From a virus: a stretch of 64,000 nucleotides of DNA. Location: UHGV virus genome UHGV-0084588; one strand, given 5' to 3'. Of the stretch, positions 1 through 64,000 are shown piece by piece. The notes beneath the pieces are model-generated. The model was given only the letters and a program-made list of their open reading frames with translations, was not told where the DNA came from and searched no databases. Within the stretch, counting starts at the first letter, position 1. Every line of letters begins with the position of its first letter. The position numbers were made by a program, and so were the translations under genes.

Positions 1-3000
1 TTTGTCCGTCTTGCGAATAAAGGAAAACTTGACCGGAGCGTTGTTTAAGTTCACCATTAAAAGCTGTGGGTGAGAGATTAATGGCGTTACTGGCCACTTT
101 TTCCCTGAACGTCATCATTCTCGCTTCCGAACTAACGAACCTTATGACCCCGTTGGTTATAGTCGGTTTTACCTGAAAGAAGTAAAAAGCAAACTTATTT
201 ACCCCGTCAGTGTCTTTATAGATAAGACTCACTATCGCGATACAAAGCGGACCACCAGACATCGTTTGACCAAGCACCCAAAAGGACAAACTGTAGTTGT
301 TCTTTTTGGTCTTAGCTACGCTAATCCGCTCATAGGCGTTGCCGTTAGAAGCCCCAGAGAACTGGCTGGACTGAACAATATTAGTCAACTTCGCCCATTC
401 TGCCGCATCGATAGACAACCGATCACTAGCCACCGTAGTGGTACCGTAAACAACTTTACATGGTTTACTTTCAGCACCGATAAAGTAAGCCCCATCTAGT
501 AGACCTTTCGGTATGTCTGGCGTAACAACCAGCGGTATATTTGTCAATACGCCGTATTCGTTCGCTTTTTTTTCAACACGGCGGGATGTTGGTCCAAACC
601 CGCCGTATCCAGGATAACCATAAGTCGTATCTTTATCATATTCGGCTTCAATGAAATAAGCCGTTTTTTGATGTTTAAGCCATACTTTGTTTGTTCCTGG
701 GAAGAACAATGGGAAGGTCATAGACGGTTTCCACACCGAACCCACCACAGGGTTTATCCGATTTTCAAACGTAGATTGCCCCTCATACCCCGCACTCAAC
801 TTAACATAGTCCAGATAACTAACTCCTTCTGGGAGTTTCTGGTAATGGAGAGATGGTGCAAGTTGTTTTTCTGTCGAACAGCAGCAAGAATAAACCATAT
901 CACCGACACAGATTCTATTGTCGGCCATATAGCCAGAACTTCGAGTAGCCCATTTCCATTTCAGCTCTATTTTTGTTCCGTCTTTTAAGTAGCAACCTGT
1001 AGTATCGATTTTGATTGGGAAGATGTTAGTTGTCTCTAACCCAACCTCCCCGGTTAATAGGTCGAGACGATAAGCACCATTCCATGGCCCGAATGTGGTA
1101 CCTTTCGTTGAAGAAAAACCAAGACAAACGCCAGACACGCCGACGGTTAACAAGTGACCGTCCTTAACAACGGGCGTTATCCATCTTGACACCCCTCTAG
1201 TTAATTGTAAATTCACTGTCCACAACGCTTTGCCTTCCGCAGTGAAGTAGGCAAGACGCTTCGTATTCGGATTATCTACATCGAACGCGCCAGGTTCAAC
1301 CAAATCGGCACACTTACCGATTTTTCGTGTAGAGCTTAAATCAACCTGTTCAAACCGATCGGTTTTATTAAGCCGCAATAACCCAACACGGAACATAGGT
1401 TGCGGAGTATCCTTAATGTAGTCCACCAGACTATTGTTTTTCAGATCGGCCATTAGCATCGTACGCAAAACATAAACGCCATTATCGGCTATGACCACAC
1501 GATCCATGAACATATTCGGCACAAATTCCCATGTTGTTTCTGAAACAAATTCTGAGAAAGTTACCAACCTGACATCGGTATGTTTGGTGTAATCCATTGA
1601 ACCGTTCAGTTTAACTAAATAATAATTATCGTCGCTGCCCTTCGCTATAAATGCTTCGGTACCAGTAACGGTAATTTCTTTTAGTTCCACCCCCGGATAA
1701 TTCGTCTCTAACCCTTTCGGCTTATAACGGAAAGTTGTTTTGTAAATTTCACCGAGACTTTTGTCGTTTTTTAACCCAGCAACAGCGTAATAAATACCCT
1801 CAGTTCCCGGAAGGGCAGATTTAGAACTAATTAAAGCATAAAGCTTACCTTGTTGTACCCCTATAACCATCTGGAGCGCATCCATGTTTTTACCATAACC
1901 TTCGTAATTACCCATCGACAAGATCGGCAATATCGAATTGTTGGTATATTTGCTCCCGGCCGTTGTCCATGCGGGCAAGAGGGTATTCAGTTTATCAGAG
2001 ACCTTCTTAATCTCTTTTGCGAACAACCACCCTTGGCGTGATGTGACGGCTTTATCATTCGTGGTATCAATCGCATCCCACAGCTGTAAGATACCGTCCA
2101 CTGTTGCGCTACCGATCGGGACATTATCCAAATCAGCGGTAGTGTGCGTGTGTACCTTCAAACTTTTATTTTTCAGCACGTTCGCTAATGCTTTTGTTAC
2201 CGGTTTAGCGATGGGTGTGGTGTTATTCATCTTATCGATACCGAAATCGGCCTTCGTTAAGGTTAACACCATGTTGTCGCCTGTCTTAACAAACCCTTTA
2301 CCGTTAACCGTGTAGTCGTCGTCAACGTACAAGTCCAACCGGTCTTTTAATTCGGTCACAGCCTTTTGGGAAATAGCAGTGCCTAGCGCTACAGAGGTTG
2401 CGATATTCGTAATCGAAAACACCCCATAAACCGACTCGGTTGCTGTGGGAATATTCGCATTCAACGTTAGTGGGTTAGACTGCTTCGCTGTACCGTACGG
2501 TTTTACGGTGTCAGACGATTTGAAATAGGCGTTCGCTTCAAGTAACGTTACAGACGTCAGGTACATGTTCACCATTTCTGGTGTAACCAAATACACAGAG
2601 TTATAGACCGGTGCTAATACATCCTGTTCTGACCCAGAATGTACCCAAAGCGTATTCAGCCCCGCACTAAACTCAACCGCCAAACCGGATTCGTTGTTGT
2701 CTTGGTCTGCTTTAATCACTAACGGTTGTGGTGAAGTAATTAACCACTTATCACCACGGATGCTGATGATGTGTCCACCCGGTGTTTTAAACGTTAGTTC
2801 ATTACCGTTCGTGGTACCCCAACGACCGTAAACGGTACCGAGGGCTTCGCCCATTAACTGTTCAACGTCTGATTGCTCAATGCCCGCCGAACCCATCAGC
2901 GTAGCCAGTTGGTCAATTGTCAACCCAAACGCTTTTGTAGCGTCAACAGCACGTCCTAAAACCGGAAGGGCCCCAACGTCATTGGTCGTATACTGGTGAG

Positions 3001-3601
3001 CGTTAGGATTAAGGTGGTGTTGGTATAGTTCTTCATCGAAAATCTTTTTACCGTTCTCGTAAATCAGGTTAGTGACTTCGGTGAAGGCCGCATCTAACTC
3101 TGTTGAACGCTGAATGATTTTCTTGCGGATATCGTTCAACGCTTTAACGACCTCGTCCCTCAGAATCGCTTCTTCTAAGTTAGCAGGGGGGTCGATTGGT
3201 TGAATAACCGGCGCGTACGCCATTAACTCCGACCAGTCCACGTTACGTGGGTCTTTCAGGTCAGTACGAACTAAGAACTTCCCGATTTCAGATTGCGGTA
3301 CACGGTATTGACGTGCTACCCCTAAAATCTCATATTCGATTTCTGTTGCAGTAAGCAACATAAACCCGCCATAAATCTGATCTTGTTCAGCTTCTGCGAG
3401 TTCTTTAAAGTAATAGCCTAAATAGTAGTCCAACCCCTCAATCAGAGTACGACGTCCGTTAGGCGCGGTATCGTCGGCTACTGTGAGTTTTAATCCGATA
3501 CGATAAAAAGGTCCTTCAGGCGGAATGACCACGTTAAATCGGTTAGGGTACGTCGTTGTGCTTAGCGTACCGTTAAACTGCGCCGCGTCTTCTCTCGGCA
3601 T
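1..3601 (-). CDS. Large tail fiber-like / tail structural protein, C-terminus cut by window start (>=1200 aa)
   Basis: Manual reverse-strand translation from ATG at 3601..3599 (GGAG about 8 nt upstream) stays open to position 1; absent from the ORF track only because the stop lies outside the window. Contains KVHTHT motif; no enzymatic motif recognised. Confidence 0.55.
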   Translation of the reverse strand, partial: MPREDAAQFNGTLSTTTYPNRFNVVIPPEGPFYRIGLKLTVADDTAPNGRRTLIEGLDYYLGYYFKELAEAEQDQIYGGFMLLTATEIEYEILGVARQYRVPQSEIGKFLVRTDLKDPRNVDWSELMAYAPVIQPIDPPANLEEAILRDEVVKALNDIRKKIIQRSTELDAAFTEVTNLIYENGKKIFDEELYQHHLNPNAHQYTTNDVGALPVLGRAVDATKAFGLTIDQLATLMGSAGIEQSDVEQLMGEALGTVYGRWGTTNGNELTFKTPGGHIISIRGDKWLITSPQPLVIKADQDNNESGLAVEFSAGLNTLWVHSGSEQDVLAPVYNSVYLVTPEMVNMYLTSVTLLEANAYFKSSDTVKPYGTAKQSNPLTLNANIPTATESVYGVFSITNIATSVALGTAISQKAVTELKDRLDLYVDDDYTVNGKGFVKTGDNMVLTLTKADFGIDKMNNTTPIAKPVTKALANVLKNKSLKVHTHTTADLDNVPIGSATVDGILQLWDAIDTTNDKAVTSRQGWLFAKEIKKVSDKLNTLLPAWTTAGSKYTNNSILPILSMGNYEGYGKNMDALQMVIGVQQGKLYALISSKSALPGTEGIYYAVAGLKNDKSLGEIYKTTFRYKPKGLETNYPGVELKEITVTGTEAFIAKGSDDNYYLVKLNGSMDYTKHTDVRLVTFSEFVSETTWEFVPNMFMDRVVIADNGVYVLRTMLMADLKNNSLVDYIKDTPQPMFRVGLLRLNKTDRFEQVDLSSTRKIGKCADLVEPGAFDVDNPNTKRLAYFTAEGKALWTVNLQLTRGVSRWITPVVKDGHLLTVGVSGVCLGFSSTKGTTFGPWNGAYRLDLLTGEVGLETTNIFPIKIDTTGCYLKDGTKIELKWKWATRSSGYMADNRICVGDMVYSCCCSTEKQLAPSLHYQKLPEGVSYLDYVKLSAGYEGQSTFENRINPVVGSVWKPSMTFPLFFPGTNKVWLKHQKTAYFIEAEYDKDTTYGYPGYGGFGPTSRRVEKKANEYGVLTNIPLVVTPDIPKGLLDGAYFIGAESKPCKVVYGTTTVASDRLSIDAAEWAKLTNIVQSSQFSGASNGNAYERISVAKTKKNNYSLSFWVLGQTMSGGPLCIAIVSLIYKDTDGVNKFAFYFFQVKPTITNGVIRFVSSEARMMTFREKVASNAINLSPTAFNGELKQRSGQVFLYSQDGQ

Positions 3602-3634
3602 CGTAAAGACTCCTACTTTTAAATAAAATGGATA

Positions 3635-3657
3635 CCCCTCCCCATTACAGGGAGGGG
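3635..3657 (-). terminator. Intrinsic terminator downstream of the 1393-aa fiber gene
   Basis: CCCCTCCC/GGGAGGGG 8-bp stem, loop CATTACA, U-rich tract on the minus strand. Confidence 0.5.
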
Positions 3658-3695
3658 TTACCTACGGACACACAACTGCCCGCAGGCAGTCTGTC

Positions 3696-6600
3696 CTAAG
3701 TACGATCCCCTAACTGCTTCCCGTTAAGTTCTCGTTTCAGTACAGCCAGAATCCACTTCCACGCTTTACTCGTGATGTGGTACGGGTTGCGTTTCTCCAT
3801 TAAGAACTGACTTTCGCCGCTACGGAGTTCGAAACTCTGTGCATTGAGTTGATCTTGACGGACGCTTTTCTCGTCAGTGACATCTAACGAACAAGCGAAG
3901 TTAAGTTCATAACCTTCTGGATTATTGCCGGGTGGTTCTAAGACAATATAAATGTCCTGACCTACACGTAAGTCCTTTGGCGTAAGAGTAATCGCTTTAC
4001 CTGTATCAGAGGCGGTCGAAAGCGCAAAAGATACGCTATCAATAGCCGATACATACGGGTCCTTCCCGGCATCACCGATAATCACTTTACCCGGCCAGTT
4101 AGACTTCACCGTCCCGGCCACTTTTGCAACGCGATACTGCTGTTTATCAGCACCTTGTGCAAAGCGTAAAATGAGTTTATGGCGATAACGACTCGCAGCA
4201 GCTTTAGTCGTGCTCCACTCATTATTCCAGGAAGCGTTGAGTTCACCTTTCTTGGCCATCAAGGCACCACGAGACAGCTTACGGTCAAAGAACTGCGCAG
4301 GCAACTGACCGTCATGGGAAACAGCAACACTTCCCTGTCCGGTTGGCAGCGCGATGCTTTCTGTAACGCGGTATTTTTGACTAACCTCATAAGTCGCAGG
4401 GTCAATCACAGACTGACTAAAATCAACGTCTTTGGTATCAGCCAAATACCCAACGGACGAATCCAGATACGATTCGAACAACGAACGTAAGTAATGGTAC
4501 TTATCAATGTCGACGTTACTCGTAGCCGGATCAATCAGCGCGTGACTAATCGTTACACGGCATTTCGCAGACAGTTCTTTAAACGACAATCCCACACCGT
4601 CGCCAGTGAAATAATCCACTAAATCGAACGGGAATTGAATCTCCAGCTGTCGATGTTTAACTGTTGTCGTTCCGAACTGTGAGAACGTCAGTGCTAAACG
4701 TAATACCCGACTGTTTACGTTGTAACGATAGCGAATCATGCCACGAGGTGCATGGTTTGCAGAAATTTTATCTCGACCGGCACCCCAACCTATCAAGTCG
4801 AGCGTCGCCGCGTTGGTTTCCTCACCGTTGAACAACACATCCTTAAACGTTGCGGCCACTGCCGTTTCCCCAGACTCCTCCATCACTAACGGAATATCCG
4901 TAACAGCAGAATCTGAACGGGAACCAATCCCCAACTTACAGGTTTTGGTAGTTAGGTCAATGCGCAGATAGCGACGTTTAACGCTGCTACCTTGCGTTGA
5001 CGTGCATAGAACCAAATCCGGCGCAGCAGCAAGGGCTTGCGTTCCACCAACATCGTCAACATCGAACGCAAACGAGCCTTCGAATGTCGGTGCGTTGTTT
5101 TCTTTCGGGTTAAATGGTGTAAACCAACAATACGGCGTAGCACCTTCAGGTATCACAACGTATTGAAGACTCGACTTCACGTTTTGGTTGTGTGCGTAGG
5201 TATAAAGGCCGCGACTGACAAGATGGAAAACATCCCCTGTAGCGGTTGCTAACGGTTTCCTAAAGATACACGCTCTTGGTTCAGCAATAGCACGGTTTAA
5301 TAACGGCAGCCGTGGGTTATCCGTTAACGCCCAGTCAACAGCGCTGAGTCCGTGTGCCTTACGAGTGCTGATGTGCTCGCTAACTTCCGCACTTTTCCCG
5401 AAATCAAACGTGGTTTCAAACCCCACAGTTTTATTCGCGTAAGACTGACCAGGAACGATATCAACATATCCGATATAACCGCGCTCTGGGTCAACGGCAA
5501 TACTCTGAATCGGTTCAGCACGCGAATACAGAGAGCCTGTGAGCATGTTAACGTATAAATAGTGACGAACCCCTACGTGCGTTGTAACAAACTCCTGGAG
5601 AAGCTCTACGCGCGTTTCAGGACCACTGAAATAAACGGGGTAATCACCATCGTAAACTTCGAACTGTACCGCTGCGGATTTAGTCGTGTCGCTACACTCG
5701 GCTTTAACCGCCACTGTGTAATTTTCAACGTCTGCTGACGTTTCATACACCGCGACGAGTGGAGACTCGCCTGAAGCGGCCTGGATACCGTTAATGTAAA
5801 CCGTAACCTGACCACCCCCAGCAGCATAAACCCAGAGCTTCGGTTGGTATGCTTTTACACGCGTTTTTGCCAATACAGTAATAACTGACTGGTCACCCAT
5901 CTGTGTAGCAGTCTTACCTACCGGGACAGACTGGAACCCCATCAATGGCGGTTCTTCAATACCCGTCCAGTTGATCCCCGTACCGTTACTCACCTTACCC
6001 GTAGCCCAAGTCAGCTCAAGTTGGTTATTCGGTGAGAACCAGTTAAACATCGGGGTGGTTTGCAGGTCAATCGCACCGGTAACGGTACTGTCACCTTTCG
6101 TGCCGTCCAGCAAATAGAAATATTTCAAATCCTGAACGGAGATTGCCGTACCCTGGCTATTAAATCGCCAGTCTGCGCCTTTTACAGCAGCGAAATCCGT
6201 GACTGTTCCTTCTTTCGCATTTGCAATTGCCGCAGCGACCACACTTAAACGTGCCGAAAGCTCTTTTAAGATGTTCGGTACCACTGCACGGTTTTCAACC
6301 AAACCGTTCTGGTTAGTTGCATAACGACCAATACCGTAAACAGATTGAGAAGCTTTATAAATGCCTAACTCCGACCAATCGTGATGATGGCCTACATCTG
6401 CTAGACCGCTAACCGCCTTAGTTAACTCGGTTGACAACGGTTTGTCAAGGTCTGCGGTGTTATCCGCTTGCCCTAACCCCAGGTCAGCTTTCGTGATTGT
6501 CCTGGAGCCGTCATTCATTGGCTTACCGTTAATCATGGTCGTTTTAGCCACATACCCTGATAGGTCGGTCGAATAAGGTGTTAATGACGCTGGCGTTGCT

Positions 6601-7877
6601 GCAACCCCAACCGTTTCTGTACCTTTACCAGTTTTAAGCTTAACAACACCTTTTTCAGCGGTTGTCGCTTTCGTCGGGTCGATAGTACCCACGATAGGAT
6701 CGGTCCGAGAGCCTTTACCGGTGAAGCTAATCCCATTACGGCCTTCGATGTACACCTTCGAGTCATCAGGGTCACCGCCGCCGCTCCCGCCAGCATCAGG
6801 ATCTTGTTGGTATTCCATCAACGCCGTGGTAGTCAGTAACGGGTTACCATTCAGGGTGAGTTTGTTCATCCCTAAAGCATCGCCGGTTGACTCGATACGT
6901 AAGGTGTTTTTACCAGCACGCCAGTTAATGTAACGTCCTGCACCCGTTCCCTCCAGATGCCCTACCGCCAACACCACAGAACCGTTGGATTTTAACGTAA
7001 AGCCATCATTCGCAAAAATGATTTCTGACTCACCGTTTTTTGAGCGGAATTGTGCACGGTTTCCTGACACCGTACAGTTAAACACACCCCGTACTTCTGA
7101 AGAAATCCAGTGGGAGATATACGTGTCAATAACTGACTGTGGTAAACGAAACGCTTTCAGTTCATCCGTCAGTGCTTTCAACTTTAACCCGTACGCCATA
7201 AAGGTGTCGGGTGTTTTCAAGTTAACAGGATGTGCGCTAATCTGTGCAGAAGTAGTTTGGTGCGGGTTGGTTTCCGCGATGTGTGCCGGGTAGTTAAATG
7301 CTTCGATTTCTTTACCCAGAGCGGTGACTAACGCTTTAACTTCGGCTAATTTATCTTTAATTAGTTGGTTAGCGTCGTCGGTTTTCAATTCAACATCGTG
7401 GACCGCTGACGCTAAATATTTTTTGTTCAGCAAATCCGCCCAGGACGTTGCCGCAGGCGTAGCCGGGTATAACGACGGTCTGCCTTCTAATAACAGCCAA
7501 TCAGCGCTGACTGGGTTATTCAAATATTTCACCAGCTCATCGAGAATGTCAACAAACGGGTCGTAGAACGTACCACCGAGCATTTGTCCTTCAAAGGTTA
7601 CGATGCCCTTGATGGATGGGTTGATAAGGTGTACCCCACAATACACGTTGGCTGCTACCGAGTCATCCAGTTCTGTCAGTTGGTATTGCAGTTCGTAGTC
7701 CACCCCACGACTCAGTGGGGTGGTTGAACCTGGTTGTCTGACGACTAAATCTTCAAAGAACGGGCGATGGTCTAAAATCACCACCCGATCGTTGTTGTTT
7801 TCTGACCCGATGATACGCTCCTCTAAGAAGTGATTCTCGGTTTTCGTCCCCCGAGGATCGTAAGGATACGCTTTCAT
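3696..7877 (-). CDS. Tail fiber-like protein (about 1393 aa)
   Basis: Track ORF 3696..7880; the first M is TTG, ATG is at 7877 with AAGGAG upstream. Gly/Ser/Thr-rich, GGSGGGDPDD linker, HHH motif (VGHHHDW). Lies 13 nt downstream of the 1440-aa gene, so probably co-transcribed. Confidence 0.6.
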   Translation of the reverse strand: MKAYPYDPRGTKTENHFLEERIIGSENNNDRVVILDHRPFFEDLVVRQPGSTTPLSRGVDYELQYQLTELDDSVAANVYCGVHLINPSIKGIVTFEGQMLGGTFYDPFVDILDELVKYLNNPVSADWLLLEGRPSLYPATPAATSWADLLNKKYLASAVHDVELKTDDANQLIKDKLAEVKALVTALGKEIEAFNYPAHIAETNPHQTTSAQISAHPVNLKTPDTFMAYGLKLKALTDELKAFRLPQSVIDTYISHWISSEVRGVFNCTVSGNRAQFRSKNGESEIIFANDGFTLKSNGSVVLAVGHLEGTGAGRYINWRAGKNTLRIESTGDALGMNKLTLNGNPLLTTTALMEYQQDPDAGGSGGGDPDDSKVYIEGRNGISFTGKGSRTDPIVGTIDPTKATTAEKGVVKLKTGKGTETVGVAATPASLTPYSTDLSGYVAKTTMINGKPMNDGSRTITKADLGLGQADNTADLDKPLSTELTKAVSGLADVGHHHDWSELGIYKASQSVYGIGRYATNQNGLVENRAVVPNILKELSARLSVVAAAIANAKEGTVTDFAAVKGADWRFNSQGTAISVQDLKYFYLLDGTKGDSTVTGAIDLQTTPMFNWFSPNNQLELTWATGKVSNGTGINWTGIEEPPLMGFQSVPVGKTATQMGDQSVITVLAKTRVKAYQPKLWVYAAGGGQVTVYINGIQAASGESPLVAVYETSADVENYTVAVKAECSDTTKSAAVQFEVYDGDYPVYFSGPETRVELLQEFVTTHVGVRHYLYVNMLTGSLYSRAEPIQSIAVDPERGYIGYVDIVPGQSYANKTVGFETTFDFGKSAEVSEHISTRKAHGLSAVDWALTDNPRLPLLNRAIAEPRACIFRKPLATATGDVFHLVSRGLYTYAHNQNVKSSLQYVVIPEGATPYCWFTPFNPKENNAPTFEGSFAFDVDDVGGTQALAAAPDLVLCTSTQGSSVKRRYLRIDLTTKTCKLGIGSRSDSAVTDIPLVMEESGETAVAATFKDVLFNGEETNAATLDLIGWGAGRDKISANHAPRGMIRYRYNVNSRVLRLALTFSQFGTTTVKHRQLEIQFPFDLVDYFTGDGVGLSFKELSAKCRVTISHALIDPATSNVDIDKYHYLRSLFESYLDSSVGYLADTKDVDFSQSVIDPATYEVSQKYRVTESIALPTGQGSVAVSHDGQLPAQFFDRKLSRGALMAKKGELNASWNNEWSTTKAAASRYRHKLILRFAQGADKQQYRVAKVAGTVKSNWPGKVIIGDAGKDPYVSAIDSVSFALSTASDTGKAITLTPKDLRVGQDIYIVLEPPGNNPEGYELNFACSLDVTDEKSVRQDQLNAQSFELRSGESQFLMEKRNPYHITSKAWKWILAVLKRELNGKQLGDRT

Positions 7878-7890
7878 CAAAAAATTCTCC

Positions 7891-10800
7891 TTAATCGCGA
7901 ATGATTACCGCCTGCACTTTATTGTTGGTGTCGATAAACGACATTACGCGCTCCTTGTTAAGATAAGGAGGTATCGGTAACGCAGCGTAATCCGCCAGGC
8001 TGTTATTAAATTCAGTTGCCACTAACGCATTAAGCGTTTCGGGGTCTGAGCTGACACCGGCCAATTCCATGACGCGTACTCGATTTAATGAGGAATAGTT
8101 GCTAATATAGTCCAACAACGTACCGTAGACTTTATTCGCAGTTGCGCTGTCTGCTGTAGAGCGGATGTTGGCACGAACCTCATCCTCATAAAGTCCCCCT
8201 AAACCGTAGTAAATAGGGGTATACGGATCATTAACAATAGGTTCGATATTGAACCCGGTTAAACGGTCGACTAATGGGATTTTCTGCGTAGTTCCCCCTG
8301 CTGCCGTACAGCTTACGTATTTATCTGTCGTGGATAAAAACACCACGATAGTATACACAGTGCCAGCTAAAGTCAGCGATGCATTAAACGTTATTGCGTT
8401 GTTTGCACCACGGGTGTGGGTAAACGTTACGTCAGGTTGTAATGAACTCCACGGTGCAGCTGTAACACGCTTCGTTGGTGTGAAACCTACCACTACCGAT
8501 TTCCCGCTACCGAAGTTCAAACCGAACCCTGCGTAACAATATTCACCGTTACTGTCAGTTAAACGATAACCGCGAGTGATGAGTAATGACAACCGCATAA
8601 ACTCGCCGTCGGTGTTCTTCCAACAACCTAAAACAGTTTCTAACACTGTTCCGGTTTTTGCGTTGCTTTCTGTTTCCCAACTTACCCGCATTCCTGCGTT
8701 TTTGAAAGTCGGGAATAAGTTGTGAATAAAACCATGAAGGTTATCACTTACCCCTTTCGCATCGAAAACCCACTTTGATGCGAGCTGGTCGTATTTCACC
8801 CCGTCTAAGGCTCTATACTGTCCACCGACGACATAACGCCAATCTGCTTCACCACGTACTACTGCCTGGAGTCCCGAAGCCCAGCAGGGCGCACCTACCG
8901 TTAAGTTAGCTAACCCAAGCACTGCACGTGTCGTGGAGCGGTGAATATGCGCGTTATCGTCAGCAGCGTGATCTTTCAGTTCACGGAAATCGTCCAGCCG
9001 TGTGACGTTACGCATCTCTGTAACGAACACTTCAGAAAGGTCATTGACGCCGATTAATCCCACACGCGTCATGGTATCCGTTTCAGCCTGACTGTAGCTG
9101 TCGTGAATAATGTACTTCGCTTTGTTGTCAACAATATCAACAAAAATCCCCGCGTAGATTTCTGTATTCAACTTCGGAAAACGTTCACTGACGTTAATCG
9201 TCGTCAACGGCACGGTGTATGTTTCGCCACCGATAAAATACGTTGATGCTGGAAGTGTAACCAGTATTTTGTCTTTGACCGTAACATCAATTAAGTCGTT
9301 ACCAGACTTACCAAAACGTATAATGTCGAGACGTGCCTCCGAGTCAACACCCCCGACAGCACTTTCCAATTTTTCAATCTGGGTAGTCTGCGCCATTACC
9401 ACACTGCCATCGAGTGCTAAAGTCGCGTCGTCCACATCCAGACCAAATTTAATCAAGCCACGTTTCGCGGTGGTTGCGTTCCCGGTACCAAATGCGGTAA
9501 ATGGGTGGTGGTGTACTTTAGGCGAATATTTATCTAACTCCGCCTGCTGTGCTGTGGAGATCGGCAAATCGACATCGGGTGTATTCGCAACGTTACCCAA
9601 ACCAAAGGTAATTTTGTCGATAGTAACTGAGCTGGTAAGTTGCATGTCGTTAATGTACGATTTAGCTGCAACTAGTTTACCGGTAAACTCAGCGTCCAGT
9701 TTTTCAATCAATGCGGGGGTTGCTGCGAGATTTTCAGCCGTACCGAATTCGTCCGTTAACTGCCAACACGCTAACGTAGTAACGTCTTCGGCAACCGGAA
9801 GAATAAACGTTGCTACGAATGGCGATGCTTTAATCCCACTACCGGTAAGTTCCACCGTAGCTGTAGATGCACCGTAGAATAATCCCGTACCACCTGCAGT
9901 ATTGCCCGGCAAATACGGCGCTACCGTGGTGGGGTCTAAGAGCTTCTTACCACGCCACAGTAATCCTCGGTCATCGGGATATAGCACAAGCTGGTTGTCG
10001 CCCGCTTGCAACGTTACCGGGTTGTTACCCACGTTAACATCAGTAGAACCTTGGCCGATGAACTTAATGGATTTCGGGTCAACGACAAACTGGGCACCTA
10101 AACGGGTCCCGTCAACGACATCGGGCGCTTTCTTAATGGTAACCGTGTTACCTTTATTCCCCGAGCTAATAGTGACGTTGTCAGCAACATTACCGATCAA
10201 TGATTTAAAGTGGTGGCTATTCTCCAATGCTTCTAGTGCAGCGTCCATGTTAGTGAAGTTAACACGTGCACTATATGTCTTGCCGTTTATGGTAATAACG
10301 ACATCAAACACGTTCCCTGTGCGTTTCAGTTGAAAACGCAGCGTAAAATCCCCATCCGGTATTGCTGGATTAGGAGCTTGGGAAAGATACTGAACTTCCG
10401 GTGTGGGATTCGAAAAACCGTTCAGTTCCAACTTAACGCCGACTTTACCCGCAGAAATTTCACCTGTAAGCTGGATAAATTTTCCAGAGTTAGTACCAGG
10501 TTTCTGATAGAAACGTAGGCTAACCGTACCGACGGCTTCATTACCAGACGCTGTTTTACGTCCGGTAACAATAAAGTCAATATCTTGCAGGTTAGCAGGT
10601 ACCGCATTAAAAGAAGTGGTGAATCCACTCTTCGTTCCTGTGTAACGAAGCGCACCGTGATACCTGTGACCATTACTAACGTAGCTTTCGCTAAAACGAG
10701 GACTCACGTATTTCGACATTGACACCGGGTCAACTTCCGTCGTGAACGAAGTAAAACCGGGCAGCGTTCCAATAGTTCCGTTAGCCGTTTTCGTAGCTGA

Positions 10801-12213
10801 CGTGCGTAATAGTTTCTTTTGTGCTGTCAACGTCGCTTGTGTTGGATACTTAGCATTAACATAGTCCGTTAACTGCGGCTTCGTTTTTCCGTAAGCTAAT
10901 GCTGCATCCGACGCAATGCCGTTCAACTCTAACGCACGGATCGGACCCCACGTATCTGTGTGTGGGTTGTCCTTACGTGTAACGTGTTCGTGCGCAGGCG
11001 CATTACGATACAGCTGCTCAACTAACTGATGATACTTAACTATTAACTGGTAAACATCGTTATCGACGTCGGGCTCCGGCGCACCGGGTAAAGAACGAAT
11101 TTGAACATAATCGTTTTCAGCCGCATACCAGTTCAGGTTAATGTTCGTTTTAGACTTCAACCATTTGGCTACATTCGTTTTCGAATACCCTGCCGAGAAC
11201 TCATCAGGCGGCGTATCGACGTTGAATGTATAATCCATGGTCTGTTTATTTGTTTTTACTACGATTACGTAAACGCCGTTTCCGGGCTGACGGGTTACAC
11301 TAAAATCGATATCGTTTTTTAACTCATCGTCAGTTAAACCGTTGATTAAAGTATAATCGTAGTTTGTTGAACCACTGCCAATAGCGACAGTTAAGACCAG
11401 TGAGATTTTGCGCTGTTTTAGCTGTAACCGTAGAATGCTTGCACCGCCGTTGGCATAACAGAGCATCCAATCGATCTGCTCGTTCGGATTCAACTTTGTC
11501 ATGTCTGGCAGAATAGCAGGAATTCTGTGTTTCACCGACAGGGAATAGTCGTTAAAGGTTGTCGCGTTATAACTCAGGCTATAACGGTGGCGAGCTGTGT
11601 TGTAGGTGAAACCGCCTTTATTATCGTACGCGGCATACTGCTCGGAAGTGATAACCTTGCTATTAGCACGATATTCCAAATCCAGTGTGTTGCGTGCGAT
11701 TGGGTTAAGCCGACTCACGACTTCCCCTAACGAATCGCCTACCCCAGCAATGGCCTGCATTAGCTCCAGTTCACCTTTCCAATTCTCCCAATCGAACTGG
11801 ATATCGACCGGTGGAAAGTAAACGTCTCCGATAACGGTGTCCCACTGACACGCGGAAGGGTATTTACCTTTATTAAGCTCGCGCTCTGCGGTAATCTGCT
11901 CTTGGGTTGCTTCACCGCAACCAACGGCATGGTAATCTACAGTAAAGTTCGATTTGTATTTGTCATTAACAATCCAAATCATCCCGTGAATGAGATAGGC
12001 TGTGCGCAACATACCAGTCTCGTACGGGTGTGTAATAACGTAATCGTCGCCTAAGGTCAGTATTTTGCCGCCGCTCTTGACCACCAGGGATGTGGTGAAA
12101 AAAGGGGCGTGGGCAGGTACCAACATTCGGTATTTCGTACCAATGACGGCGACCGCTTCACCGGTTATTTTATTCCCCGGTTTTTTGAAGTGTGGGTCTA
12201 AGACGACAGCCAT
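7891..12213 (-). CDS. Tail fiber-like protein (1440 aa)
   Basis: Track ORF with ATG at 12213 preceded by TAGGAG; very large Thr/Gly/Asn-rich protein with VHHH motif; second of three tandem giant genes. Confidence 0.6.
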   Translation of the reverse strand: MAVVLDPHFKKPGNKITGEAVAVIGTKYRMLVPAHAPFFTTSLVVKSGGKILTLGDDYVITHPYETGMLRTAYLIHGMIWIVNDKYKSNFTVDYHAVGCGEATQEQITAERELNKGKYPSACQWDTVIGDVYFPPVDIQFDWENWKGELELMQAIAGVGDSLGEVVSRLNPIARNTLDLEYRANSKVITSEQYAAYDNKGGFTYNTARHRYSLSYNATTFNDYSLSVKHRIPAILPDMTKLNPNEQIDWMLCYANGGASILRLQLKQRKISLVLTVAIGSGSTNYDYTLINGLTDDELKNDIDFSVTRQPGNGVYVIVVKTNKQTMDYTFNVDTPPDEFSAGYSKTNVAKWLKSKTNINLNWYAAENDYVQIRSLPGAPEPDVDNDVYQLIVKYHQLVEQLYRNAPAHEHVTRKDNPHTDTWGPIRALELNGIASDAALAYGKTKPQLTDYVNAKYPTQATLTAQKKLLRTSATKTANGTIGTLPGFTSFTTEVDPVSMSKYVSPRFSESYVSNGHRYHGALRYTGTKSGFTTSFNAVPANLQDIDFIVTGRKTASGNEAVGTVSLRFYQKPGTNSGKFIQLTGEISAGKVGVKLELNGFSNPTPEVQYLSQAPNPAIPDGDFTLRFQLKRTGNVFDVVITINGKTYSARVNFTNMDAALEALENSHHFKSLIGNVADNVTISSGNKGNTVTIKKAPDVVDGTRLGAQFVVDPKSIKFIGQGSTDVNVGNNPVTLQAGDNQLVLYPDDRGLLWRGKKLLDPTTVAPYLPGNTAGGTGLFYGASTATVELTGSGIKASPFVATFILPVAEDVTTLACWQLTDEFGTAENLAATPALIEKLDAEFTGKLVAAKSYINDMQLTSSVTIDKITFGLGNVANTPDVDLPISTAQQAELDKYSPKVHHHPFTAFGTGNATTAKRGLIKFGLDVDDATLALDGSVVMAQTTQIEKLESAVGGVDSEARLDIIRFGKSGNDLIDVTVKDKILVTLPASTYFIGGETYTVPLTTINVSERFPKLNTEIYAGIFVDIVDNKAKYIIHDSYSQAETDTMTRVGLIGVNDLSEVFVTEMRNVTRLDDFRELKDHAADDNAHIHRSTTRAVLGLANLTVGAPCWASGLQAVVRGEADWRYVVGGQYRALDGVKYDQLASKWVFDAKGVSDNLHGFIHNLFPTFKNAGMRVSWETESNAKTGTVLETVLGCWKNTDGEFMRLSLLITRGYRLTDSNGEYCYAGFGLNFGSGKSVVVGFTPTKRVTAAPWSSLQPDVTFTHTRGANNAITFNASLTLAGTVYTIVVFLSTTDKYVSCTAAGGTTQKIPLVDRLTGFNIEPIVNDPYTPIYYGLGGLYEDEVRANIRSTADSATANKVYGTLLDYISNYSSLNRVRVMELAGVSSDPETLNALVATEFNNSLADYAALPIPPYLNKERVMSFIDTNNKVQAVIIRD

Positions 12214-12282
12214 TATCTACTCCTATAGTCCGTGGGCGTCGAAGTTCATACTATGACTTGAATCTATAGAGGAAAAAGAGCT

Positions 12283-13545
12283 GTGACTACTGCTTATCAA
12301 GTGCGGCCCGACAGCGCTTTTGGCTTCTCTCGAGAGTCCCGTACCTGGGGAGCCATCGATGTCACGCAACCCTTAACTACGTTGTGTTCAGACTACCACA
12401 CCTTTGAGATCGGTTTAAGTGCACTTGGTAAAGACTATACGTTAATCAGTCAATACCATCTTGCTGAACTACAAAACCGAACAGACACTTTACAAGATTG
12501 GTTAAATGAAAAGGCCGGAAACGTCATTCCCACTCTAAAAGCCGGATTGCCGAAACTGGAATTCAGTTGGGCACATTACCAATCAATTAATGCCGATGTA
12601 CCTGTCGAAACATATCTGTGTCCACCAGGGTACCACCACAGTCAAGATTTCAGCCTAGACGATGCTGATGACGTTGTCGTCGTTTGTGAGGACAAGTGGA
12701 AAGACAAATACCGTAATAGTGTGCTGTACAACATTAACGGTCAATGGGTACCGCACCAGACGGATACCGTAGGTGTGCGATTGCCTGGGGCCGGTAAAAT
12801 CGTACGGAGAGCATGTACGCCAGATATTGGCTGTATGGTTTTTGGTCAGCTAGGGAATGTTAAAACCTATCCAATCGCCAACCTTACGCTAAACAAGCTC
12901 GACACTACACGCGACTATTACTCCACGTTAATGATATCGCTGCCTGAGTCTATTACGGGGAAAACCGTGGGTTTCGTCATAGGCGGATTGTTACGTTGGT
13001 TGCCCCCGGACGGTTATTTCTCTGACCGTGCGATCATGATTTCTTTACCGAATTTTGATCTTGCACGGACCGTTCTGGAAACCCGCCGTTATTACGACTG
13101 GGATAGCATCGGTGTAGGGGATTTATCATCGCCTACCAACGTTCAACGTATTCGTAACCCTGAAACACTGAAGGCGCTTTTACTCCACGAATCCTCTTTT
13201 ATCTTTACGGTAGATAATCCGTATTTAGAAGAAGAAGTTGTGGGTGTTTCGCATAACGCCGTTTGGGGACGCTGTTACCTCAAGGACCCCAACGATCCTG
13301 ATTCTGAAAAACCATTAGGGTACTTAAATAATCGATTTGGTAAGACGGTAGGTTATTGGCCTACGTGGGAGGAAGGTGAGTGGGTATTTAACACTACCGA
13401 ATTCGACAGTCAAAACTACGTCTTTCGTGAAGCCCGGTGGTATAATCAGAAGAAGATTAACGATGCTCAAGCAATCGTTGGTCCATTCGGTCCCTGGGAA
13501 AAAGTGTATTTAGAAATGCATCGCTTTAAAGCACGAAAAAAATAA
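12283..13545 (+). CDS. Hypothetical protein (420 aa), divergent from the fiber genes
   Basis: Track ORF with GTG start, GAGGA about 10 nt upstream; ends at a bidirectional terminator; no motif recognised. Confidence 0.45.
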   Translation: MTTAYQVRPDSAFGFSRESRTWGAIDVTQPLTTLCSDYHTFEIGLSALGKDYTLISQYHLAELQNRTDTLQDWLNEKAGNVIPTLKAGLPKLEFSWAHYQSINADVPVETYLCPPGYHHSQDFSLDDADDVVVVCEDKWKDKYRNSVLYNINGQWVPHQTDTVGVRLPGAGKIVRRACTPDIGCMVFGQLGNVKTYPIANLTLNKLDTTRDYYSTLMISLPESITGKTVGFVIGGLLRWLPPDGYFSDRAIMISLPNFDLARTVLETRRYYDWDSIGVGDLSSPTNVQRIRNPETLKALLLHESSFIFTVDNPYLEEEVVGVSHNAVWGRCYLKDPNDPDSEKPLGYLNNRFGKTVGYWPTWEEGEWVFNTTEFDSQNYVFREARWYNQKKINDAQAIVGPFGPWEKVYLEMHRFKARKK

Positions 13546-13551
13546 AGTAAC

Positions 13552-13594
13552 CTCCTACCCTCTAAGAGGGTAGGAGTAGCACGTTTTTTTTTTT
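13552..13594. terminator. Bidirectional intrinsic terminator between convergent genes
   Basis: CTCCTACCCTC-TAAG-AGGGTAGGAG stem-loop with A-run upstream and T11 downstream. Confidence 0.7.
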
Positions 13595-13597
13595 CGC

Positions 13598-13825
13598 TTA
13601 GTCTTTTTTGTAGACAATCGCGTTACCGTGCAGTTTGTTGTTGCCGGAAATACCGATAACTTTGAATGCGTCGCCGCCAATTTTTTCGGCTTCAGCAGCC
13701 AGTTTACCAGTTACATGATCAACGGTATCGCCGAAAGCGCTGACGTTACCGATTTTCTTAAACTCTTCTGGAATATGCTCAGCAGAAGAGAACTCTTTAA
13801 TAGACATAACAGCTCTCCATTTCAA
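13598..13825 (-). CDS. DUF1471 (YdgH/BhsA/McbA family) domain protein, no signal peptide
   Basis: 75 aa; KKIGNVSAFGDTVDHVTGKLAAEAEKIGGDAFKVIGISGNNKLHGNAIVYK matches the BhsA-type domain (recalled E. coli BhsA: ...GTISANAG...LAQKADEMGAKSFRITSVTGPNTLHGTAVIYK). GGAG RBS before the ATG; no N-terminal hydrophobic leader. Confidence 0.6.
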   Translation of the reverse strand: MKWRAVMSIKEFSSAEHIPEEFKKIGNVSAFGDTVDHVTGKLAAEAEKIGGDAFKVIGISGNNKLHGNAIVYKKD

Positions 13826-13875
13826 AAGGTTAGTGGTCTAAGACCGACGTGTGTTACAACCGAAGCATAAGATAG

Positions 13876-13895
13876 CTCCTCCCCGTAGGGAGGAG
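13876..13895. other. GC-rich stem-loop without T-tract
   Basis: CTCCTCCC-CGTA-GGGAGGAG in the intergenic region between two minus-strand genes. Confidence 0.35.
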
Positions 13896-14013
13896 TAGAG
13901 TGCGCGAAAAAAGTGGCCTGCTTAACTAAACGATGGGTTTAAGAAAAGTGTTGATAAAAAGTTTTACCAACGTCAGGTCACAATATATAAAAACAACGTA
14001 AGAAAAAGGGGAA

Positions 14014-14979
14014 TTATTGCGGAGGTGATGTCGGGCCATGTTTACCTTGGTGAATGTGAACGCTAAAGGTAATACCAGAAATAACGGCATCTTTAACCGT
14101 AAAGACACCGACGCCTTTGCCAGTACCGCCGTATTTGAAGTTCTTAGCGATTTCCAGATTACCGGTGAACATCGCTTCATTCCCTTCTTGTTTAAAGTTC
14201 GGCGTTTTAAATGTTGTCGAACTCCCTGCTTCCGTTAACCAGGTTTGTGTTTTAAACGTAACGGATTTCGCTGCTTCCGTATTGCGAACTTCGCATTTTT
14301 CATTAATTGTTTTCGTTTCCAGGTTAATAGAACGCTTTGAATAAATGAACGCATCTTCTTTGTTGATGTTCACTTTTGAAAGCATCGCATTCTCAAAACC
14401 TAAATCGTCTTCCACCGAGTTAATGTAATACTTATTCCCTTTGTGGTCAACACACTGCCACGTGCCATTTGCATTATCAAACTGAAATAACCACGCCGCT
14501 TTCTCGCCGTTCACCATACTTGTTCTTAGCGTGATATGTTTGTCAATCGTCGAGATATTCAACACATACGCATTGGACAGGTCATCCGCCATCTGGTTTT
14601 CAGGGTCAGCAGACCACGCGTAAACCGCATCCTCTAATCGCTTAACGTTAGCGAAGTTCAGATCAATCCAAAAATAAATATCGGTTTTCCCCAAACGTAA
14701 CAAGATAACGTAATCTTCTCGTTTAACGTCAGGGGAATTAATTCGGTTGGAGTTAAACTTCCACCACTTTGCTGTTATCGTGTTACCCGTCTTAATGGTT
14801 AGGTTATCTGTTGCACCAGACGTTTCATGCGTCTTTTCAGTTGCTGAAGAAACAGATTGCACCACGGTAGGGTTAGCAAAGTTGGTTTCAATTGGTATCA
14901 CTTTTACCCGATCTGTACCACGGGGTTTGTCTTCCGCGACGATACCAATTGAGAAAAAATCAACACTGGATTTCTCCAT
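14014..14979 (-). CDS. Hypothetical protein (321 aa), possibly virion-associated
   Basis: Track ORF; Thr/Asn/Lys-rich, beta-rich-looking composition; Gly-rich C-terminus (GGTGKGVGVF); no enzymatic motif. Confidence 0.5.
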   Translation of the reverse strand: MEKSSVDFFSIGIVAEDKPRGTDRVKVIPIETNFANPTVVQSVSSATEKTHETSGATDNLTIKTGNTITAKWWKFNSNRINSPDVKREDYVILLRLGKTDIYFWIDLNFANVKRLEDAVYAWSADPENQMADDLSNAYVLNISTIDKHITLRTSMVNGEKAAWLFQFDNANGTWQCVDHKGNKYYINSVEDDLGFENAMLSKVNINKEDAFIYSKRSINLETKTINEKCEVRNTEAAKSVTFKTQTWLTEAGSSTTFKTPNFKQEGNEAMFTGNLEIAKNFKYGGTGKGVGVFTVKDAVISGITFSVHIHQGKHGPTSPPQ

Positions 14980-15008
14980 CGGGACGTTCCTTAGATCGGA
15001 ATTGAATT

Positions 15009-15030
15009 CAGATATATATTACTTAAGTGA
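15009..15030 (+). promoter_or_regulatory. Promoter-like motif CAGATATATATTACTTAAGTGA
   Basis: 21 of 22 positions identical to the motif at 19359..19380 (24-nt TTCAGATATATATTACTTA(A/G)GTGA block shared); heads a 420-bp region without ORFs. Confidence 0.4.
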
Positions 15031-15286
15031 ATAGGGACTGAAGTACCAGTTCAGTCCCTACGGACACGTTTCATTCGAAACGGATTGATTAAACCATTTG
15101 GGGAGACAGATCATGTCTACTAAAAAAAGAAAGTCTCAATGAGCTGCTCAAACGTCTTAAAGACTACACTCCATTTAGTACCTTCCGATAACAGGTACTA
15201 AAATTTTACAGTCTGCCCCTTTATTCTGCTACTCGGGATACCGGTAGGGGGTAGGGGGCATTATGTATACGGATATAAATAGCGGA

Positions 15287-15303
15287 GGTATACGTAGTAT
15301 ACC
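15287..15303. promoter_or_regulatory. Perfect 17-bp palindrome GGTATAC-GTA-GTATACC (candidate operator)
   Basis: 7-3-7 inverted repeat about 100 nt upstream of the first paralog gene; an extra GTATAC copy at 15265..15270. Confidence 0.35.
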
Positions 15304-15398
15304 GACATACTCTTCCCAGAGGAACGTAGTGACTTCCTTATTCCTCTTCTGCAATCCATAATAATAGACTCCCCTTTATTGAGATTAGCGAGTAAATC

Positions 15399-16136
15399 AT
15401 GAGAGAATTATTAGACGATATCTTTACTAACACCAGTTTAGAACTTTCTTCTACCGTTGTTAACGAACTATTAAAACAATCGCAACCTGCTAAGTTAATC
15501 GATGCTGGAACAATTAAACCTGAAGATTATCCAGACAGTGACGTTATCGACTGTATGATTGACGAATACGTGATAGGCAGTTACGCCAACCGCGTCTTCT
15601 TCGTTATTAATACCGAAACCAGTGTCATGTTAATCTATAAGTTGATCAGTGATGCCGAACTTGAAGTTGTGGCTGACCACATTCGTCTTCTTGCGAACAC
15701 GCCTACTAGTATCGATGATGTGCTTATTGGGAACGGTTGGGCTTTACCACCACTATTCTCTTACTTCCCTCTGTTTAGAAATGGGATAGGGTTACTCCGA
15801 AATGCAGAAAAGCTTCCCGATAACGTCGAGTTATCACTGCTTGGACCCGGCATCGATCTTTGTCCATTAGAAGACGAGGGCACGCTATATGGTTTGCGCA
15901 TCTATGTTTCTGTGTTAAAGGGTTACCGCGTTATTGAACTGATTGCATCCGACTTAGCAAAACAGATCCCAGATGTGGAAACGATTTCTAAAGCCACCCA
16001 CCTGGTTGAGATTAACTCAGACGATCCCTTATTGAAATATCACGAGAAAATTGATCTTCGTAAAATCGCCACGATGAGAGGGTGGAGTTGTGCTGAGATT
16101 ACGAAGGACTATCTGCTGTTAATTAAAACCGCGTAA
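15399..16136 (+). CDS. Hypothetical protein, member of tandem paralog family (C-terminal GW motif)
   Basis: 245 aa; C-terminus ...RGWSCAEITKDYLLLIKTA resembles the C-termini of the next three genes. Confidence 0.5.
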   Translation: MRELLDDIFTNTSLELSSTVVNELLKQSQPAKLIDAGTIKPEDYPDSDVIDCMIDEYVIGSYANRVFFVINTETSVMLIYKLISDAELEVVADHIRLLANTPTSIDDVLIGNGWALPPLFSYFPLFRNGIGLLRNAEKLPDNVELSLLGPGIDLCPLEDEGTLYGLRIYVSVLKGYRVIELIASDLAKQIPDVETISKATHLVEINSDDPLLKYHEKIDLRKIATMRGWSCAEITKDYLLLIKTA

Positions 16137-16166
16137 TTAAGAAAACCGAAAAAAGGAGAATATACC

Positions 16167-16721
16167 ATGTTTCAAACTGAACTGAAAAATGAAATTATCC
16201 AAACCCTTGAAAAAGGCGTAGGCGAACATTTCTTTGTCCGTCCTTATACCGTACTGACCAATACCATTATCCAGCCAGGTGCGATGATAGTAGGGGTAAG
16301 TGTACAAGCTGTAGAGGAAGCCCCGCTGCGTCGTAACATCACACGTAAAAACCATATTCCATTTAGAACGGGTTTTACAAATTACTTTCAGAGCTTACTG
16401 AAAGATAGCGTTTGGAAAACAGGCAGCTTCTTCCACGAAGGGAAGACTTCCACGCTGGTTTATAAAGAGAACACCAAGTATCTGGTTGATTTTCTCTTAG
16501 CGCGTCAATACGATTTCTTTCCTTCACCCACCGGTCTCACCCCAGACAATCCGAGTAAGCTGTTAAACCAAGACGAAGCTGAAGCACTGCGTGCACAACT
16601 GAGAAAAGAAGGTTGTGATGTCGATGACCATGAAACCTTAATCGGGGTTGCTAAAGCACACGGTTGGTATACCGTGCGTGTATTTGGGCGTCAGATGTTG
16701 TTCTTAGCTTATAACGTTTAA
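16167..16721 (+). CDS. Hypothetical protein, tandem paralog family member
   Basis: 184 aa; AAAGGAG RBS; C-terminus ...AHGWYTVRVFGRQMLFLAYNV. Confidence 0.55.
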   Translation: MFQTELKNEIIQTLEKGVGEHFFVRPYTVLTNTIIQPGAMIVGVSVQAVEEAPLRRNITRKNHIPFRTGFTNYFQSLLKDSVWKTGSFFHEGKTSTLVYKENTKYLVDFLLARQYDFFPSPTGLTPDNPSKLLNQDEAEALRAQLRKEGCDVDDHETLIGVAKAHGWYTVRVFGRQMLFLAYNV

Positions 16722-16732
16722 AGGATGGTATC

Positions 16733-17860
16733 ATGCATATCTGTCATAACGCACCGTCGCACAAACTTTATCTTGAATTGCTTTTCGAGGACTACAAGAA
16801 AGGGGTGCCGAAAATATTACTTAGCATCCCGCCTGATACGCAAACTGAATTGTTCGGTCGCGTTTTTGGTTGTACCGTTAACGCTTTGCCAGAACCAATC
16901 TGTGCGCCTGTGGATAATTGTGTTTTCGACGAACGAATTGAGGATTTTCAATTCACCTTTTACGTAAACGATTCTTTACTGTACGATAAACTCTATGTTC
17001 GTGAGTTGAAATCAAATCAGCGGTTAATGTACCGCGTCTATCCGCCCCACAGAGGGTCGATACTAGAGTATAAAATCAGACGGCTACCTTACGAGGGTGT
17101 GAATTTACTCGACCAGCAGGATATGGCTTTTCTGGAAGAACTCTGTGGATTTGAAATTGAGAAGATTCACGTAACCCAGGAAATATCCCGAAACGTACCT
17201 AGTCGTCATACCCCTTACGGTGGGTTTCCGTACGAGTTCACCGACACAGGACTAAGGCTCGTAACCGAATTTAACGACGTAATGTATTACGCAGTGTGTA
17301 TTGAACGTAAAGTAGTGGAGAAAGAAATGACAAGTACATTGAAAGAAGAATTAGCCCAATTCATTCGTGATGTTGAAGAGAAAAGCAAGAGCGATCACAT
17401 TTTCTCACAACGTTATCCTGAACTTATTGACGAAACCACCGATAGTGTCGTCGATGGTATACGCATTTTCCCAAGTGGTCTTGCAATTTACCGACTGCCT
17501 AGTGTTAATCAGCTTAAAGTCATGGAAATGCTAAAAGACGTTTTAGCAGAAGCAGGTTGGGAATATCGTTTCGATTGCAATTTCGAAGGGATGGCGTTAT
17601 TCGTTACAAAGAAAAATTATACGTTGTCAATCGATCTGCCCAAAAGTCAATATTACAGTTTCTTCCCGAAAGCGGATGACCGCACTGAAAAAGAACCTGC
17701 GATGTTACTTGATGCGGCAGAGTCCAATACGCTAATGATACATCTGCGGACGATTGATAAAGAGTTAACTACCAGTCATTTAACGACGATCGGTAAAGAT
17801 TACGGTTGGAAATCTGTCGAACCGTATGGCAGTCAGCTACTGTTTGTTGCTGACCTCTAA
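16733..17860 (+). CDS. Hypothetical protein, tandem paralog family member with internal duplication of the GW motif
   Basis: 375 aa; two copies of the motif: ...AGWEYRFDCNFEGMALFVTKK (internal) and ...YGWKSVEPYGSQLLFVADL (C-terminal). Confidence 0.55.
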   Translation: MHICHNAPSHKLYLELLFEDYKKGVPKILLSIPPDTQTELFGRVFGCTVNALPEPICAPVDNCVFDERIEDFQFTFYVNDSLLYDKLYVRELKSNQRLMYRVYPPHRGSILEYKIRRLPYEGVNLLDQQDMAFLEELCGFEIEKIHVTQEISRNVPSRHTPYGGFPYEFTDTGLRLVTEFNDVMYYAVCIERKVVEKEMTSTLKEELAQFIRDVEEKSKSDHIFSQRYPELIDETTDSVVDGIRIFPSGLAIYRLPSVNQLKVMEMLKDVLAEAGWEYRFDCNFEGMALFVTKKNYTLSIDLPKSQYYSFFPKADDRTEKEPAMLLDAAESNTLMIHLRTIDKELTTSHLTTIGKDYGWKSVEPYGSQLLFVADL

Positions 17861-17886
17861 TAAGTGAAACTACACTTTCTCTAACT

Positions 17887-17909
17887 GCCGCGCTTTAGTC
17901 GCGGCTTTT
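17887..17909 (+). terminator. Weak intrinsic terminator / attenuator
   Basis: GCCGCG-CTTTAGT-CGCGGC followed by TTTTG. Confidence 0.3.
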
Positions 17910-17928
17910 GTTAAGAAGGAAAAAAGAA

Positions 17929-18708
17929 ATGAAAATCCATTTAGACGACCTCTTTAAAACTGAACCGTACATGGTTAAAGGTTCGCTGGCTTCATTGTTG
18001 CTAGACGATAGATACCATCGAACGCTACAATTACAATCGGTAGAAACCGCGCCAACGGGAATTGAAGACGTGGGTCTTTACCAACGTATCACTCACACAC
18101 GTGGAGAATATCGTCGATATAAACCCGATACACTGACCGTTAAGCTTTGGCAAGTGGGCACAGGCAAGGTATTAAGTTATCGCGCCGTTGGTCTGTACCA
18201 CGTTGAACGTGCTTACACATGGTTAGAAGAAGTTAAAGAAATGGATTACGACCAGCTAAGCAAAAGACTTCGTGACCATAACGCCAGTTTACCGTTACGT
18301 AATTATTTCTCCACAGTTGAAAATAGTCGTTGTTTCGTTTCTCGCGAATCCATGATATTACCTGGAACTGACGTTCAGACGACGCTAAAAGACGTGGTTG
18401 TAAAGAAAGTCTTTCATGAGTCTGAACACGTTGGGTTTCGTATCTATTTAACCCACAAGAGACCATTTACCGTGATTCATGTTGTTACCGTACCCGAAGG
18501 ATCAGCAGTCTCTCGGGAACTTCCTGATGCTCGCGACCGTTGCCCTAATGAGCCGCTCTACTTAATGTCAGGAACAAAATCAACCGCGTTGATGTCTCGT
18601 TACAGCATGATAGATGTTGTTGACGCTGCTATGAAGCTAGGTTGGAAAGAAGTGCAGCAACACGGTAAACAGTTGCTGTTTATTGCCGATGTAAAACTTA
18701 ATTATTAG
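17929..18708 (+). CDS. Hypothetical protein, tandem paralog family member
   Basis: Track ORF 17908 starts at TTG; ATG at 17929 follows AAGGA; C-terminus ...LGWKEVQQHGKQLLFIADVKLNY. Confidence 0.55.
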   Translation: MKIHLDDLFKTEPYMVKGSLASLLLDDRYHRTLQLQSVETAPTGIEDVGLYQRITHTRGEYRRYKPDTLTVKLWQVGTGKVLSYRAVGLYHVERAYTWLEEVKEMDYDQLSKRLRDHNASLPLRNYFSTVENSRCFVSRESMILPGTDVQTTLKDVVVKKVFHESEHVGFRIYLTHKRPFTVIHVVTVPEGSAVSRELPDARDRCPNEPLYLMSGTKSTALMSRYSMIDVVDAAMKLGWKEVQQHGKQLLFIADVKLNY

Positions 18709-18720
18709 TGAGGTGGAACC

Positions 18721-19299
18721 GTGTACCGATTAATAGAAATGCGAAAAGACGTTTGGTTGGAAAATCTCGTCGATGGGGAGCTTGAGGGAGTTGGGCTTTC
18801 CTTACCAGAAAGGGCGGACACGGTATTAGCCTTTCTGATAAAGCGGGCAGCGAATGAACCTGTGGGGATTTTCGACGTGGATTACAAAGAACCGCGCGGA
18901 ATTCGTTTACGTAACATCTGTTGTGGTTTAGAGAACTTGACGGCAAGTCCTTTCGTAAACTACGCAAAACGTAAACTCCAGCCAGGGCAACATCTCTGGG
19001 TAGTTCTAGCGCCAGATATTCGCATTATGCGAGACGACCTGACTGCGTTTGTGCAAGCAACGAAAGTCAGTTTGTACAATCCTAATGCGGAACGTACCGA
19101 TATGCCGTTTACAATCACCTTAGAAGACGATGGAACGCAAGAGGGCATTGAGGCGATTACGGAATTAGTAAACTCTTATCCGGTTGCATCTATCGAGTTA
19201 GAAAACCCAAACCGATTACCGTTGGGGGATTTACTCGAATGGATTGAGCTGAATACTGAGTTCCTCATTAACTCCCGACAATATCGGTTCGATGTATAA
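18721..19299 (+). CDS. Hypothetical protein (192 aa)
   Basis: GTG start after GAGGTGG; followed by an intrinsic terminator; lacks the GW motif. Confidence 0.45.
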   Translation: MYRLIEMRKDVWLENLVDGELEGVGLSLPERADTVLAFLIKRAANEPVGIFDVDYKEPRGIRLRNICCGLENLTASPFVNYAKRKLQPGQHLWVVLAPDIRIMRDDLTAFVQATKVSLYNPNAERTDMPFTITLEDDGTQEGIEAITELVNSYPVASIELENPNRLPLGDLLEWIELNTEFLINSRQYRFDV

Positions 19300-19303
19300 C
19301 GTC

Positions 19304-19336
19304 GGTGGGGGTAAACCCCCACCTTTTATTTTTTGT
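19304..19336 (+). terminator. Intrinsic terminator
   Basis: GGTGGGGG-TAAA-CCCCCACC followed by TTTTATTTTTTG. Confidence 0.7.
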
Positions 19337-19358
19337 TCGTCAACATTAAAAATAATTT

Positions 19359-19380
19359 CAGATATATATTACTTAGGTGA
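19359..19380 (+). promoter_or_regulatory. Promoter-like motif CAGATATATATTACTTAGGTGA
   Basis: Directly after terminator 19304..19336 and about 50 nt upstream of the first secreted-protein gene. Confidence 0.45.
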
Positions 19381-19429
19381 GAGTTATGATTAACTCATTT
19401 ATACATTAACGCCTTAAAGGAGCAAAACA

Positions 19430-19891
19430 ATGAAATTTTTTACTTCCTTTTTAACCATCCTCTTAACGCTGGGTCTCAATACTGCACACGCAGCAATCAA
19501 TAGCTGGGAACAAATCCAGTCTCCAGACCAAGCCATCTACGAAATCGAAGACACTGAAGGCAACAGCCTCTCTATCAATTGCAGTACAGAAACCGCCAAT
19601 CGTAAATTTTACGGGCACAATGTTTGGTATTACGGAGAACCTGCAGGGGCAACAAACGCTGAGGATAACGCGCTCGATATTGTCGTAAATGGTAAAAAAT
19701 ACCGTATCCCTACCATCGACGGTAGCGACCGTTCAGAACAAGCCTGGGCGGATTTCATTAAAGCGGTCGGTGGGGCAAACCATTTTAGCTTGCTTATTAA
19801 CGATAACGTGGCAGCAGGGTTTACCGTAGAAGGCGAACGCCTTAACGAAACGTTTTTCCAGAACTGTGGACACAGCCGTCCTAACAAATAA
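19430..19891 (+). CDS. Secreted/periplasmic small protein (signal peptide)
   Basis: 153 aa; N-terminus MKFFTSFLTILLTLGLNTAHA is a classic Sec signal ending AHA; Cys present; AAAGGAG RBS; preceded by terminator plus promoter-like motif. Confidence 0.55.
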   Translation: MKFFTSFLTILLTLGLNTAHAAINSWEQIQSPDQAIYEIEDTEGNSLSINCSTETANRKFYGHNVWYYGEPAGATNAEDNALDIVVNGKKYRIPTIDGSDRSEQAWADFIKAVGGANHFSLLINDNVAAGFTVEGERLNETFFQNCGHSRPNK

Positions 19892-19913
19892 ATATTAATC
19901 TTTTTTAGAGTGC

Positions 19914-20306
19914 GTGAAAATGAATATCAGAACTATACTTTATACTATCATTATTTTCTGTGCGGTCGGAATTACTGGCACTTATGCTTTCGGTGATTCG
20001 GATGTCCGCTATTACGAACCGGCTCCTGACTCACCCATTATCAACCCGGATGAGTCCCCTACGTTAATGCGCAGTTTCGGTAAACTGCAAGTTTATCGTT
20101 TAGTGCGTGGTGAAACGTGTACGGGATTACTCATTGCTGACACCCGTGCACAAGTCTACCAACGTCTAACCGATATTGCTTGCGAACAACCGAAAGTAAT
20201 GTCAGTTAGTATCCATCCGCTATCAGTTGGTAACTATACCGCTGTGGACTTCTTTCATAACGCCGAATTAATTGGCCGTGTTACTTTAAATCGTCCTGCT
20301 GAATAA
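19914..20306 (+). CDS. Secreted or membrane-anchored small protein
   Basis: 130 aa; hydrophobic N-terminus ILYTIIIFCAVGITGTYA; GTG at 19914 or ATG at 19920. Confidence 0.5.
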   Translation: MKMNIRTILYTIIIFCAVGITGTYAFGDSDVRYYEPAPDSPIINPDESPTLMRSFGKLQVYRLVRGETCTGLLIADTRAQVYQRLTDIACEQPKVMSVSIHPLSVGNYTAVDFFHNAELIGRVTLNRPAE

Positions 20307-20324
20307 TCTAAAGGAGTAGTTGCA

Positions 20325-20810
20325 ATGAAACGTTTACATACGCTGATGTTCTTTCTGGTTTTCTTGTTTATCGGTGCCACACCAACTGTAGATGCGGCCT
20401 CCGTAGACGAATTACTTACCTGTGATGGAAACGCTTGGGAAGGTCAGCCAAATGCGTGCCCGAACATCAACGACTTGTACGATACCGATAAGTCATTTAA
20501 AGCTGTTGTTGATAAAACACTAGACCCGGTGGGACTGGATGGTATGTTCGGCTCTAAAGGTTACATGGATGGTCCTGGCGGTAACATGTATCCGGTAAAC
20601 ATCAACAACAAAATCTGGATTGAAAGTGGTGGTTGTAAAGCTAATGCTTGTGGCTGGGAATACATCGTAACGCTATACAACCCACACACCAAGAAACTCG
20701 TCGGTTATTACTACAACATCGACCCCGGTTATCTGATTTGGTTCGGTGATATCGGTGTTGCTGAATTCGCTTACCTGGTTAAGAAATACGCGGAACAATC
20801 TAAATACTAA
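20325..20810 (+). CDS. Secreted protein with Ivy-like CKxxxCG motif (possible periplasmic lysozyme-inhibitor fold)
   Basis: 161 aa; signal peptide MKRLHTLMFFLVFLFIGATPTVDA; ESGGCKANACGWEYIVT resembles the Ivy loop region (recalled E. coli Ivy: SACKPHDCGSQRIAV), but the loop His is not conserved. Confidence 0.5.
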   Translation: MKRLHTLMFFLVFLFIGATPTVDAASVDELLTCDGNAWEGQPNACPNINDLYDTDKSFKAVVDKTLDPVGLDGMFGSKGYMDGPGGNMYPVNINNKIWIESGGCKANACGWEYIVTLYNPHTKKLVGYYYNIDPGYLIWFGDIGVAEFAYLVKKYAEQSKY

Positions 20811-20821
20811 GGACTTTTATC

Positions 20822-21232
20822 ATGAAAACTATCATCAACACTCTTCTCATTGCAATTGCTATTCTGTTCTCTGTTAACGTATCAGCAAAAACAATACAGT
20901 TGCCAGACGGTATTAAGTACGTCAATAGCACCGACGATTTCTACTGTACGGAAATTGACGGTCTGTACTGCCAGGCGAAGAACCTGTTTAAATACAAAGG
21001 TAGCAGATACGTGTTCATCGTTGAGCAAGGTGGTGCCTGGTGCTACGACAGCCCAATGTCTGTACTCAACCTCGAAACGTGGAAGGCACAACGTCTTGAA
21101 TACAACGACAAACATTTGTGCTCAGGCAACAACAAACCATTCTTCAAAGTCGTAGATGGTGTACCGATGGTAGGGATATTAGACACTTCGGAAAAACCTA
21201 TCGTTGTAGCTATGGATAAACTTAAAATTTAA
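20822..21232 (+). CDS. Secreted small protein (signal peptide, 6 Cys)
   Basis: 136 aa; MKTIINTLLIAIAILFSVNVSA signal peptide. Confidence 0.5.
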   Translation: MKTIINTLLIAIAILFSVNVSAKTIQLPDGIKYVNSTDDFYCTEIDGLYCQAKNLFKYKGSRYVFIVEQGGAWCYDSPMSVLNLETWKAQRLEYNDKHLCSGNNKPFFKVVDGVPMVGILDTSEKPIVVAMDKLKI

Positions 21233-21242
21233 GGAGTAACTC

Positions 21243-21632
21243 ATGCGTCTCATCTGCGCTTTAGCATTCTTCTTCTCCCTGGGTGTAGCGGCATCTACTC
21301 AAGTTAACGATTTACTGCTAACCCCAAACAACAATACCGATTACCAGTACAATCCTCCGGGGTTTGAAGTTTGTGAAGTCGGTGAAACAATCTGCCAAGA
21401 AGTCGGCGCAGACGGGCGCTATATTCTGGTAAAAGCTGATGGTGGCACAATGTGTCCCGCAGGTTATTACTTTCTTCTCGATTCCGTTGCAAGAGAGGTT
21501 CTTCCTATCACCACGAAAACGTGCGACCCTACTGTTGTCTTAACTCTCGCTAAAAGCAAATCTCGCGACCGTTATCTGATCGTTATCGAAGAACGGGGCA
21601 AGATGGCTGGCGCTATCGAATTAGATCATTGA
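21243..21632 (+). CDS. Secreted small protein (signal peptide, Cys-rich)
   Basis: 129 aa; MRLICALAFFFSLGVAAS signal; AAGGAG RBS; followed by terminator 21643..21670. Confidence 0.5.
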   Translation: MRLICALAFFFSLGVAASTQVNDLLLTPNNNTDYQYNPPGFEVCEVGETICQEVGADGRYILVKADGGTMCPAGYYFLLDSVAREVLPITTKTCDPTVVLTLAKSKSRDRYLIVIEERGKMAGAIELDH

Positions 21633-21642
21633 GTGTAGTCTT

Positions 21643-21670
21643 GGCCCCGGAATGTCCGGGGTCCTTTTTT
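21643..21670 (+). terminator. Intrinsic terminator
   Basis: CCCCGG-AATGT-CCGGGG followed by TCCTTTTTT. Confidence 0.65.
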
Positions 21671-21700
21671 ACGACATGTTTTACCTAAAGGAGTATTAAA

Positions 21701-22177
21701 ATGCAATTATCTAACGTCTATCAAGCTGCGCAATTTCATCATGACCTGTCGGCTAAACCTGAACAAATTCGCCACAACTTAACGGTGGCCTGGAAACTGC
21801 TGCGCATCGCAGAAGCCGCACGCCTTAACGATCAGTCAACGATTATCGACACTGTGCGCACATTACATCCAGTTGACCTGGAAACAATCTGGACATTTGA
21901 TTTAACCCGAATTTATCATCGCCGTTTTAATGCGGCGGTTGACGCAATCCGGCCTTACTTTCACCACCTGCGGACAACACGCGAAAATGACACCGCGCTC
22001 GAATGGGTATTGGTACAAAGCGTATGGAGCGACTACATTTATCTCCTTTCTTTAGAGACGGGTGAATGTATCGTTGCTAACGAAGTTTTTTCAAGTAACG
22101 CAGAAATGTATCGTTCCTTCGCGACGATTAAAGGTGAAACACAGCCTATTTTATCACTCACGCACTTAGGGCTATAA
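21701..22177 (+). CDS. Hypothetical protein (158 aa)
   Basis: RBS AAAGGAGTATTAAA-ATG; flanked by terminators on both sides (monocistronic unit). Confidence 0.5.
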   Translation: MQLSNVYQAAQFHHDLSAKPEQIRHNLTVAWKLLRIAEAARLNDQSTIIDTVRTLHPVDLETIWTFDLTRIYHRRFNAAVDAIRPYFHHLRTTRENDTALEWVLVQSVWSDYIYLLSLETGECIVANEVFSSNAEMYRSFATIKGETQPILSLTHLGL

Positions 22178-22185
22178 TTAGCCCG

Positions 22186-22213
22186 GCCCCGTTTATTCGG
22201 GGCTTCTTTTTTT
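22186..22213 (+). terminator. Intrinsic terminator
   Basis: GCCCCG-TTTATT-CGGGGC followed by TTCTTTTTTT. Confidence 0.65.
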
Positions 22214-22233
22214 GATCTAAAAGGAAAGACCAG

Positions 22234-22842
22234 ATGAACGAAATTACCTTAGTTCGTTTTCTTGAAGCGATGCAAAATGCAGAGCGTTTTTCGCATACGC
22301 CTTTATTCATCGACTTAATGGAAGAGGAAGTAGAGGGCTTCCTGGCGTATCCACGCTTACGGGAGTATTTTAAACGTAAAACGCCGAATGCTTACGAAAA
22401 ATTGGTTTACGCACTTGAGAACAGTTCAACATTGTTAACGACGCCTTTCAAGGCGTTGGAGGCTTTAGACCCGGCTGGTACCACAAGTATCCCACAACGT
22501 GTTGTGTTCTACTATATCGACCACGATCGAATTAAAGCCGATGTTGTTAACTGGATCTCTGAAAACGCAGTTCCAGAAACACGCACTTTTAATCTCTGTC
22601 CTGTAGAAGAAGGGTGGAAGGTCGGCAATCACTATTCTTATCCATACCAATCCATTAAATCACCGTTTTTATACCCGGTTTATCTGGACGACGTTACGCC
22701 AGGAAATTGCATTCCGGTAACAAACCTGATCTGTGCACTGACAATGGAAGTCTTAGCCACAAAGGCGGGACAGGTTTGGGTAGAAAACGCGAAGAACATC
22801 GATTATTGGACTTCAATGGGTTATCACCCATATACCAAATAA
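22234..22842 (+). CDS. Hypothetical protein (202 aa)
   Basis: AAAGGAAAG RBS; flanked by terminators; no motif recognised. Confidence 0.5.
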   Translation: MNEITLVRFLEAMQNAERFSHTPLFIDLMEEEVEGFLAYPRLREYFKRKTPNAYEKLVYALENSSTLLTTPFKALEALDPAGTTSIPQRVVFYYIDHDRIKADVVNWISENAVPETRTFNLCPVEEGWKVGNHYSYPYQSIKSPFLYPVYLDDVTPGNCIPVTNLICALTMEVLATKAGQVWVENAKNIDYWTSMGYHPYTK

Positions 22843-22847
22843 CGTTT

Positions 22848-22890
22848 GGGAGAACCTTCGGGTTCTCCCTTCTCTGTTTTTTTTTCTTTT
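22848..22890 (+). terminator. Intrinsic terminator
   Basis: GGGAGAACC-TTCG-GGTTCTCCC followed by a long T tract. Confidence 0.7.
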
Positions 22891-22921
22891 TACACCACAC
22901 TCCGTCTTTATGGAGGTGGGT

Positions 22922-25426
22922 ATGCTAAAAGTTGAACGCATTATACTCAAAGGTTTTACGGGGATGGGATTACATGAAATTGAAACTTTCGATTTCACTA
23001 TCCAGTCTCCAACAACAATTATCCTGGGTGGGAACGGTTGCGGGAAAACCAGTCTACTGTCTGTATTCTTACCCTTAGCACCGGCTAAAACTGAATTCAG
23101 AGACGGCGGTTCTTACACGAACTACTGTTTAGTTGGTGATCAACGGTATCGATTCAAAGTTGCCCGTAAAGGTAACTCTTTGGTTTGCGATATTGAAAAT
23201 CTGACCACGGGAGCAAAGATCGTCGAGCAAGGTAATGCGAAGGTCTACAACTCCCGTGTTGAAGAAATCACGGGTATTACGAAAGAAATTAAAGAACTAT
23301 TAAATGGTGATGTTTTGTTAACCGATGCGGGAACCGAATTACGCCGTAAATGGTTTTACCGTTTAAGTACCTCTGATCTCACATACGCGTTAGGGTTTTA
23401 TCAACGTTTGCGTAAAAACCTTACCGCCTTAAATGGGGGTATTGAAATCACCAGTCGCAAGATTGCCGAATTACGGACGCGTGTTATTGAGAACGAGGAA
23501 GAACGACAACAATTAGCAACGAGATTAAAAGGTCTGGAATCGGATTTACGTGAACTGAACCGAGAAATCGAACAGTTGCCAGGATTAAATCGTGCTGTCA
23601 CGATCGAAACAATCCAAGCGTTATTAAACGGTTTGGGTCCAACCATCGACGCAATATTACAACATCGTGGTGGGTTGCCTACTGATGAACAGATACTGGT
23701 CGCCCGACAAAATGAAGCGACAGCCCGCGAAGCCGTCGTTTCTACCGAAACAGAGGTATCGATGTTGAATAAAGATTTATCGCTATTGATGGATGAGTCA
23801 ACACGACAAGACTACCTGATGCGGAATCACGAAGGTCTCAAGAATACACTGGCACGTTTACGTGAGTTACTTACCAAGTGGGACACCGAACATCTCTTTC
23901 CAGGTTTATTTAACGATAACGTTAATTTAGACCAACTTCGTGCGGCTACCGATGCGCGTGTTTGGGGACAACGGTTGGGGACAACACTGGACGCTATTCA
24001 TTCAACCGAGAAACTCAATGTTTTGGAAGAACGTCTTCTGGTGATGGATCAAAAAACCGCAGGATTACGGGATAGACTCCAGCGAGTGGAGAACGTTTTA
24101 CAGAATTTAAATCACGAGCGTAACCACTACTTAGAAACGGCAGAAGTGGATTGTCCGCAGTGTCGGTTTAAGTTTCGGCCAGGTGTTACGCGTTCTTTAC
24201 CTGAACTCGAGTCATCGATTCGTGGACAACAACAGCAGCGGACGGAACTGCAAACGCAGTTAGAGACTTTATTACGCGATCGTGTTGAATTAGAATCTGA
24301 TGTAACTTATATGCGGCAGGTTCGTGAGATTGTACTGACGTATTCAAAAGACCCTGTATTGAGCATGTTCTTTAAGCGTTTGCAAGAACGTAACGTTTTC
24401 ACAGAGTCTCGCGAGCAGTTCGGGAGTCTATGCGCAGCGTTTGACGGTGAGTTGTACTCTGCTATTGAGTACCATGAAACCCGACAACGGTTAGTGAAAG
24501 CGGAAAAAGAATGGCAGGATGCCGTGGCGGCCGTTGGTAACGTCGATGGTGCTTTACAACAAAAGATCGCCTTCCAACAGTCACGGTTAGGTAAAGCCAC
24601 AGAGATGCTCTCAATGCGTCGTAGAGAGCACGAACTGGCTAACACGACACTTACCTATCTAGTGAATGTTAAACGTGCTGTAGATGATTTCAGTGCGTTA
24701 TTCGAACGGTTAGAGAGTGATGTTAAGGTTACTTTGACAAATACGGTCGTCGAGGAGCTCTTACGAGTGCGGGAAGGGAAGCTGGATGCTTTTACAACTG
24801 CACGCGAACGTTATCGTCAGATGGAAAACGAATTGAATCAGCTCAACAGTTTGGAGCGCGAACTTACAGACTTACAAGCCCAACAGTTCAATAACAAACT
24901 GATGATTCAAGCCTTCTCGCCAGAAAAGGGTGTACTTAGAAAGTATTTTTACAACGCTATCGTTAGAATCACAGAGTTAATGACGCGTTATATCGAACAG
25001 GTCTGGACGTACCCCATGCGCGTTATGCCCTGTGATCTCACTGACGGTGATTTGGATTATACTTTTCCTGTCCAGCTAAAAACGCACCCTGAGCCTGTTC
25101 CTGACGTGCGTAAAGGGTCTAAGGCACAGCGTGCTATATTTAATCTGATGTTCAGACTGACTGCGTACAAAGCGTTGAAGTTGCATCAGTTTCCGTTGCT
25201 TTTGGATGAGCCTTCGGAAGGCATGGACGAGGAGCACCGTAATAACCTGGTCGGCTTTATTAAAACGTTAGCAAACTCGGGAGAATTTTCACAGCTGTTG
25301 GTAGTCTCCCACGAAGCCGAGGTTCATTCTAAACTTAATGAAGCATCGTACTGTGTCATCGAACCGGAAGGAGTGACATTGCCTGCGGTGTATAACGAAG
25401 GAGTAAAAATTGTTTATGCAAACTGA
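22922..25426 (+). CDS. Rad50/SbcC-like (SMC-type) ATPase
   Basis: Walker A ILGGNGCGKTSLLS near the N-terminus, long charged coiled-coil-like middle, C-terminal Walker B/D-loop LLLDEPSEGMDEEH and VVSHEAEV. ATG at 22922 after GGAGGTGGG; the track start 22910 is an alternative codon. Confidence 0.7.
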   Translation: MLKVERIILKGFTGMGLHEIETFDFTIQSPTTIILGGNGCGKTSLLSVFLPLAPAKTEFRDGGSYTNYCLVGDQRYRFKVARKGNSLVCDIENLTTGAKIVEQGNAKVYNSRVEEITGITKEIKELLNGDVLLTDAGTELRRKWFYRLSTSDLTYALGFYQRLRKNLTALNGGIEITSRKIAELRTRVIENEEERQQLATRLKGLESDLRELNREIEQLPGLNRAVTIETIQALLNGLGPTIDAILQHRGGLPTDEQILVARQNEATAREAVVSTETEVSMLNKDLSLLMDESTRQDYLMRNHEGLKNTLARLRELLTKWDTEHLFPGLFNDNVNLDQLRAATDARVWGQRLGTTLDAIHSTEKLNVLEERLLVMDQKTAGLRDRLQRVENVLQNLNHERNHYLETAEVDCPQCRFKFRPGVTRSLPELESSIRGQQQQRTELQTQLETLLRDRVELESDVTYMRQVREIVLTYSKDPVLSMFFKRLQERNVFTESREQFGSLCAAFDGELYSAIEYHETRQRLVKAEKEWQDAVAAVGNVDGALQQKIAFQQSRLGKATEMLSMRRREHELANTTLTYLVNVKRAVDDFSALFERLESDVKVTLTNTVVEELLRVREGKLDAFTTARERYRQMENELNQLNSLERELTDLQAQQFNNKLMIQAFSPEKGVLRKYFYNAIVRITELMTRYIEQVWTYPMRVMPCDLTDGDLDYTFPVQLKTHPEPVPDVRKGSKAQRAIFNLMFRLTAYKALKLHQFPLLLDEPSEGMDEEHRNNLVGFIKTLANSGEFSQLLVVSHEAEVHSKLNEASYCVIEPEGVTLPAVYNEGVKIVYAN

Positions 25427-25595
25427 TTGGTTCCGTCGTTTTATGGACGCGGCGGGGTTTGGTTTCATGTCCATTCTAGCGGTTCTTTATGTCATGTTTT
25501 GCGTGGTGATGATTTTATGGGTAGTTTCATCTTATCTGATTAAACTATCGTGGGGTTCAATTTGGCGTCAACGTGAATGCGAATGGCGGAATTAG
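25416..25595 (+). CDS. Small membrane protein (about 60 aa)
   Basis: Track ORF; one strongly hydrophobic helix (FGFMSILAVLYVMFCVVMILWVVSSYLI); overlaps the ATPase 3' end. Confidence 0.35.
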   Translation: MQTDWFRRFMDAAGFGFMSILAVLYVMFCVVMILWVVSSYLIKLSWGSIWRQRECEWRN

Positions 25596-25606
25596 GAGAA
25601 GGGAAT

Positions 25607-25696
25607 ATGGTTGAAGGGGTTCTGTTAACACTTGGTGCGATGTGGTTAATCGGTAAAGGTTTAAACTTGCTGGTTAAACAACACAGATGGGCGTTT
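25607..25696 (+). CDS. Possible 29-aa hydrophobic peptide
   Basis: AGGAGAAGGGAAT-ATG; MVEGVLLTLGAMWLIGKGLNLLVKQQMGV; below the track size cutoff; speculative. Confidence 0.2.
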
Positions 25697-25762
25697 GAAG
25701 ATTAAACGCCCAAATAATCCGGAAAATACCCTCCGGCGTGAGGGTATTACTAGGAGCAGAAA

Positions 25763-25891
25763 ATGACCTCGATAAACACTACGAATGTAGCGATATCCGC
25801 ATTATACGATGCGGAACTTTCATGGGGTGGATTAATAATCACCACGGCCATATTAGCCGCAGCGGCATTCGTCATCGCGCGTTGGTTTTAA
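25763..25891 (+). CDS. Possible 42-aa tail-anchored membrane peptide
   Basis: TAGGAGCAGAAA-ATG; MTSINTTNVAISALYDAELSWGGLIITTAILAAAAFVIARWF; preferred over the overlapping 67-aa track ORF, which lacks an RBS. Confidence 0.3.
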   Translation: MTSINTTNVAISALYDAELSWGGLIITTAILAAAAFVIARWF

Positions 25892-25916
25892 TTTTACTTT
25901 TTTGCGTCTCTAAGGT

Positions 25917-26366
25917 TTGCAAATGGAAATTTATTTGTTGAACGCATCTTCTAAAGTCGGCGAACGACAAGCTGCCGATTTACTCAAACTACACTACCGT
26001 TACTTGGACCACCAGGCTACATTACTAAAAATCAAAACGTCGGTACCGAAATTAAAAGCTCGACAACTGATCGAAGGTAACTGCATAGTTCTGGTGTATC
26101 AGGATGATGTCGCGGTAGGATACTGTAGTTATCGGAATCGTAACGGTTCACTTAAGATACGTTCGGTATACGTGCTCCCAGACTATCGTCAGCGGGGTGT
26201 AATGAAAGAGATTTTCAAAGCAATTGCCGCCGATGAAGTTTTCGGTGAAATTGTTACTGGCATGTATGCGAAATGTAAAGAAGCAAAAGAGTATTTCATC
26301 CGACGCGGTTATCAGGCGGTTTACTCACACGATCGTGAGTGGGTCGATTTTAGCAAAACATTCTAA
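25917..26366 (+). CDS. GNAT-family N-acetyltransferase (putative)
   Basis: 149 aa; motif-A-like VLPDYRQRGVMKEIFKAI in the expected position for the acetyl-CoA binding loop. Confidence 0.5.
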   Translation: MQMEIYLLNASSKVGERQAADLLKLHYRYLDHQATLLKIKTSVPKLKARQLIEGNCIVLVYQDDVAVGYCSYRNRNGSLKIRSVYVLPDYRQRGVMKEIFKAIAADEVFGEIVTGMYAKCKEAKEYFIRRGYQAVYSHDREWVDFSKTF

Positions 26367-26432
26367 AACAATAAAAGCTCTCTTGGCGTACCTCACTATG
26401 AGTGTGAGAAATTTACGTCAGGAGAGCTAATT

Positions 26433-26678
26433 ATGTTAAAATCGTACGGAGTGGGTGGTTTGGATACGAGTATTTGTTGGAAAGAATACGAACGTGCAAA
26501 AGCGTTCTTACAACATCCCAATGTAGGGACAATAGGTAAGGTCTGTTTCGGCAAACCTACGTTGACAGCTTGTATCCAAGGGGCTTTAGGAACGTTGCCA
26601 CCCGAAACACATTTCGAGCCTGAGGAGAATACGAATGTTCACAGAGAACCCATCAATTTACGGCATACCGTTGAATGA
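26433..26678 (+). CDS. Hypothetical protein (81 aa)
   Basis: CAGGAGAGCTAATT-ATG RBS. Confidence 0.4.
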   Translation: MLKSYGVGGLDTSICWKEYERAKAFLQHPNVGTIGKVCFGKPTLTACIQGALGTLPPETHFEPEENTNVHREPINLRHTVE

Positions 26679-27003
26679 AATTGACATTCTACAAATTTGT
26701 TATCAGTGCGACGACTTTGGTAACACGCAGGTAACAGAGCTAGTTAAGCTTTTAGGTTACTTACCTGAAATCGAGCTACCTTTTGTTAAACCCAGCTTGG
26801 TTCGTCGTGCATCGTGTCGCGAAGCTTATTTGTTGTGGAAACACAATATTTCAGTAGAGAAGGTCTGGGACCGCATGAACGATCATCAGTTCCGTGAACA
26901 GGTTGTGCACACGCTCAATTTGGCACTGACTATGCAACGGCTGGGCTTACAACACGAAGGTTTAGAAGCGGCGGTCAAACAATGGATTACAAAAAATCGC
27001 TAA
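26635..27003 (+). CDS. Hypothetical protein (122 aa)
   Basis: GGAGAATACGA-ATG RBS; overlaps the upstream gene by 44 nt. Confidence 0.45.
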   Translation: MFTENPSIYGIPLNEIDILQICYQCDDFGNTQVTELVKLLGYLPEIELPFVKPSLVRRASCREAYLLWKHNISVEKVWDRMNDHQFREQVVHTLNLALTMQRLGLQHEGLEAAVKQWITKNR

Positions 27004-27090
27004 TGGGTAAAACATATATCGCTATACTTGTCGAGCTATCAATCGGCGGTACACGTTTTAATACTACACATCAACTACGGCCGATTCGTT

Positions 27091-27588
27091 ATGTTAACGG
27101 TACGTAAAGAATCTGAAATTGGTAACGATCTTTTTAATGCGCCCGAAGACTATAAAGTCGTTACCATTAACTGTGTAGGAGCAATGGGTCGCGGTATTGC
27201 GCTGGCGTGCCGTGAACGCTACCCCAACCTTTATCAAGATTACCGTAAGCGGTGTCGCGAAGACGAAATTAAGATTGGAAGTGTTTACGTTTACCCTGAT
27301 GAAAAGTGCATCTTGCTCCCCACGAAAACACATTGGCGTTTAAAGTCCCAGGTTTCTTATGTTACTGCGGGCATTACCGCATTAGCAGATTGTATTGAAG
27401 AACTGGATACCAGCGTTGCTATCCCTCCACTGGGAATGGCAAATGGGTGGTTAGATTCCTGGGAAAGACAAGAAATCTTCTTGTGGCTTTACAAAAAACT
27501 TGAACCGAGGAGGCAACGCTACACGTTATACTTACCCGATAAGCTGTACCGAGAAGCAGAGTCATTAATTCCAAACTCTTTTAAATAG
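27091..27588 (+). CDS. Macro domain protein, TARG1/OARD1/DarG-like (putative ADP-ribose hydrolase)
   Basis: VVTINCVGAMGRGIALACRERYP ... LPTKTHWRLK ... VAIPPLGMANGWLDSWE aligns by eye with recalled TARG1 segments ([22 protein letters not shown] ... KKRASHKPT ... LSMPRIGCGLDRLQWE). Track start 27028 is TTG; first ATG is 27091. Confidence 0.6.
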   Translation: MLTVRKESEIGNDLFNAPEDYKVVTINCVGAMGRGIALACRERYPNLYQDYRKRCREDEIKIGSVYVYPDEKCILLPTKTHWRLKSQVSYVTAGITALADCIEELDTSVAIPPLGMANGWLDSWERQEIFLWLYKKLEPRRQRYTLYLPDKLYREAESLIPNSFK

Positions 27589-27604
27589 ATATTATCATTA
27601 GGGC
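27586..27604 (+). promoter_or_regulatory. Promoter-like motif ATAGATATTATCATTAGGG
   Basis: AGATATTATC core shared with 37068 and 46181; immediately after the macro gene stop, upstream of the SLT gene. Confidence 0.35.
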
Positions 27605-27688
27605 ACACAACAAAGGAGTATTAGCTGTCCGCGCCGTCATTTCGTCTTACGGAATACGGAAATGTATAAATCCAACTGGAGAAACAAA

Positions 27689-28387
27689 ATGTTTCGTATC
27701 TTCTTTCTTTTACTGGTAACACTTTTCGCGTTTAACGCACAGGCGTCAACGTCAACGCCGCAAACTAAACATCAGCGTGAATTTACACAAATCCAACATC
27801 GGTTCGAAAAGGTCAGTCCGTTAATTGTGGAAATCTCACGAAAGCAAGGCGTTGATCCTAAGCTGATGATTACGCTGATTTATCGCGAATCGCGTTTTGA
27901 TCCCAAGGCTTACAACAAAAGCACACGAGCGCACAGCCTAGTACAGATGCTTCCAAGTACCAAGCGCAATCTGCTAAAGCTTTATGGAAAAGAATTAGGT
28001 CTTAGTCAGAACGCTGATTTGTATAATCCGCGTAACGCTGTTTTGCTGGCTACCGCGTATGTTAAACATCTTGAGAAGGGGTTAACCAAACGACTCAAAC
28101 GCAAGCCCACCATGGCTGAAGTTGCGTTAGCTTACCACTGGGGTGAAAGTGGCGCTCACACGCGAATCAAAAGCAAATCTCGAGCAGCACAACGAGAAAT
28201 GGCAGGCTTTATGAAAGACGCCGCGTTCTATAGCGCGAAAATCGATGTGCCTGTTGTTGTGGGCTCGGCCCCACGTCAGCTTGCGTTTGCGAAGAAAACA
28301 CCACGTCAGATTCAATTGGCGGAAGTTAGTAAAATTTGGGATACGATAAACACGAGTTTTCCAATCAATAGAGGAGTTACCCTTTGA
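27689..28387 (+). CDS. Secreted lytic transglycosylase (SLT domain), candidate endolysin
   Basis: Signal peptide MFRIFFLLLVTLFAFNAQA; SLT catalytic region LIYRESRFDPKAYNKSTRAHSLVQMLPST (E-S ... S ... A ... LxQ pattern). Alternative upstream ATG at 27662. Confidence 0.6.
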   Translation: MFRIFFLLLVTLFAFNAQASTSTPQTKHQREFTQIQHRFEKVSPLIVEISRKQGVDPKLMITLIYRESRFDPKAYNKSTRAHSLVQMLPSTKRNLLKLYGKELGLSQNADLYNPRNAVLLATAYVKHLEKGLTKRLKRKPTMAEVALAYHWGESGAHTRIKSKSRAAQREMAGFMKDAAFYSAKIDVPVVVGSAPRQLAFAKKTPRQIQLAEVSKIWDTINTSFPINRGVTL

Positions 28388-28893
28388 GCATCGTTGTAAC
28401 CGATTGGTATAAAGGCATTACAAAAGCCGCACAACTAACCGCGAAAGATATTTACGGTATCGTCCGAAGCAGCATCGAAGACGAGATTAAATCGGATGAA
28501 GAATTCGCAGAGAAACACGAATTTTACGATGCTTTACCTACAGCATTCGGTGATGACGAAGAAGAAGGTTTAGAGTTTGACTGGAATGTCAACCTTGCCT
28601 TGCTGTGGATTTGTGGTTTACGTCCAACGGTAAAAGAAACCGAAGAAGGGAAAGTCTTGCTTTGGAATTTTACCGGACAGTATAACCGTAGCCTAGTCTT
28701 TAAACAGGCGTATATGGACGCTACTGTAGAACTTCAGAAACTGCTACTTGGCGAAAACACATACTGCCAGCGTAGTTTTCTAACGATTCTGGAAAAACTT
28801 GTGTTAACACACAAAGTCTGGCGTAAAGAAGACGCCCCAGAGCACATGTTCATTTTAGAGTACGCTGTCATTCCAAATCAGCCGTTCTTCTAA
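28384..28893 (+). CDS. Hypothetical protein (169 aa)
   Basis: Track ORF with TTG start overlapping the SLT gene stop; acidic; terminator follows. Confidence 0.4.
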   Translation: MSIVVTDWYKGITKAAQLTAKDIYGIVRSSIEDEIKSDEEFAEKHEFYDALPTAFGDDEEEGLEFDWNVNLALLWICGLRPTVKETEEGKVLLWNFTGQYNRSLVFKQAYMDATVELQKLLLGENTYCQRSFLTILEKLVLTHKVWRKEDAPEHMFILEYAVIPNQPFF

Positions 28894-28897
28894 TCTC

Positions 28898-28938
28898 TAC
28901 CCCTTACCCTTTACGGAGTAAGGGGTAATTTTATTTTC
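28898..28938 (+). terminator. Intrinsic terminator
   Basis: TACCCCTTAC ... GTAAGGGGTA 10-bp stem followed by ATTTTATTTTC. Confidence 0.6.
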
Positions 28939-28959
28939 ATTCCCTAAAGGAACAGAGAT

Positions 28960-29439
28960 ATGATAAAATTCATTTGGCGTTACCCAACACGTTTTTGGTT
29001 TGTGGTGCTTGAACTGTGTATGGTTCTTGTAGCGGTTACTTTTATCGATGCACCTGCCTCACAGTTGACCATTTTCTGTCTTTTCGTGGCAGTTCCTGTA
29101 TGGGTTATTGCGAAGGCTATTAAGTTCGCCATGGTGAGTTGGGCGAATTATACGTGTCCGTATAAACCTAGACAAATCATGAACTGGTTAATGTTTATTG
29201 AAGAACGTTTACCGGCGCAACGTAAATTACTGGGCTGGTCGTCAATGTTAGATATTGCGCTAGAAACCAATGCAAAGTTCCCCGGCGCGAAAAACCCGTA
29301 TTTGCTGTTGGCGGTAATTGTTGCGCAACAAAAACTGGTAGGCGATCGTTGGTTGCCAGAAGAAGCGAAAGCGTATATCCGTAAACATCCAAAAGCTTTT
29401 TACTCGGTAGGTCAATGGCGTAACTTACCACTATTTTAA
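28960..29439 (+). CDS. Membrane protein with two N-terminal TM helices (holin-like topology, unproven)
   Basis: 159 aa; FWFVVLELCMVLVAVTFI and IFCLFVAVPVWVIAKAI hydrophobic segments; sits downstream of the SLT gene. Confidence 0.45.
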   Translation: MIKFIWRYPTRFWFVVLELCMVLVAVTFIDAPASQLTIFCLFVAVPVWVIAKAIKFAMVSWANYTCPYKPRQIMNWLMFIEERLPAQRKLLGWSSMLDIALETNAKFPGAKNPYLLLAVIVAQQKLVGDRWLPEEAKAYIRKHPKAFYSVGQWRNLPLF

Positions 29440-29492
29440 CTTTTTACATAACCCTTAGTTGATTTGAACAAACCTAAAAGAGGACTATTAAA

Positions 29493-30425
29493 ATGACTTT
29501 TCCATCTGAAGTAATTTACGAACTGGCTAACACTCTACGTCGTCGTTATAGCTACCATATGCTGCAAACCAGCGTAGGTCCAACCGCTGCTTTTCTGCGT
29601 AACCATTTCCTAGGCAGCAATCAGTCTTCAATTACGCAGGAAACGATTTTCTCTATCGATCGTACCACCGATATTCTTCCGATTGACTGTGCAATTGCGG
29701 TTCAAAATGGGGATACGTTCAACTTCGCCATGGGAATGCGCCATACAACCGTTACTGTTGACCCAAGCGTGGGGATCGAACATTCTTTCATGCGTAATCC
29801 GTATCCACTGTCGGATAACTGGTTCGTTGTTGTAGAACAAGGCGTGAATAAGTACGAAGTTGTTGCGGCGCACGACGAATCTTTCTTTGGTTTGGGGGAG
29901 ATTTCACGTCCCCTGGAAATTGCTCTCGAACTTCGACAGGGTAATATCGGATTAAATGGGGGTGTTGTCTACTTCATCCTGAGCAACTGGGCGCATGTGA
30001 GCCACGTCCTGAGAAAAGCTGACGCAACGTTCCATGCAACAAAAGTAAGTTACTTCTCCGCTGAGAATAAAGTTCAAGACGAAGAAGAAACAGTACCTGG
30101 CACAGAAGTCGCCGTTTGTGAAAACTACGACGATCTGAAATCTGTACTCGTTAAGCGTGATGTTTTCGAATCGTTAAACCTGGATTTCCCTGGTGACGAA
30201 AATGAAATATCCGTAGCTGATCTGGTAGAAGCATTGTGTCAGAAAGACCAAGCTAACGAAATTAGCGACGAAGAAGCGGAACTCTTCCAAGTTCAACAAC
30301 TCGTCAGCAAGGTTATCGGTGGCCAGGAAATCGTTGACACCCTTATGGCTTTACCGCCGAAGAAACGTACTCAAAAGTACATTCGTGAACTGGTTCTTGA
30401 CAAGCTGGGCCAAACCAAAAAATAA
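29493..30425 (+). CDS. Hypothetical protein (310 aa), paralog of 30487..31035
   Basis: Shares MxFPSE N-terminus and the VYFI(L/F)..W..V motif with the next gene; acidic C-terminal tail; same AGGAGTATTAAA-ATG type initiation region. Confidence 0.5.
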   Translation: MTFPSEVIYELANTLRRRYSYHMLQTSVGPTAAFLRNHFLGSNQSSITQETIFSIDRTTDILPIDCAIAVQNGDTFNFAMGMRHTTVTVDPSVGIEHSFMRNPYPLSDNWFVVVEQGVNKYEVVAAHDESFFGLGEISRPLEIALELRQGNIGLNGGVVYFILSNWAHVSHVLRKADATFHATKVSYFSAENKVQDEEETVPGTEVAVCENYDDLKSVLVKRDVFESLNLDFPGDENEISVADLVEALCQKDQANEISDEEAELFQVQQLVSKVIGGQEIVDTLMALPPKKRTQKYIRELVLDKLGQTKK

Positions 30426-30433
30426 TCTAAGAC

Positions 30434-30466
30434 CCCTACTCCTCCGGGAGTAGGGTTAATTCTTTT
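30434..30466 (+). terminator. Intrinsic terminator (CCCTACTCC family)
   Basis: CCCTACTCC-TCCG-GGAGTAGGG followed by TTAATTCTTTTT. Confidence 0.7.
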
Positions 30467-30486
30467 TCCATCTTAGGAGTATTAAA

Positions 30487-31035
30487 ATGTTTCCATCGTC
30501 TGAATATTTAACTCATCTGGCTTACGGTATTCGCCGTGGTTCTGTTTTCCGCACACGTTTAAAGGATATAAATTTCCTGGCTAATTTCTTATATAACCAT
30601 TTTGGTGATGGAACTAACGTTTACAAAAAGATCACCTCAACACAACTTTATTCCCTTATAGCGGCGTCTGAAATCGTACCTACAGATATTTGGCGATTCA
30701 AACGTTATAACGGAGATATTACAATCAGTTTTCTTGATCATTCCCCTATTACCGTTGAAATCGCCGATCGTATTGACATTAATAGTGAAATGTCTGGTTG
30801 GAAGATTCTGTTTGATTGTGGCAATCGTTATGCGGTACTTGGCTCCTCTGATGAACGTGACTTCCCATTCGACAGGCCCTACTATTACCTTAGCGAAGAT
30901 GATTTCCCGGATAAAGAATCCAATATCTATTTAAACGGGGATACCGTTTACTTCATTTTTCGTACTTGGAACGACGTTGCTGCTATGATTGCTCAAGGCG
31001 TCATCGATTACCGTAAGCTAGAAGTCGACATTTAA
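30487..31035 (+). CDS. Hypothetical protein (182 aa), paralog of 29493..30425
   Basis: MFPSSEY... and DTVYFIFRTWNDVAAMI resemble the upstream gene; flanked by CCCTACTCC-type terminators. Confidence 0.5.
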   Translation: MFPSSEYLTHLAYGIRRGSVFRTRLKDINFLANFLYNHFGDGTNVYKKITSTQLYSLIAASEIVPTDIWRFKRYNGDITISFLDHSPITVEIADRIDINSEMSGWKILFDCGNRYAVLGSSDERDFPFDRPYYYLSEDDFPDKESNIYLNGDTVYFIFRTWNDVAAMIAQGVIDYRKLEVDI

Positions 31036-31045
31036 AATAAAAGCT

Positions 31046-31078
31046 ACCCTACTCCTTCTGGAGTAGGGTAATCTTTTT
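31046..31078. terminator. Bidirectional intrinsic terminator (CCCTACTCC family)
   Basis: TACCCTACTCC-TTCT-GGAGTAGGGTA with A-run upstream and T-run downstream, between convergent genes. Confidence 0.7.
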
Positions 31079-31700
31079 AGTTAACTAACCCGTTAGCTTT
31101 AAGAATCTCTAACATTTGGTTGTTTAACTCTTTTAATTTTTTGTTTTCTTCTGTCAACGCAGCAACTTTCTCGCCTAACGGAATAGACTCACGAATTTTA
31201 TTTTTTCGTGCCGCTTCCATCTGCAAGTGTTGTTCCTCCGTTACCTTCCCCTCATACTCGAGAGTTGTAATTTCAACTTTCGGTTCAATCCCCAGAGTAT
31301 GCGTGAGAATATCTGAAACGTCTTTTGTTATAGACGACACTTTCACGTAATCCGGTACTAGTGCCAAATCTACCACTAACACATTTCGTTGATACGTGAT
31401 CCCGGATAAACCTGGGTACGATTCCAGGTAGGTGTCAGGTATGTATACAACTTGACCATCACGAGATTTAAATGTCAAAATCGACGCACTAACATTCGCA
31501 TCTGCTAAATATTCTTCACGCCCTAGCCCTGCTGGCTGGTAATACGAATTATAAACGTCGATATTCTGACGTACTAAATCTGGGAAGGTACGCGATGCCT
31601 CTACCGTATAAATGACTGTCTCGGCTAAAGTAAATGGTGTTTTTACTTTAAACAGACCCGTGGTGTTGACTGGTACCTGTAGTGGTAAACGCGTAGCCAT
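31077..31700 (-). CDS. Hypothetical protein (207 aa) with C-terminal coiled coil
   Basis: Track ORF; C-terminus EEQHLQMEAARKNKIRESIPLGEKVAALTEENKKLKELNNQMLEILKANG. Confidence 0.5.
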   Translation of the reverse strand: MATRLPLQVPVNTTGLFKVKTPFTLAETVIYTVEASRTFPDLVRQNIDVYNSYYQPAGLGREEYLADANVSASILTFKSRDGQVVYIPDTYLESYPGLSGITYQRNVLVVDLALVPDYVKVSSITKDVSDILTHTLGIEPKVEITTLEYEGKVTEEQHLQMEAARKNKIRESIPLGEKVAALTEENKKLKELNNQMLEILKANGLVN

Positions 31701-31703
31701 TCA

Positions 31704-33077
31704 TTACTCCTCGTCTAACTCGCTGTACCATTTCGCTTTCCGAGACAGGATTCGATATTCCACATTATCGTACTCAAATACCCAGAAATAGTTATCGGGG
31801 TCTGCCTCATCGACCAGTTTTACAATGTCTAAGCTGGTTTGATACGGGTGGTATTCTTCCGCAGCAATAAGTGCCTGGAAGAATAACGCCAACCATTCGG
31901 TCGTTGTTTTCGACATACGTGCAATATCAGGGTTAGTCGTCGCAATTAACGCATAATCCGGGATAGTTTCGTGTAAGGTCGCTTTCCGCGTATCATTTTC
32001 CGGCCCACTGATTACAACACAGTTTAATGATTTATAAACGGTTGGTAAGTCAGTTACATCTGTCGTAGGCTTACTGATCGTTTTAGTATTTCTTTCTGCT
32101 ACCGTCAGGTCTGCCCATTCTCCAAACCGACTGATAGCTTTGACCCAGAAATCATATGGAAGGATAGGGGAATAAAGCGCCGCTACGTCTTCCTCATTAG
32201 GTATTCCACGAATTTTCCATCCAGGAACAATTGTAAATTTCGTGGTAGTGAAAATTTCAGGAAATACCTTTACCCCGACGGGGACAGTAAAGCTAGAATT
32301 AGCGAGAATATGTTCACGCAACGCTTGCTTTATTTTCGTTGGGTTTTTTCCCGCACGGCCGTAAATAATAACCGACATTGGGACAACTAGGGTGGACTCG
32401 TAGTTTTCTTGATCGTGCCAAGTATAGTAGTTGGTTTGGATAGCGGTGTAAGGAAATCCTGCCATTAACTCATTGATTTTCTTATGGTGTTCGGTAAGGT
32501 TAAACCCTTCCATCGCCTTTTCAACGACTGACTTGGTCGACAAAAATGTGTCGATTGGTGAAATCGGCATCTGCACTTCGATTTCGAATCCTGTGTAATC
32601 TTGATCGAAGTCTTCATCCGAGAACCAAACAATGATCTGATTATCTACATCAGTGTCATCTTGTACTTGATCTGCTGTTGCTTCATATTTCCAGCTCACC
32701 CAGCGTGGGAACCAATTACTGTTCGTCTGAATCATCGCACCGGACTGAACGCCAGAAATGGTTGATTGGAATTGGCCTAGTAATAGGCGCTGGAATTCAA
32801 GTTCGTCATTTCTCAGATTCCCCAAGATGGCTTGCTGGTAAATCCATTGAGAAACGGTTAGAATATGATCAGAAAACTCGGCTGGCACAACAACCGTCTG
32901 TTTTTCTCGTTTAGACGTAAAAGTCACCAATTGTACTTGCAAATTGGTTTTAGTAAACGTCTGTTTACTCTTCGCGTACGAGAGTGTCAAATCCGACAGC
33001 TCGCCCACCGGAGCGGTGACGCCGTCCTGATTGTCAAACAGTGCCGGTATCTGAATAAAACCTTGTAAGTCTAACAT
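31704..33077 (-). CDS. Hypothetical protein (457 aa)
   Basis: Track ORF, tightly coupled (3-nt gap) to the downstream 207-aa gene; no motif recognised. Confidence 0.5.
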   Translation of the reverse strand: MLDLQGFIQIPALFDNQDGVTAPVGELSDLTLSYAKSKQTFTKTNLQVQLVTFTSKREKQTVVVPAEFSDHILTVSQWIYQQAILGNLRNDELEFQRLLLGQFQSTISGVQSGAMIQTNSNWFPRWVSWKYEATADQVQDDTDVDNQIIVWFSDEDFDQDYTGFEIEVQMPISPIDTFLSTKSVVEKAMEGFNLTEHHKKINELMAGFPYTAIQTNYYTWHDQENYESTLVVPMSVIIYGRAGKNPTKIKQALREHILANSSFTVPVGVKVFPEIFTTTKFTIVPGWKIRGIPNEEDVAALYSPILPYDFWVKAISRFGEWADLTVAERNTKTISKPTTDVTDLPTVYKSLNCVVISGPENDTRKATLHETIPDYALIATTNPDIARMSKTTTEWLALFFQALIAAEEYHPYQTSLDIVKLVDEADPDNYFWVFEYDNVEYRILSRKAKWYSELDEE

Positions 33078-33102
33078 AATTAAAAATACTCCGAGGTGAG
33101 CA

Positions 33103-33606
33103 ATGGGTTCATTTTTTAAAGTGCTTCCGTTCTTCCTTCAGATGTTAATGGAAGCATTTAAACCAGGAGAAGGAGAAAACGTATCAAGAGCAAGCAAGAT
33201 AATGACTCTAATCATCACGATCTTGTTGTCGTATTCTGGCTTCGTCTCCTACGCCTATGTACAACAGTTTCACGCGCTCGTTGCAGTGCAGTCTCATGAC
33301 ACTTATATGTCGCAGTCTTACCAAGAGATGAAACAAGATCGAGATAAACTAAAAGAAGATAATGGGAAGTTATACGACAGACTCTTCGTTTGCCTCGGCC
33401 AGAAACCGCCATATGAAAGCACGTTTAATTCATCGAAAGCGAGCGGTACGACGAAGGATCTGTCCTCGGCAAAACCAGAAACTCCTGTTAATCCGGCTTC
33501 AACACCAGAACAACGTAAAGAGGCTTCGGCGAGACCTGTTGGTAATTTAAACGCGAACAGTTTTCGACAGGAGATCATAAAGACGCTATCGTCTTCTAAG
33601 GAGTGA
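33103..33606 (+). CDS. Membrane-anchored protein with one TM helix and charged coiled-coil-like region
   Basis: 167 aa; TM IMTLIITILLSYSGFVSYAYV followed by QEMKQDRDKLKEDNGKLYDRL; GAGGTG RBS. Confidence 0.45.
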   Translation: MGSFFKVLPFFLQMLMEAFKPGEGENVSRASKIMTLIITILLSYSGFVSYAYVQQFHALVAVQSHDTYMSQSYQEMKQDRDKLKEDNGKLYDRLFVCLGQKPPYESTFNSSKASGTTKDLSSAKPETPVNPASTPEQRKEASARPVGNLNANSFRQEIIKTLSSSKE

Positions 33607-33609
33607 TTG

Positions 33610-34065
33610 ATGAAAATGCTATTATTCATCATGGTAGTGTTCGTGGGGTTGGTGAGTAATAGCTACGGTGACGAAGTTGAACGTCCAGCTTATAGGCCAC
33701 TGGAGCTTCCTCCTGAACCACCAATAATGGTGAATTGGAAAATTGACAAGAATGCAATGCGTGAGTATGTTGCAGATGTCAACACCTATGCTTATTACGT
33801 TTATGTCTACACACGAAATTTAAACCAGCAAGCCGCTAAACGTGGCTGGAGTCCACCAATGTTGGCTCCACTTTGTGAACGCTATGAGTTACCGAAATTA
33901 CACGTTGTACCTGAGCGCTTGTCTCTTGATGAGGGTTCTTTAACAGCCCAAGAGATTAGCCGTGATTTATCGCGTAAACTCAATAATTTGTTGTGGAATT
34001 ACCGTTCCGACCGTCAGGCACTGCTCGATTCGTATAACCAATACTTGACATCGTGTTTGTACTGA
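33610..34065 (+). CDS. Secreted protein (signal peptide, no lipobox)
   Basis: ATG at 33610 after AAGGAG (track start 33607 is TTG); MKMLLFIMVVFVGLVSNSYG signal; PPEPP motif; terminator follows. Confidence 0.45.
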   Translation: MKMLLFIMVVFVGLVSNSYGDEVERPAYRPLELPPEPPIMVNWKIDKNAMREYVADVNTYAYYVYVYTRNLNQQAAKRGWSPPMLAPLCERYELPKLHVVPERLSLDEGSLTAQEISRDLSRKLNNLLWNYRSDRQALLDSYNQYLTSCLY

Positions 34066-34069
34066 CACT

Positions 34070-34111
34070 CCCTCCTGTACCCTTCGTGGTACAGGAGGGT
34101 CTTTCTTTTTA
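34070..34111 (+). terminator. Intrinsic terminator
   Basis: CCCTCCTGTACC-CTTCGT-GGTACAGGAGGG followed by TCTTTCTTTTT. Confidence 0.7.
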
Positions 34112-34154
34112 ACGTTTACGACTATTTTAATGTAGACTAACAGGAGAATTCAAC

Positions 34155-34889
34155 ATGACCTACCCAAAAATTATCACCCCGTACACACCGACGTTGGTTA
34201 TTGGTGCCGATGTAGAAACCAAATCGTTACGCCCCGATGCTTATCTGTTGAGTGCAGGATTAGTGGCGTTTGACGTCCCTACCTTGAAAATGGTTGGTTC
34301 CTCATACATCCGTATCGATCCTAACGATCCTAAAGCAAAAGCTATTTTCCACGAAGACCCACAAACGGTTGGATGGTGGGAAGGTAAAGGCGAACCTGAA
34401 TACGCACCGTCTCGTGAAGCCTATGCGGAAGCATGGGGTGGAACAACAGCATTGCCTGATGCTCTGTGGGCGATGCAAAAATGGCTCGGGGAGATCACCG
34501 CAAAACATGAGTTTGTTATTACCATGCGCGGTCCCGACTTCGATGCGCCGATTTTCATGAACGCTTTCGCACAGTGCGATATTCCGCCAGGGAAGTTCCG
34601 TAAATTTAGTGCGCTGGATAGCGATCGCACCGCAGAGCGTTTAGCCTTTGCGTTTGGTTTCGAACCCGACTTAACGGTAGAGCAAGTTTATTGGACGCGC
34701 GGTAAGCCCGCTTTTGAGCACCACGCAATGTGGGATGCAGCAAAAGAAGCCTACACCACGGCACGTATTTATCACCTCGCTTTGGTCACCCGCCAATACG
34801 GGTTTGAACGCGCCAAAGCCTGTCACGAAGAACTGAAAACTGGCGAGTATGTTGCGCCGCAGATTCGTGATCAATTAACCAGGGATTAA
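34155..34889 (+). CDS. DEDDh-type 3'-5' exonuclease (DnaQ/RNase T-like)
   Basis: 244 aa; ExoI-like VIGADVETKS (D-x-E), ExoIII-like EHHAMWDAAKEAY (H-x-A-x-x-D). Confidence 0.6.
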   Translation: MTYPKIITPYTPTLVIGADVETKSLRPDAYLLSAGLVAFDVPTLKMVGSSYIRIDPNDPKAKAIFHEDPQTVGWWEGKGEPEYAPSREAYAEAWGGTTALPDALWAMQKWLGEITAKHEFVITMRGPDFDAPIFMNAFAQCDIPPGKFRKFSALDSDRTAERLAFAFGFEPDLTVEQVYWTRGKPAFEHHAMWDAAKEAYTTARIYHLALVTRQYGFERAKACHEELKTGEYVAPQIRDQLTRD

Positions 34890-34891
34890 GA

Positions 34892-36412
34892 ATGAAGAAC
34901 GTTGATGTTGCAGTAATTTACACGGACGGTAGCCATTTGACCTCCCCGCTCGGTACAGGGGCGGGGATTCATGGATACTTATTTAATCGTGAAGCGATTG
35001 AGGATGGTCGGGTTTACCGCCATCCCACTATTCCAGAGGGGATTACGACGTCAGGATACCGCCAGATAAACAAGGATGAAAAACTTCCGCCTTTACCAGA
35101 AACCGTGGAGTTTATTGACGGCGTTGTTCCTGTACCAAAAATGTCACACTCCGACGTTGCAGAACTCGTGGCTTTCCTGACCGTCTTCGAACACGCCCCC
35201 TTCGTTGCCAAAAACTACGTTATCTATATCGACGCATCTTACGTTGTCAACACGTATAACGACTGGATCGATGGTTGGGCAGCACGTGGTTGGCGTCGTG
35301 CGGACGGTACACCTATTGCGAATCTGGAATTAATCCAACGGATGTGGGAGGTTAAACATCGCTTAAAGAAAGAAGGGAAAGGTGTTCGTGTCCTTAAAAT
35401 TAAAGGCCACTCTGGACGTTATGGAAACGAACGCGCAGACGAGTTAGCGCGGAAAGGCTCAATTATCTCTGCCCGAGGGGAGGGGTTAGACTATACACCG
35501 TATTGGTCAAAAGACGAGCTGCCTGAGGAAGAACAGCAACCGGAAGTTGTTGGTGAGGGTGTCAATTTGTCCGCTTTCCCCGATATCTGTGTTACGAAGT
35601 TCTGTTACCCGATGGTGAACGAACCCCATCCCACTGTTACAGTTAACGGTAATAAACTTTATTACATGTTCGGTGGAAACCACGCAAAACAGAAGGACGA
35701 TATCGTCTTCGTTGGTAAGTACATTCCAGATGCACAATTCTGCGTAATGTTTACCAAAGAACCGTGGGATAACGTATACGAGTTGGTAAATACCCATTCT
35801 GCGAAAGCGTGGGAAGGGGTGCCCCGTTTACGTCAATTTGATCCTATCGCCGTTGTTTTTAACTTATTCGTAAAGCGTAAGAAGTTCGCAGAAGCCGCTG
35901 CTAACGGCATTCCTATCGATCGGATGCATTTTAGCGAAGACAAAAACCTGTGGATGTTTGAAGATCTTTCGATTACACGAATTCTTCGTCCTGCGCTATT
36001 ATCTTATCGTTGTATTGCGATTCGTGATGAGCTTGCAGGTTGGTTACGCGATGCCATGGAAGGGAAAAACTCAGTAGTGTTGAATGACATTACTGACGTA
36101 CTTTACGATGAGAAAGGTAAGCCGAAGAAAGACATTTATCGTAACGTAGATAAAGGTTTTGACGTAACCATCCAGATCCCTGGTAGTAAAAACAAGGTTA
36201 AAGCTATCCTTACTCGAGGTATCGACATACCGACGCGTACGGAAATCAACCGTATCAAAGAACCGGAAGGGCGGTTCTACGTGGCTGTACGTCGTCCAGA
36301 ACGGCAGTATATCGAATACGCGTTGGTTTATATCGGGGAAAAATATCATGGTTTGTGGTGCGGCTATTATTCAAACAAACGAATATTGACGGATAAGGAG
36401 CTTGAATGCTGA
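34892..36412 (+). CDS. RNase HI domain protein with about 300-aa C-terminal extension
   Basis: VAVIYTDGSHL..., IDASYVVNTYNDWIDGWAARGWRRADGTPIANLELIQRMW, KIKGHSGRYGNERADELARKG match the RNase HI catalytic motifs (recalled E. coli: TDGSCLGNPGPGG ... KGHAGHPENERCDELAR). Confidence 0.8.
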   Translation: MKNVDVAVIYTDGSHLTSPLGTGAGIHGYLFNREAIEDGRVYRHPTIPEGITTSGYRQINKDEKLPPLPETVEFIDGVVPVPKMSHSDVAELVAFLTVFEHAPFVAKNYVIYIDASYVVNTYNDWIDGWAARGWRRADGTPIANLELIQRMWEVKHRLKKEGKGVRVLKIKGHSGRYGNERADELARKGSIISARGEGLDYTPYWSKDELPEEEQQPEVVGEGVNLSAFPDICVTKFCYPMVNEPHPTVTVNGNKLYYMFGGNHAKQKDDIVFVGKYIPDAQFCVMFTKEPWDNVYELVNTHSAKAWEGVPRLRQFDPIAVVFNLFVKRKKFAEAAANGIPIDRMHFSEDKNLWMFEDLSITRILRPALLSYRCIAIRDELAGWLRDAMEGKNSVVLNDITDVLYDEKGKPKKDIYRNVDKGFDVTIQIPGSKNKVKAILTRGIDIPTRTEINRIKEPEGRFYVAVRRPERQYIEYALVYIGEKYHGLWCGYYSNKRILTDKELEC

Positions 36413-37074
36413 TCGTTTATAGTGAGGTCTTGTCAAAAGCCCCTCGGTTTTTACAAACTCACTTTATGTATAACGCACGGCAGTATTGGGGCTTTAAAGC
36501 CCCTTACTCCGAAGATTGGGAAGTTGTGGAAAAGTTAGCATTTGTGTTTTCTCTTTCGTTGTTGTGGGAGATCATTGCACTATACAACGCGGGTTGTGAT
36601 ATCCCTGAGAACGGCTTTTTCCAACAACACCTATTCCAAAAATTCACAGCATCGATAGAAAATCATGAAGTACGCAAGGAGTGTATCGGCTACGCAGAGC
36701 ATTCTGAAGAATTGAGAAAGATTTCCAAATTAGTTATCACGCGGGCATGGGCTGAATTCGAAACTTACCCCGAAAAAATAATTTGGTTTAATCGTGAACA
36801 GTTTATTAAAGAGGCAGTCAGTCAACATCCCGTTCGATTAATCGTGTTAAAGCCGTCCGATCTTGCCTTACGCCGTGTCTATTCGTTTCCAGAGGAAATC
36901 ATTTTTTCCGCAGGAACAGCAGATTATGGTATTTTTAAGCAAGGTGATTCTTGGATTCTTCCGCACGACTTAGACCAGTATTTGCTCAATAGCGATCAAA
37001 TACATTCGGGTTATGACTCACAGGTGAAGGAGTTTACAGTCGATCCTTTTTTCGCTAAAAATATTCTTAGATAG
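36406..37074 (+). CDS. Hypothetical protein (222 aa)
   Basis: Track ORF; start overlaps the RNase H stop (ATGCTGA). Confidence 0.4.
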   Translation: MLIVYSEVLSKAPRFLQTHFMYNARQYWGFKAPYSEDWEVVEKLAFVFSLSLLWEIIALYNAGCDIPENGFFQQHLFQKFTASIENHEVRKECIGYAEHSEELRKISKLVITRAWAEFETYPEKIIWFNREQFIKEAVSQHPVRLIVLKPSDLALRRVYSFPEEIIFSAGTADYGIFKQGDSWILPHDLDQYLLNSDQIHSGYDSQVKEFTVDPFFAKNILR

Positions 37075-37088
37075 ATATTATCCAGGTG
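37068..37088 (+). promoter_or_regulatory. Promoter-like motif TAGATAGATATTATCCAGGTG
   Basis: AGATATTATC core; about 40 nt upstream of the ATG at 37111. Confidence 0.35.
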
Positions 37089-37110
37089 TAACACCATTGG
37101 AGTTATTAAA

Positions 37111-37848
37111 ATGCTAAAAGTTTATGTCCCTCAATTACAACGTATCAATCCCTCGTTGTTCGAGGGAATCTTTTATAAAATTTGGCCACAATACTTCAAT
37201 GAACATTTGAAGGACCCGAAGTGGTCAACCGCACAAGGAGAATTCTTTTATACCGCACAGACTGCCTGCACAAACGTCTTTACTCGTTTCATCGCTGAGG
37301 TTATTGACGCTGTCAATACCAACCGAAACTTTGACCTTCGTGACGTCGTAATAGATCTCTCTGGGATCTTCGATAACTACGATTGCGATGATGCTGTGTT
37401 CGAACATTTCTCTTCTGAAGATGTCTGGGAGGCCGTTTATCAATGGCTAGAATACTACGTAAACCTTCTGCTCTCTCCAGAGATGTTAGAAAATTTCAAT
37501 AAAGCACTCTTTCCCATTTATATCGACTTAATGAACGTTAAGCGGACAAAGAACCTCGTTGGTTTCTGGTTTTCGACCTACGATGCTGAAAGCAGATTGT
37601 GGGAAAAAGAAATGATTGCTTTTGGTATCGAGCGCGGCGATTACGATGAATTATATCGAGGGTATTGGCCCTTCGATCGTCACGAAAACGGCTATTGCGG
37701 CAATCCGTACTTGTGGTCTTTTTATTTCTGTAATCAGACCGGTGTTATTTATCTTGAAGACACTGGTGTGCAAATTCCTAACGGTGCTGATGTAACATAC
37801 TGCCAGTTACGTAAAGACCGAGACGACATCATTTATCAGGGCTATTAA
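37111..37848 (+). CDS. Hypothetical protein (245 aa)
   Basis: TGGAGTTATTAAA-ATG; preceded by promoter-like AGATATTATC motif. Confidence 0.45.
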   Translation: MLKVYVPQLQRINPSLFEGIFYKIWPQYFNEHLKDPKWSTAQGEFFYTAQTACTNVFTRFIAEVIDAVNTNRNFDLRDVVIDLSGIFDNYDCDDAVFEHFSSEDVWEAVYQWLEYYVNLLLSPEMLENFNKALFPIYIDLMNVKRTKNLVGFWFSTYDAESRLWEKEMIAFGIERGDYDELYRGYWPFDRHENGYCGNPYLWSFYFCNQTGVIYLEDTGVQIPNGADVTYCQLRKDRDDIIYQGY

Positions 37849-37849
37849 C

Positions 37850-38392
37850 ATGAAAATACTTATCGATTTCTCACTCAGCGAGTCACGGGACAAATTAAAC
37901 AAGGTGTTAAGTGAAATGCGTAGTCGTGTTGCGTTTGAATTACACGATGCAATAGCAGTGCATGAGAACAAGATTTCTGAAGAACACGATGGTGCTGATA
38001 TTACTATCCTGGATTCAGAAGAGATGGTGAATAACCTCGTTGAGCAGTTAGTGATAAAAATCAGTTCGGCCATGACATACCCGCATTTAGTGCAGGTAAC
38101 TGATCCCGATACCGATATTCGCCTGATTCTTGAGAAAGCCTTTCTACATGCCGCGCATTACTTACAGAATAATGCTCCAGATACCCTCGACGAAGTGTAC
38201 GTCGCAATATTGCAGCGCCAATCTTCAACGACGGATATAATAGACACAACATGTTGGAGCGATATTCTTACCAACGAAACGATGTCCCGTATCCGGGATA
38301 TTTTCCTTGAGACACTCGGGTTAGTTGAGAAAATCTGTCATGCTGAGCTCATCTACCTATCGTCAAAATACGGACAACCTAAAGGAGTATAA
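37850..38392 (+). CDS. Hypothetical protein (180 aa)
   Basis: Track ORF, start 2 nt after the upstream stop. Confidence 0.45.
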   Translation: MKILIDFSLSESRDKLNKVLSEMRSRVAFELHDAIAVHENKISEEHDGADITILDSEEMVNNLVEQLVIKISSAMTYPHLVQVTDPDTDIRLILEKAFLHAAHYLQNNAPDTLDEVYVAILQRQSSTTDIIDTTCWSDILTNETMSRIRDIFLETLGLVEKICHAELIYLSSKYGQPKGV

Positions 38393-38394
38393 CC

Positions 38395-38919
38395 GTGGAT
38401 ATTTTAATTCAGCTTCGTAAGAAAACAACCATTGCCACGCCGATAGCGTTAGAGGAGAAAATCTCTGGCGCGGTTGCACGCAAGCTCTGTGGTGCCCACG
38501 GCTTTAGCGACCATCAGGAGCGGGTCGTTACTGCCGCCACATTACACAACTTACGACACACAGTTCATTACTGTTTAGTTGACAACGTCACCATCACTCT
38601 TGATGATAACGTAAAGGTCGACCAACTGCGACGCGAAATTGTCCACAAGATCGAGTCTTACAATAGACGTTTCGATCGGGCGTGTGCGCGTTTAACTGAT
38701 GACGAGGCTCTACGAAAACGTTTGAAACTTGAAATTGAGTATGCGGCGCAACGTTACGGGATTGGCGGTACCGAACCGTGTCTGACTGAACAAGAAATCA
38801 CGTTAGCAATCGAGGTTTATACCACTCTCTGCTGCGTCATCCTAAAAGAGACCAACCACGAAATTACAAAAGCGTTGTTAAACACCGCAGACAAACTCTC
38901 CCCAATTTTAGGACAATAA
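38395..38919 (+). CDS. Hypothetical protein (174 aa)
   Basis: GTG start after AAAGGAGTATAACC. Confidence 0.45.
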   Translation: MDILIQLRKKTTIATPIALEEKISGAVARKLCGAHGFSDHQERVVTAATLHNLRHTVHYCLVDNVTITLDDNVKVDQLRREIVHKIESYNRRFDRACARLTDDEALRKRLKLEIEYAAQRYGIGGTEPCLTEQEITLAIEVYTTLCCVILKETNHEITKALLNTADKLSPILGQ

Positions 38920-38920
38920 A

Positions 38921-39406
38921 ATGAACGTAAATGCAATTATCAATCTCTCTAATAGCGACATTGTCCACGAGTTTCTGAACCACTGCGATCGCACAGAACA
39001 GTCTATCCGTAACTTGTTAGCTCCGAAAACAGTGGATGCCATTTGGATAGCTTCACAGGCAGCGGGCGTTATCGTTGCAAGATATCGCGCGACATTGCTA
39101 ATGAATCTGGACAATTTCTTCGATCAGCCAGGGCTTATTACATGGACTTCTATCGGGCGTCGGTTTTACGACATCCGTATCGAAACCCTACGCTCGATAA
39201 TTAATGGCTGGCACAACGGGTATATGCCTGACGTAACAGTACCCTACACTGCTCCCGAATGGCGACGCTTTTATAGTCAGATATGGAGTAATGAAAGCGT
39301 TTATCATGAAATAGTGGCACTTATCAGTGCCGACCAAAGCCAACTTGCATACCAGCTATGGGAGTGGCTAAAAGCTAATTATCCTGATTACGTCAAAATC
39401 GACTAA
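38921..39406 (+). CDS. Hypothetical protein (161 aa)
   Basis: Track ORF; terminator 39412..39445 follows. Confidence 0.45.
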   Translation: MNVNAIINLSNSDIVHEFLNHCDRTEQSIRNLLAPKTVDAIWIASQAAGVIVARYRATLLMNLDNFFDQPGLITWTSIGRRFYDIRIETLRSIINGWHNGYMPDVTVPYTAPEWRRFYSQIWSNESVYHEIVALISADQSQLAYQLWEWLKANYPDYVKID

Positions 39407-39411
39407 CACCC

Positions 39412-39445
39412 ACCCTAGCTTCGGCTAGGGTAACTTTATTTTTAA
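39412..39445 (+). terminator. Intrinsic terminator
   Basis: ACCCTAGC-TTCG-GCTAGGGT followed by AACTTTATTTTT. Confidence 0.65.
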
Positions 39446-39465
39446 CCATTTTAGGAGAATATGCC

Positions 39466-40392
39466 ATGTATTTGTACAAAAGTAAAAAAGTAAAAGGTAT
39501 TAAAGACTGCCTTAGACAAATGGGGAGTCAGCATCTAGAAAATGTCATGGAAGAAAATCAAACAAAAGAAAATCCCGTCTCGAAGTGGATAAAAAAGAAT
39601 CGTAAGCATTTAACTAATGCCTTTATACCCTACGACGCTGAGTTAGGCCTCAAAGATCCCCGTTCTCTTCACGCTCAAACATTGGCAATTGGATGGCTAT
39701 ACGGTGGTGCTTCCTTAATATCCGATCGAGCACTTAGAGAACTTGTTTTCGAGACTGAGATGCCCAGTAAATTCCCTGAAGAGTGGTTAGACTTTATACC
39801 TACTTGGACTGTAGCAATCGATGTAGGTAAAGAAGATGAGACTTTCTTTCTCGGTTATCGAAAAAATAGGAATAGAAGGTTTATTATAATCGCTACAAAT
39901 ACTGATTACGGGTTAACAGAAGGCGTTACCACGATCGCCACCTGCTCGTTAGAGATATGTAGTGTTGGAAACGGGCTTGTTGAAATCGATTATACGACTG
40001 GCGTACAGACCGAACAAGAGAAGACGTTATGGTTATCACTGGCTAAGACCGCCATATCGTTGATATTTCTCTGTACGCTAATCCCGCCTAATCTCAGAGG
40101 GTCTTTCAATGACATTAAGTTCAAAGAAATCAAAAAGAATGGTAGCATAAGTCACGAAATCAAACCTCGTGAACGTGACGTTAAAATAGACATCACGCCA
40201 GGACAAGTGAAATATCTAAAGGGATTTAACACCGACTTGAAAACCATGGAAGGTATCAAACACGCCAAGGCTGCACATATTCGTCGCGCACACTGGCGCA
40301 GATATTGGGTCGGTCCAAGAGATGGGGAAAGGAAGAGAAAACTTTACTGGATTCCGCCTACATTTGTCCGTGGCTACGTACCCCACAATTAA
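39466..40392 (+). CDS. Hypothetical protein (308 aa), paralog pair with basic Trp-rich C-terminal motif
   Basis: C-terminus AAHIRRAHWRRYWVGPRDGERKRKLYWIPPTFVRGY; internal GWLYGGASLISDRALREL; AGGAGAAT RBS. Confidence 0.5.
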   Translation: MYLYKSKKVKGIKDCLRQMGSQHLENVMEENQTKENPVSKWIKKNRKHLTNAFIPYDAELGLKDPRSLHAQTLAIGWLYGGASLISDRALRELVFETEMPSKFPEEWLDFIPTWTVAIDVGKEDETFFLGYRKNRNRRFIIIATNTDYGLTEGVTTIATCSLEICSVGNGLVEIDYTTGVQTEQEKTLWLSLAKTAISLIFLCTLIPPNLRGSFNDIKFKEIKKNGSISHEIKPRERDVKIDITPGQVKYLKGFNTDLKTMEGIKHAKAAHIRRAHWRRYWVGPRDGERKRKLYWIPPTFVRGYVPHN

Positions 40393-40417
40393 GCTAAAAG
40401 TGTTTAGGAGCATTAAA

Positions 40418-41317
40418 ATGATAGCGAATAATAGACTTTACGGGAAAGCGCTAAGACGCATGAGCGAACAGATAGAAAAAGCGCACCAAACAATTCACGG
40501 ATTAGACCAGTGCCGTTTTATTCGGTTCATTAACGAGCATAAACGACAAATACCCGTAACGTTTATGCCAGTTAAAGATCCGACTTATCGAGAGTATGGT
40601 GTTACAGAACAGATTCCTAGACTGATTAAACAGTCCCTGGGTCTAGGGTGGCAATACGCTGCTGTTGAAATCATCTCGGATGAAGAACTGATGGCGCTCT
40701 TAGCAAAAACTGAGAGACTAAAAAATATCCCGTACTTCTGGATAGAAACCATCCCTTCATTTACTTTCTCGGTTACCGTAAATCTCGACGAAAGCCCAAT
40801 CACGTTATTTATCGGAAGACGTCTTTACGAAGGCGAAGAAGTTCTCTTTGTGATGTCATGCGAAGAACGTGAAGAATCGGTATACATGGAGTTTGAGATT
40901 TACAAAATCGATAAAAGCGAAGATGATTTCGTCGAGCTAAAACCGCTCCTTACTTCGGTTAAAGAGAATCAACGACTACTCGACGCCGTCTACATCGGGC
41001 TATATCTTTCGTCACGAATTAAACGTACTGAACGTGAGAAGAAAGAATTTCGTGGAAGAACGATTCGTTATGTTCCTGATACAGAGATTCGCCCACGTAG
41101 TGAAGCAGTCGTTTTAGACGTAAGTCCGGTACAATGGGAAGATATAGAGCAGCAACGCAAGGAAGGACACGAGGTTTGTTTGGCAATTTATTGCGCAGCA
41201 CATATCCGTCGTGCTCATTGGAAGCGTGTATGGTGTGGTAAAATGTCAGAAATGCGCTGGCGCGAATGGCGATGGATAGCGCCAAGCTACATCTCTGGAT
41301 TTTATCGTGGGAAATAA
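40418..41317 (+). CDS. Hypothetical protein (about 300 aa), paralog of 39466..40392
   Basis: ATG at 40418 after TTAGGAGCATTAAA (track start 40322 lies inside the upstream gene); C-terminus AAHIRRAHWKRVWCGKMSEMRWREWRWIAPSYISGF; internal GWQYAAVEIISDEELMAL. Confidence 0.5.
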   Translation: MIANNRLYGKALRRMSEQIEKAHQTIHGLDQCRFIRFINEHKRQIPVTFMPVKDPTYREYGVTEQIPRLIKQSLGLGWQYAAVEIISDEELMALLAKTERLKNIPYFWIETIPSFTFSVTVNLDESPITLFIGRRLYEGEEVLFVMSCEEREESVYMEFEIYKIDKSEDDFVELKPLLTSVKENQRLLDAVYIGLYLSSRIKRTEREKKEFRGRTIRYVPDTEIRPRSEAVVLDVSPVQWEDIEQQRKEGHEVCLAIYCAAHIRRAHWKRVWCGKMSEMRWREWRWIAPSYISGFYRGK

Positions 41318-41323
41318 ATAGTT

Positions 41324-41362
41324 TACCCCTAGACCGTGTGGTCTAGGGGTAGCTTTACTTTT
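41324..41362. terminator. Bidirectional intrinsic terminator
   Basis: ACCCCTAGACC-GTGTG-GGTCTAGGGGT followed by a long T tract, between convergent genes. Confidence 0.7.
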
Positions 41363-42118
41363 TTATTTTTTGTTTGCCTTAAGCGCTTTTAAGCGTTCGG
41401 CAGTAACGTTCAGGCATTCGATTAATTCGTTAACCTGTTTCATGAACAAACCAAACAGCTCCACCCAATCGGAAGCAAAATCTAACATCATCGTCAGTTC
41501 TTTTGCTACATTCGGATGAATGTTTTGTTCGGACAAGATTTCTGACGTAGTGCGAATAGACTCGATTGACTTGTCGATGTTTGTCCGTAGACGTTTTGTG
41601 ATTTCAACGTTCAGTGCCTTAGCGCGATTGAACGCAACATCAATTTCGGACGCGCTGTGATACGTCTTCTCAATTGGTCGCTGGTCGATAACGTTGTTAG
41701 TGTACGATTTCGCTAACAAGTTAACCAGATCTTTCGGGTTAACGTTACGTAAAGGTATATTAACATTTTTGTAACGGAAACCAATCGGTAATGACAGTAC
41801 ACCCACATCATGTGTAAGGGCCGAAAGTTGTTTATCGACCGGCAACAGAATACCCGTATAAATGTTTTGCAGTGAACTCCATACGGATTCTAAGCGGTTC
41901 AAATGATCCATCACGTAGGTATTAAACCCAGGTGGAACGATAACCAACATTCCCGCAAAGTGAAGGAATTTTTCTTGTTGCATCCACTTGGAAACGTCCG
42001 ACATCTCGTCATAAGTGGTTAATGCAATCTCTTGTTGAGGGCCACTAAAGCCTTTCGGTAAGATTGCAGACGCTTTAGCGGCGAAGCTAGATAACGCTGC
42101 AAGTGGATTTACATTCAT
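41363..42118 (-). CDS. Hypothetical protein (251 aa)
   Basis: Isolated minus-strand gene ending at a bidirectional terminator. Confidence 0.5.
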   Translation of the reverse strand: MNVNPLAALSSFAAKASAILPKGFSGPQQEIALTTYDEMSDVSKWMQQEKFLHFAGMLVIVPPGFNTYVMDHLNRLESVWSSLQNIYTGILLPVDKQLSALTHDVGVLSLPIGFRYKNVNIPLRNVNPKDLVNLLAKSYTNNVIDQRPIEKTYHSASEIDVAFNRAKALNVEITKRLRTNIDKSIESIRTTSEILSEQNIHPNVAKELTMMLDFASDWVELFGLFMKQVNELIECLNVTAERLKALKANKK

Positions 42119-42216
42119 TCTAAAACCTCGGATTATAAGTCAGGGTTACATAGTAAAGTCTTTTTACAGTTCACCCAAACCTTATGACCGAGACAATTCC
42201 ATAAAGGTAAAGCTCG

Positions 42217-42516
42217 ATGAAAATCAAATTACTGACTCGAAACACCACACCGCGTTTAGAACCGGAAATTTATCTGACCCCAGTTAAAAAAGGTCAGAAC
42301 GGTAAACCTATTCAAGTTGGAAAAGTCTTGAGCGTAACGTCGTGCCCGAGCGGTAAACGTGTTATGGAACTGGAAATTGACGAGCGTAACAAACGCCGTT
42401 TCGAGTCTATTGAAAACCCTTATCCTGAAAATGTGGAAGAAGTTACTGAGTGGGTAGAGACCTACTTTGAATTCTGGCACAACCGCCGTCTCCTTCTTCC
42501 GACCAAGAATCGTTAA
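42217..42516 (+). CDS. Hypothetical protein (99 aa)
   Basis: Track ORF; basic/acidic mixed small protein. Confidence 0.4.
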   Translation: MKIKLLTRNTTPRLEPEIYLTPVKKGQNGKPIQVGKVLSVTSCPSGKRVMELEIDERNKRRFESIENPYPENVEEVTEWVETYFEFWHNRRLLLPTKNR

Positions 42517-42531
42517 TTATCGGAGCGCTAA

Positions 42532-44028
42532 ATGGCAGGCCCAACTAAACAAGTTATCGGTGAAGTAATTCGTCCACGTTTTAACGTTTACACCATCATG
42601 GATCATGCCTTAGGTAACTACGAAAAAGGTGAAGATGGTTTGTACTACCTTAACGGTGGTTTTGCCCACATCATGGGTTTCGCAGGTCGCGGTAACACTT
42701 TTAAATCCACCTTGTTAGATTTCTGTATTTTCCAAATCCTGCAACGTTATAAAGCAGAGTGGGGTTCTAAGTACGATACAGAAGTGTCAGCCGCCCTCGA
42801 TCGTTTAGAAACTGGGTACATCTCTGCCATGAACGCTAACGGTATCGACGACGGAACGTCCGTACTGGAGCTTATCCACGAAGGTCGATATAACCTGGTC
42901 GGTTCTGACGTAATGCCTGGGGAACAGTATTACAGTGATTATATTCGCGATGAAGTTGAAAAACGCTTCAAGCAGTATATGTCTGGTAAAACCCGCGTAA
43001 CGCCGTTCCCCGATCCGGTTCGTCGTAAGTTAAAAGAAATCCTGGACCCCTGGCTTTATTCTATCGATTCCCTGTCAGAGTGGCATTCCAGTTCGCTGGA
43101 AGACAAACACGCAAAAACGGATATTGGGGATTCTGATCAGAACATCCTCAACGCCCACGATGCCCTGCAAAAGTCGAACATGATGAGCCGCTGGCCGTCT
43201 GCGTTTGCACGCGGTGGTTTTTACATGGGCTTCGTGGCACAGATGGCCGATGACTCTGGGAAAGCGATGGCAGGTGGCCGTCAGGCACAAAAAGCAAATG
43301 CGAAAATTCTTGACGATGCCAACGACGATTTAAAATTCGCAGGTATTCCTCGCCGTCAGCTTAGCTTTTTAACAAACTCTTTTATCGTCGCGACGAAATC
43401 AGGGGAACTGAAGAAAGACCAGAGCTATAACGCGCAGACGGGTGTTAACGAAGAACTTTATCCGACGTCACGCTCTAAGGCGATGAATGCTTCGGTAAAC
43501 GACTTGAAGATTATCACCTTTACTCAGTATCGTGCGAAGGGTGGTCACACTGGTGTGAAATTCCAGATGATCTTCTCTCAGGAAATGGGTCTGTTATATC
43601 ACCTGAGCCTGTGGCACTATTTAAGCGACACACTGAAGAAGTCAGACTTTGGTTTCACGTCAAGCGGTAGTGGCGGCTCCATCAAAGAACTGGACATTCT
43701 ACCTGGTGTGAAATTCCAACGCACGACAATCCGTGATATGATTTCTGATAACGCACGCTTACGTCGCGCTTTAGAAATCACGGCGGCAATCGCGTATATG
43801 CAAAACAACTACCATCGTCTTGAAATGAAGTATCATCTCAGCATGGGTGAGATTTACAAACTGATTGACGAGAAGTGGGACTGGAATGAAATTCTGGACA
43901 ACACGGTAGAATACTGGATGTTTAAAGACCAGGAAACCAAAGGCGGTAAACGCACACTGACTGCACGTACTATTCTGGGTATGGCTGTCGATGGACTAGA
44001 ACCGAAGTTCCTGACGAAAAAGAAATAA
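42532..44028 (+). CDS. Hypothetical protein (498 aa)
   Basis: Track ORF; imperfect P-loop-like GFAGRGNTFKST; function not assignable. Confidence 0.5.
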   Translation: MAGPTKQVIGEVIRPRFNVYTIMDHALGNYEKGEDGLYYLNGGFAHIMGFAGRGNTFKSTLLDFCIFQILQRYKAEWGSKYDTEVSAALDRLETGYISAMNANGIDDGTSVLELIHEGRYNLVGSDVMPGEQYYSDYIRDEVEKRFKQYMSGKTRVTPFPDPVRRKLKEILDPWLYSIDSLSEWHSSSLEDKHAKTDIGDSDQNILNAHDALQKSNMMSRWPSAFARGGFYMGFVAQMADDSGKAMAGGRQAQKANAKILDDANDDLKFAGIPRRQLSFLTNSFIVATKSGELKKDQSYNAQTGVNEELYPTSRSKAMNASVNDLKIITFTQYRAKGGHTGVKFQMIFSQEMGLLYHLSLWHYLSDTLKKSDFGFTSSGSGGSIKELDILPGVKFQRTTIRDMISDNARLRRALEITAAIAYMQNNYHRLEMKYHLSMGEIYKLIDEKWDWNEILDNTVEYWMFKDQETKGGKRTLTARTILGMAVDGLEPKFLTKKK

Positions 44029-44034
44029 ATGGGC

Positions 44035-44056
44035 TCGGGTAGGGATTACCCTACCC
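44035..44056 (+). other. Stem-loop CGGGTAGGG-ATTA-CCCTACCCG without T-tract, just upstream of an RBS
   Basis: Same GTAGGG/CCCTAC palindrome type as the terminators, but followed directly by AAGGAG and ATG at 44073. Confidence 0.35.
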
Positions 44057-44072
44057 GACCTAAGGAGTCATC

Positions 44073-44372
44073 ATGCGTTATCAAACGGAGATTGTGGAAC
44101 GCTTAAGTGAAGGATTGGCAAGTGTTAATTTAGAAACAGCGGCCGAATTTCGTGAAGCCTTCACTCTTCCGTTTCCCGATCTGGAATCCTTTTGTTTAAA
44201 GGTCGCTGAGTATTACTCGAATCTATTAGTACGTTACGGGTATGCGCCAGTACGTTCCGAACTTCCTGAAAACACGGAAGCTATCAGCTACTGGATTGAC
44301 CTGCTTGAAGCAGAAACGTTATCCAATCTACGTAAGGCGGTAGACAATGAAACTCGAACCAGCGCGGCGTAA
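44073..44372 (+). CDS. Hypothetical acidic protein (99 aa)
   Basis: AAGGAGTCATC-ATG; preceded by GGGTAGGG/CCCTACCC hairpin. Confidence 0.4.
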   Translation: MRYQTEIVERLSEGLASVNLETAAEFREAFTLPFPDLESFCLKVAEYYSNLLVRYGYAPVRSELPENTEAISYWIDLLEAETLSNLRKAVDNETRTSAA

Positions 44373-45015
44373 GAAGGCGGAAGCCTACGCCTTACAAATC
44401 TTAAAGTTGGTAGACCCTTCTGGCATTAATGCCGAAGCCGCGAAGAAAGCCTTCGCACGAATGACCGACGAACAGTTTAACCGACTTCGTAACGGTTTAC
44501 CTATTTACAACCCGGTGGGAAGTAAAGTCGAAATTGACCACCTGCGCAATATCGAGGTGTGCAAAATCCTAGGGGTAAACCTGGAGCAACGGTTGTGGCT
44601 AACAGAACCAAAAACAGGTGTTTATCACCGTACTCGTTACCCTCACTTGGTCTTACGCTTGCCTGTCCGTCGTCAGACGCAGATGCAAGAAAAGAAAATG
44701 GCGGTTGCGAAGAACGACAAAGTTCGCGATAAACTCTCCGGTCAAGTTGTCGGTCCTTCCAAAGCATCCGGGGTCTCCTTCCCAGAAGCATACATCATGT
44801 ATTCCGATGGTCACGACTGGACACTGAAAGAGTTCTTGTGGGCGCGTGGTGGTAACGACGCACTACAACGTGCTTTCTATCAGTCGCTGCGCCAAACCGG
44901 TAAAGGACGTATCGATTTGCCTGGAGCGGAGCGAACGAGTTCTAAAGCAACACGGACGTGGTCAGCGTACCTCAAAGCGATGCATATCGGTAACAACATA
45001 GGCCATCCGTCATGA
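44347..45015 (+). CDS. Hypothetical protein (222 aa)
   Basis: Track ORF overlapping the upstream gene by 26 nt. Confidence 0.45.
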   Translation: MKLEPARRKKAEAYALQILKLVDPSGINAEAAKKAFARMTDEQFNRLRNGLPIYNPVGSKVEIDHLRNIEVCKILGVNLEQRLWLTEPKTGVYHRTRYPHLVLRLPVRRQTQMQEKKMAVAKNDKVRDKLSGQVVGPSKASGVSFPEAYIMYSDGHDWTLKEFLWARGGNDALQRAFYQSLRQTGKGRIDLPGAERTSSKATRTWSAYLKAMHIGNNIGHPS

Positions 45016-45734
45016 GATTATCTCGACGTTTCTTAATCGATATTGATACGCTATTTGATACGCGTTTAGGTTGGGTAAAAGCCATTAAGCCTGAAAGCTT
45101 AGCCTTACTAGACTACGATGTTTATCGGCGTCGCTATACAGAAGCATGGGCGGGTGTACTCGGGTTTGAAAAATGGGATGAAGAGTGGCGGAAGCGGGAT
45201 AAGCGCGCATTGATTAATGCGCAGCCTACTGAATTATTGGCAACGATGAAAAACGAATTCGAGTGTATGATGCTTGAAATCGAAATGCATTCGCCAATTG
45301 AAAAACCTACTCTGACCATCAATACATGGCCTTATACGGATTTAACAGGCGAAGAACTTCAAGCCTTTTTGAATCTGTTTCGGATGTATTACAATAACGT
45401 ACAAGTCGAATTGGTGTCTTGGTCGTTAGAAGACCTCACACCGGGGAGATTATCATTGGCGTGGGATTGCTGGATAATGTACGATTGGTTCGAGTGGATT
45501 AAGCTTAACGCTTCGCACTTGAAAAAACCGATTCCAAGCTTTACCATCACACACCCTGCCATGCTCACACCAGAATTGACCGGCGTGTTGGTTGAACAAA
45601 TCAAACAAGACGGCGTTAACCCGTTTAAGGAACATATCCGGTTTATGGCAGAGTGGGTCGGTGTCGACCCACGGGATGCTGCTTTATTTAGTCTTGCTCG
45701 TCCTGTTCAGGACGTGCAAACGCCGCCATCATAA
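45012..45734 (+). CDS. Hypothetical protein (240 aa)
   Basis: Track ORF; ATGA overlap with the upstream gene; 3' end overlaps the convergent acidic-protein gene. Confidence 0.45.
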   Translation: MRLSRRFLIDIDTLFDTRLGWVKAIKPESLALLDYDVYRRRYTEAWAGVLGFEKWDEEWRKRDKRALINAQPTELLATMKNEFECMMLEIEMHSPIEKPTLTINTWPYTDLTGEELQAFLNLFRMYYNNVQVELVSWSLEDLTPGRLSLAWDCWIMYDWFEWIKLNASHLKKPIPSFTITHPAMLTPELTGVLVEQIKQDGVNPFKEHIRFMAEWVGVDPRDAALFSLARPVQDVQTPPS

Positions 45735-46152
45735 TGGACTTAACATCGATTTGTTCACCTACTGGTGCCAGCTCCCCTTCTGTTACCTCAACATTGGGAA
45801 TAGCAGGAACGGGGGGCTGGTAGCCCTGGGTTTCTTCGATTTCCTCATCATGACGTCGTATTTTGATATTACCACGTTGCATGAGGATGCTATTAAGTGC
45901 ATTCGCCAAATCTTGGTTAGCTTCGCTGTTTTTCTGTGCAGCGGCGACACGACGTTTGGAAATGATTTGTTTATCAACGTCGTTAAGCAAAGACCCTAGA
46001 CGGTCTACCGTTTTCAAGTCTTTGTGTGCTTGTGGATCGTCTAAGATGAGGTTCACAATCCGTACACGGGCTTGTTGCGTTTGGCGGAGAAGCGATTCTT
46101 CGTCGTCCACATCTCCATCAAACGCCTGATATTTCACTTCTTCGTCAGCCAT
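45688..46152 (-). CDS. Highly acidic protein (154 aa)
   Basis: GAGGT RBS before the ATG; termini MADEEVKYQAFDGDVDDEE... and ...ARPEQDEQD; Asp/Glu-rich throughout. Confidence 0.45.
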   Translation of the reverse strand: MADEEVKYQAFDGDVDDEESLLRQTQQARVRIVNLILDDPQAHKDLKTVDRLGSLLNDVDKQIISKRRVAAAQKNSEANQDLANALNSILMQRGNIKIRRHDEEIEETQGYQPPVPAIPNVEVTEGELAPVGEQIDVKSIMMAAFARPEQDEQD

Positions 46153-46180
46153 TCTTACTACCTCAATTTCAAAAAGAAGT

Positions 46181-46203
46181 CAGACAGATATTATCTACGT
46201 GAG
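46181..46203 (+). promoter_or_regulatory. Promoter-like motif CAGACAGATATTATCTACGTGAG
   Basis: AGATATTATC core in a divergent intergenic region, about 30 nt upstream of the ATG at 46224. Confidence 0.35.
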
Positions 46204-46223
46204 ACATTCTTTAGGAGTGAATT

Positions 46224-46772
46224 ATGTTAACAGGAATAATAACTCGTTTTAAACAACGGTTAGAGAATAATCGTTTAAAAGCCCTCAGAGAGTCTCTGAA
46301 GCAGGAGTTCCATAAGAACACCCACAACCCCTATGTCAGAGTCTTTACCGGCTTACAATTGCTTACGTTGCCTTTAAACATAAATGAAGAACCCTTTCGC
46401 CCCAGCCTTCGTGGCTTCCTCGAATTGCGTGTTAATAACATTGATCTTGTTTATCAACGTTTAGCATTTCTCATTAACGAATACCAACGAGCAATTAACA
46501 GGAGTTCAATTGAATGGCTACCATTGCCCGATGCTTTAAATAAACGAAACGACTTGGCAGAATACCGATGGCTAGACACTTATTTTGGGACGTCCAGTCC
46601 TGAGGTTGCCGCTTATAAATTGGGTAAATTACTCGCGCTAATTCAACCCTATGAATCGGCGTTCCTTAAACCGGAGTCCGACGAAGACAAAGCGTTGGTA
46701 AACCAAACAGCGCATTTATTCCGGGAGTTGGAAACACTGATCGAACACTACCTTTTAGAACGCCCTATTTAA
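46224..46772 (+). CDS. Hypothetical protein (182 aa)
   Basis: TTAGGAGTGAATT-ATG; preceded by promoter-like motif. Confidence 0.45.
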   Translation: MLTGIITRFKQRLENNRLKALRESLKQEFHKNTHNPYVRVFTGLQLLTLPLNINEEPFRPSLRGFLELRVNNIDLVYQRLAFLINEYQRAINRSSIEWLPLPDALNKRNDLAEYRWLDTYFGTSSPEVAAYKLGKLLALIQPYESAFLKPESDEDKALVNQTAHLFRELETLIEHYLLERPI

Positions 46773-46805
46773 CAAACCAGTAACCCCTTGTAACAAGGTG
46801 ATGTG

Positions 46806-47648
46806 ATGGATAGCAAAAAAGTAAGTGTGGTCGTGGACGCTGAAGACGAACGTGCTGGCGGACCACTTCAAACGCTTTATTGGAATTATAAAGAATTGAT
46901 CGGATGGAAGCCTTCGGATTACAAACTCGCCGTCGCCAAACATATTCTGTCTCCAGAATTTAAAACACGTTCAAAAGCAACGATGGACGATCGAATACAA
47001 CGTATCTCCACGAAGCTGAGTTCAGGTAACATCCCTGCACTACCTGTCGATCTTACCTGGCGAGGTTTTACAGAAGGGTTGGTGATTACCGGAGTGGAAA
47101 CACTGCGGATTTGTGTAACCACTTACCGAGGACACTTCAAAACAAAAACCGTATCTGAAGTTACCACACGCGTGCGTGAAGATCTCGCTCGGGATTTGTT
47201 CGAAGATAACGACGAACGACCTAAGGAGTCTGCAACGGCGCAACTGAACCGTTATTTCCAGAACTGTGGTGAGACCGCAAAGATGATGGTACATCCGTTA
47301 TCTCGGTTAACTTGGACTATCTTCGCAAACATGAAAATGAATGCGGATTGGTGGTACCGTCTTTCCACAAACTTCGTTAACGATCCTGCTAACTGTGAGC
47401 AGACGCCGTCGAAACGAAATGATTTGCGGCACAATATGCAGCACAATCTAAGGTTAAAAAAGAAGTTTTCCTGGAAATGGTTTATGAGGGTACTCAAGGC
47501 AATTGATGTTCGTAGCTTCGAAATCCTTTTGACTTTAAGGCGTCAGAAAGACAATAAGATCTACGAAGTTCAGGTCACGGTAAACCTTGACGAATACCAA
47601 ATTGGAGACCAGAATGAAAATCGACCAAATAACCAGTCAGATAAATAA
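46806..47648 (+). CDS. Hypothetical protein (about 280 aa)
   Basis: ATG at 46806 after AAGGTG; track start 46803 is GTG. Confidence 0.45.
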   Translation: MDSKKVSVVVDAEDERAGGPLQTLYWNYKELIGWKPSDYKLAVAKHILSPEFKTRSKATMDDRIQRISTKLSSGNIPALPVDLTWRGFTEGLVITGVETLRICVTTYRGHFKTKTVSEVTTRVREDLARDLFEDNDERPKESATAQLNRYFQNCGETAKMMVHPLSRLTWTIFANMKMNADWWYRLSTNFVNDPANCEQTPSKRNDLRHNMQHNLRLKKKFSWKWFMRVLKAIDVRSFEILLTLRRQKDNKIYEVQVTVNLDEYQIGDQNENRPNNQSDK

Positions 47649-48888
47649 AGGTCAGTCGGCAATCGATAATTCCGTTAATACGGCAAAGAGCGCCGCAAAC
47701 CGCGTACAAACAACGGTGGAGAATGCGGAGCGTGGTATTAAGAACACGGTCGATAGCGTCAGCCGACTATCAGACCGCGCTGGTGAAACTTTCAACAAAT
47801 TCATTAGCGGCGGCAACGAACTGACCAGCAAAATTGGTAACCTTTTTGGCGGTAGCGATACCGCCAGTGTTGGAGGTAGTAAGACTGCGGGGAGTTCGGC
47901 CTCCGGTGTATCGCCGGGACAAAAGGTTCCCGGTTTTGCATCTAACACCAAAGAAACGCTTCCTGTCCTCGACCCACAAAAGCGTGACGTTTCTGAACCC
48001 TTTAAGAAAAAGGATGAAGATGGCCTAAAAGCGCTAGACTACCTAAGTCCAGGTGGGATGGGGAAGCTGTTAGGTAAAGGGTGGGATAGTATCGGCAGCT
48101 TAACCGACTCCGTTTTATCCGGTATCGGTACTGACTTTAACTCGGTGAAAAAACGTCTCGAAGGGACGATGAACATTGCTGGGCAACTGGCTAAACTCCC
48201 CTCGGAAGTTAGTCAAGAAGTCAACGGGTTTATGTCTGAAGTCAACAGTATGCGTTATCAAATCACCTCGATCGTTGATGACGTACAACATACTTTCGAC
48301 AGCTACAAAGACTTAGACGACTTCTTAGCCATCGATAACCTGATTAACAGCTTTAAAGGCAGCGACAGTTTCTCCACGTTAGACATTAATACCTCTTCAG
48401 CACTGATTTATGGCCTATCTACCAAACTGAACAGTTATGGTTTACCGGCTAAAATCGAACCGATGCTTCAAGCGATTACCGACACACAAGCAAAAGAGGT
48501 ACTGTACGGCGAGTTGATGATTCAGGCGGCAGCGACAGGTAATCTGGATTCAACGGAATACTATCTGGATAAACTCCAACCAGGACAAGGAACCCAGATC
48601 GCAACCACCGTTATCCAAAACCTCATGGCTAACCTTCGGGTTGAACCTGGTGTCAGTTTCAAAACGTATGGTACTCGCCTATTAACGTTATTTAAAGGAT
48701 TAGATGCAAAGTGGGACAAAGCGAAGAACATCACGCCGGAGATGACTGAACTTAAACTTTACACCTACGCGGGCGTAAATGCGATTCAGGCACTACTGAC
48801 CACTGAGAAACGTAATTACGTGATTGCTGCAGGCAGTGTAAGTTACCAGTCTACCGACAAAATCGTGGAAGACTATTTTGCAATTTAA
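47614..48888 (+). CDS. Hypothetical protein with Gly/Ser-rich linker (about 424 aa)
   Basis: ATG at 47614 after GGAG; polar N-terminus then GGSDTASVGGSKTAGSSASG linker. Confidence 0.45.
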   Translation: MKIDQITSQINKGQSAIDNSVNTAKSAANRVQTTVENAERGIKNTVDSVSRLSDRAGETFNKFISGGNELTSKIGNLFGGSDTASVGGSKTAGSSASGVSPGQKVPGFASNTKETLPVLDPQKRDVSEPFKKKDEDGLKALDYLSPGGMGKLLGKGWDSIGSLTDSVLSGIGTDFNSVKKRLEGTMNIAGQLAKLPSEVSQEVNGFMSEVNSMRYQITSIVDDVQHTFDSYKDLDDFLAIDNLINSFKGSDSFSTLDINTSSALIYGLSTKLNSYGLPAKIEPMLQAITDTQAKEVLYGELMIQAAATGNLDSTEYYLDKLQPGQGTQIATTVIQNLMANLRVEPGVSFKTYGTRLLTLFKGLDAKWDKAKNITPEMTELKLYTYAGVNAIQALLTTEKRNYVIAAGSVSYQSTDKIVEDYFAI

Positions 48889-48898
48889 GAGGCCGGTT

Positions 48899-49720
48899 AT
48901 GTCCGAACCACAATTACTGCGTTCCGTATTAAAGAAGATCAAAAGTCAGAGCGAAGACAATCAAGCATTGGCTTTAACGCTGGGTTATCAGCCTGGCCGA
49001 AATAATCCTAATACATACGTTAGCGCGTCGAACATTGTGCTTACTCCTGATGAGCGCTTTGTTTATGTCCTATACCTTCGTCGTTTAGGCTACGTTTGTG
49101 CGTTACCCGAAAAACTCCCTTTTACCGACGGTATTAACCATCTTAATCTTTACTCTAACGGTCGTACTACCGTAGGGAAAATGATCAGTAACTTCTACGC
49201 GCAACCTGACGGTGCTAAATTCGACACAATTCACGGTCAGTTTTTAACGTTGGAAGGTTACTATCATTATTTAAGGATCGTAGACTATCTGTTCTACAAG
49301 GGTTACGGAATAAACGCGTTGGGTCGTTTGGAAACTGAATATCCAGACATTCGTTTATTACGAACCCTGACTGGGGCCGAATGTATACAACGCGGTCGGC
49401 GATTAAAGGCGAGTATCTACGGTGGCACGGATTATCGACCTGGCGAGTTTAGCAATTACGCGAACGGTGCATTTCAAAACGCATTACTGCGTAAGCTCCG
49501 ACTCTTGAAGTTTGACGGAAGTTGCTTAGGTAATGTGTTATCGTACTGCCATTCGATGGGACTACCGTTCTTGCATTACTACGTTATGAACGGTCGGGTT
49601 ATTACACCACCCCATTCAGAATGGCTTCCTAATCTGGTGGTTTCTATTGTAGAAAACATCGACTTTAACGACACAACGTTCGACATTACGAGCGTCAGTG
49701 AAAGTATGGGATTAATCTAA
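48899..49720 (+). CDS. Hypothetical protein (about 273 aa)
   Basis: ATG at 48899 after AAGAGG; track start 48878 is TTG. Confidence 0.45.
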   Translation: MSEPQLLRSVLKKIKSQSEDNQALALTLGYQPGRNNPNTYVSASNIVLTPDERFVYVLYLRRLGYVCALPEKLPFTDGINHLNLYSNGRTTVGKMISNFYAQPDGAKFDTIHGQFLTLEGYYHYLRIVDYLFYKGYGINALGRLETEYPDIRLLRTLTGAECIQRGRRLKASIYGGTDYRPGEFSNYANGAFQNALLRKLRLLKFDGSCLGNVLSYCHSMGLPFLHYYVMNGRVITPPHSEWLPNLVVSIVENIDFNDTTFDITSVSESMGLI

Positions 49721-50379
49721 TGGGATTATTCGATACCCTTGCGCAATTGGAAAAAGCGCAGGAAGAAGAGGTTATTCGCGTTGCAGGCGAATCCATTAAA
49801 CGTGAAGTGGAAAAGGAATATTGCGTTTGGGTAAAACCCACGCAAGCGGGATGGGATTGGCTACACGCACAGTCCACTAAGATGTTCATGGACATTCTCA
49901 TGCCGATAGAAGGTGGGCGTCGTCGTATCCGTATTAAAGAAGAAGGTACAGCACAGCTAACGCTTAAGCGTAAATTCCTGGACGGAAAGGTTGAAGAGAA
50001 TTCGGATATCGGTATTAGTTCTGCACTCTCTTTTTACAAGGACGGTTATTTGGCTCACCTGGTGAAACGTATCCACTTAGAACCTGGCGAATTAGCCGAT
50101 AAAGGCGCTAAGCATTGGGATATTGATATTTTCACTATCACCACCGGTCACCCTGCAATTGAAGTTTCGGCTGACTTTAACGATCTCCTCACCGAGATGC
50201 GTAGTAGTACCAGCGTCGGTGACTGGGTGAAAGTTGAACTGGAAGTCGAGCGTTACGAGATTGCGGATGTGCTGTCTGTAATTCCGTTTGAGTTTGACGG
50301 CCACATTCCGGCTACACCGAAAGATCCTGAAGATCAAGAATATCTTCGCGATTACTGGGATTCAGTTACCCGTATGTAA
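49720..50379 (+). CDS. Hypothetical protein (219 aa)
   Basis: Track ORF, start coupled to the upstream stop; terminator follows. Confidence 0.45.
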   Translation: MGLFDTLAQLEKAQEEEVIRVAGESIKREVEKEYCVWVKPTQAGWDWLHAQSTKMFMDILMPIEGGRRRIRIKEEGTAQLTLKRKFLDGKVEENSDIGISSALSFYKDGYLAHLVKRIHLEPGELADKGAKHWDIDIFTITTGHPAIEVSADFNDLLTEMRSSTSVGDWVKVELEVERYEIADVLSVIPFEFDGHIPATPKDPEDQEYLRDYWDSVTRM

Positions 50380-50384
50380 TACCT

Positions 50385-50425
50385 ACCCTACTCCTAGACA
50401 GGAGTAGGGTATTTTCATTTTTTAC
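50385..50425 (+). terminator. Intrinsic terminator (CCCTACTCC family)
   Basis: ACCCTACTCC-TAGACA-GGAGTAGGGT followed by ATTTTCATTTTTT. Confidence 0.7.
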
Positions 50426-50443
50426 CCTAAAGGAGAAATTACC

Positions 50444-50797
50444 ATGCAAGCTCAGTTTTTTAATACACCCAACGGATTCGGTTTTAGATTCCCTGAATCT
50501 GTTATTGAAGTACCCCTCACACGCGGGGTGCTATTAAAACTACGCACCGTTCTTGCCAGCTTCTCAGGAAAGACTGTGGATATTCGCGTATGGTCAGGCT
50601 CGGGAAGTCCTGGTGGTGTTTTGTTTGTCGATTACAATTGGATTAAAAGAACAGGTTTTCCGCTTGTACGAAAAGTTGAAGCTGTACACGGATTATCCTT
50701 CCACAGTCTACTAGGGGATTTATCGTTTCCTGAAACCGGCGATTATTCTTCTCCTGCGGATGACGAATACCAAATTCATCTTGTTTTGTTGAAATGA
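50444..50797 (+). CDS. Hypothetical protein (117 aa)
   Basis: AAAGGAGAAATTACC-ATG. Confidence 0.4.
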   Translation: MQAQFFNTPNGFGFRFPESVIEVPLTRGVLLKLRTVLASFSGKTVDIRVWSGSGSPGGVLFVDYNWIKRTGFPLVRKVEAVHGLSFHSLLGDLSFPETGDYSSPADDEYQIHLVLLK

Positions 50798-50857
50798 TTT
50801 TTACAGTTGGGAACAGACTTATGTCTCCCAAGACAGCGTTTAAGCGGAGAAACAATT

Positions 50858-51433
50858 ATGCGTGGATATATTCTCGATCTTGCAATTTCTGTAGAAGAAC
50901 TTGTGGAAAAACTCGGCGGTACCGGTCGCGGACTTCATGAGAAGACCAAAAGCATAGCCTATCTTCTCGAACCAAAATACGAACGGAAACTCCACATGAT
51001 TGCTTCCGTTCGCAACAAAGCCTCTCACAGGAGAATTCTTCCCGATCGCATAGACGTCTATGAACAAGCTGTGGAAGAAACGAGGCTCTATTTAGAAGAG
51101 CTGATCAGAAAAATTGAAGAACGGAAACGTCGATATGAAGCGGAAATAAATTCGGCGGAAATAAATACTCGCTATCTAACACGTGAAGAGGCGTGGAGAA
51201 GACTAGCAGACGAGATCAGACGCCATGATAATGATGTGGCGCGTATGGAGGAGTATGCCAGGACAACGGGTATAGACCCGGCTACTACGAAAGAGAAGAA
51301 GAATACAGGCCCGTCTACTACGGAAGAGAAGAAATGGTCTGATTTGACTGTAGTAGAAAAGATAGGTTGGGGTGCCGGTATTGCAATCATGGGAGCTGCG
51401 GTTGCGTACCTTAAAATAAAGTCTCGTGACTAA
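50858..51433 (+). CDS. Tail-anchored membrane protein (about 191 aa)
   Basis: ATG at 50858 after GGAGAA; C-terminal TM GWGAGIAIMGAAVAYL; charged coiled-coil-like middle. Confidence 0.4.
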   Translation: MRGYILDLAISVEELVEKLGGTGRGLHEKTKSIAYLLEPKYERKLHMIASVRNKASHRRILPDRIDVYEQAVEETRLYLEELIRKIEERKRRYEAEINSAEINTRYLTREEAWRRLADEIRRHDNDVARMEEYARTTGIDPATTKEKKNTGPSTTEEKKWSDLTVVEKIGWGAGIAIMGAAVAYLKIKSRD

Positions 51434-51447
51434 ATCGGGTATCGGAA

Positions 51448-51993
51448 ATGAAACAAATACAGTTAACTGATCACGTTAATGCGTTTAAACACTTTCTGGA
51501 TAACGCGGGTATAAAACCCGGCGAACAGACAGACGCATGGACTGCACGTGTTTATGGAAGTATTGGCAAAGTCTGTGAATCCACGACAACACACGACGGG
51601 TTGTTTGTTGCTAAAGCAGTGGGCATCGCCTTGTGGGATATTGCTGCTCTAGTTTACGTGATGAATAACGGGGATTTACGTCCCCTTGAAAAATCGCTAC
51701 ACCGACTACTAGCCATTAAGAAATGGAAAAACGAACATCCTGAGTCAATCGCGGTTACGTTGATGCCAGAAGCGGTACTTGCTATCAAAGCGGTACGAAG
51801 TTGTACCGCTCGCGCACAAATGGAGCGGCGTCTACATCTCGCGACGCTCTTTTATCAATTGGCCAGAATTGTAAAGATGAACGGCCTAATCTTCGACCGG
51901 GTTCTACAGAACGGACGTATAAGTTGGACAGAAGAACTAAGTAGTTCTCCGTTCTATACAAAACTAAAACTTAAAGACATTTTGAAGGGTTAA
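51448..51993 (+). CDS. Hypothetical protein (181 aa)
   Basis: Track ORF. Confidence 0.4.
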   Translation: MKQIQLTDHVNAFKHFLDNAGIKPGEQTDAWTARVYGSIGKVCESTTTHDGLFVAKAVGIALWDIAALVYVMNNGDLRPLEKSLHRLLAIKKWKNEHPESIAVTLMPEAVLAIKAVRSCTARAQMERRLHLATLFYQLARIVKMNGLIFDRVLQNGRISWTEELSSSPFYTKLKLKDILKG

Positions 51994-51994
51994 C

Positions 51995-52303
51995 ATGGAA
52001 AACTATTCGGGTTGGGCAATTTCGCAGTGCATTGGCTATTCTTTACGTTCTTTAGTGCGTACACTTTATAACAAAAACTCAGGCGAAACTATTACACCAC
52101 AGCTACTGGGCAAATTGGAAGTTGAAGTTAACCACAAATTAAAACAGTTACTCGACAGCCACGTAAGAACAATGCGTTGGGAGTTCTTGCTACGCGGTAA
52201 GAAGCCAACAATTACCGTTGTAGCAGAAGGCAGTGAAATCGTACTGCAGTCCAACGCAGACCTATTTGAAATTTTAACTGAACTCGAAAAGGACAAAATC
52301 TGA
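51995..52303 (+). CDS. Hypothetical protein (102 aa)
   Basis: Track ORF; stop overlaps the thyA start (TGATG). Confidence 0.4.
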
Positions 52304-53337
52304 TGAAACAGTATTTAGCGTTAATGCAAGACATTCTGGATAACGGTGTTGTTAAGAAAGACCGCACAGGTGTAGGGACACTTTCTGTATTCGGCCGTCA
52401 ACTACGTTTTGACCTGAAAGAAGGTTTCCCATTAGTCACTACGAAAAAGGTTCACCTGAAAAGTATCATTCATGAACTGTTGTGGTTCTTAAACGGTGAC
52501 ACTAACGTGAAGTACCTGCAAGAGAACGGGGTAAAAATCTGGAATGCATGGAGTGATGAAGAGGGGAACTTAGGGCCAGTTTATGGTAAACAATGGCGCG
52601 AATGGCGCGACTGTAAAGTTGTGGAGTGCCATGACGTAAGACGTACACAACAACTGATGCAGCGGGGTTACAAGTATATTGGGAATATGAAGGAAGATGG
52701 TACGACGTATTTGGTTTATGAAAAACCACATGACCAGATCAGCAAAGTTATCCAACAACTTCGTGAAGACCCTGACTCCCGCCGTATTATCGTTAGCGCC
52801 TGGAATGTAGGTGACCTGGACGATATGGCACTTAATCCATGCCACAACTATTTCCAATTCTACACAACAGAAATGACGTTGCTTGAACGACTGGATTGGT
52901 ACGAAGCAAATGAACCGGAAAAATTTGCGAACGCGCCACTTATTAATCACGAAGATATTGATGATGAAGAACGACTTCATGAAACTTTAGATCGTGAAGG
53001 TATCCCTCGTCGTAAGCTTTCATGTTTTTACATGATGCGCAGCAACGATGTCGCATTAGGAAAACCGTTCAACATCGCGTCATACGCTCTGTTAACTCAT
53101 ATGGTTGCCCAACAAGTGAATATGGTTCCCGATGAGTTAGTTTATAGTGGGGTCGATGTGCATTTATATCTGAACCACATCGATCAAATAAAACTCCAGT
53201 TGACTCGTGAGCCGTACCCGTTACCTAAATTGGTTATTAAACGTAAACCCGAATCTATCTTCGACTACAAATACGAGGACTTTGAAGTAGTCGGTTACCA
53301 ATCACACCCACACATCGCCATGCCTGTCGCGGTGTAA
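52303..53337 (+). CDS. thyA: Thymidylate synthase (ThyA-type) with two insertions
   Basis: MKQYL..MQ..LD.G...[93 protein letters not shown] match recalled E. coli ThyA almost residue for residue; catalytic Cys in PCH retained. Confidence 0.9.
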
Positions 53338-53366
53338 ACTACCACTTAACTAAAAGGAATGATAAA

Positions 53367-53813
53367 ATGTCTAAAACTCATGTTGACTATAACATCGTAG
53401 TAGAAGAATTATCAAAAGGTTTAACCGATCTGGATTCTAAAGATAATCCGTTTACTGATCGTTATGGTCCCAATGCCTTATCTGAATTTCGTACTATCCG
53501 CTACGGTACAGGCAGGCAGACAGGACTTACAGACTTCGGTGTCGAGTTAGCTAAGAACCATAAAGGGAAGGTGTTATTCGTTAACCCAAAAGGGTTCTTA
53601 GAGGACGATGTGCTATTCCGTTTGGGTCTCGAAGACTTGCCTGAGAATATCACGCAAATCATTGGTTATCAGATGGGTACAGAAAAAGAAAAATACAGTC
53701 TTGTCATTGTAGACGACGCTGGGGTTTTCTTTAGCATGTTCCGTTACATGAAGTTTTTCCGCTTACTAGCAAACTCAGTAACTAAAGACGTCGTAATACA
53801 TTTAATGGGTTAG
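53367..53813 (+). CDS. Hypothetical protein (148 aa)
   Basis: AAAAGGAATGATAAA-ATG. Confidence 0.4.
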   Translation: MSKTHVDYNIVVEELSKGLTDLDSKDNPFTDRYGPNALSEFRTIRYGTGRQTGLTDFGVELAKNHKGKVLFVNPKGFLEDDVLFRLGLEDLPENITQIIGYQMGTEKEKYSLVIVDDAGVFFSMFRYMKFFRLLANSVTKDVVIHLMG

Positions 53814-53832
53814 TTGGCGATAAGGAAAAATT

Positions 53833-54006
53833 ATGTTGGGCGATGTTCTTAATTTCACAATATCGTATTTCGAGCCGAAGAAGTTCCGTACTTTTAACAC
53901 ACGTTATTGTAAAGGGCCGAAAAAAGGGCGTAAACGTTTCCAAGTAATCCAACTTGATTATTCCAAGTTCCTTGAAGCTAACCCATTCGAGAAGGAGGAA
54001 CAATGA
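53833..54006 (+). CDS. Possible small basic protein (57 aa)
   Basis: TAAGGAAAAATT-ATG; Lys/Arg-rich; below the track cutoff. Confidence 0.25.
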   Translation: MLGDVLNFTISYFEPKKFRTFNTRYCKGPKKGRKRFQVIQLDYSKFLEANPFEKEEQ

Positions 54007-54185
54007 AGAAGCCATATTTTCATAACCTCAGATTCTTTACAGGTACTCTATATTTTATTGGCTACAACCGCGTACGTAAGGGACCTGGTAAATCGAAAGT
54101 ACGCACTGTGCAGTATAAAAAGGCAATGACAGCGTCAGTTCCATTACGGATGGGCCTGCTTCTGTCTCACATCCGCCATCGTTAA
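54003..54185 (+). CDS. Small basic protein (60 aa)
   Basis: Strong RBS GAGAAGGAGGAACA-ATG; ATGA overlap with the upstream small ORF. Confidence 0.3.
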   Translation: MKKPYFHNLRFFTGTLYFIGYNRVRKGPGKSKVRTVQYKKAMTASVPLRMGLLLSHIRHR

Positions 54186-54227
54186 ATCAAAACTGCTAAC
54201 ACCTTTGTAAGAAATTTGGGAACTAAA

Positions 54228-54371
54228 ATGACTGAAGAAGTTAAAGTAGAAACCGTTAAAGAAACTGATGAATTTGCAATCCCTGGCTTAGACCCGGAAG
54301 CGACCGTAGAGAAGGGAGCCGACCCGACCACGGAAGACGATAACTGCTCAGGCGGGGCTTGCAAAATTTAA
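54228..54371 (+). CDS. Possible 47-aa acidic peptide ending CSGGACKI
   Basis: GGGAACTAAA-ATG; MTEEVKVETVKETDEFAIPGLDPEATVEKGADPTTEDDNCSGGACKI; followed directly by terminator 54379..54418; preferred over the antisense 60-aa track ORF. Confidence 0.3.
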   Translation: MTEEVKVETVKETDEFAIPGLDPEATVEKGADPTTEDDNCSGGACKI

Positions 54372-54378
54372 CAGTTCC

Positions 54379-54418
54379 TGGGGTGCTTATGTAGCACCCC
54401 TAATCCTTATTCTTTTTT
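54379..54418 (+). terminator. Intrinsic terminator
   Basis: GGGGTGCT-TATGT-AGCACCCC followed by a T-rich tract. Confidence 0.65.
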
Positions 54419-54441
54419 TGTTTAAACTAATGGAGTTTAAA

Positions 54442-55275
54442 ATGGGCGAACGTTTTGACATCAACACTATTTACAACATCGTAGTTAATCCTGGTCAGCA
54501 CCTGGAAGAAGTTAACGCGCAACTGCGCGCTCTGAATGAGAATTCAGTACAGTTCGACGCTATTTACACAATTGGTGTAAACCCTAGTACCAACCGTATT
54601 CGTGTAGAAGGTAAACGCCACACCGGTAATCAAGAACTGGATATTGAAACGATTGTAGCGCCTATTAAGCTTACCGATGCCGTTTATAACGGTACGGTAA
54701 TGCATACAGAATCTGTTCTAGTTTGCACGATCGCAAAATGTGTAAAACTCGTTAAAGGTTGGTCTAAAGAACGTGGTATCCTTGACAACGGTAAAGTGGA
54801 AACACAAATCACGAAGTTCTTTGAAGAGTTTGGTGAAATCGCAACAGGTATCAGTAAAAACAAACCTGAACTGATCATGGATGGTATTGGTGATGCGTTG
54901 GTGGTTCTGGTAAACATCATCGAATTAGGGGATGCGTATTCTGGTCACCTTACAGTGGCAGAAGACTGCATCGAGTCTGGTCTACGCTTAAACGTGGAAG
55001 ATGTAGCTGAAGTTGAAGAAAATTTAAACAACGCTGGATACCCACATCAACAATACCTTCGCGCTATTGAAAGTTTTGCCACAACCTTTATGGAAGGTAA
55101 AGATCATGGTTTCGATTTCGTTAGCCTGGGTTTAGCCCATCTTGCTCGTATCGCCTTGTATTATAAACTGGATATTCGTCATTGCTTCTCTTTAGCCTGG
55201 CATGAAATCAAAGACCGTAAAGGCTATCTGAACGCCGACGGCATCTTTGTAAAAGAAGCAGACTTGGCGAAATAA
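54442..55275 (+). CDS. MazG-like NTP pyrophosphohydrolase (putative), with N-terminal extension
   Basis: EEFGEIATGI...DGIGDALVVLVNIIELGD resembles the MazG EExxE...EExGD metal-binding helix pair; ATG at 54442 after GGAG. Confidence 0.45.
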   Translation: MGERFDINTIYNIVVNPGQHLEEVNAQLRALNENSVQFDAIYTIGVNPSTNRIRVEGKRHTGNQELDIETIVAPIKLTDAVYNGTVMHTESVLVCTIAKCVKLVKGWSKERGILDNGKVETQITKFFEEFGEIATGISKNKPELIMDGIGDALVVLVNIIELGDAYSGHLTVAEDCIESGLRLNVEDVAEVEENLNNAGYPHQQYLRAIESFATTFMEGKDHGFDFVSLGLAHLARIALYYKLDIRHCFSLAWHEIKDRKGYLNADGIFVKEADLAK

Positions 55276-55284
55276 ACAAAAGCA

Positions 55285-55330
55285 CCTACCTCCGAAAGGA
55301 GGTAGGTTAACTTTCTTATTTTTTTCTTTT
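55285..55330. terminator. Bidirectional intrinsic terminator
   Basis: CCTACCTCC-GAAA-GGAGGTAGG followed by a long T tract, between convergent genes. Confidence 0.7.
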
Positions 55331-55331
55331 T

Positions 55332-55895
55332 TTAAGCGCCTGGAACAATCCCAGAAGAGATATACGTTAAACCGTCAAGTTCGGTGACTTTAATCAACTT
55401 CGAAATATCCTTACCGTCGGACGGCAGCTCTGTTAAGTACACCTCCAGCCGACCTGTCCACGCCAAAGATCTCCCATTCATGATAATGATGGTTTTATCT
55501 CTGCTGTCCGGTGCAGCTGTTGGGTTCTCAACTTCGTCGTCGGTAATCTGTAAATTGTACTTGGTGCGAAAAAGCTGTAGTACCTCAGATACCGTAGCCG
55601 CACTAACACCCGCAACAGAAACTACAAAGTCACCTAAGAGGTGCTCTAGATCCAATCGACGATAAATAACATCGATTTTACCAAACGTTTTCTGTTCAAT
55701 AATTCCCTGGACGCTAAGTTGGGTATTTAATCGCGTAAATTGAGTTTCTGGTGTTTCTACCGCAGGAATATGTGACGGTGTGCCAAAATTCAACTTATCG
55801 ATTGTAATACCTTTCTCTACCAAACCAGGATTCTTTTTTACTAATAACTCATAAACCAGTTGTTTTCCTGATTTACCTAATAGCGTATTAGCCAT
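55332..55895 (-). CDS. Hypothetical protein (187 aa), probably virion-associated
   Basis: Track ORF directly downstream of the two large minus-strand genes. Confidence 0.5.
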   Translation of the reverse strand: MANTLLGKSGKQLVYELLVKKNPGLVEKGITIDKLNFGTPSHIPAVETPETQFTRLNTQLSVQGIIEQKTFGKIDVIYRRLDLEHLLGDFVVSVAGVSAATVSEVLQLFRTKYNLQITDDEVENPTAAPDSRDKTIIIMNGRSLAWTGRLEVYLTELPSDGKDISKLIKVTELDGLTYISSGIVPGA

Positions 55896-55911
55896 TATTT
55901 CCTCTCAAACA

Positions 55912-58083
55912 TTAACGTGCTTGCGGCAAGAAGATGTTCGCGATCTGGCGTGCTGGAAGCACATCAAACGCAGAGTTGATAAAGCTGCCTTGTGACCATG
56001 CAGATGCCCAGTTCTGTGCCCAAATGCTTCCTTGGATCTTAGCACGCTCTATACCGTTCGTACGCTCGTACAACGTCGCTGCACCCAAACACGCCATAAA
56101 CTCACTGAATTTATTATCGTCGTCCCAAACACCGGTGTCTGTAACGATGGGCATATACATCACACGGGACAAATCGCGGATGGTAACATTGATATCACAA
56201 GACAGTGGAACAGAATCGCCTGGCCGCCAACCTAAACCACCAACACCGAATTGTAAAGACAAAGACGTTACGATAGCATTACGGAACGAGAATCGGCCTT
56301 GTGAGTAACATTCCAAATAAAACGGATGAGTGAATGATTGTTTACCCGTCGCAATTGGACATACCGCGGCGATCCAAAAGGACAGCGGCACTAGAATTTC
56401 CTGGAAGATATCCAGGTCACTTCCCGACCACGCACGTAAAGGTATTGTCAAGTTAATATCGTCACCCGAGGCATCCGAACTGTCCCACACCTCTGGGAAG
56501 TCGATGACGGATGAGTTATATAACGACATAATCCCCGTTAAATGAAGCGTATCTGCTAACCCACGCATTACGGACTTAAAGCCTGTAATTAATGAATCGA
56601 CCGCGTTGAAGCCGGTTTGCCCGCCAGACAAGTTTACTTCAAGTTGACGAGCTTTTGCCGTCATTGAGTTAACTGTACTAGAAATCTCCGGCTCTTTTGT
56701 GGAGTTAGAGAACGAACGAGAGACGGTGTCCTTCCCATCGATTCTCCAGGTCACCCACTGAGAACCGTTGTAGATTTCGGACAGCGCCTGTGCTTTAATC
56801 CCTTCAATCTGTTCGCCAACCACTTTAACAAAGTCGCCGAAGAACGTCTCCATGGTCGATTCTTTGCCTTTATCCGCCCAGGACTGTATCGTATTCTGTT
56901 GTCCCTCGGTGAGGTTACTCGCATCGGCATTTTCCAAATCCTCATTCATTTTGTTTTGGATTTCTGCCGCCTGCGCCTCTAGGTCGCTTGCCGTTCCCCC
57001 AGTTTGTAACCCTGAACTAAACGCATCGAGAACCCCTTTCTCCAGTTCATCAACGCTGTTAATATCTTTACCCGACGCGTCTTTCGCCGCATAACCACCG
57101 CGTTCGGATGCGGCTAACCGTTCCATGTCTTGCAAAGAAACTTCGTAATTTCTCACATCGTCAGAATACGAAGCTGCGCCATATGTGCTATCCAAATAGA
57201 AATTTCGTATCCGCTCGGCGAGATCATCGTCACTTGAGGACTGCTTACGAAGCTCTTTTAAACGTTGATTCTGATAGTTCGCCAAAGTTTGATAACGGTT
57301 GATCATCTTAAAGACATCGAATTCACCGTCTTTTTTCCAAACCTCCGGCAACGCTTCAAACGCATCGTCGCGCGCTTTTTTGTTTCCTTTTCCATCGCCG
57401 TCTTGACTAACCTGGAAGGTACCTAAGATACCCGTAGGAACCAAACGACGATAAACAAGTTGCGTATTCAAGATGTTCTGTACAGCACGCAAATACAGAT
57501 GCATCGTCGGTTTAACGTAATAATAACGCGACGTTTGTTTATTCAACGCTGCCGCGAGAATGCGTGGAGTAATTAAAATTACCGCAAAAGCGACAGTACC
57601 CACCGTTGCCCATATCGCTGCCGCGCCGATATAACTTGCTATCGTACGGATCATTCCCGGATAGTCACCCGTACGCGCTAAATATGCTAAGTTGGAATCG
57701 TACATATTCGCAAAGAACGCGGCCATGCCCAGATATTTCGGCTTTCCGAAACGGCAATGTACGTAAAACGAATTTTGGTTAATACTTTCGTAATAATACG
57801 TCCCTAAGCGATAAGAAGCGGTTGGCATACCGTTAGCCAACGCCTTTTTCTCCGCCTCACGATTACCGGGTCGTGCAAATGCCCCAGTTGATGGGGGGTC
57901 TGCAAACCACGTAAACTGCGGAGGGCTATTAATCGCTTTACTACCGCCCATGGTCGTATCTTCAAAAGACATCATACCGTTAGAGTAGCGTCGCAAGGCC
58001 AGAAAACGTTCATCTCGGCCTTCCAACTCTCCCTTAAATAGATTTCTGACCCAGCTTGAGTCGTTAGCTGATCTAGCGTCCAC
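55912..58083 (-). CDS. Hypothetical protein (723 aa) with internal hydrophobic segments
   Basis: Track ORF; TM-like stretch IASYIGAAAIWATVGTVAFAVILITPRILAAAL; downstream of the giant SLT protein gene. Confidence 0.5.
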   Translation of the reverse strand: MDARSANDSSWVRNLFKGELEGRDERFLALRRYSNGMMSFEDTTMGGSKAINSPPQFTWFADPPSTGAFARPGNREAEKKALANGMPTASYRLGTYYYESINQNSFYVHCRFGKPKYLGMAAFFANMYDSNLAYLARTGDYPGMIRTIASYIGAAAIWATVGTVAFAVILITPRILAAALNKQTSRYYYVKPTMHLYLRAVQNILNTQLVYRRLVPTGILGTFQVSQDGDGKGNKKARDDAFEALPEVWKKDGEFDVFKMINRYQTLANYQNQRLKELRKQSSSDDDLAERIRNFYLDSTYGAASYSDDVRNYEVSLQDMERLAASERGGYAAKDASGKDINSVDELEKGVLDAFSSGLQTGGTASDLEAQAAEIQNKMNEDLENADASNLTEGQQNTIQSWADKGKESTMETFFGDFVKVVGEQIEGIKAQALSEIYNGSQWVTWRIDGKDTVSRSFSNSTKEPEISSTVNSMTAKARQLEVNLSGGQTGFNAVDSLITGFKSVMRGLADTLHLTGIMSLYNSSVIDFPEVWDSSDASGDDINLTIPLRAWSGSDLDIFQEILVPLSFWIAAVCPIATGKQSFTHPFYLECYSQGRFSFRNAIVTSLSLQFGVGGLGWRPGDSVPLSCDINVTIRDLSRVMYMPIVTDTGVWDDDNKFSEFMACLGAATLYERTNGIERAKIQGSIWAQNWASAWSQGSFINSAFDVLPARQIANIFLPQAR

Positions 58084-58090
58084 GTTTTAC

Positions 58091-58124
58091 CTCTAAAAAA
58101 AACGGGGGTAGTTTCCTACCCCCT
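58091..58124 (-). terminator. Intrinsic terminator downstream of the giant SLT protein gene
   Basis: GGGGGTAG-TTTC-CTACCCCC with U8 on the minus strand. Confidence 0.65.
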
Positions 58125-58131
58125 GTTGTTA

Positions 58132-61100
58132 TTACGCCGATTTACGACTAACGTCGAGTTGTGGCGCTGGTTGGGTTATTGACACGTTACGTGACGCCGA
58201 ACCCGGAGCGGTTGACGCAGGGTTAGCCGGTCCGTTTTGCATAGCCTGTGGTCGCTGACGAAGAATTGTTACAATCTCTTTCAGGTAGCCCGCAGACTCT
58301 TTTGCAACCGCCAGCTGCTGTACGCTGATCGGATCACCGCTGTTCACTGTAGAGCCGGTCTGTGCATCGGACGTTACTGTTGGTGCAGGGCGGACTGATT
58401 TCTCCATCTGCTGTCTAGCACCTTCTTTTACTTTAGCAACATCCTCTTCGGCCAGGCCGTCAGCACGAGCGTTTTGACCCACCGTATCTACAACAACTGA
58501 CGCATCACTCGGTGTAACGTCGCCGCCAGGGCTCGGCACAGCCGGACCACCGCCCGTCGCAGCTTTAATGTCATCGGCCCCCATTGCACCTTTATCTGCT
58601 AAGGCTGCATCACGATTCGCCTCGTTCGCAGCTGGCAGGTTATCTGCCGGGCCTGTGATAGACGGATCGTTAGCAGCGCCCGCAGCGATGGCTGGGGATG
58701 ACGGCATTGGCGTTACGCCTGTCGTCAAGTCTTTCACCGATGCCTGATTAGCCGCAATTGCGTTTGTTCCTACTGCACCAATCTTACCACCCATGATGTT
58801 GAGCACTTCATCCAAACTACGCAATTTTCCATTCTTGTAGAAAATTGTGCTGTTTGCCGCGATTTGATCGGCCGATGCACCACGCGATGACGGACCGTTC
58901 GGATCACGCTTCCATTCTTGCAGGAATTTCTTACCGCCACCTTGTCCTAAGAAGTGGTAGAGGTAAACTGCTGCACCAGGAGGATCGATGCCACCTAAAT
59001 CCTTTCTGGCTTTCTCGATATTGTCACGAATATGGCGGACACCAAGCAGAGTATTCGCCCACGGGTCATACTGGTCGGTTTGCGGGATACCGTAACGTCT
59101 AGCGTAAGCTTTCATCTGCGCACCCCAGGTATCGTTGATGAACTGGAACAAGCCAGCCGCAGAACTTCCTTTAGCTTTGATGCCGTATCTAAGTCCTGAT
59201 TCTGCTTGTGCCATTCCCAGAGCTAACGCTGGGGGAACACCCATCATCTTCGCTACATCTGTAATCAGTGCCGCAACCGCATTCAGGTTAGGCTTCAATC
59301 CGTCGCCCAACGTTGAAATTGGATACTTAGCCGCTAACGTTTTATAATCACCGTCTTGCATCTCGCCAAGCTTCACACCGAAGTTACCGGTACTAAACGC
59401 GGCGTAATTCTTAGCTCCCATCTGACCATAAGCACCAGCCAAATCGTTTGGCGTGCCGTAATTCCCACCGTCATTCGCTGCCGGTTGAAGCAGATCGCGA
59501 TAAGAGGAGGAAGTATTCATCTGTTGCCGAGGTGGTTGGTCCTTCTCGTCATCGGTCAAGAACATCTGAGTCGCACGATCTTTTCGCTGCCAGTTCACAC
59601 GGAAACCAGCAGAAGGCGTAGCACGCAGCGTTTTACGTACTGCCAAATCAGCTTCCTTAGACAGTTCTTTCAGATTCTCTAACTCCGTCGCAACTGAACC
59701 AGCGTCAGTGTTAGCATCACCCCCTAACGGGTTAAACGGTACCTCCCACACCGATTGGCGAATACCCCCTTTCAGGTTGTATGCACCACGCATCATCAGT
59801 GCGATTTCATACAAGAACCCGCCTGTAACGCGTAGGTCCATCGGATCGGCAGCAGGGACATAACGTTTCACTCCAACCACGTACGTCATGAAGACAGGTA
59901 AGAAGCGGTTATAGAACCAGTTCTTGTACCGATCTTCTTTTGGCCCACCAATAGCGTCAGGTGCAATCACCGCAATCGCACGTTTCCAGTCTCCTTTATA
60001 CGTACAACTTTTCACATCAGTGTCTTGCAACACTTGACGTTCTAGGAGCGTATAGAGGTTACGGGTTGTTTGAGTAATGCTCACAGCACCATAAGCTTTC
60101 AACCTTACAGATTCCAAATCACGGAGATCGGTTTCTTTAGGTAAGCTTCTCCAGTCAACTTGAACCTGAACTTGTTCGGTGCCGTCTTCCCAACCTTCAA
60201 CCTTTGCAACCTCTTTGTTGCGTTCCGCATCCGCTTGAGCCAACGCTTGGGACGATTCCGCCACAGAAGCAACTTTGTGTCCTTCGGCCACGCCGCCTGT
60301 AGCATTAACATCCTTACGTTTTTCATCACGACGCATGTTAATCGAACGAAGCACGCGTTCTTGTGCTTCAACGACTTCTTCACCTGACAAAAACTCGGCC
60401 GGGGTAAACGTTACGAAATCCCACGCTTTAGAGAACCAACCTTGGTTAACCTTGCGGGGGTCTTCTAATGCACGGAATGCAGGTGCGTCTTTCGACATCT
60501 TCATTTTGTTAAAGATGTTCAACATGTCTGCTTTCGACACTTTCGCTGGATTACCGACGTCAGCTAACGCGATATCGTTATCCATCGATTTCAGTGCCGT
60601 AATCCAACGTAAGTAAATAGGCACAAAACGTTGTAGCATAAACGCACTAAACGCCAGCATTTCGCCTTTGTCTTCTACGTTAGTACCAAACCCTTCGGCC
60701 AGTTTCTTCACGTCGTCACCGGACAAACCACGCAGCTGCGCTTGACCGTTCTCTGTATAAGAGATATACGGTTTCAAGTTGTCTTCTAAATAACGTGCTT
60801 TTGCACCGTCGTCGGAAGACCATTCATCGTGGTCTCTAAAACCGTACTGCGCCAATCGCATGTTATCCAGATACTGGGCATTTACACGGGTTGCAGTTTT
60901 ATACGCAAACCAAGACAGCGCAGCGCCTGCAGCGACCAAGCCAATAATCGGCCAGCCAACCGCAGTTACCACTGCAGATGCCGCTGTCGCGACAGCACTC
61001 ACCGCAGGGACAGCCAAACGGGTCACAGCAAACTTACCAACGTTCCACAACGCTTTGCCTGCAAATCCAACCGGCTTGAAGATTCCCCATTTTGCAACTT

Positions 61101-64000
61101 TACCTAAGATTGAACCCACTGTGCCCAAAATACTCACAATCGGTCCTACCAACGGCAGTCCTTTAAGGAAATCCATTACCCCACGTTTACCACCTTTCTT
61201 CTCAGCCTCTTTCTTAGCCTTTTCCTCTTCCTTAGAACGACGACGGCGTCGGAAGAACTGGAAGTAATCGCGTTTTTCATCACTGGCAGGCGGCTTATTG
61301 CGTTGGCCGAACTTACTGAACATAGTTCTTAACAAACCATCCGAAGCACCTGCTTTTTCCGCAGAATCACGCATGGTGTTAAACCATGACATTTCCTGAA
61401 GATTAACCATTCGGTTCAGGCGTTCCAGTAAAGCTGACCCAACGCTACGGGCTTTCTGTTTCCCTTTATTAATCACACGACCAGCGCTATCCATTACGGT
61501 GTCTAAGTCTTCTTTTGCCGCATCGACGATACGTGTTTTAGACACCTTGCCTCTTGCGTAGATGTGTTGACGGTAAAACTCAGCAACATCGTCATCGCGT
61601 CCTGCTAAACGACTCTCCATTCGATAACGTGTGCCAATATCGAAACGTGGATCACGGAAAGTATCGACCATATCGCTTGCACGACCACGGAAACGATCAA
61701 ACCAACCACGTGCGGCACCGCCCCAACGAGAAAGACGATCGCCTACCGCACCGCGATAACGGGACATTCTGTCACGCATCCGACCACGCCAATCCCGGAA
61801 CCCCTGAAAATGTTCACGGAACCCTTCACGTATGTCTTTAGCACGTTGGAATAATCCTTTAACTGAGCTGGCTCCCGTATTCCGTTCCATCTGTTCTGTC
61901 CAGGTATCATCTTCTGGTTCACCTGGCAATCTCCGGTTAAGGAGTTTGTAGATACGGATTAAGATGTGGTTAGTTTTACGGCCGTTCGACCATGAGAACA
62001 CACTAAACCCACCACCAGAACCCCCTTCCTTACGGTTCTGCCACCAACGTGTCAGAGGGTTATCAGAAGCCAACTCTTTGAGCTTCTCAAACCCGCGTTT
62101 TGCATTGTTCCACAAACGTGCTGGCATTCCCGTTACACGGGAAATCATGCTTTGTAAACGGGTTTTCTCTGCGCCCTCTGGAACCTCATTTAACCACTCA
62201 CGTGCTTTCTCGAACAACGAAGCCGCTTTAGGTGAAATGAAGCCTAAAAGTTTCTTCGGTAAAGTCACAGCTTTGTTTACCGCCGTTCCTGCTTTCCCAG
62301 AAATGTACTGGAAAAGCGCTTGAACTTTACCGCCTTTGTAGAATCGCAGTTTACCTGCGGCAGCCAAATCAGCAGCAGATAAGATTAAATTACCCGCTTC
62401 ATCGACAATATCACGTCCCAGTTTAATATCGTCGAGGGTTTTAAGTTGAATCAGCTTCTCAGTTTTCGGGTCAGCCTGGTAATATTCCCCAGCTTCTAAA
62501 CGACTTCCTTGTAATACGACGTTGCCACGTTCATCGTAAATATCACGAACACCTAAAACGCCTTTACCGAAAGCTACAGCAGAATTCCAACCTGTCGATA
62601 GAGTACCTGTTACTAACCCTTTCAGTCGGCTAAATACACCGGGTCCTTCGGAGGAGCCGCCTGAGAATTTCCCACGGATAAAACCACCTAAAGCCTGCAG
62701 ACGATCTTTCCCACGTAGGAACAGATTCTTACCAAAACGCCCTACACCTGAACCGGTATCCCAAAGCACCCCAGCCCAACGGCGTAACAAGCCTGTCTCG
62801 CCTAGCACAATACGTTTGCGTTTACGACGACGTTTACGACCCGAGTCACTCGAACTTTCAGTTTCGTCACCGTCATCACGACTACCGCCTAAACTGGCTA
62901 GGAGAATACCTTCCTCATCCATGTTCTTAACGTGTTTGAGGATATCTTGCACTGTGCTAGATTCGGGCTGTTTACGTACAGCATCAATCAAACGGTCGAA
63001 TTGCTGTTCCAACCCGGCGTTCGTATCTGGACGACTGCTTAATAGTTCAACAAAGTTAGTGGATTTCTCTCCATAAAGTACCGCAGCGAGTTGACGTGCG
63101 CTTAAACCGCGACCACGACCACCTTTTCCACCGCCACGCACATTGGACAGTTCTTTGTCTTCAAAGCTCGGCTCTGCACCTGCACCCATCCGACGCAAGT
63201 AATCACCCAGCGCAGAACCGTTTTGCAATTTACGCTGAATCTCTTGCTCACGGGTTAACGAACGTCCAGAGCGGGTCTTACCCATCGACAGGTCATTAAA
63301 TAACGTATAGGGATCGTTAATGTCCTTATCGACCTCGAAAATGTCTTTCTTCGCATCGTATTTAAAAATACCGGAATCACGAAGTGCATTCTCGCCGTAA
63401 ATCACAGACGCAGCATCAACAGTGTCCTGACGTGCGCGAATCGTTGACTGGATAGCGGCGATTTTGTTTGAAATCGCGTTGCTCAATTCATGGTGTCCAC
63501 CAACCAGTTCCGCAGAACGGGCTTCTAAAACACCCTGAATCGCTTCCACAGCGTTTGCGTTCATGTACCGATACATGTGCATCGGGTCTTTCAATAAAGA
63601 CCCTACATCGAACGCTTTCCCTTCCGAGGCACGGGATTCGATGTAGTCTGCTAACGCCTGACGTGTTTTCCGATCGAGCGTTTTATCTTTATCGATAAAG
63701 TCGACTGTATCGTTGATGTAAGTCTGTAAACGTTTACGCTGATCGTCATTAGCAACCGCTTTACGAACACGATTACCAATAACTTTACGATCCACCATAC
63801 CGCGTGTGGTCAGGTCATAAACCTGATCGTGGTGTTCACCATATCCACGACGAATAGATTTGTTAATCTCGGACAGTAACGTCGGAATAACTTCAGTGAT
63901 GCTGAGGTAAGCTTTACGATCGAATTTCGCCGCCGCAGAAAGAGATTCCGCAGAGCGATCGTCTAATGCTAACGTTTCGCGACGTAGCGGGTTAACCAAT
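58132..64000 (-). CDS. Giant virion-associated protein with TM segments and lytic transglycosylase (SLT) domain, N-terminus beyond window (>=1955 aa)
   Basis: Frame stays open to the window end (the track M is a TTG codon). Hydrophobic block LPLVGPIVSILGTVGSILG...AVSAVATAASAVVTAVGWPIIGLVAAGAALSWF; SLT motif MGVPPALALGMAQAESGLRYGIKAKGSSAAGLFQF near the C-terminus; Arg/Gly-rich repeats. Confidence 0.65.
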   Translation of the reverse strand, partial: LVNPLRRETLALDDRSAESLSAAAKFDRKAYLSITEVIPTLLSEINKSIRRGYGEHHDQVYDLTTRGMVDRKVIGNRVRKAVANDDQRKRLQTYINDTVDFIDKDKTLDRKTRQALADYIESRASEGKAFDVGSLLKDPMHMYRYMNANAVEAIQGVLEARSAELVGGHHELSNAISNKIAAIQSTIRARQDTVDAASVIYGENALRDSGIFKYDAKKDIFEVDKDINDPYTLFNDLSMGKTRSGRSLTREQEIQRKLQNGSALGDYLRRMGAGAEPSFEDKELSNVRGGGKGGRGRGLSARQLAAVLYGEKSTNFVELLSSRPDTNAGLEQQFDRLIDAVRKQPESSTVQDILKHVKNMDEEGILLASLGGSRDDGDETESSSDSGRKRRRKRKRIVLGETGLLRRWAGVLWDTGSGVGRFGKNLFLRGKDRLQALGGFIRGKFSGGSSEGPGVFSRLKGLVTGTLSTGWNSAVAFGKGVLGVRDIYDERGNVVLQGSRLEAGEYYQADPKTEKLIQLKTLDDIKLGRDIVDEAGNLILSAADLAAAGKLRFYKGGKVQALFQYISGKAGTAVNKAVTLPKKLLGFISPKAASLFEKAREWLNEVPEGAEKTRLQSMISRVTGMPARLWNNAKRGFEKLKELASDNPLTRWWQNRKEGGSGGGFSVFSWSNGRKTNHILIRIYKLLNRRLPGEPEDDTWTEQMERNTGASSVKGLFQRAKDIREGFREHFQGFRDWRGRMRDRMSRYRGAVGDRLSRWGGAARGWFDRFRGRASDMVDTFRDPRFDIGTRYRMESRLAGRDDDVAEFYRQHIYARGKVSKTRIVDAAKEDLDTVMDSAGRVINKGKQKARSVGSALLERLNRMVNLQEMSWFNTMRDSAEKAGASDGLLRTMFSKFGQRNKPPASDEKRDYFQFFRRRRRSKEEEKAKKEAEKKGGKRGVMDFLKGLPLVGPIVSILGTVGSILGKVAKWGIFKPVGFAGKALWNVGKFAVTRLAVPAVSAVATAASAVVTAVGWPIIGLVAAGAALSWFAYKTATRVNAQYLDNMRLAQYGFRDHDEWSSDDGAKARYLEDNLKPYISYTENGQAQLRGLSGDDVKKLAEGFGTNVEDKGEMLAFSAFMLQRFVPIYLRWITALKSMDNDIALADVGNPAKVSKADMLNIFNKMKMSKDAPAFRALEDPRKVNQGWFSKAWDFVTFTPAEFLSGEEVVEAQERVLRSINMRRDEKRKDVNATGGVAEGHKVASVAESSQALAQADAERNKEVAKVEGWEDGTEQVQVQVDWRSLPKETDLRDLESVRLKAYGAVSITQTTRNLYTLLERQVLQDTDVKSCTYKGDWKRAIAVIAPDAIGGPKEDRYKNWFYNRFLPVFMTYVVGVKRYVPAADPMDLRVTGGFLYEIALMMRGAYNLKGGIRQSVWEVPFNPLGGDANTDAGSVATELENLKELSKEADLAVRKTLRATPSAGFRVNWQRKDRATQMFLTDDEKDQPPRQQMNTSSSYRDLLQPAANDGGNYGTPNDLAGAYGQMGAKNYAAFSTGNFGVKLGEMQDGDYKTLAAKYPISTLGDGLKPNLNAVAALITDVAKMMGVPPALALGMAQAESGLRYGIKAKGSSAAGLFQFINDTWGAQMKAYARRYGIPQTDQYDPWANTLLGVRHIRDNIEKARKDLGGIDPPGAAVYLYHFLGQGGGKKFLQEWKRDPNGPSSRGASADQIAANSTIFYKNGKLRSLDEVLNIMGGKIGAVGTNAIAANQASVKDLTTGVTPMPSSPAIAAGAANDPSITGPADNLPAANEANRDAALADKGAMGADDIKAATGGGPAVPSPGGDVTPSDASVVVDTVGQNARADGLAEEDVAKVKEGARQQMEKSVRPAPTVTSDAQTGSTVNSGDPISVQQLAVAKESAGYLKEIVTILRQRPQAMQNGPANPASTAPGSASRNVSITQPAPQLDVSRKSA

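Follow-up and report, generated by a model that had tools for sequence, protein, structure and literature searches.

Three adjacent minus-strand genes at the left end of the analyzed stretch (hereafter the window, 64,000 nucleotides of the virus genome UHGV-0084588), designated A, B, and C, probably encode fibre proteins of the baseplate periphery in a jumbo phage related to phiKZ, each with a modular anchor, shaft, and distal part and a putative HxH metal clamp; we put the probability of this reading at about 0.7. With a genome of ~220 kb, the phage belongs to the "Bapsvirus" type, sister to the SPN3US/Seoulvirus phages, and the trio, in which some cassettes have been swapped, represents a type of apparatus that is already known. 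The features are listed in Table 1.

Table 1. Features of the trio and its neighbours, in window coordinates.
Feature	Residues	Position	Strand	Remarks
Gene A		1..3601	(-)	SPN3US gp168 ortholog; gp131-like N-domain, helical stalk, fibre shaft, swapped central cassette
Gene B		3699..7877	(-)	1393 aa; SPN3US gp169 ortholog
Gene C		7894..12213	(-)	1440 aa; SPN3US gp170 ortholog, phrog_7557
N-module of A, equivalent to that of B		2912-3601	(-)
N-module of B (anchor domain, helical stalk, H...NPH motif)	1-230	7188..7877	(-)	hhalign, BLASTP, AF2
N-module of C, equivalent to that of B		11719-12213	(-)	second half of helix and NPH motif at C residues 383-443
Fibre unit of A	446-509	2075..2266	(-)	TKADFGIDKMNNTTPIAKPVT...KVHTHT...ATVDGILQL; HTH at 2144-2152
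KVHTHT of A	482-487	2141-2158	(-)
Fibre unit of B	460-521	6315..6500	(-)	TKADLGLGQADNTADLDKPLS...VGHHHDW...ASQSVYGIGRY; N, D, K, H, H invariant
HHH of VGHHHDW, B	497-499	6381-6389	(-)
Fibre unit of C	863-922	9448..9627	(-)	DKITFGLGNVANTPDVDLPIS...KVHHHPF...ATTAKRGLIK
HHH of KVHHHPF, C	901-903	9505-9513	(-)
Central cassette of A	about 540 to about 1300 (past window edge)	1..1984	(-)	identity drop among relatives
Distal region of B	563-1383	3729..6191	(-)	predicted beta-sandwich domain chain with weak lectin/carbohydrate-binding-module resemblance (AF2)
Lineage-specific module of C (~200 aa)	497-704	10102..10725	(-)	alignment gaps; blocks of 0-7% identity
Optional module of C inside helical stalk	167-379	11077..11715	(-)
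phiKZ gp130 homolog, 420 aa		12283..13545	(+)	divergent from the trio; BLASTP, phrog_3337, synteny
Baseplate assembly protein homolog (SPN3US gp173)		14014..14979	(-)	phrog_3216, E = 9e-114; RefSeq annotation of the SPN3US ortholog

Identity and Layout of the Trio

A check of the open reading frames found the three adjacent minus-strand genes at window positions 1–12213, as the original prediction had placed them. Gene A, whose start codon is the ATG at 3601, is cut by the left window edge, and the first 1200 of its 1728 amino acids lie inside; the full-length gene lies at 14277–19463 of the identical source scaffold (L009). For gene B, where the ORF lister had begun one codon upstream at TTG, the ATG was taken as the start because the orthologs begin MK(A/T)YPYDP. 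Genes C and B are 13 nt apart.

Each of the three products matched a PHROG family with E = 0 (phrog_7449 for A, phrog_8078 over the full length for B), and tblastn against the SPN3US orthologs gave 87–100% coverage at 41–54% identity; for A, the identity to SPN3US and Asesino was 45–47%. By BLASTP, identity was 46% between A and gp168 and 48% between B and gp169, while C shared 69% with gp170 over residues 1–494 and 43% over residues 677–1440. The genes are syntenic with SPN3US gp168, gp169, and gp170 (paralog family "C"), keeping their order and strands beside a divergent gp171-like gene, a DUF1471 gene, and baseplate genes; the similarity is collinear over the full length and takes in the same N-module, fibre unit, and HxH. 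The two phages differ in genome size (~220 kb here, ~240 kb in SPN3US), the amino-acid identity of the trio is at most ~55%, C has an extra module of ~200 aa (497–704), and the central ~800 aa of A share 16–40% identity with gp168, which makes this part a different cassette.

In SPN3US, gp168–170 are virion tail proteins of one paralog family, described as "baseplate/tail fiber candidates" and present in similar mid-to-low abundance (PMC5694885; PMC5105663). The original description of the genes as "tail-fiber-like" is thus borne out by orthology to these proteins, by anchor homology to the phiKZ gp131 family, and by generic fibre motifs, and tail-fibre PHROG matches over the motif region were weak but consistent. 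Sequence comparison supports the assignment of A, B, and C as probable fibre-type virion proteins, virion presence by mass spectrometry being known only for the SPN3US orthologs.

N-Terminal Anchor Module

The N-module of the family (N-terminal ~200 aa) aligned with the fibre-anchor domain of phiKZ gp131/133/134/135 (hhalign probability 99.7%, E = 1e-26, 199 columns). BLASTP against the N-termini of the gp131 family matched B at 1.8e-9, C at 5e-8, and A at 2.5e-4, with collinear matches for every ortholog, and an hmmsearch of the ORFs in the window returned A, B, and C only. In the AF2 monomer model, the N-domain (residues 10–100) had a pLDDT of about 80, and helices were predicted at residues 102–120 and 146–201 (pLDDT 54–77).

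As in phiKZ, a predicted helix and an NPH motif come after the anchor domain, and the tandem paralogs adjoin a divergent gp130 homolog, whose product shares 22% identity over 410 aa with phiKZ gp130 (BLASTP, E = 1e-12); its homolog in SPN3US, gp171, is an essential tail protein (PMC5105663). The phiKZ paralogs, however, are 457–771 aa long, compared with 1393–1728 aa here, and lack the long NTxDxxKPxS...HxH shaft, only gp132 showing an "NPH...DIGLGN" fragment. The propeller with seven blades at the C-terminus of gp131 (PDB 4GBF) had no counterpart distally in A, B, or C by hhalign (probability at most 0.2%), and the distal model of B consists of beta-sandwiches, not a propeller.

In cryo-EM of phiKZ, 12 peripheral fibre sites beneath gp130, the docking platform of the fibres, contain the gp131-like N-domains together with a six-helix bundle (PMC13250141). 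By analogy, the gp131-like N-domain and long helix would anchor each protein to the outer baseplate beneath the gp130-like product of the adjacent gene, and the helices may enter mixed helical bundles with other paralogs. A thin fibre shaft of generic motifs (H...NPH, A-x5-G, TKxDxGLGxxxNTxDxxKPxS...HxH) would come next, followed by a distal module, wholly different in A, B, and C, that is expected to contact the host surface.

In phiKZ, paralogs with the gp131-like N-domain co-assemble as hetero-hexameric fibre bases (PMC13250141), and thus the branched apparatus or broad host range that had been proposed from the presence of multiple fibres does not follow. The trio may likewise form, by way of its N-domains and helices, a single hetero-oligomeric fibre complex at each baseplate site, with an HxH site perhaps shared by mixed chains, a possibility that we consider real but distinctly less probable than the main reading. 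It is in line with the homology of the N-modules, with the phiKZ base being modelled as three copies of gp131 plus gp133, gp134, and gp135 (PMC13250141), with comparable normalised spectral abundances of SPN3US gp168, gp169, and gp170 (1.08, 1.41, and 1.00; portal, 0.93; PMC5694885), with a C–B gap that suits coupled expression, and with the HxH of A (484) and that of B (497) being almost equally far from the N-terminus. On the other hand, the HxH of C lies at residue 901 because two modules are inserted, a common shaft past the base is hard to picture for unrelated distal regions of very different lengths, and the phiKZ fibre model itself comes from fitting AlphaFold predictions at low resolution. 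The main reading faces a difficulty from the same model: some phiKZ paralogs appear in the hetero-hexamer as single copies, which would complicate a simple homotrimeric six-His site.

HxH Motif and Fibre Unit

The three histidine clusters originally pointed out (KVHTHT, VGHHHDW, and KVHHHPF) are present and occupy homologous positions, each about 20 aa past the same NTxDxxKPxS motif. Their conservation held up on comparison, but the notion of a His-rich cluster did not, the conserved element being H-x-H, that is, the first and third histidines only. In shuffled sequences, the chance of at least one HxH per protein was P = 0.09 (A), 0.34 (B), and 0.36 (C); a lone HxH is not unusual given the length and composition of these proteins, and it is the position and conservation of the motif that exceed chance. 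In B, the pair (H496, H498) is invariant among 17 orthologs of 25–60% identity. Clustering at 50% identity left 57 family representatives, in which a strict pattern search recovered HxH in 41 of 64 matched units, and by eye it is also present in nearly all the others, the exceptions being P0216 (truncated), P0188 (multi-repeat), and P0158 (atypical); the middle residue varies in these representatives and is mostly T or K.

The HxH ends a widespread phage-fibre unit, TKxDxGLGxxxNTxDxxKPxS...HxH. Long fibre-like proteins contain 3 to 19 repeats of it, and Pfam PTR (PF12789, "phage tail repeat like") matches some of them; with the form HxH-TKxDVGLGNVDNTSDxxKPIS, phmmer returned up to 20 matched stretches per protein. 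The ~38-aa unit of these multi-repeat fibres, HxH included, is the same as here. The proteins in the window contain a single copy that falls below any Pfam threshold (the PTR model was unmatched, B and C had no family at E ≤ 0.1, and A had none of relevance), whereas the multi-repeat proteins lack the gp131-like N-domain. C has two more HxH, AHEH at 408 and AHIH at 1089, both inside fibre motifs of the "N(P/A)H" type.

Similarity among the three paralogs stops at the HxH, a proximal-shaft position where the shared anchor module gives way to the unrelated distal modules. The likeness to the tip of T4 gp37 suggested earlier is therefore not positional, since the gp37 needle has seven sites in its distal, receptor-binding part, while here one site is predicted in the proximal shaft; the closest positional analogy is offered by the R-pyocin fibres, with a single buried Fe in mid-shaft rather than at the tip. 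The pattern itself, H-x-H with a variable middle residue, is that of the T4 gp37 needle (2XGF), T4 gp12, the R1/R2 pyocin fibres, P2 gpV, and the phi92 spikes, and in T4 gp37, gp12, R-pyocin fibres, and P2/phi92 spikes six histidines coordinate an octahedral Fe or Zn (PMC6116203). A search of all PDB sequences with phmmer and hmmsearch found no homology to gp37, gp12, or pyocin fibres and no fibre match at E ≤ 1 for the proteins or E ≤ 10 for the unit, and so the link to gp37 and gp12 is one of analogy. A marginal PDB match (E = 0.29) to the AP22 fibre 4MTM covered an A-x5-G motif.

By this analogy, it is plausible that three HxH in a putative trimer bind metal as in T4 gp37 and the R-pyocin fibres. 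The single HxH of each chain would most likely face the three-fold axis of a trimeric shaft, where six histidines would enclose a single buried Fe(II) or Zn(II) ion, and such a clamp would fix the chain register at the junction between the conserved anchor and the exchangeable distal part.

It is unlikely, in our estimation, that the HxH serves instead as a pH sensor, as a contact for an assembly chaperone, or as a conserved beta-strand part of the repeat unit. Only 100 of 664 NT..KP motifs in 150 representatives are followed by HxH, and the many copies without it indicate that the unit can fold in its absence; AF2 is uninformative at the motif (monomer pLDDT below 50 in both models). The two invariant histidines with a free middle residue nevertheless match the pattern of an axial six-His metal site (PMC6116203), and multi-repeat proteins that have the HxH show it again in each unit, comparable to the seven sites of the T4 gp37 needle.

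Distal Modules, Cassette Exchange, and Insertions

The distal modules of A, B, and C are unrelated to one another. In B, the AF2 pLDDT of this region is mostly 70–90, and Foldseek against the PDB returned, with low TM-scores throughout, legume lectins, galactose-binding-like ancillary domains, and the Kp7 tail chain 7y22_Y, while the best BFVD match was a "putative tail fiber protein" of Erwinia phage Kwan.

Among near-identical genomes, the identity of A per 100 aa falls from 92–99% (residues 1–500) to 19–44% (600–1300) and returns to 71–92%, with a breakpoint near residues 540–560, about 55 aa past the HxH; by these alignments, a cassette of ~800 aa has been exchanged between genomes that are otherwise near-identical. 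In C, the 497–704 module is missing from the SPN3US and Erwinia-phage orthologs, and Erwinia phage Huxley lacks the 167–379 module, of which the pEa_SNUABM_29 and Asesino orthologs have a divergent version. The variation among relatives takes the form of an exchange in A, central rather than C-terminal, and of module insertion in C. Among the paralogs, A is the best candidate for a determinant of host range in view of the exchange of its central cassette between near-identical genomes, although a central location is unusual for a receptor-binding tip and counts against the main reading.

These data also bear on whether the trio is mainly a scaffold of an enlarged outer baseplate, a periphery of the "star lobe" type, in which HxH would serve folding or stability and not adsorption. 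We judge this improbable. Among relatives whose hosts belong to different genera, B is conserved along its full length (90–99%), neither Pfam nor, for B, Foldseek revealed an enzymatic or recognised receptor-binding domain, and the authors of the SPN3US study went no further than "baseplate/tail fiber candidate" (PMC5694885). The shaft, however, is rich in fibre motifs and includes a unit common to many long fibre-like proteins, the homologous phiKZ N-domains sit at fibre attachment sites (PMC13250141), the BFVD ortholog carries a tail-fibre annotation, and cassette exchange in A with module insertion in C is typical of host-interacting proteins. More doubtful still is an invariant HxH that acts, right at the junction of conserved anchor and exchangeable distal cassettes, as a metal "registration clamp" contributed by different paralog chains, in a metal-templated heteromeric fibre carrying three unrelated receptor-binding modules on a single stalk.

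Taken together, the probable assignment as peripheral baseplate fibres with a common anchor and individual distal parts provides three "hypothetical" genes, among the largest of their jumbo-phage group, with a function and a map of their domains; the group is common in gut metagenomes and in assemblies of Salmonella, E. coli, and Shigella isolates. The assignment also ties the trio to the peripheral-fibre architecture of phiKZ, only recently resolved by cryo-EM. With HxH, the family would by analogy be one more among the fibres with a probable buried metal site, a case that brings no new principle. The variable parts are the central cassette of A and the inserted modules of C, which makes them obvious targets for the prediction and engineering of host range.

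The Gene Trio and Its Counterparts in SPN3US-Type Phages

The ORF calls bear out the original prediction of three adjacent giant minus-strand genes, here called A, B, and C, each with a histidine cluster, and their coordinates and motif positions are collected in the table below together with those of neighboring features. The reverse complement of window positions 1–12213 is identical to part of L009, a 220,786-bp scaffold from a gut metagenome, in which gene A has its full length of 1728 aa.

Coordinates of the fiber genes, their histidine motifs, and neighboring features
Feature	Position	Strand	Size or motif
Gene A	from ATG at 3601 past the left window edge	−	at least 1200 aa within the window
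Gene B	3699–7877	−	1393 aa
Gene C	7894–12213	−	1440 aa
Histidine motif of A	residues 482–487		KVHTHT
Histidine motif of B	HHH at residues 497–499		GHHHD
Histidine motif of C	HHH at residues 901–903		KVHHHPF
gp130-like gene	12283–13545	+	
DUF1471/YdgH_BhsA-like gene (PF07338)	13598–13807	−	69 aa
GC-rich intergenic hairpins	3634–3658, 13552–13576, 13876–13895 (−)		stems of 8–11 bp
Gene with SLT lytic transglycosylase domain	58132–63999	−	at least 1955 aa
Two radical-SAM genes	L009:22760–24182		

At the DNA level, similarity of the trio to GenBank phages is marginal; tblastn gave full-length collinear matches with 41–54% identity in SPN3US-like Salmonella phages and Erwinia jumbo phages. Synteny pairs C, B, and A with SPN3US gp170, gp169, and gp168, respectively, and at both loci the trio adjoins a gp171-like gene in divergent orientation, a small gene for a DUF1471 protein, and a gene for baseplate assembly. 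The Pfam scan of the three proteins returned nothing relevant, and PHROG matches were found with E = 0 for C (phrog 7557), B (phrog 8078), and A (phrog 7449). SPN3US gp168–170 were detected in purified virions, all three at comparable levels in the middle-to-low range, and are grouped as one paralog family labeled "baseplate/tail fiber candidate" (PMC5694885); gp168 was also assigned to the tail and likened to phiKZ gp131 (PMC5105663). A, B, and C are fiber-type baseplate proteins and, as judged by sequence, additions to a known family, with at most about 55% identity to any deposited phage.

Relatives of this ~220-kb phage occur as complete contigs in many assemblies of Salmonella, E. coli, and Shigella isolates, two of them being deposited as "plasmids" (E. 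coli NZ_CP173450.1, 221,873 bp, circular; Enterobacter ludwigii NZ_CP134650.1, 222,441 bp), and SPN3US-type genomes of ~240 kb are similarly common there. This occurrence is already known, since it matches the published sequences of the proposed genus "Bapsvirus" (~250 genomes), a phage type described from bacterial assemblies as "bacterial assembly-associated phage sequences" (PMC12768965).

Neighborhood of the Fiber Genes

The promoter scan yielded fewer promoter-like sites than expected from shuffled sequences, and the terminator scan yielded generic hairpins only. One of the GC-rich hairpins falls between B and A, which are 97 nt apart, and only 13 nt separate C from B; the intergenic hairpins are candidate attenuators or terminators that may tune the A:B:C ratio.

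The DUF1471 gene is located between the gp130-like and baseplate genes, and its domain family is characteristic of stress and biofilm proteins of enterobacteria. In SPN3US the ortholog, gp172 (7 kDa), has been detected in virions (PMC5694885). A pair of radical-SAM genes is located downstream of A, a few genes past the fiber genes and just outside the window; SPN3US (gp102, gp103) and the "plasmid" copy from E. coli also have such a pair near the fiber genes. It should be noted that the SLT-domain gene has a PHROG match labeled "tail fiber protein", which is probably misleading given the size and domain of the gene; the gene resembles those for tape-measure proteins or tail-associated lysins (SPN3US gp239, phiKZ gp181).

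The N-Terminal Module and the phiKZ Peripheral Fibers

In A, B, C, and every one of their orthologs, the first ~140–160 aa can be aligned collinearly to phiKZ gp131. BLASTP of the N-termini against a small phiKZ database gave E = 1.8e-9 for B, 5e-8 for C, and 2.5e-4 for A, and hhalign of a 34-sequence profile of this module against the N-termini of gp131, gp133, gp134, and gp135 gave a probability of 99.7% (E = 1e-26, 199 columns), the match spanning the helix and the "H...NPH" motif. Beyond A, B, and C, the 64-kb window contains no ORF bearing this module. The divergent neighbor of C is homologous to phiKZ gp130 (E = 1e-12 over 410 aa), which in the phiKZ gene map is likewise divergent and adjoins gp131–135. 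A cryo-EM atlas of phiKZ from 2026 shows, beneath gp130 at each of the 12 peripheral fiber sites, a six-helix bundle together with six gp131-like N-domains, and the fiber base is modeled as a hetero-hexamer of three gp131 with one each of gp133, gp134, and gp135 (PMC13250141).

The N-terminal homology, the gp130-like neighbor, and the phiKZ atlas identify the trio as the SPN3US-clade version of the peripheral-fiber module. For the three genes, a branched adsorption apparatus or broad host range had been suggested; the phiKZ precedent points instead to paralogs that may co-assemble, as opposed to building branched or independent fibers.

Structure prediction with AF2 gave for the N-terminal part a confident N-domain and long helices, and for B residues 563–1383 a chain of beta-sandwich domains with pLDDT of 70–90. 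A Foldseek search with the N-terminal model found no match at E < 0.1 in the PDB, where gp131 is represented by 4GBF only, without models of its N-domain. For the B model the matches were generic and weak (legume lectins, ancillary glycosidase domains of the galactose-binding-like type, and a tail chain of Klebsiella phage Kp7); in a viral structure library the top match was the ortholog from Erwinia phage Kwan annotated as a putative tail fiber. A profile-based search for homologs of C was filled up with SPN3US variants that are nearly identical to each other and yielded no deep alignment, so no structural model was obtainable for C or A.

The distal parts of A, B, and C have no detectable relationship to the gp131-type propeller (4GBF), nor to each other, apart from one ~130-aa module common to C (approximately residues 966–1097) and the C-terminal part of A (probability 97%). 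An internal duplication in C (residues 160–400 versus 480–700) was not supported either.

The HxH Motif

A single HxH in proteins this large is not unusual by chance (P = 0.09, 0.34, and 0.36 in shuffles for at least one in A, B, and C, respectively); the signal lies in its position and conservation. The paralogs have ~500 aa in common, over which A and B are 24% identical, with similarity ending at the histidine cluster; C has the same elements, spaced apart by inserted modules. The cluster closes a unit of the form TKxDxGLGxxxNTxDxxKPxS-(~15 aa)-HxH; an A-x5-G motif comes next.

A HMMER scan with B residues 194–1393 against 1.84 billion representative sequences returned 1322 proteins, the first ~20 being full-length orthologs and the rest mainly long proteins with as many as 20 copies of the unit, a subset of them matching Pfam PF12789 ("phage tail repeat like"). 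Across 17 orthologs of B with 25–60% identity, neither H496 nor H498 varies. Among 57 representatives of the family bearing the gp131-like N-domain, HxH followed the strict pattern in 41 of the 64 matched units, and by eye nearly all the remaining units have it, the exceptions being one truncated, one multi-repeat, and one atypical protein. Within this family, HxH is essentially invariant. The position between the two histidines is variable (T, K, R, G, S, H, and others), so the motif is HxH and not a histidine-rich patch. The clusters stand at the originally noted positions, and their original interpretation holds in part: the motif is conserved but reduces to a histidine pair, and HxH is a feature of the proximal shaft at a module junction and not of a fiber tip.

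In phiKZ, gp134 (GHMHAYW) and gp135 (PHGHEYW) have an HxH directly after the gp131-like N-domain, at approximately residues 150–160, whereas this position lacks an HxH in gp131 and in the window proteins; phiKZ may thus place a similar histidine pair elsewhere along the stalk.

In the established structures of T4 gp37, the R1 and R2 pyocin fibers, and the P2 and phi92 spikes, three HxH motifs on the trimer axis form an octahedral six-histidine Fe(II) site (PMC6116203; also PMC11705849); the equivalent site of T4 gp12 holds Zn, and the pyocin fibers have a single HxH site in mid-shaft (PMC6116203). The HxH of A, B, and C, known from sequence, is likened to these sites by analogy: it probably binds metal, and its conservation pattern fits six-histidine sites. 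Both AF2 monomer models have pLDDT below 50 at HxH. Searches of PDB sequences with each protein, a 64-column profile of the unit, and a 28-sequence profile of B found no fiber match, and the unit matched no PDB chain by sequence.

Mosaicism among Relatives

The three proteins were compared across nine genomes of this phage group. B is conserved throughout (90–99%), residues 1201–1300 being its most variable stretch. A is 92–99% identical over residues 1–500 and 71–92% over residues 1300–1728; between them, at residues ~540–1300, there are two types of cassette with a mutual identity of only 19–44%. The window genome shares the first type with one Shigella flexneri isolate; the second occurs in isolates of Salmonella (five) and E. 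coli (two), and in one genome of this second type B and C are nearly the same as in the window. The 5' breakpoint of the cassette lies ~55 aa past HxH. In C, a ~200-aa module (residues 497–704) has no counterpart in the orthologs of SPN3US and the Erwinia phages, and a second module within the helical stalk (residues 167–379) is absent from phage Huxley.

This pattern of swaps and insertions is typical of host-interacting fiber proteins, and would make A the best candidate for a determinant of host range in these phages.

Follow-up and report, generated by a model that had tools for sequence, protein, structure and literature searches.

The window analysed here, a stretch of about 64 kb, is part of an SPN3US/phiEaH2-like jumbo phage. 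The product of one of its genes (44347-45015) is 83% identical to SPN3US gp048, whose annotation is RNA polymerase beta subunit, and SPN3US has at least eight split RNA polymerase subunit genes by annotation. These annotations suggest that the phage transcribes with its own multisubunit RNA polymerases. Matches to sigma-70-like promoters are fewer in the window than shuffling predicts, and a promoter-like motif lies beside only two of the window's hairpins, those at 19304 and 15032.

About 22 strong intergenic hairpins, counting three imperfect ones, are present in the window. Perfect hairpins (stem of at least 7 bp with at least 4 G/C pairs) number 30, and 19 of these fall inside the noncoding ~10% of the sequence. 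All ten hairpins named in a preliminary description of this DNA were found where it had placed them, and its count of 16 hairpins with T tracts proved exact (at least 6 T in the 12 nt downstream); in other hairpins the T tract is on the opposite strand, and 44035 and a few more have no tract. Most hairpins start 4 to 10 nt past a stop codon. Stems measure 6 to 12 bp, loops are mostly 3 to 7 nt, and folding energies range from -10 to -23 kcal/mol. At all four convergent gene junctions the hairpins are perfect palindromes with A and T tracts on their flanks. The main hairpins are as follows.

3634..3658, minus strand: hairpin ACCCCTCCC-cattaca-GGGAGGGGT, 37 nt downstream of minus-strand gene 3696-7880; minus-strand tail T-rich
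13552..13576, no strand assigned: hairpin CTCCTACCCTC-taa-GAGGGTAGGAG, 6 nt after the stop of gene 12283-13545; A tract upstream, T11 run 7 nt downstream
13876..13895, no strand assigned: hairpin CTCCTCCC-cgta-GGGAGGAG at the convergent junction of genes 13628-13870 (plus) and 14014-14979 (minus)
17887..17905, plus strand: short hairpin GCCGCG-ctttagt-CGCGGC, then TTTTGTT, after gene 16733-17860
19304..19323, plus strand: putative G-first terminator GGTGGGGG-taaa-CCCCCACC, then TTTTATTTTTT; promoter-like motif ~35 nt downstream, at 19360
21643..21663, plus strand: putative terminator GGCCCCGGA-atg-TCCGGGGTC, then CTTTTTT; one G-U pair, in sense orientation
22185..22204, plus strand: putative terminator GGCCCCG-tttatt-CGGGGCT, then TCTTTTTTT
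22848..22869, plus strand: putative terminator GGGAGAACC-ttcg-GGTTCTCCC, T-rich tail
28898..28928, plus strand: putative terminator TACCCCTTAC...GTAAGGGGTA, then TTTTATTTT; alternative imperfect pairing TTACCCTTTAC/GTAAGGGGTAA with a G-U pair
30434..30455, plus strand: putative core terminator CCCTACTCC-tccg-GGAGTAGGG, then TTAATTCTTTTT, 8 nt after the stop of gene 29493-30425
31045..31070, no strand assigned: putative core bidirectional terminator TACCCTACTCC-ttct-GGAGTAGGGTA between convergent genes 30487-31035 (plus) and 31077-31700 (minus)
34070..34099, plus strand: putative terminator CCCTCCTGTACC-cttcgt-GGTACAGGAGGG, then TCTTTCTTTTT
39412..39431, plus strand: putative terminator ACCCTAGC-ttcg-GCTAGGGT, then AACTTTATTTTT
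41323..41352, no strand assigned: putative bidirectional terminator TACCCCTAGACC-gtgt-GGTCTAGGGGTA between convergent genes 40322-41317 (plus) and 41363-42118 (minus)
44035..44058, plus strand: G-first hairpin TCGGGTAGGG-atta-CCCTACCCGA, 6 nt after the stop of gene 42532-44028
50384..50411, plus strand: putative core terminator TACCCTACTCCT-agac-AGGAGTAGGGTA, then TTTTCATTTTTT, 4 nt after the stop of gene 49720-50379
55284..55307, no strand assigned: putative bidirectional terminator ACCTACCTCC-gaaa-GGAGGTAGGT between convergent genes 54418-55275 (plus) and 55332-55895 (minus)
58104..58123, minus strand: G-first hairpin GGGGGTAG-tttc-CTACCCCC, 8 nt downstream of the stop of gene 58132-63999 (minus) and upstream of gene 55912-58083 (minus); minus-strand tail GTTTTTTTT

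The hairpins of the window are terminator-like elements at gene ends. Counted in 20-kb blocks, terminator-like sites exceed the shuffled expectation in two (34 versus 21.8 and 36 versus 19.5), while the third block is at shuffle level (21 versus 21.5). The hairpin at 44035 was said to have no T tract and to sit right before a ribosome-binding site; it indeed has none on the plus strand, and 4 nt separate its end from the Shine-Dalgarno sequence of gene 44073. It lies upstream of an RNA polymerase subunit gene, and its probable role is that of a leaky terminator, or else of a hairpin that stabilizes RNA or acts as an insulator. The hairpins at 44035, 13876, 25688, 25725 and 54380 have no good T tract on the strand that matters and may serve as stability, processing or 5'-untranslated-region elements instead of terminators.

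The hairpins resemble each other in sequence as well as in shape. The exact stem CCCTACTCC/GGAGTAGGG occurs at three sites (30434-30455, 31047-31068 and 50386-50409), against 0.01 copies predicted from dinucleotide shuffles of the window. This triple identity has P ~0.003 even when the null is a conservative one, a Markov model trained on the C-rich arms, and three arms sharing a 9-mer were never produced by 5,000 within-arm shuffles (P < 0.0002). Forty-eight pairs of arms share a 5-mer, compared with a mean of 17 when letters are shuffled within arms, and no shuffle out of 5,000 reached that number. The proposal that the stems are more alike than composition predicts thus held up when checked by shuffling. 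The family is nevertheless not a single repeat but a pattern followed to varying degrees, with near-identity confined to the three core copies. The pattern consists of a G-poor 5' arm of C, T and A, with CTCC/GGAG closing the loop and TAC/GTA frequent inside; in roughly 7 of the 22 hairpins the polarity is reversed (G-first). G-poor C-rich arms outnumber the reverse by 11 to 6 in the window and by 27 to 10 among the intergenic hairpins of SPN3US (56 in all, 18 of them with a TTCG loop), whereas hairpins inside SPN3US genes are symmetric (11 to 12). Past the loop-closing C-G pair and a weak CTCC, no position-specific consensus was found.

The exact core stem also recurs across the lineage. Viral contigs hold 82 copies, of which 45 are concentrated in 24 contigs of 218 to 253 kb, at 2 to 6 per genome; these jumbo-phage contigs include SPN3US, phiEaH2 and Huxley, and the stem appears in different genera at non-orthologous sites. 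Bacterial and archaeal genomes (596 Gb) show no excess over chance, with 70 single-copy matches against the ~52 expected, and none of the matches in this set is in Enterobacterales. It is very improbable that GC-rich stems look alike here simply from genome composition, an explanation that we regard as already disfavored. A restricted alphabet does inflate coincidences, the sharing of the 9-mer CCCTCTTAC by three SPN3US arms is only marginally unexpected under the Markov arm model (P ~0.05), and an arm-swapped control stem also has 69 matches in viral contigs. However, about 25 of those control matches are a single orthologous locus, the control reaches at most 2 copies per genome where the core stem has 2 to 6, and the window's triple identity is improbable under both the stem-trained model and arm shuffling, while its 5-mer sharing exceeds what arm shuffling produces.

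At orthologous sites the stems vary while remaining paired. The site after the same 420-amino-acid gene reads CTCCTACCCTC in the window, CTCCTACTCCC in phiEaH2 and ChrisDB, and CCCTACTCCC in SPN3US. Further SPN3US orthologues are CTACCTACTCC-caag-GGAGTAGGTAG for the 31045 hairpin, TCCCTCTTACC-ttcg-GGTAAGAGGGA for 34070, TACCCACTCCC-gtaag-GGGAGTGGGTA for 41323, CCCTCTCC-ttcg-GGGGAGGG for 50384 and, for 44035, GGGCGGG-gcaa-CCCGCC, which there comes with TGTTTTTT. The 28898 site reads CCCCTAATCC or ACCCCTACTC in relatives. At the 22848 site, relatives show compensatory double changes at 5 of the 8 pairs and no broken pair, and G-U pairs occur in sense orientation only. Within the closest clade, stems diverge by 1 to 2.5%, loops by 19 to 35% and upstream spacers by 15 to 16%. 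The stems around gene 30487 are identical even where its protein is down to 54% identity, and for most hairpins both the syntenic position and the genes on either side are conserved. That stems diverge little does not prove that the sequence itself is read, because both arms of any functional stem must change together.

We consider it likely, with a probability of roughly 0.8, that the hairpins are intrinsic (factor-independent) terminators of an SPN3US/phiEaH2-like jumbo phage. The anatomy, the placement at gene ends, the covariation, the recurrence across the lineage and the lack of any excess in bacterial genomes are directly observed. From the anatomy and from the analogy with phiKZ and 201phi2-1 we infer termination; the formation of RNA 3' ends at the hairpins, the polymerase that would stop there and the reason for the favored pattern are inferences too. 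The nascent RNA would fold into a perfect stem of 8 to 12 bp with a C-rich, G-poor 5' arm and a G-rich 3' arm, a short and often very stable loop (UUCG, GAAA or UACG) would cap it, and the U-rich tract behind the stem would allow the polymerase to be released. The copies at convergent junctions could terminate transcription on both strands, since each one is perfectly palindromic and lies between an upstream A tract and a downstream T tract. The terminators of the lineage would be held to a restricted pattern (5' arms of C, T and A only, CTCC/GGAG at the loop, TAC/GTA inside and a TA..TA base), which would be inherited at orthologous sites, with stems changing only through rare paired substitutions. 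Within so restricted a sequence space, the exact (A)CCCTACTCC/GGAGTAGGG(T) recurs at several sites per genome and across genera.

Such a motif has been described before. ONT-cappable-seq mapped 61 terminators in phiKZ whose stems have a common motif, with a C-rich and a G-rich arm and TTAT behind them, 5'-BCCYCCCCHWWDGGGRRGGBYTTATKYYGT-3' (PMC10914365), and a terminator motif resembling that of phiKZ was found at 59 sites in 201phi2-1 (PMC11512511). Like the phage studied here, phiKZ and 201phi2-1 are jumbo phages that have split multisubunit RNA polymerases of their own. In each genome many terminators combine a 5' arm rich in C, a 3' arm rich in G and a short loop with a T-rich tail opening with TA or TTAT-like bases; the terminators are intergenic and some are bidirectional (PMC10914365, PMC11512511). 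The stems differ in type (CCCTACTCC, CCCTCTTACC and CCCACTCC here, CCYCCCC in phiKZ) and are longer here (9 to 12 bp) and contain TAC/GTA; the putative terminators of this clade are known from sequence, those of phiKZ from mapped 3' ends. None of the window's hairpins matches the phiKZ-type CCYCCCC-N3-5-GGGRRGG, and only 3634 fits a relaxed version. With bacterial Rho-independent and bidirectional terminators the hairpins share the GC-rich stem, stable tetraloops, the U tract, the position just after stop codons and, at convergent junctions, the upstream A tract. Unlike bacterial terminators, they have stem sequences common to several sites and phage genera and a strongly G-poor 5' arm, and the exact stem is not above chance in bacterial genomes. 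As a conserved jumbo-phage terminator motif is already on record for phiKZ, we regard the finding as real and mostly ordinary.

Structural need alone leaves two observations unexplained under the terminator reading: the identical 9- to 11-bp stems at non-orthologous sites and the C-first preference in polarity. A phage component could instead read the stem sequence itself and not structure alone; candidates are a multisubunit RNA polymerase of the phage whose termination depends on the stem, or a protein that binds or processes RNA to define, protect or mark the 3' ends of phage mRNAs. We think this unlikely, although the exact stem recurs across genera with freely variable loops, its chance-level occurrence in bacteria argues against imitation of a host terminator, and the C-first bias is seen in intergenic and not in genic hairpins. 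A reader of the stem would be hard to square with the missing position-specific consensus, with orthologous sites that drift among variants yet keep working stems, and with the third or so of the terminators that are G-first or unrelated in sequence. ChmC, the only RNA-binding protein so far characterized from nucleus-forming jumbo phages (phiKZ-like Chimalliviridae), has binding sites close to start codons that show no motif (PMC11077065), and the analysis yielded no candidate for a protein that reads the stem. It is decidedly improbable that the stem is a lineage-specific signal for the phage's own machinery, either for termination or 3'-end formation by the noncanonical split RNA polymerases of SPN3US-like phages or as a 3' tag on phage mRNAs. 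Such a tag may protect or mark these mRNAs, for example against a phage-encoded 3'-5' exoribonuclease or for handling outside a phage nucleus. A signal of this kind, if real, would explain both the exact stem at non-orthologous sites across genera and its absence from bacteria.

The preliminary description took the likeness of the stems to suggest duplication of a terminator cassette, possibly marking module boundaries or recombination sites, or else recognition by a phage protein. Duplication does not agree with the data: the core copies share only the stem and the closing TA..TA, with different loops, spacers and tails, and the stem turns up in different genera at sites that are not orthologous. 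Orthologous sites, for their part, change from one variant to another. A constrained sequence pattern fits better than recent copying, and the core copies are not part of a larger mobile cassette, as no flanking sequence is common to them. Gene content in relatives fits the idea of module borders at one locus, gene 30487-31035, and does not fit it at two other indels. Identical core hairpins ~613 nt apart stand on either side of this clade-specific gene, an arrangement that is kept in five relatives and weakly supports recombination at module borders. The gene has close homologues only; both it and gene 28960-29439 are missing in phiEaH2 and SPN3US, and SPN3US has a single related hairpin there, before the gp064 orthologue. 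The topology is like that of ORFan192 in phages RB49 and phi1 (PMC2839356). The hairpins might have a second function as recombination linkers and shuffle gene modules in the manner of the promoter-early stem-loops (PeSLs) of T4-type phages: short identical palindromes at gene borders would act as homology patches, and bracketed genes would be inserted or excised with the terminators spreading along. PeSLs are terminating intergenic stem-loops that sometimes flank variable ORFans (PMC2839356, PMC4122927), and the likeness extends to repetition, to occasional pairing with a phage promoter and to positions on both sides of an ORFan missing in a relative. In Erwinia phages and SPN3US the core stem is often part of a terminator-plus-promoter cassette.

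Even so, a role as linkers seems quite unlikely. The common sequence here is just the palindrome of ~22 to 26 bp between dissimilar flanks, whereas PeSLs are conserved over ~100 bp (PMC2839356) as composites of a sigma-70-like early promoter and GGGG...CCCC stems; the core copies in the window have no adjacent promoter motif, and sigma-70-like sites are depleted. Gene 38395-38919 is absent from one close relative, and another relative has an extra gene of ~130 amino acids after the 19304 cassette, both without hairpin duplication. Most hairpins, unlike PeSLs, lie between conserved syntenic genes. The dispersed, multicopy nature of the palindromes and their GTAG/CTAC, which recalls the conserved REP tetranucleotide, would also suit REP- or MITE-like mobile elements spread by a RAYT or IS200/IS605-type transposase, an origin that we consider extremely improbable. 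REP/RAYT palindromes are imperfect and high copy or clustered, with a RAYT/TnpA gene; the hairpins here have perfect stems and number a handful rather than hundreds, they are single, syntenic and placed directly after stop codons with T tracts, and in a partial survey 0 of 19 scanned window proteins matched a transposase family.

Between very close relatives, the loop between short perfect inverted repeats occurs in reverse-complemented form, which suggests intramolecular template switching or recombination at the hairpin. No description of hairpin-loop inversion in phage terminators was found in the literature searched. Kelchner and Wendel (1996) reportedly described minute hairpin-loop inversions in chloroplast noncoding DNA, in which the same reversal of a loop takes place between inverted repeats; here, the sites of reversal are phage terminators.

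The original observation of recurring hairpin stems is real and statistically sound, and the hairpin "family" is a sequence pattern in which a few stems recur exactly, rather than one repeat. All of the hairpins listed in the preliminary description, which had proposed terminators built on a CCCTAC...GTAGGG palindrome, are present in the window, and its count of 16 T tracts was matched by 16 hairpins in which 6 or more of the next 12 nt are T. Nineteen of the 30 perfect hairpins (stem of at least 7 bp with at least 4 G/C pairs) are intergenic, though noncoding DNA makes up ~10% of the window, and the addition of 3 imperfect ones brings the intergenic set to ~22. Most hairpins start 4 to 10 nt past a stop codon, and folding energies range from -10 to -23 kcal/mol. 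At each of the four convergent gene junctions (13876, 31045, 41323, and 55284) lies a perfect palindrome flanked by an A tract and, on its opposite side, by a T tract. Three exact copies of the palindrome CCCTACTCC-N(4-6)-GGAGTAGGG lie at 30434, 31047 (site 31045), and 50386 (site 50384), compared to a shuffle expectation of 0.01; the wild-type stem with a UUCG loop reads TACCCTACTCC-UUCG-GGAGTAGGGTA. An Rfam search of the whole window gave no family above threshold.

That the stems are alike beyond chance, as had been claimed, was borne out by arm shuffles and a Markov model, with an effect less dramatic than that of whole-window shuffling. We counted 48 arm pairs with a common 5-mer, compared to a mean of 17 after within-arm shuffling that kept composition; 0 of 5,000 shuffles reached 48, and three arms with a common 9-mer appeared in no shuffle. 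The arms draw on a restricted alphabet. Intergenic 5' arms are more often C rich and G poor (C-first) than of the reverse polarity (G-first), at 11 versus 6 in the window and 27 versus 10 in the related phage SPN3US; genic hairpins are symmetric in arm polarity. Under a Markov model trained on C-first arms, repeats included, the identity of the three window stems has a P value of ~0.003, and a comparable SPN3US triple (three copies of CCCTCTTACC) has a P value of ~0.05. A loop-closing C-G pair is found in 36 of 37 aligned C-first arms and CTCC is weak; the 37 arms have no position-specific consensus beyond these two features and hence no single motif. Clustering of G-first and C-first hairpins along the window was not significant in a runs test done by hand (z of about -1.5).

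The window is a 64-kb piece of an SPN3US/phiEaH2-like jumbo phage. Its gene order is that of SPN3US from ~150.8 to 211 kb, and its 457-aa virion protein (31704-33077) shares 84% identity with Erwinia phage phiEaH2 and 78% with Salmonella phage SPN3US; closer uncultured relatives of ~225 kb among viral contigs reach 95 to 98% for this protein. The gene at 44347-45015 has 83% identity to SPN3US gp048, which is annotated as an RNA polymerase beta subunit, as are many SPN3US genes. Sigma-70-like promoter matches in the window fall below the shuffle count, consistent with transcription of this phage by polymerases of its own.

The simplest reading, drawn from sequence and analogy, is that this phage lineage would use the hairpins as intrinsic terminators, in many cases bidirectional ones. 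In phiKZ, 133 terminators were mapped by ONT-cappable-seq (PMC10914365), and a motif similar to that of phiKZ occurs at 59 sites in 201phi2-1 (PMC11512511). The window hairpins share with the phiKZ motif a C-first polarity and a T-rich tail initiated by TA or TTA but do not match it in sequence; by analogy, we file them as likely to work like phiKZ terminators, not as instances of the phiKZ motif. Both phiKZ and 201phi2-1 already provide examples of this design principle. In the searchable literature, we found no description of this stem family and its spread over SPN3US-like genera, and nothing relevant on the stem sequence or on SPN3US terminators. Directly 3' of the putative terminator at 34070, the region 34155-36412 encodes an RNase H-domain protein and an Rv2179c-like 3'-5' exoribonuclease; stable 3' hairpins would be of use to a phage that makes such an exoribonuclease.

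Orthologous regions of phiEaH2, SPN3US, five members of the 225-kb clade, and others were fetched, and the intergenic hairpins hold the same positions throughout the relatives compared. Within the close clade, divergence is 1 to 2.5% in stems, 19 to 35% in loops, 15 to 16% in the 12 nt upstream, 6 to 9% in the T tract, and 8 to 13% in the outer, mostly coding flanks. One relative has only 54% identity for the protein of gene 30487-31035, yet both stems around that gene are the same as in the window. We rejected low stem divergence as a sign of sequence-specific reading, because any functional stem evolves slowly. In more distant relatives, stem sequences are altered with pairing kept; at site 22848, double compensatory changes affect 5 of 8 pairs and none is broken. 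G-U pairs at site 34070 and elsewhere occur in the sense orientation only, which points to selection on the coding-strand RNA. Orthologous sites drift among variants of one theme: the hairpin after the 420-aa gene is CTCCTACCCTC in the window, CTCCTACTCCC in phiEaH2 and the related phage ChrisDB, and CCCTACTCCC in SPN3US, and the SPN3US counterparts at the 31045 and 50384 sites are CTACCTACTCC and CCCTCTCC.

A scan of viral contigs found the exact stem in 76 stretches with 82 copies, 45 of which lie within 24 contigs of 218 to 253 kb at 2 to 6 per genome (2 in SPN3US, 3 each in phiEaH2 and phage Huxley, and 6 in the window's closest relative). Loops of the viral copies vary widely (TTCG, GAAA, TCCG, and others), a T tract usually comes next, and the SPN3US copies are at sites nonorthologous to those of the window. 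An arm-swapped control (GGAGTAGGG..CCCTACTCC) also yielded 69 viral stretches, with a maximum of two per contig; ~25 of the stretches represent a single orthologous locus of one phage group. The raw viral count was therefore rejected as uninformative; what discriminates is the number of copies per genome and the concentration in the clade. A scan of bacterial plus archaeal genome sequence (596 Gb) gave 70 single-copy matches in unrelated taxa, with none in Enterobacterales and ~52 expected from sequence length alone; the stem was therefore not borrowed from host terminators. Another group of jumbo-size viral contigs, 229 to 236 kb in length (L007, L009, L036, L045, and L067), carries an extended form, CCTAC-CCCTACTCC...GGAGTAGGG-GTAGG, for which a clear T tract is frequently lacking. 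Comparison with named phages gave no near match for either of two more distant stem-bearing groups, represented by L045 and L006.

The recurrence of identical stems may reflect convergence inside a constrained sequence pattern, as the drift among variants at orthologous sites would favor, or it may stem from local copying of hairpins in a PeSL-like shuffling of genes. Gene 30487-31035 is bracketed by copies at 30434 and 31045 in the topology of PeSL-mediated shuffling in T4-type phages (PMC2839356); neither phiEaH2 nor SPN3US has this gene or gene 28960-29439, and a single related hairpin occupies the position in SPN3US. However, the palindrome alone is common to the copies, two other indels among close relatives came without hairpin duplication, and the six homologues of gene 30487-31035 are syntenic wherever their context was read, with no sign of cassette mobility. 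It is also attractive to suppose that a polymerase or RNA-binding protein of the phage could read the stem in a sequence-specific way. For the phiKZ-like Chimalliviridae, which are nucleus-forming jumbo phages, the one characterized RNA-binding protein is ChmC; we rejected it as a candidate reader since it binds near start codons with no motif.

Read as terminators, the hairpins would provide an annotation rule for transcription-unit ends in SPN3US/phiEaH2-like phages, namely, a perfect C-first palindrome whose loop is of the UUCG type and whose tail is of the TTCTTTTTTT type. Lineage-patterned terminators would then extend the phiKZ observation to a second large branch of RNA polymerase-encoding jumbo phages, and for synthetic biology, the strong bidirectional copies offer candidate terminators of compact size.

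Comparison of the window with orthologous sites in viral contigs L146 to L156 revealed at least five sites where loops are reverse-complemented between genomes with stems unchanged and flanking proteins mostly 75 to 100% identical.

Loops found in two orientations
30443-30446, loop of hairpin 30434: tccg or cgga
31056-31059, loop at site 31045: cgaaaa or ttttcg
44045-44048, loop of hairpin 44035: atta or taat, also taatc or gatta
55294-55297, loop at site 55284: gaaa or tttc, in at least two independent events
50396-50399, loop at site 50384: tagaca or tgtctg

These flips suggest that template switching, intrastrand recombination, or similar DNA-level events are frequent in the palindromes; such events would also maintain perfect arm complementarity. 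The window encodes an SbcC-like protein (22910-25426), whose SbcD partner is present in SPN3US; DNA hairpins are the substrate of SbcCD-type nucleases. The G-first hairpin at 44035 lacks a + strand T tract, as previously noted, and ends 4 nt 5' of the Shine-Dalgarno sequence of a small gene preceding the RNA polymerase subunit gene. Genomes of the close clade retain this hairpin, in which TCGGGTAGGG has changed to TAGGGTAGGG in a compensatory manner, and the orthologous SPN3US site has a different G-first hairpin with a TGTTTTTT tail. We infer that 44035 in the window could be a weakened or leaky terminator or else a hairpin that serves RNA stability or insulation.

A promoter-like motif, (A/T-rich)TTTC-AGATAKATATTA-YCTWRGTGAG, lies directly 5' of genes.

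Copies of the promoter-like motif
15010-15021, + strand: motif copy
19360-19371, + strand: motif copy
37069-37080, + strand: motif copy
46182-46193, + strand: motif copy
~27583, + strand: motif copy

The motif is kept at orthologous sites in phiEaH2 and SPN3US, the latter having 14 copies, all on the + strand, and a phage-encoded RNA polymerase probably uses it as a promoter. The motif is frequently located ~35 nt past a terminator, forming a terminator-promoter cassette; directly after the cassette at 19304, the closest relative has an extra gene of ~130 aa (L154:16950-17520, orthologous to window 19300-19430) that the window lacks. Stem-loops directly 3' of the motif at 15032-15060 and ~19375-19400 (TAGGGACTGAA..TTCAGTCCCTA; GAGAGTTA..TAACTC), with comparable ones behind SPN3US copies, are probably 5'-terminal stabilizing hairpins of transcripts rather than terminators. 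Gene 26433-26678 has its Shine-Dalgarno sequence, together with an inner hairpin, inside a conserved long-range stem at 26367-26432, AGCTCTCTTGGCGTA...TACGTCAGGAGAGCT; in phiEaH2 and SPN3US, GCTCTC changes to GCACTC with a compensatory GAGAGC to GAGTGC, and the stem is a possible translational control element. The intergenic leader at 27589-27661 (aaATAGATATTAT...GGGCAC...CAAAGGAG...GCTGTCCGCGCCGT) hardly differs between the window and SPN3US, whose flanking proteins share only 50 to 58% identity.

Follow-up and report, generated by a model that had tools for sequence, protein, structure and literature searches.

The window, a stretch of 64,000 nucleotides from the virus genome UHGV-0084588, contains on its minus strand a small gene for a DUF1471-domain protein, placed between a baseplate assembly gene and a convergent gene resembling gp171 of phage SPN3US. 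Table 1 lists these genes together with the ribosome-binding site, the hairpins, the promoter-like motifs and the conserved non-coding blocks that surround the small gene.

Table 1. Features of the DUF1471 locus (positions are those of the window)
Feature	Position	Strand	Description
gp171-like tail gene	12283..13545	+	420 aa; 76% identical to SPN3US gp171; PHROG 3337; convergent neighbor
Bidirectional intrinsic terminator	13552..13576	.	11-bp GC-rich hairpin with A-run and T-run flanks; terminator scan
DUF1471 gene	13598..13807	-	69 aa and stop, MSIKEFSS...IVYKKD; ORF list and translation
Mechanical ORF	13598..13825	-	75 codons, counted from TTG
Ribosome-binding site GGAG	13815..13818	-	7-nt spacer to ATG; direct sequence reading
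TATG, putative phiKZ-type late promoter core	13866..13869	-	putative start G at 13866; 58-nt 5' UTR
Upstream GC-rich hairpin	13876..13895	-	baseplate-transcript terminator; terminator scan
Conserved non-coding block TCGyTTr-N8-GCCACTTTTTTCGC	13904..13933	-	between baseplate stop codon and hairpin
cTTAC-N15-TGTG block	13979..14002	-	just past baseplate stop codon; conserved in alignments
Baseplate assembly gene	14014..14979	-	321 aa; PHROG 3216, E = 9e-114; 62% identical to SPN3US gp173

It had been predicted from the nucleotide sequence that the gene specifies a protein of 75 amino acids, translated from a GGAG and an ATG and without a hydrophobic leader. The first number is the length of a reading frame counted mechanically from a TTG, a codon that has no ribosome-binding site. 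The ATG at position 13,807 lies six codons further downstream, so that the predicted start signals hold while the real product is 69 amino acids long. GGAG or GAGG is aligned at the matching place in relatives of the gene, and the equivalent methionine is the start in 20 of 20 phage homologs (MSIKEF...). The product has a mass of 7.4 kDa, a pI of 6.3 and no cysteine. The absence of a leader is also confirmed. The original prediction had allowed that an upstream in-frame start with a signal peptide might have been missed; this is ruled out, because an in-frame stop closes the frame 10 codons 5' of the ATG and leaves no room for a leader, so that an upstream start with such a peptide is impossible. 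Its maximum N-terminal hydropathy is 0.4, compared with more than 2 in most full-length host homologs. We conclude that this is a real gene and not a chance reading frame, because homologs are present in 60 phage records, the match to PHROG 8068 is full-length and pairwise dN/dS, where synonymous sites are unsaturated, lies between 0.03 and 0.26. The gene is under purifying selection.

The surroundings of the gene in the window were compared with those in 13 loci fetched from five SPN3US-like genera, Seoulvirus, Erskinevirus, Machinavirus, Wellingtonvirus and Derbicusvirus. The order is identical in the window and in all 13: the baseplate gene, a spacer of 184 to 403 nt, the DUF1471 gene, about 50 nt, the convergent gp171-like gene and then large fiber/baseplate paralogs, two of which, each of about 1400 amino acids, adjoin this region in the window. 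SPN3US gp171 is essential and tail-associated (PMC5105663; PMC10052503, Table S2), and gp173 and gp168-170 are tail proteins (PMC10052503). The gene had been placed by the prediction inside a tail-fiber block, and it does lie in a baseplate/tail-fiber block, between gp173-like and gp171-like genes. In Vibrio phage pVp-JHP1101, the nearest outgroup, the gp171-like and baseplate genes face one another across 320 nt with no plausible open reading frame. In Goslar a convergent gene lies 52 nt past the gp171-like gene with nothing between them; similarity of this convergent gene to the window's baseplate protein was not detectable, and their homology is unconfirmed. Because the junction is empty in pVp-JHP1101 and Goslar, and the DUF1471 gene is syntenic in five genera, these comparisons indicate that it entered the gp173/gp171-like junction in the phage from which the enterobacterial clade descends.

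That the domain came from a host is a reasonable idea because DUF1471 is confined to Enterobacterales (PMC11705850), and the capture from the host is old, since the GC content of the gene (42.9%) is near that of the window (45.1%), the phage copies are mutual nearest neighbors and no donor paralog stands out. The horizontal acquisition that had been proposed therefore stands as far as the source of the domain is concerned, and fails as a recent event, which is ruled out by the five-genus synteny, the composition and the divergence. A neighbor-joining tree built from 55 columns placed the phage-type sequences in a monophyletic group that was recovered in just 10 of 200 bootstraps, a negligible level of support, and in this tree no donor among the host paralogs could be named. 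The best distances to host proteins were 0.66 to 0.99, compared with at most 0.58 from each phage protein to its four nearest phage-type neighbors.

The spacer upstream of the gene contains several conserved elements. Nearest to the baseplate gene is the cTTAC-N15-TGTG block, the layout of which equals that of a TTTAC-N15/16-TATG arrangement found 5' of the gene in relatives, and it may conceivably be a second, middle-type promoter. In the next block, GCCACTTTTTTC is nearly invariant in nine loci, drawn from Seoulvirus, Erskinevirus, Machinavirus, Wellingtonvirus and the lineage of the window, and all three Derbicusvirus loci have a diverged version. An exact copy of the motif is present just once in the window, where looser versions are no more frequent than chance, and GCCACTTTTTTCGC was rejected, for want of enrichment, as a general promoter consensus of the phage. 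Neither an Rfam family nor a conserved structure was found within this block, and between positions 13,400 and 14,200 the search for known RNA families returned just one sub-threshold chance match. When conserved RNA structure was sought in the upstream spacer, the terminator hairpin alone was found; four of its seven base pairs show compensatory changes across nine phages. The T-run that follows it is poor in the window and present in most relatives. This hairpin ends the baseplate-gene transcript, insulating the DUF1471 gene.

Directly past the hairpin stands the sequence TATG, which is invariant in 13 of 13 aligned spacers from the five genera, although the neighboring bases vary freely. 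In phage phiKZ, late transcription by the non-virion RNA polymerase, nvRNAP, requires a TATG whose G is the +1 position (PMC4666361). On the strength of the match to this four-base motif and of its conservation, we regard the TATG as a putative late promoter core. Most relatives also have TTTAC 15-16 nt 5' of the TATG, a sequence that resembles the middle-promoter element of phiKZ, for which the motif AAanTTACc near -24 has been described (PMC4666361). The window differs from most of the gp172 family in that a segment between the hairpin and the TATG, comprising the TTTAC and the T-run, has been deleted. Across the whole window TTAC-N15/16-TATG shows no enrichment, and it was discarded as a general promoter consensus of the phage; a scan for sigma-70 promoters near the gene found none, with counts at the chance level. 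On the downstream side, the bidirectional terminator serves two genes, the DUF1471 gene and its convergent gp171-like neighbor. An equivalent hairpin is present in 13 of 13 loci, with A-run and T-run flanks in 12, and in Wellington it stands between a first and a second DUF1471 gene. The unit thus has the predicted organization of a self-contained cassette, made up of hairpin, TATG, GGAG, coding sequence and bidirectional terminator.

Morons are independently transcribed, host-derived genes between conserved structural genes, defined for lambdoid phages. The DUF1471 gene is like a moron in having its own promoter motif, terminators, a site between two tail genes and a host-derived domain, and because its neighbors are adjacent in pVp-JHP1101 it may be described, from its sequence context, as a moron-like insertion. 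It is unlike the lambdoid morons in three respects. The window comes from a jumbo phage that is lytic and related to phiKZ; the gene has a putative late promoter for the phage's own RNA polymerase instead of prophage expression; and it has been retained long enough for five genera to share it.

Membership in the DUF1471 family, which the prediction had asserted, is supported by a Pfam match to PF07338 (DUF1471/YdgH-BhsA) of 38.2 bits (E = 1.4e-9), above the curated gathering score of 27, in which residues 17-67 align with profile positions 2-55 of 55. The proposed homology to enterobacterial proteins of the BhsA/McbA/YdgH family is likewise upheld, Pfam, NCBIfam and the fold all relating the protein to the mature domain found in BhsA/YahO-type members. 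The best NCBIfam model is that for BhsA, with the mature part alone aligned (positions 30-85 of 85), and the score against the BhsA equivalog NF047859 is 46.8 bits, compared with a cut-off of 90, which excludes identification as a BhsA ortholog. The YbiJ, YahO, McbA and YhcN models also align through their mature parts, each well under its own ortholog cut-off. Relatives in SPAsTU, Stratton, Kwan, Wellington and pEa_SNUABM_43 are annotated as DUF1471 or BhsA, and the labels in GenBank/RefSeq are either "DUF1471 domain-containing protein", as for SPN3US gp172, or "putative multiple stress resistance protein BhsA". Judged by these scores the second label appears to be an over-call, and there is a lesson for annotation here, as "BhsA, multiple stress resistance protein" over-states the relationship of these phage genes to the host protein.

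An AlphaFold2 model built from eight homologs (pLDDT 89) predicts strands at residues 4-6, 16-26, 47-54 and 59-68, a turn or helix at 9-11 and a long helix at 29-42. The published fold of the family consists of a short N-terminal strand, a short helix, a strand, a long helix and two strands, with sheet order 2-4-3-1 (PMC4092069), and the predicted topology agrees with it. Foldseek comparison with the PDB gave as top matches 4evu, 2m2j, 2ma8, 2jna and 2noc at TM 0.7-0.78, all of them solved DUF1471 structures (YdgH domains III and I, SrfN, STM0082 and YahO), with RcsF and dodecins next. Among solved structures the two YahO entries are closest in sequence, with residues 9-68 aligned. The hallmark residues of the family, K-IG-VS...KA...G...G-N-x-x-H-G-x-A-IYK, are retained in the phage proteins, including a G-N-N-K-L-H-G loop. 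In Pfam domain, fold and hallmark residues the protein is thus like BhsA/YcfR, YbiJ, YahO, McbA, YhcN and SrfN, with which it is collinear over their mature part, and it is a complete mature host-type DUF1471 domain with nothing N-terminal to the domain. The host proteins are periplasmic and carry a Sec signal, whereas neither the window protein nor any phage homolog has the Sec signal peptide that is characteristic of cellular DUF1471 proteins. This signal, and the periplasmic location, define the biology of the cellular family and not the DUF1471 domain itself.

PHROG 8068, which matches the protein over its full length (E = 4.5e-32, residues 1-69 against profile positions 1-70 of 70), is catalogued with unknown function and includes SPN3US gp172 (SPN3US_0172, YP_009153466.1). 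Members of this family resemble the window gene in size (67-73 aa), in the absence of a leader, in location at the gp173/gp171-like junction, in promoter and terminator layout and in their extreme codon bias. The window gene represents a "KKIG" allele that is common to Erskinevirus, Machinavirus and SPAsTU, and the SPN3US allele has diverged. Its protein is 99-100% identical to metagenomic proteins, 80% to that of SPAsTU, 77% to that of pEa_SNUABM_9 and 45% to SPN3US gp172. With tblastn a homolog was found in 60 of 50,697 phage records, all of them jumbo phages of 197-251 kb that infect Salmonella, Escherichia, Erwinia, Cronobacter or Proteus, and every phage carrier with a named host infects one of these five genera. 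A HMMER search over 1.84 billion representative proteins gave 91 matches, of which the top four are 68-78 aa long and without a hydrophobic N-terminus, while those from the fifth onward are mainly host-type proteins of 80-90 aa with a hydrophobic leader. Leaderless clusters were found on contigs of up to 190-225 kb, and all seven IMG/VR loci are on contigs of 107-246 kb. In the 13 loci and in all phage-type database matches the proteins are 67-78 aa long with no hydrophobic N-terminus. Wellington has a second leaderless DUF1471 copy with an acidic disordered tail; when a second copy was sought within the window, none was found. The window gene is therefore a new sequence in a family that has already been catalogued and in part annotated. 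Our literature search found no paper that treats the jumbo-phage genes as DUF1471 or BhsA homologs. The present analysis adds that every member of the phage clade is leaderless, that the gene is inserted in the manner of a moron and carries a phiKZ-type promoter motif, that the published proteomes considered below speak, as a whole, against a stable place in the virion, and that the codon usage of the gene is equal to or above that of the capsid gene.

This last point is derived from Fop, the fraction of enterobacterial optimal codons, which serves here as a proxy for expression and for which the gene offers 68 codons. The value for the DUF1471 gene is 0.735, the highest of 50 window genes; the other 49 have a mean of 0.52 (sd 0.06) and a maximum of 0.66 (z = 3.6), and none of 629 random windows of 69 codons reaches 0.735. 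The same bias is seen in ten relatives, in which Fop is 0.72-0.88 for the DUF1471 gene compared with 0.54-0.61 for the flanking tail genes. In SPN3US, gp172 has a Fop of 0.881, against a mean of 0.57 for 59 other genes, and it exceeds even the top three of these, the major capsid gene gp75 (0.866), gp53 (0.847) and gp54 (0.824). Fop tracks known abundance in this phage, for gp53 and gp54 are very abundant head proteins. The high codon optimality accords with a remark by the SPN3US authors, in the annotation of gp172 in a supplementary table, of "unusually high abundance in cell". The DUF1471 protein therefore looks very highly expressed.

A further element of the original prediction was that the protein may act on the virion as a fiber accessory or adhesin module, and published proteomes of SPN3US bear on this; the paper on the relative pSal-SNUABM-04 contains none. 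In 2017 gp172 was reported as the smallest virion protein, with a mass of 7 kDa, 6 spectra and 81% coverage, and it was absent from 47(am1) particles (PMC5694885); the authors label it "Tail". A table published in 2020 (PMC7411985) permits comparison among preparations, provided it is kept in mind that gels readily lose a protein of 7 kDa and that, as the authors caution, the low-mass region was possibly not always analyzed: gp172 gave 13 spectra in a crude pellet from differential centrifugation that contained cell debris, 6 in wild type virions from one CsCl step, 3 in am59-supD particles from the CsCl step and none in tailed virions that had passed through both step and buoyant-density gradients. 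Tailless full heads gave 2 spectra, and the lower band of the CsCl step, which contains debris, flagella, tails and proheads, gave none. In three preparations rich in tails and proheads gp172 likewise had no spectra, where gp171 had 23-39 and gp173 had 3-27 (PMC7411985). Finally, triplicate virion and head tables published in 2023 do not list gp172, although contaminants with 2-3 spectra are listed, and the same comparison lists gp171 and gp173 as tail proteins (PMC10052503). The gp172 signal thus declines with purity and diverges from that of the tail proteins, as would be expected of an abundant protein that co-purifies with virions or is weakly bound to them. The proteomes, then, give a divided answer, with gp172 present after one CsCl step and missing from the purest virions. 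Taken together they argue against a stable virion role, so that the label "virion protein" is not secure, and they lean against a stable fiber or adhesin function while permitting loose attachment to the virion.

Based on these results we tentatively propose, with a confidence that falls a little short of even, that the DUF1471 protein is a soluble, very abundant late protein that is released with the burst and either acts on envelope material or is weakly attached to particles. According to this proposal late transcription of the gene would depend on the RNA polymerase of the phage, translation would reach levels like those of capsid proteins, and the product, which cannot use Sec, would stay in the cytoplasm. 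Folding in that compartment is feasible, because a DUF1471 domain has been shown to fold correctly when it is made without the signal (PMC4092069). The protein would not be a fixed stoichiometric part of the tail. Most likely it would share with its host relatives a type of binding partner on the envelope side; this is proposed because the hallmark residues, including the G-N-N-K-L-H-G loop, have been kept, although these residues may just maintain the fold. The partner would be met only at lysis, or during loose attachment to the baseplate region of progeny, and we consider this the weakest step. YdgH lacking its signal is non-functional in the host and a periplasmic location is needed (PMC11705850), a result that suggests that the compartment matters, but that is silent on what a cytoplasmic copy does. 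In a more specific form of the proposal, the protein would flood out at lysis and the leaderless domain would bind debris from the outer membrane or the periplasmic face, for example masking receptors or conditioning neighboring cells; we hold this version to be quite unlikely.

An assembly helper, or a loosely bound decoration of the baseplate or fiber that is made in excess and mostly shed in purification, is a rather unlikely alternative. As a helper the protein might aid the folding or attachment of gp171, gp173 or the fiber paralogs. Its location between an essential tail gene and a baseplate gene, fixed in five genera, is what such a role would lead one to expect, as are the late-type promoter motif and the recovery of gp172, with its "Tail" label, in virions from one CsCl step. 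Small helper genes beside fiber genes are common in phages. Yet gp172 yielded 2 spectra from heads that have no tails, but none from the tailed virions of highest purity or from any of the three tail-rich preparations. Further, the outgroup phages build homologous baseplates without a DUF1471 gene, and the protein has not diverged in step with its neighbors, being 45% identical between the window and SPN3US where the flanking proteins are 62-76% identical. We know of no chaperone with a DUF1471 fold.

It is also conceivable, though unlikely, that the protein is a cytoplasmic factor for host takeover or counter-defense, acting stoichiometrically, for instance by sequestering a host protein or a small signaling molecule. 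The lack of an export signal and the very high abundance suggested by codon usage would suit such a factor, as would the expansion of the family within phages, exemplified by the second leaderless copy of Wellington. This explanation invokes a fold that also builds ligand-binding oligomers of the dodecin type, and in fact dodecins and a selenium-binding protein resemble the predicted structure at TM of about 0.6-0.74. Such likeness is, however, generic for small beta-alpha-beta-beta domains, and the YahO and YdgH domains are monomers (PMC4092069). A late-type promoter motif also fits poorly with takeover, the factors for which are usually made early, and no cytoplasmic partner is known for DUF1471 domains. 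A sponge for small molecules or proteins in the cytoplasm, modeled on the dodecin-like fold, would be a further option.

The role first suggested, that of a stable, virion-borne fiber accessory or adhesin that contacts the host envelope in adsorption, now appears very unlikely. The gene is within the tail module, gp172 was identified in virions with 81% coverage and the host relatives work at the envelope, where SrfN binds sulfated sugars weakly (PMC4092069). Against these points must be set the fall in gp172 detection as purity rises and its absence from the 2023 triplicates, in which contaminants of 2-3 spectra appear. In addition, a capsid-like codon optimization is ill-suited to a low-copy part, and the allele does not track host genus, since the same type is present in Salmonella and Erwinia phages. 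Least credible of all is a nearly neutral passenger kept by linkage and without an important function, for although the moron-like architecture and the absence from outgroups would fit it, five genera have kept the gene at a single locus, its dN/dS is 0.03-0.26 and it is extremely codon-optimized in every lineage.

To return to the soluble, abundant late protein that we favor, the contrast with the cellular family deserves comment. Few envelope proteins of Enterobacterales are induced by stress as strongly as the DUF1471 proteins, none of which, to our knowledge, has a known molecular partner. The phage protein differs from these in being phage-encoded, probably driven by a phage RNA polymerase and not stress-regulated. 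A leaderless copy that a phage has kept for so long is in effect a natural experiment, and its binding partner may reveal the function of the DUF1471 domain in the host. In this connection we draw attention to SPN3US gp172 and its relatives as probably very abundant late proteins without an assigned role, in a phage that is genetically tractable.

A minor observation concerns RcsF, an outer-membrane lipoprotein sensor. Membership of the window protein in the RcsF family is excluded by the absence of sequence similarity, of a lipobox and of the redox cysteines, the window protein being cysteine-free. The two nevertheless have the same alpha+beta fold, with TM values of 0.84-0.87 when normalized to the query, and a resemblance to RcsF had already been remarked for DUF1471 (PMC4092069).

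The DUF1471 protein encoded at 13598-13807 of the window is 80% identical to that of SPAsTU, a Seoulvirus, and 77% identical to that of pEa_SNUABM_9, a Machinavirus, while its identity to the protein of SPN3US, also a Seoulvirus, is only 45%. For the products of the two flanking genes, which resemble SPN3US gp171 and gp173, identity between the window and each of these three phages lies between 62 and 79%. The SPAsTU allele of the DUF1471 gene is near that of Erskinevirus (dN 0.07). When the gene in the window is compared with its pEa_SNUABM_9 counterpart, dS is unusually low (0.68), versus about 3 in the comparison with SPAsTU. In a megablast search of positions 13000-14500 against the phage collection, this gene was the only part matched. 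The protein identities and the position of the SPAsTU allele suggest a mosaicism of alleles, which may have arisen by exchange of the gene as a cassette among phages or may reflect rapid evolution in the SPN3US lineage.

Two blocks of conserved sequence are located in the spacer upstream of the DUF1471 gene.

Conserved non-coding blocks in the spacer between the baseplate gene and the DUF1471 gene
Block	Window position	Strand	Description
TCGyTTr-N8-GCCACTTTTTTCGC	13904-13933	minus	Non-coding, conserved; between baseplate stop codon and hairpin
TTAC-N15-T(G/A)TG	13979-14002	minus	Non-coding, conserved; between baseplate stop codon and hairpin

Both are near-invariant in nine loci, representing four genera and the window's own lineage, although the proteins encoded on either side are only 45-80% identical; in Derbicusvirus the blocks have diverged. 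The block that begins with TCGyTTr occurs once within the window. Neither block had a match in Rfam, and no conserved structure was found for them. The two blocks and the hairpin may jointly indicate an RNA of about 100 nt or, alternatively, an additional promoter and leader serving the DUF1471 gene.

In Erwinia phage Wellington, the first DUF1471 gene is immediately followed by another leaderless one (gp189, 186 aa, positions 2787-3347 of the Wellington locus compared here). Its product has an N-terminal DUF1471 domain (Pfam, 29.7 bits), followed by an acidic, low-complexity tail of about 120 aa. The family has therefore been duplicated and extended inside phages. Many assemblies labelled Salmonella enterica encode the leaderless DUF1471 protein of the CR5 type, and the contigs that carry it measure about 224 kb; bacterial isolate assemblies therefore contain complete jumbo-phage genomes, the source of which may be a carrier state or contamination.

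Paralogy is also evident elsewhere in the window. Adjoining the baseplate gene, at 16167-18708 (+), three successive ORFs encode proteins of 184, 375 and 266 aa that have in common a C-terminal domain, some 110-140 aa long (29-32% identity), and constitute a small paralog family. At 3696-12213 (-), two genes of about 1400 codons are paralogs of one another and of SPN3US fibre/baseplate paralog family C, and both are mosaic. In the 1440-aa protein, the first 494 aa are 69% identical to SPN3US gp170 versus 47% to SPAsTU, and in the C-terminal half identity to either phage is about 43%.

Follow-up and report, generated by a model that had tools for sequence, protein, structure and literature searches.

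Jumbo phages of the SPN3US/phiEaH2 type have two phage-encoded RNA polymerases, and some of these phages are candidates for therapy or biocontrol. Gene regulation in this group is essentially unmapped. According to a review of RNA-polymerase-encoding jumbo phages, AT-rich motifs centred near -10 have been early promoters of the virion RNA polymerase (vRNAP) wherever they were tested (PMC7598289). Small RNAs (sRNAs) derived from 5′-UTRs, proposedly by premature termination, were reported for 201phi2-1, and the literature describes one conserved giant-phage sRNA, known as sRNA005 in 201phi2-1 and also present in phiKZ, located upstream of gp182 (PMC11512511). Outside the giant phages, the closest described systems include bacterial leader attenuators and expression platforms that sequester the Shine-Dalgarno (SD) sequence.

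The DNA analysed here, called the window, is a 64,000-nt stretch of the virus genome UHGV-0084588. The main result is that one of its intergenic gaps contains a strongly constrained, structured, single-copy non-coding element, named E, that is common to jumbo-phage genera. As sRNA005 does, E would represent a short structured non-coding RNA placed before a gene, with a position kept across giant-phage genera. However, sRNA005 lies between gp181-like and gp182-like tail genes, whereas E is found at another locus and is known from sequence alone. The possibility that E is the published sRNA005 was rejected by its location. In the window the gp182-type gene occupies 55912-58083, and the spacer upstream of it includes only a terminator hairpin (58084-58131) that by eye does not resemble the published sRNA; the 201phi2-1 genes gp276 and gp277 were located for this comparison. 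E resembles leader attenuators and SD-sequestering platforms in the exclusive pairings that a pyrimidine tract can form with purine tracts or with a ribosome-binding site, and in having a hairpin followed by U-rich sequence just before a start codon. It differs from them in that it has no identifiable ligand or sensor domain and no Rfam match, in that several phages have no gene after E, and in that the polymerase is a phage multisubunit enzyme. The Rfam 15 covariance models gave no relevant match at E≤1 either in positions 13000-21000 of the window or in the loci of seven relatives. Since Rfam had no match and the published sRNA is at another locus, E is best regarded as a new candidate within the class of phage leader or small RNAs, with a putative function. 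If E is an RNA switch or an sRNA, it would join a very small set of conserved riboregulators described from giant phages. The locus provides three handles on the regulation of these phages, namely a promoter consensus, a 25-amino-acid gene in the process of being lost and a 60-130-nt element that is kept more strictly than coding sequence.

Genomic setting of the gap

A near-identity search of the gap region against GenBank phages gave no match, after which relatives were reached through the neighbouring baseplate gene and short motifs. The baseplate gene is a homolog of phiKZ gp164 and 201phi2-1 gp249. Its product shares 72% identity with those of the Erwinia phages Stratton and phiEaH2, 62-67% with those of SPN3US-type Salmonella phages and about 27% with those of phiKZ-type phages, and the same gene was found at 93-100% identity in IMG/VR and metagenome contigs of 222-229 kb. 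The baseplate identities and the related contigs indicate that the source is an uncultured jumbo phage of ~225 kb related to Erwinia phiEaH2 and Salmonella SPN3US, one of the phages with multisubunit RNA polymerases of their own.

The gap consists of 420 bp between the start of the minus-strand baseplate gene (14979) and the next plus-strand ATG (15399). It is a composite of an early-type promoter, a broken 25-codon mini-gene and the 129-nt unannotated non-coding element E (Table 1). The statement of the sequence-only reading that the gap has no plausible ORF is true of the window sequence as it is, but it misses the gene remnant. The operon that begins at 15399 spans 15399-19299 and extends to a terminator at 19304-19323. 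Its first gene had been taken for the first of an array of paralogs, an assignment that could not be sustained, as BLASTP comparison found no similarity to the genes at 16167, 16733 and 17908. These three are true paralogs of one another with a common C-terminal domain. The spacer between E and the operon has 55 nt in the window versus 24 nt in the relative L144. A scan for tRNA and tmRNA genes found none, and a scan for sigma-70 promoters showed no enrichment; none was expected because the phage has its own polymerases.

Table 1. Coordinates of the features in the gap and its surroundings, as positions in the window
Feature	Position	Strand	Description
Baseplate assembly protein gene	14014-14979	-	phrog_3216, E=9e-114; tblastn to 290 jumbo-phage records; 201phi2-1 annotation
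AT-rich promoter-type motif	15007-15030	+	TTCAGATATATATTACTTAAGTGA; predicted early (virion RNA polymerase) promoter
Hairpin H1	15032-15060	+	11-bp arms 15032-15042/15050-15060, 7-nt loop; directly after promoter motif
Small hairpin	15067-15082	+	CGTTTC-ATTC-GAAACG; kept in clade members that retain the small gene
Remnant of 25-codon gene	15113-15191	+	Frameshifted; ATG at 15113, GGGGAG upstream
Hairpin	15174-15202	+	10-bp arms TTTAGTACCT/AGGTACTAAA; overlaps end of small-gene remnant
Element E	15215-15343	+	129-nt conserved non-coding block; 124/129 columns invariant in 13 genomes
G tracts	15243-15258	+	GG-TA-GGGGG-TA-GGGGG (GGTAGGGGGTAGGGGG)
CGGAGG, hairpin and CGACAT	15282-15309	+	Hairpin GGTATAC-GTA-GTATACC at 15287-15303
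Core and its stems	15318-15347	+	GGAACGTAGTGACTTCC-TTATTC (15321-15343) inside alternative stems AGAGGAA/TTCCTCT or GAGGAA/TTCCTT
Variable spacer	15344-15398	+	Holds ribosome-binding site of downstream gene; 9% invariant, indels
First gene of operon served by the leader	15399-16136	+	245 aa; no family match
Second copy of promoter motif	19357-19380	+	Directly after terminator; followed by short hairpin and normal ~50-nt leader

Promoter-type motif, hairpins and decayed small gene

The sequence-only reading had noticed a 24-nt promoter-like block at the head of the region and again at 19357. Both observations were borne out, and the block is a recurring promoter-type motif. The two copies are identical at 23 of 24 positions and share an exact 18-nt core, which starts at 19358 in the second copy and has a chance expectation of 0.05. 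Weaker copies are present at 37068 and 46181, and all four sites are upstream of plus-strand genes; the consensus including the weaker copies is AGAYAKATATTAY-N3-4-GTG. Genomes of SPN3US-like phages, CR5 and PCH45 each have 2-7 places with the same motif, most of them in DNA without annotation, and the SPN3US copy lies after a terminator and about 50 nt before a gene. The arrangement is like that of the phiKZ-like early (vRNAP) promoters, where a highly conserved AT-rich block of ~10 nt is repeated before co-directional operons, often straight after a terminator, and the motif is common to related phages (PMC7598289). The differences are that the consensus described here is that of the SPN3US-like group, predicted from sequence, and that the copy at 15007 is followed by a leader of ~370 nt versus ~30-60 nt at the other three sites of the window. 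The motif was assigned to the early-promoter class because AT-rich motifs of this kind are described as vRNAP early promoters (PMC7598289). It is probably an active early promoter, with transcription predicted to start around 15028-15032.

A hairpin with a 9-bp stem had been located at 15039-15063. The hairpin is real and shows compensatory pair changes, but its actual position is 15032-15060, about 5 nt to the left. Its arms can alternatively be drawn as 9 bp (15034-15042/15050-15058). In nine distinct relatives 98% of the alignment cells in this hairpin, H1, were paired, and three pairs had changed on both sides. Relatives have the loop in either orientation (GTACCAG/CTGGTAC and GTGCGAG/CTCGCAC), so that the stem alone appears to be important. 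The 19357 copy and the SPN3US copy of the promoter motif are also followed by a hairpin. In the simplest reading, H1 would be a protective stem-loop at the 5′ end of the transcript. The hairpin at 15174-15202 was found only in the subclade of the window.

The small-gene remnant has an ORF that stops after nine codons (15140-15142), and the homologous C-terminal 16 codons (ELLKRLKDYTPFSTFR*) are in the +1 frame. The site of the frameshift is an A7 run at 15122-15128. Sister phages carry an intact 25-amino-acid ORF with a good SD sequence between the hairpins and E, and this ORF encodes MSTEKKSGLDEVIELFKRYNPAIPR in L144, L146, L166, L167 and L169, and MFAEQKDGIEEVVRLFRHYSPYLPR in L145 and L171. 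At the DNA level these versions share 59% identity, and their differences are distributed 10/7/15 over the three codon positions, mostly at the third; 8 of the 21 changed codons are synonymous. An intact ORF, a ribosome-binding site and protein conservation, as expected of a small protein-coding gene, are present in the sister phages; in the window the frameshift splits the ORF. The gene was deleted in four close relatives (L143, L164, L165 and L168), and L163, with a baseplate protein 100% identical to that of the window, has A5 instead of A7 and is likewise out of frame. Window and L163 differ in this stretch by three substitutions, all of them synonymous in the homologous frame. Therefore, either the gene was lost recently or the lengths of the A run reflect assembly errors or a tendency to slippage. 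Altogether, the small gene is frameshifted or deleted in 6 of the 13 clade members, in which E is unaffected. The remnant was also considered as a pseudogene of the 105-amino-acid gene that follows E in phiEaH2 and SPN3US, and this origin was rejected since no similarity to the window frames was seen by eye; the 25-amino-acid gene of the window clade is a different gene.

Conservation, distribution and structure of element E

Comparison of the 13 genomes of the window clade showed that E is 96% invariant versus 0-13% for the flanking non-coding DNA. This difference places the features of the gap far beyond chance; the earlier observation as a whole is partly confirmed. The baseplate gene is 82% invariant (58% at third codon positions), and third positions of the downstream gene are 18% invariant; E is conserved more strictly than its neighbouring genes. 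From left to right, E contains CCCTTTATTCTGCTACTCGGG, the G tracts, a segment with GTATAC, the CGGAGG-hairpin-CGACAT unit and GGAACGTAGTGACTTCC-TTATTC. The two G-rich tracts that had been reported are present, and a G4-5 N2-4 G5 motif was found in every enterobacterial relative. A loop within E has the sequence CGUAGUGAC. The pyrimidine arm of the core stems resembles an anti-SD sequence.

A pattern search and a covariance model both found E as a single copy in the window. By BLAST it was found in 72 GenBank phage records, nearly always at one place per record and mostly unannotated; in GenBank records E was missed or over-annotated as 'hypothetical protein'. The covariance model scored 45-51 bits on its own members and 12-22 bits at the E position of variants that had been left out of the model. 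The pattern CGGAGGT-N8-20-ACCGACAT was too loose for IMG/VR (120 loci, mostly chance) and the matches were filtered by the G tract. A scan of bacteria with the 19-mer of the core produced about the number of matches expected by chance, which were not treated as homologs. For some of these matches, in Legionella and in a Victivallales MAG, the site is the tip of a repeat hairpin; no homology is claimed for them.

The baseplate gene is the constant left neighbour of E in all enterobacterial relatives. A distance of 73-97 nt separates E from the baseplate ATG in the genera Erskinevirus, Seoulvirus, Machinavirus, Wellingtonvirus and Derbicusvirus, and homologs were also found in uncultured contigs; the window clade has promoter, hairpins and small gene inserted between the baseplate gene and E. 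The right neighbour changes. It is the 105-amino-acid gene (phrog_18565) in Erskinevirus and Seoulvirus and an unrelated gene in the window clade, while in Derbicusvirus, CR5 and L152 the next operon's early-type promoter comes directly after E. The core is kept in Erskinevirus, in Derbicusvirus (CGGAGCGTAGCGACCTCCTTATTC) and in Ferozepurvirus phages of Aeromonas. In the latter it has the form GGAACGTAGTGAC(T/A)TCCTTT, with a small GCCC...GGGC hairpin upstream, and it is nearly invariant in phages that are only 75% identical around it. The Aeromonas core is far from the baseplate gene, in an ORF-free stretch of ~230 nt that ends in a strong 17-bp plus-strand terminator. The next gene in pAEv1810 and ACP1 is convergent and no gene is downstream of the core on either strand; therefore, in these phages E is not the promoter or the leader of a protein gene. 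Early-promoter status of an AT-rich box upstream of the Aeromonas copy was not supported, the box being single copy. The proposal that the region controls the paralog array does not agree with this distribution, as E lies beside the baseplate gene and before the 105-amino-acid gene or an early-type promoter in the relatives and precedes no gene in the Aeromonas phages. E appears to be an ancient, single-copy, self-contained module independent of any one gene.

A perfect 17-bp palindrome, GGTATACGTAGTATACC, had been described at 15287-15303. The sequence is present at that position, but it consists of a 7-bp inverted repeat, GGTATAC/GTATACC, with the spacer GTA. It is conserved in relatives: the comparison showed that it is kept as a structure, with six complementary stems (GGTATAC/GTATACC, GGTATCC/GGATACC, GGTACCC/GGGTACC, GGTACTC/GAGTACC, GGTGAC/GTCACC and GGTAGC/GCTACC). 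All six are perfectly Watson-Crick paired around loops of 3, 4 or 6 nt, 26 of 26 pairs at variable positions are complementary, and the flanking CGGAGG and CGACAT are invariant across genera. Six complementary stems with a variable loop indicate a folded nucleic acid and not a dyad read by a protein. Like the palindromic operators of phage repressors, E has a short inverted repeat and is placed between divergent genes. However, half-sites that differ at 3 of 7 positions among genera, arms in six versions and a spacer of 3, 4 or 6 nt are the opposite of a protein-read dyad, and the operator function that had been suggested was rejected. Arms and spacer that change freely between genera are the pattern of an RNA stem.

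Other known structures were also compared with E. A G-quadruplex, which needs four runs of at least three G, was rejected because two runs of G4-5 are conserved across genera, with a third GGG in some clades. The N4-type hairpin promoter consists of a 5-7-bp stem with a 3-nt loop. The likeness of E to it is in form only, as the polymerases of these phages are multisubunit enzymes and the E loop varies from 3 to 6 nt. In several clades the hairpin is followed by CUCUUUUUAAC, an arrangement analogous to boxB-boxA of lambda nut and rrn sites; the window clade lacks it and host Nus partners are unlikely.

In the Seoulvirus and Machinavirus-type elements (7 of 7 lineages), folding of the plus strand is favoured over that of the minus strand by 4-13 kcal/mol, and in the same seven lineages the plus strand has 1-8 G·U pairs versus 0-2 on the minus strand. 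Both properties point to a plus-strand RNA. In Erskinevirus both strands fold about equally well. The final hairpin of E is formed by pairing of a GGAGG/AGGAA arm with a CCUCC/UUCCU arm, followed by UUAUUC and U-rich sequence, and the pyrimidine tract has two further possible pairing partners, the G tract and the downstream ribosome-binding site. Three points weigh against an RNA mechanism. A simple terminator scan did not call the last hairpin of E in the window, Caitlin, SPFM4 or Machina, and the stems of E are interrupted and its U-rich tail is offset, unlike those of an intrinsic (Rho-independent) terminator; an attenuator function is therefore putative. The core hairpin (GGAACGTAGTGAC) has almost no covariation, with one compensated pair, and is kept as sequence, as a protein-binding site on DNA might also be. 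Finally, no recognisable plus-strand promoter was found upstream of E in Derbicusvirus, CR5 and L152.

Candidate functions of element E

The reading that we favour, to which we assign a probability of roughly 0.55, is that E is a structured leader RNA or an sRNA and belongs to a new candidate RNA family. The suggestion of a regulated leader or small RNA made earlier was partly supported: it fits the very strong constraint on the block with the G tract and the palindrome, and the compensatory changes in the hairpins. As E is downstream of a promoter-type motif in the window clade, it should be transcribed there; for the Aeromonas phages, transcription through E is suggested by the plus-strand terminator downstream. 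According to this proposal, the gap would serve the operon as a 5′ leader of unusual length (~370 nt), transcribed rightward from the early-type jumbo-phage promoter. The transcript would start with the stabilising stem-loop H1, cross the small-gene remnant and then carry E, which would act as plus-strand RNA composed of a purine (G5-N-G5) tract, one or two hairpins of no required sequence and the final hairpin, with an anti-SD-like pyrimidine tract as its 3′ arm leading into the U-rich end. An attenuator or expression platform is the most likely form of action. The pyrimidine tract would have three alternative partners, its own purine arm, the upstream G tract and the downstream ribosome-binding region, and the choice among them would set the amount of transcription or translation that continues into the next gene. 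A short stable RNA may also be released, as in the case of the sRNA that derives from a 5′-UTR in 201phi2-1. The transcript ends and the action as attenuator or sRNA are predictions of this model.

A serious rival, although we consider it rather unlikely, is that E works as double-stranded DNA, as a regulatory region for the divergent promoters that lie between the baseplate gene and the neighbour on its right. The motifs of E (G5-N-G5, ACGTAGT at 32-bp spacing, GACATCCTTATTC, which is found twice in phiEaH2, and the TTATTC boxes) would then be recognised by a phage transcription factor or aid DNA opening by the non-virion RNA polymerase. The fixed distance of E from the baseplate start in five genera agrees with such a role, as do the direct repeats at 32-nt spacing, the core kept as sequence with little covariation, and the 105-amino-acid gene of Erskinevirus and Seoulvirus, for which there is no other location for a promoter. 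Moreover, minus-strand CGTAAAAAAG...TATG blocks adjoin E in most genera, and the conserved CGTAAAAAAG-N-GTAGTATG block matches the TATG of phiKZ-type late promoters (PMC7598289; PMC12809450). Yet E has remained nearly invariant in the window clade even though the window, L163 and L143 have lost the minus-strand TATG and E is 170-270 nt from the baseplate gene in this clade, and the Aeromonas core lies away from the baseplate gene, with no gene downstream on either strand in pAEv1810 and ACP1. A DNA site also does not account for stem sequences and loop lengths that vary freely while pairing is kept, or for G·U pairs confined to one strand. A phiKZ-type TATG after the G tract, which would favour the DNA role, is present in the window (15262-15265), Seoulvirus and Wellingtonvirus, but a 4-mer has no discriminating power alone, and it is replaced by TCTG or missing in Machinavirus, Erskinevirus and Derbicusvirus.

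It is improbable that E is a replication origin or another site of DNA transactions, where a transcript through G5-N-G5 would form an R-loop with the C-rich template and prime synthesis, as in ColE1 or the mitochondrial CSBII. The single-copy state and strong conservation of E, a non-coding element, would suit an origin, as would its invariant G-rich tract on the non-template strand downstream of a promoter, and the window has both a switch of gene orientation and its minimum of cumulative GC skew at E. Gene orientation, however, accounts fully for the skew minimum, neither an AT-rich unwinding element nor an iteron array is present, and most genera have no evident promoter upstream of the G tract. 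Least probable is that the region is mainly decaying coding sequence and the conserved block a small protein, encoded either by a 32-codon ORF at 15263-15361 or by the 25-codon gene upstream. While the 32-amino-acid ORF does span E and the 25-amino-acid gene is real in sister phages, the former ends after 1-6 codons in SPN3US and Wellingtonvirus, both of which conserve E, and E is invariant at all codon positions, without the changes at third positions that a gene would show. The 25-codon gene lies outside E and its losses in the clade had no effect on E.

Within the preferred RNA reading, a broader role can be put forward tentatively. E might be an unrecognised family of phage regulatory RNAs, spread over at least five enterobacterial genera and reduced in the Aeromonas phages, that acts in trans or through its G tract. 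In trans it could serve, for example, as an anti-SD sequence or as a mimic of the 3′ end of 16S rRNA. The alternative is an action through the invariant G tract, and in either case translation or transcript fate would be reprogrammed during infection. The sequence ACCUCCUUA of Phobos is identical to the tail of 16S rRNA.

Repeats in element E and changes upstream of it

The loop of the hairpin that directly follows the promoter-type motif was compared with its counterparts in four close relatives, where it is also present as the exact reverse complement (GTACCAG versus CTGGTAC, and GTGCGAG versus CTCGCAC). Because the loops are exact reverse complements, the entire palindrome must have been inverted at least twice. 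Upstream of element E, the conserved non-coding block, lies a small gene of 25 amino acids whose protein sequence is conserved in sister phages; L144, L145, L146, L166, L167, L169 and L171 carry it intact. The window copy is frameshifted at a homopolymer A7, the copy in the related record L163 is an A5 variant that is likewise out of frame, and the gene is deleted in four close relatives. This state reflects either ongoing gene loss or a slippage-prone run.

Within element E, the self-complementary hexamer GTATAC occurs three times in 38 nt, out of 13 copies across the 64-kb window, and ACGTAGT is repeated at a 32-nt spacing. The clustering and the spacing suggest that the element was enlarged by tandem duplication of a unit of about 32 nt. 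These repeats also permit alternative pairings. In GenBank, the starts of "hypothetical protein" genes fall within element E in Caitlin (gp184) and several SPFM records; these gene calls are probably either too long or spurious.

Features located in the window and in related records
Feature	Location	Remark
5' hairpin loop	window 15043-15049	compared with L164, L145, L146, L166
25-aa small gene	window 15113-15191	frameshifted in window
GTATAC	window 15265, 15288, 15297	inside element E
Caitlin gp184 start	L010 3814	inside element E
HNH endonuclease gene	L160 733-, L162 720-	Aeromonas phages PS1, AVP1
Divergent gap	window 12214-12282	between 1440-aa (-) and 420-aa (+) virion genes
Strong hairpin with U8	window 58084-58131, minus strand	GGGGGTAG-GAAA-CTACCCCC-TTTTTTTT

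The core of element E in other genomes

The 19-mer GGAGCGTAGCGAC(T/C)TCCTT, the core in its Derbicusvirus form, was found in bacterial genome contigs (L180-L196), in intergenic repeat-like elements that had no match in Rfam or the literature. Four contigs belong to one Victivallales MAG, three are from Legionella, where the 19-mer sits at the apex of long inverted repeats, and others are from Tannerella/Prevotellaceae. The total number of bacterial occurrences is close to chance expectation. Aeromonas phages PS1 and AVP1 carry an inserted HNH endonuclease gene immediately past the terminator closing the E-like non-coding stretch; pAEv1810 and ACP1 lack this insertion.

Other intergenic sites

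The divergent gap contains back-to-back TATG motifs (TTCATACTATGAC), each about 30 nt from its own start codon and both matching the phiKZ-type late promoter core. The strong hairpin separates a tail gene of more than 1955 amino acids from the 723-aa gp182-type tail gene, a position equivalent to that of a conserved 5'-UTR sRNA reported in 201phi2-1 and phiKZ (PMC11512511).
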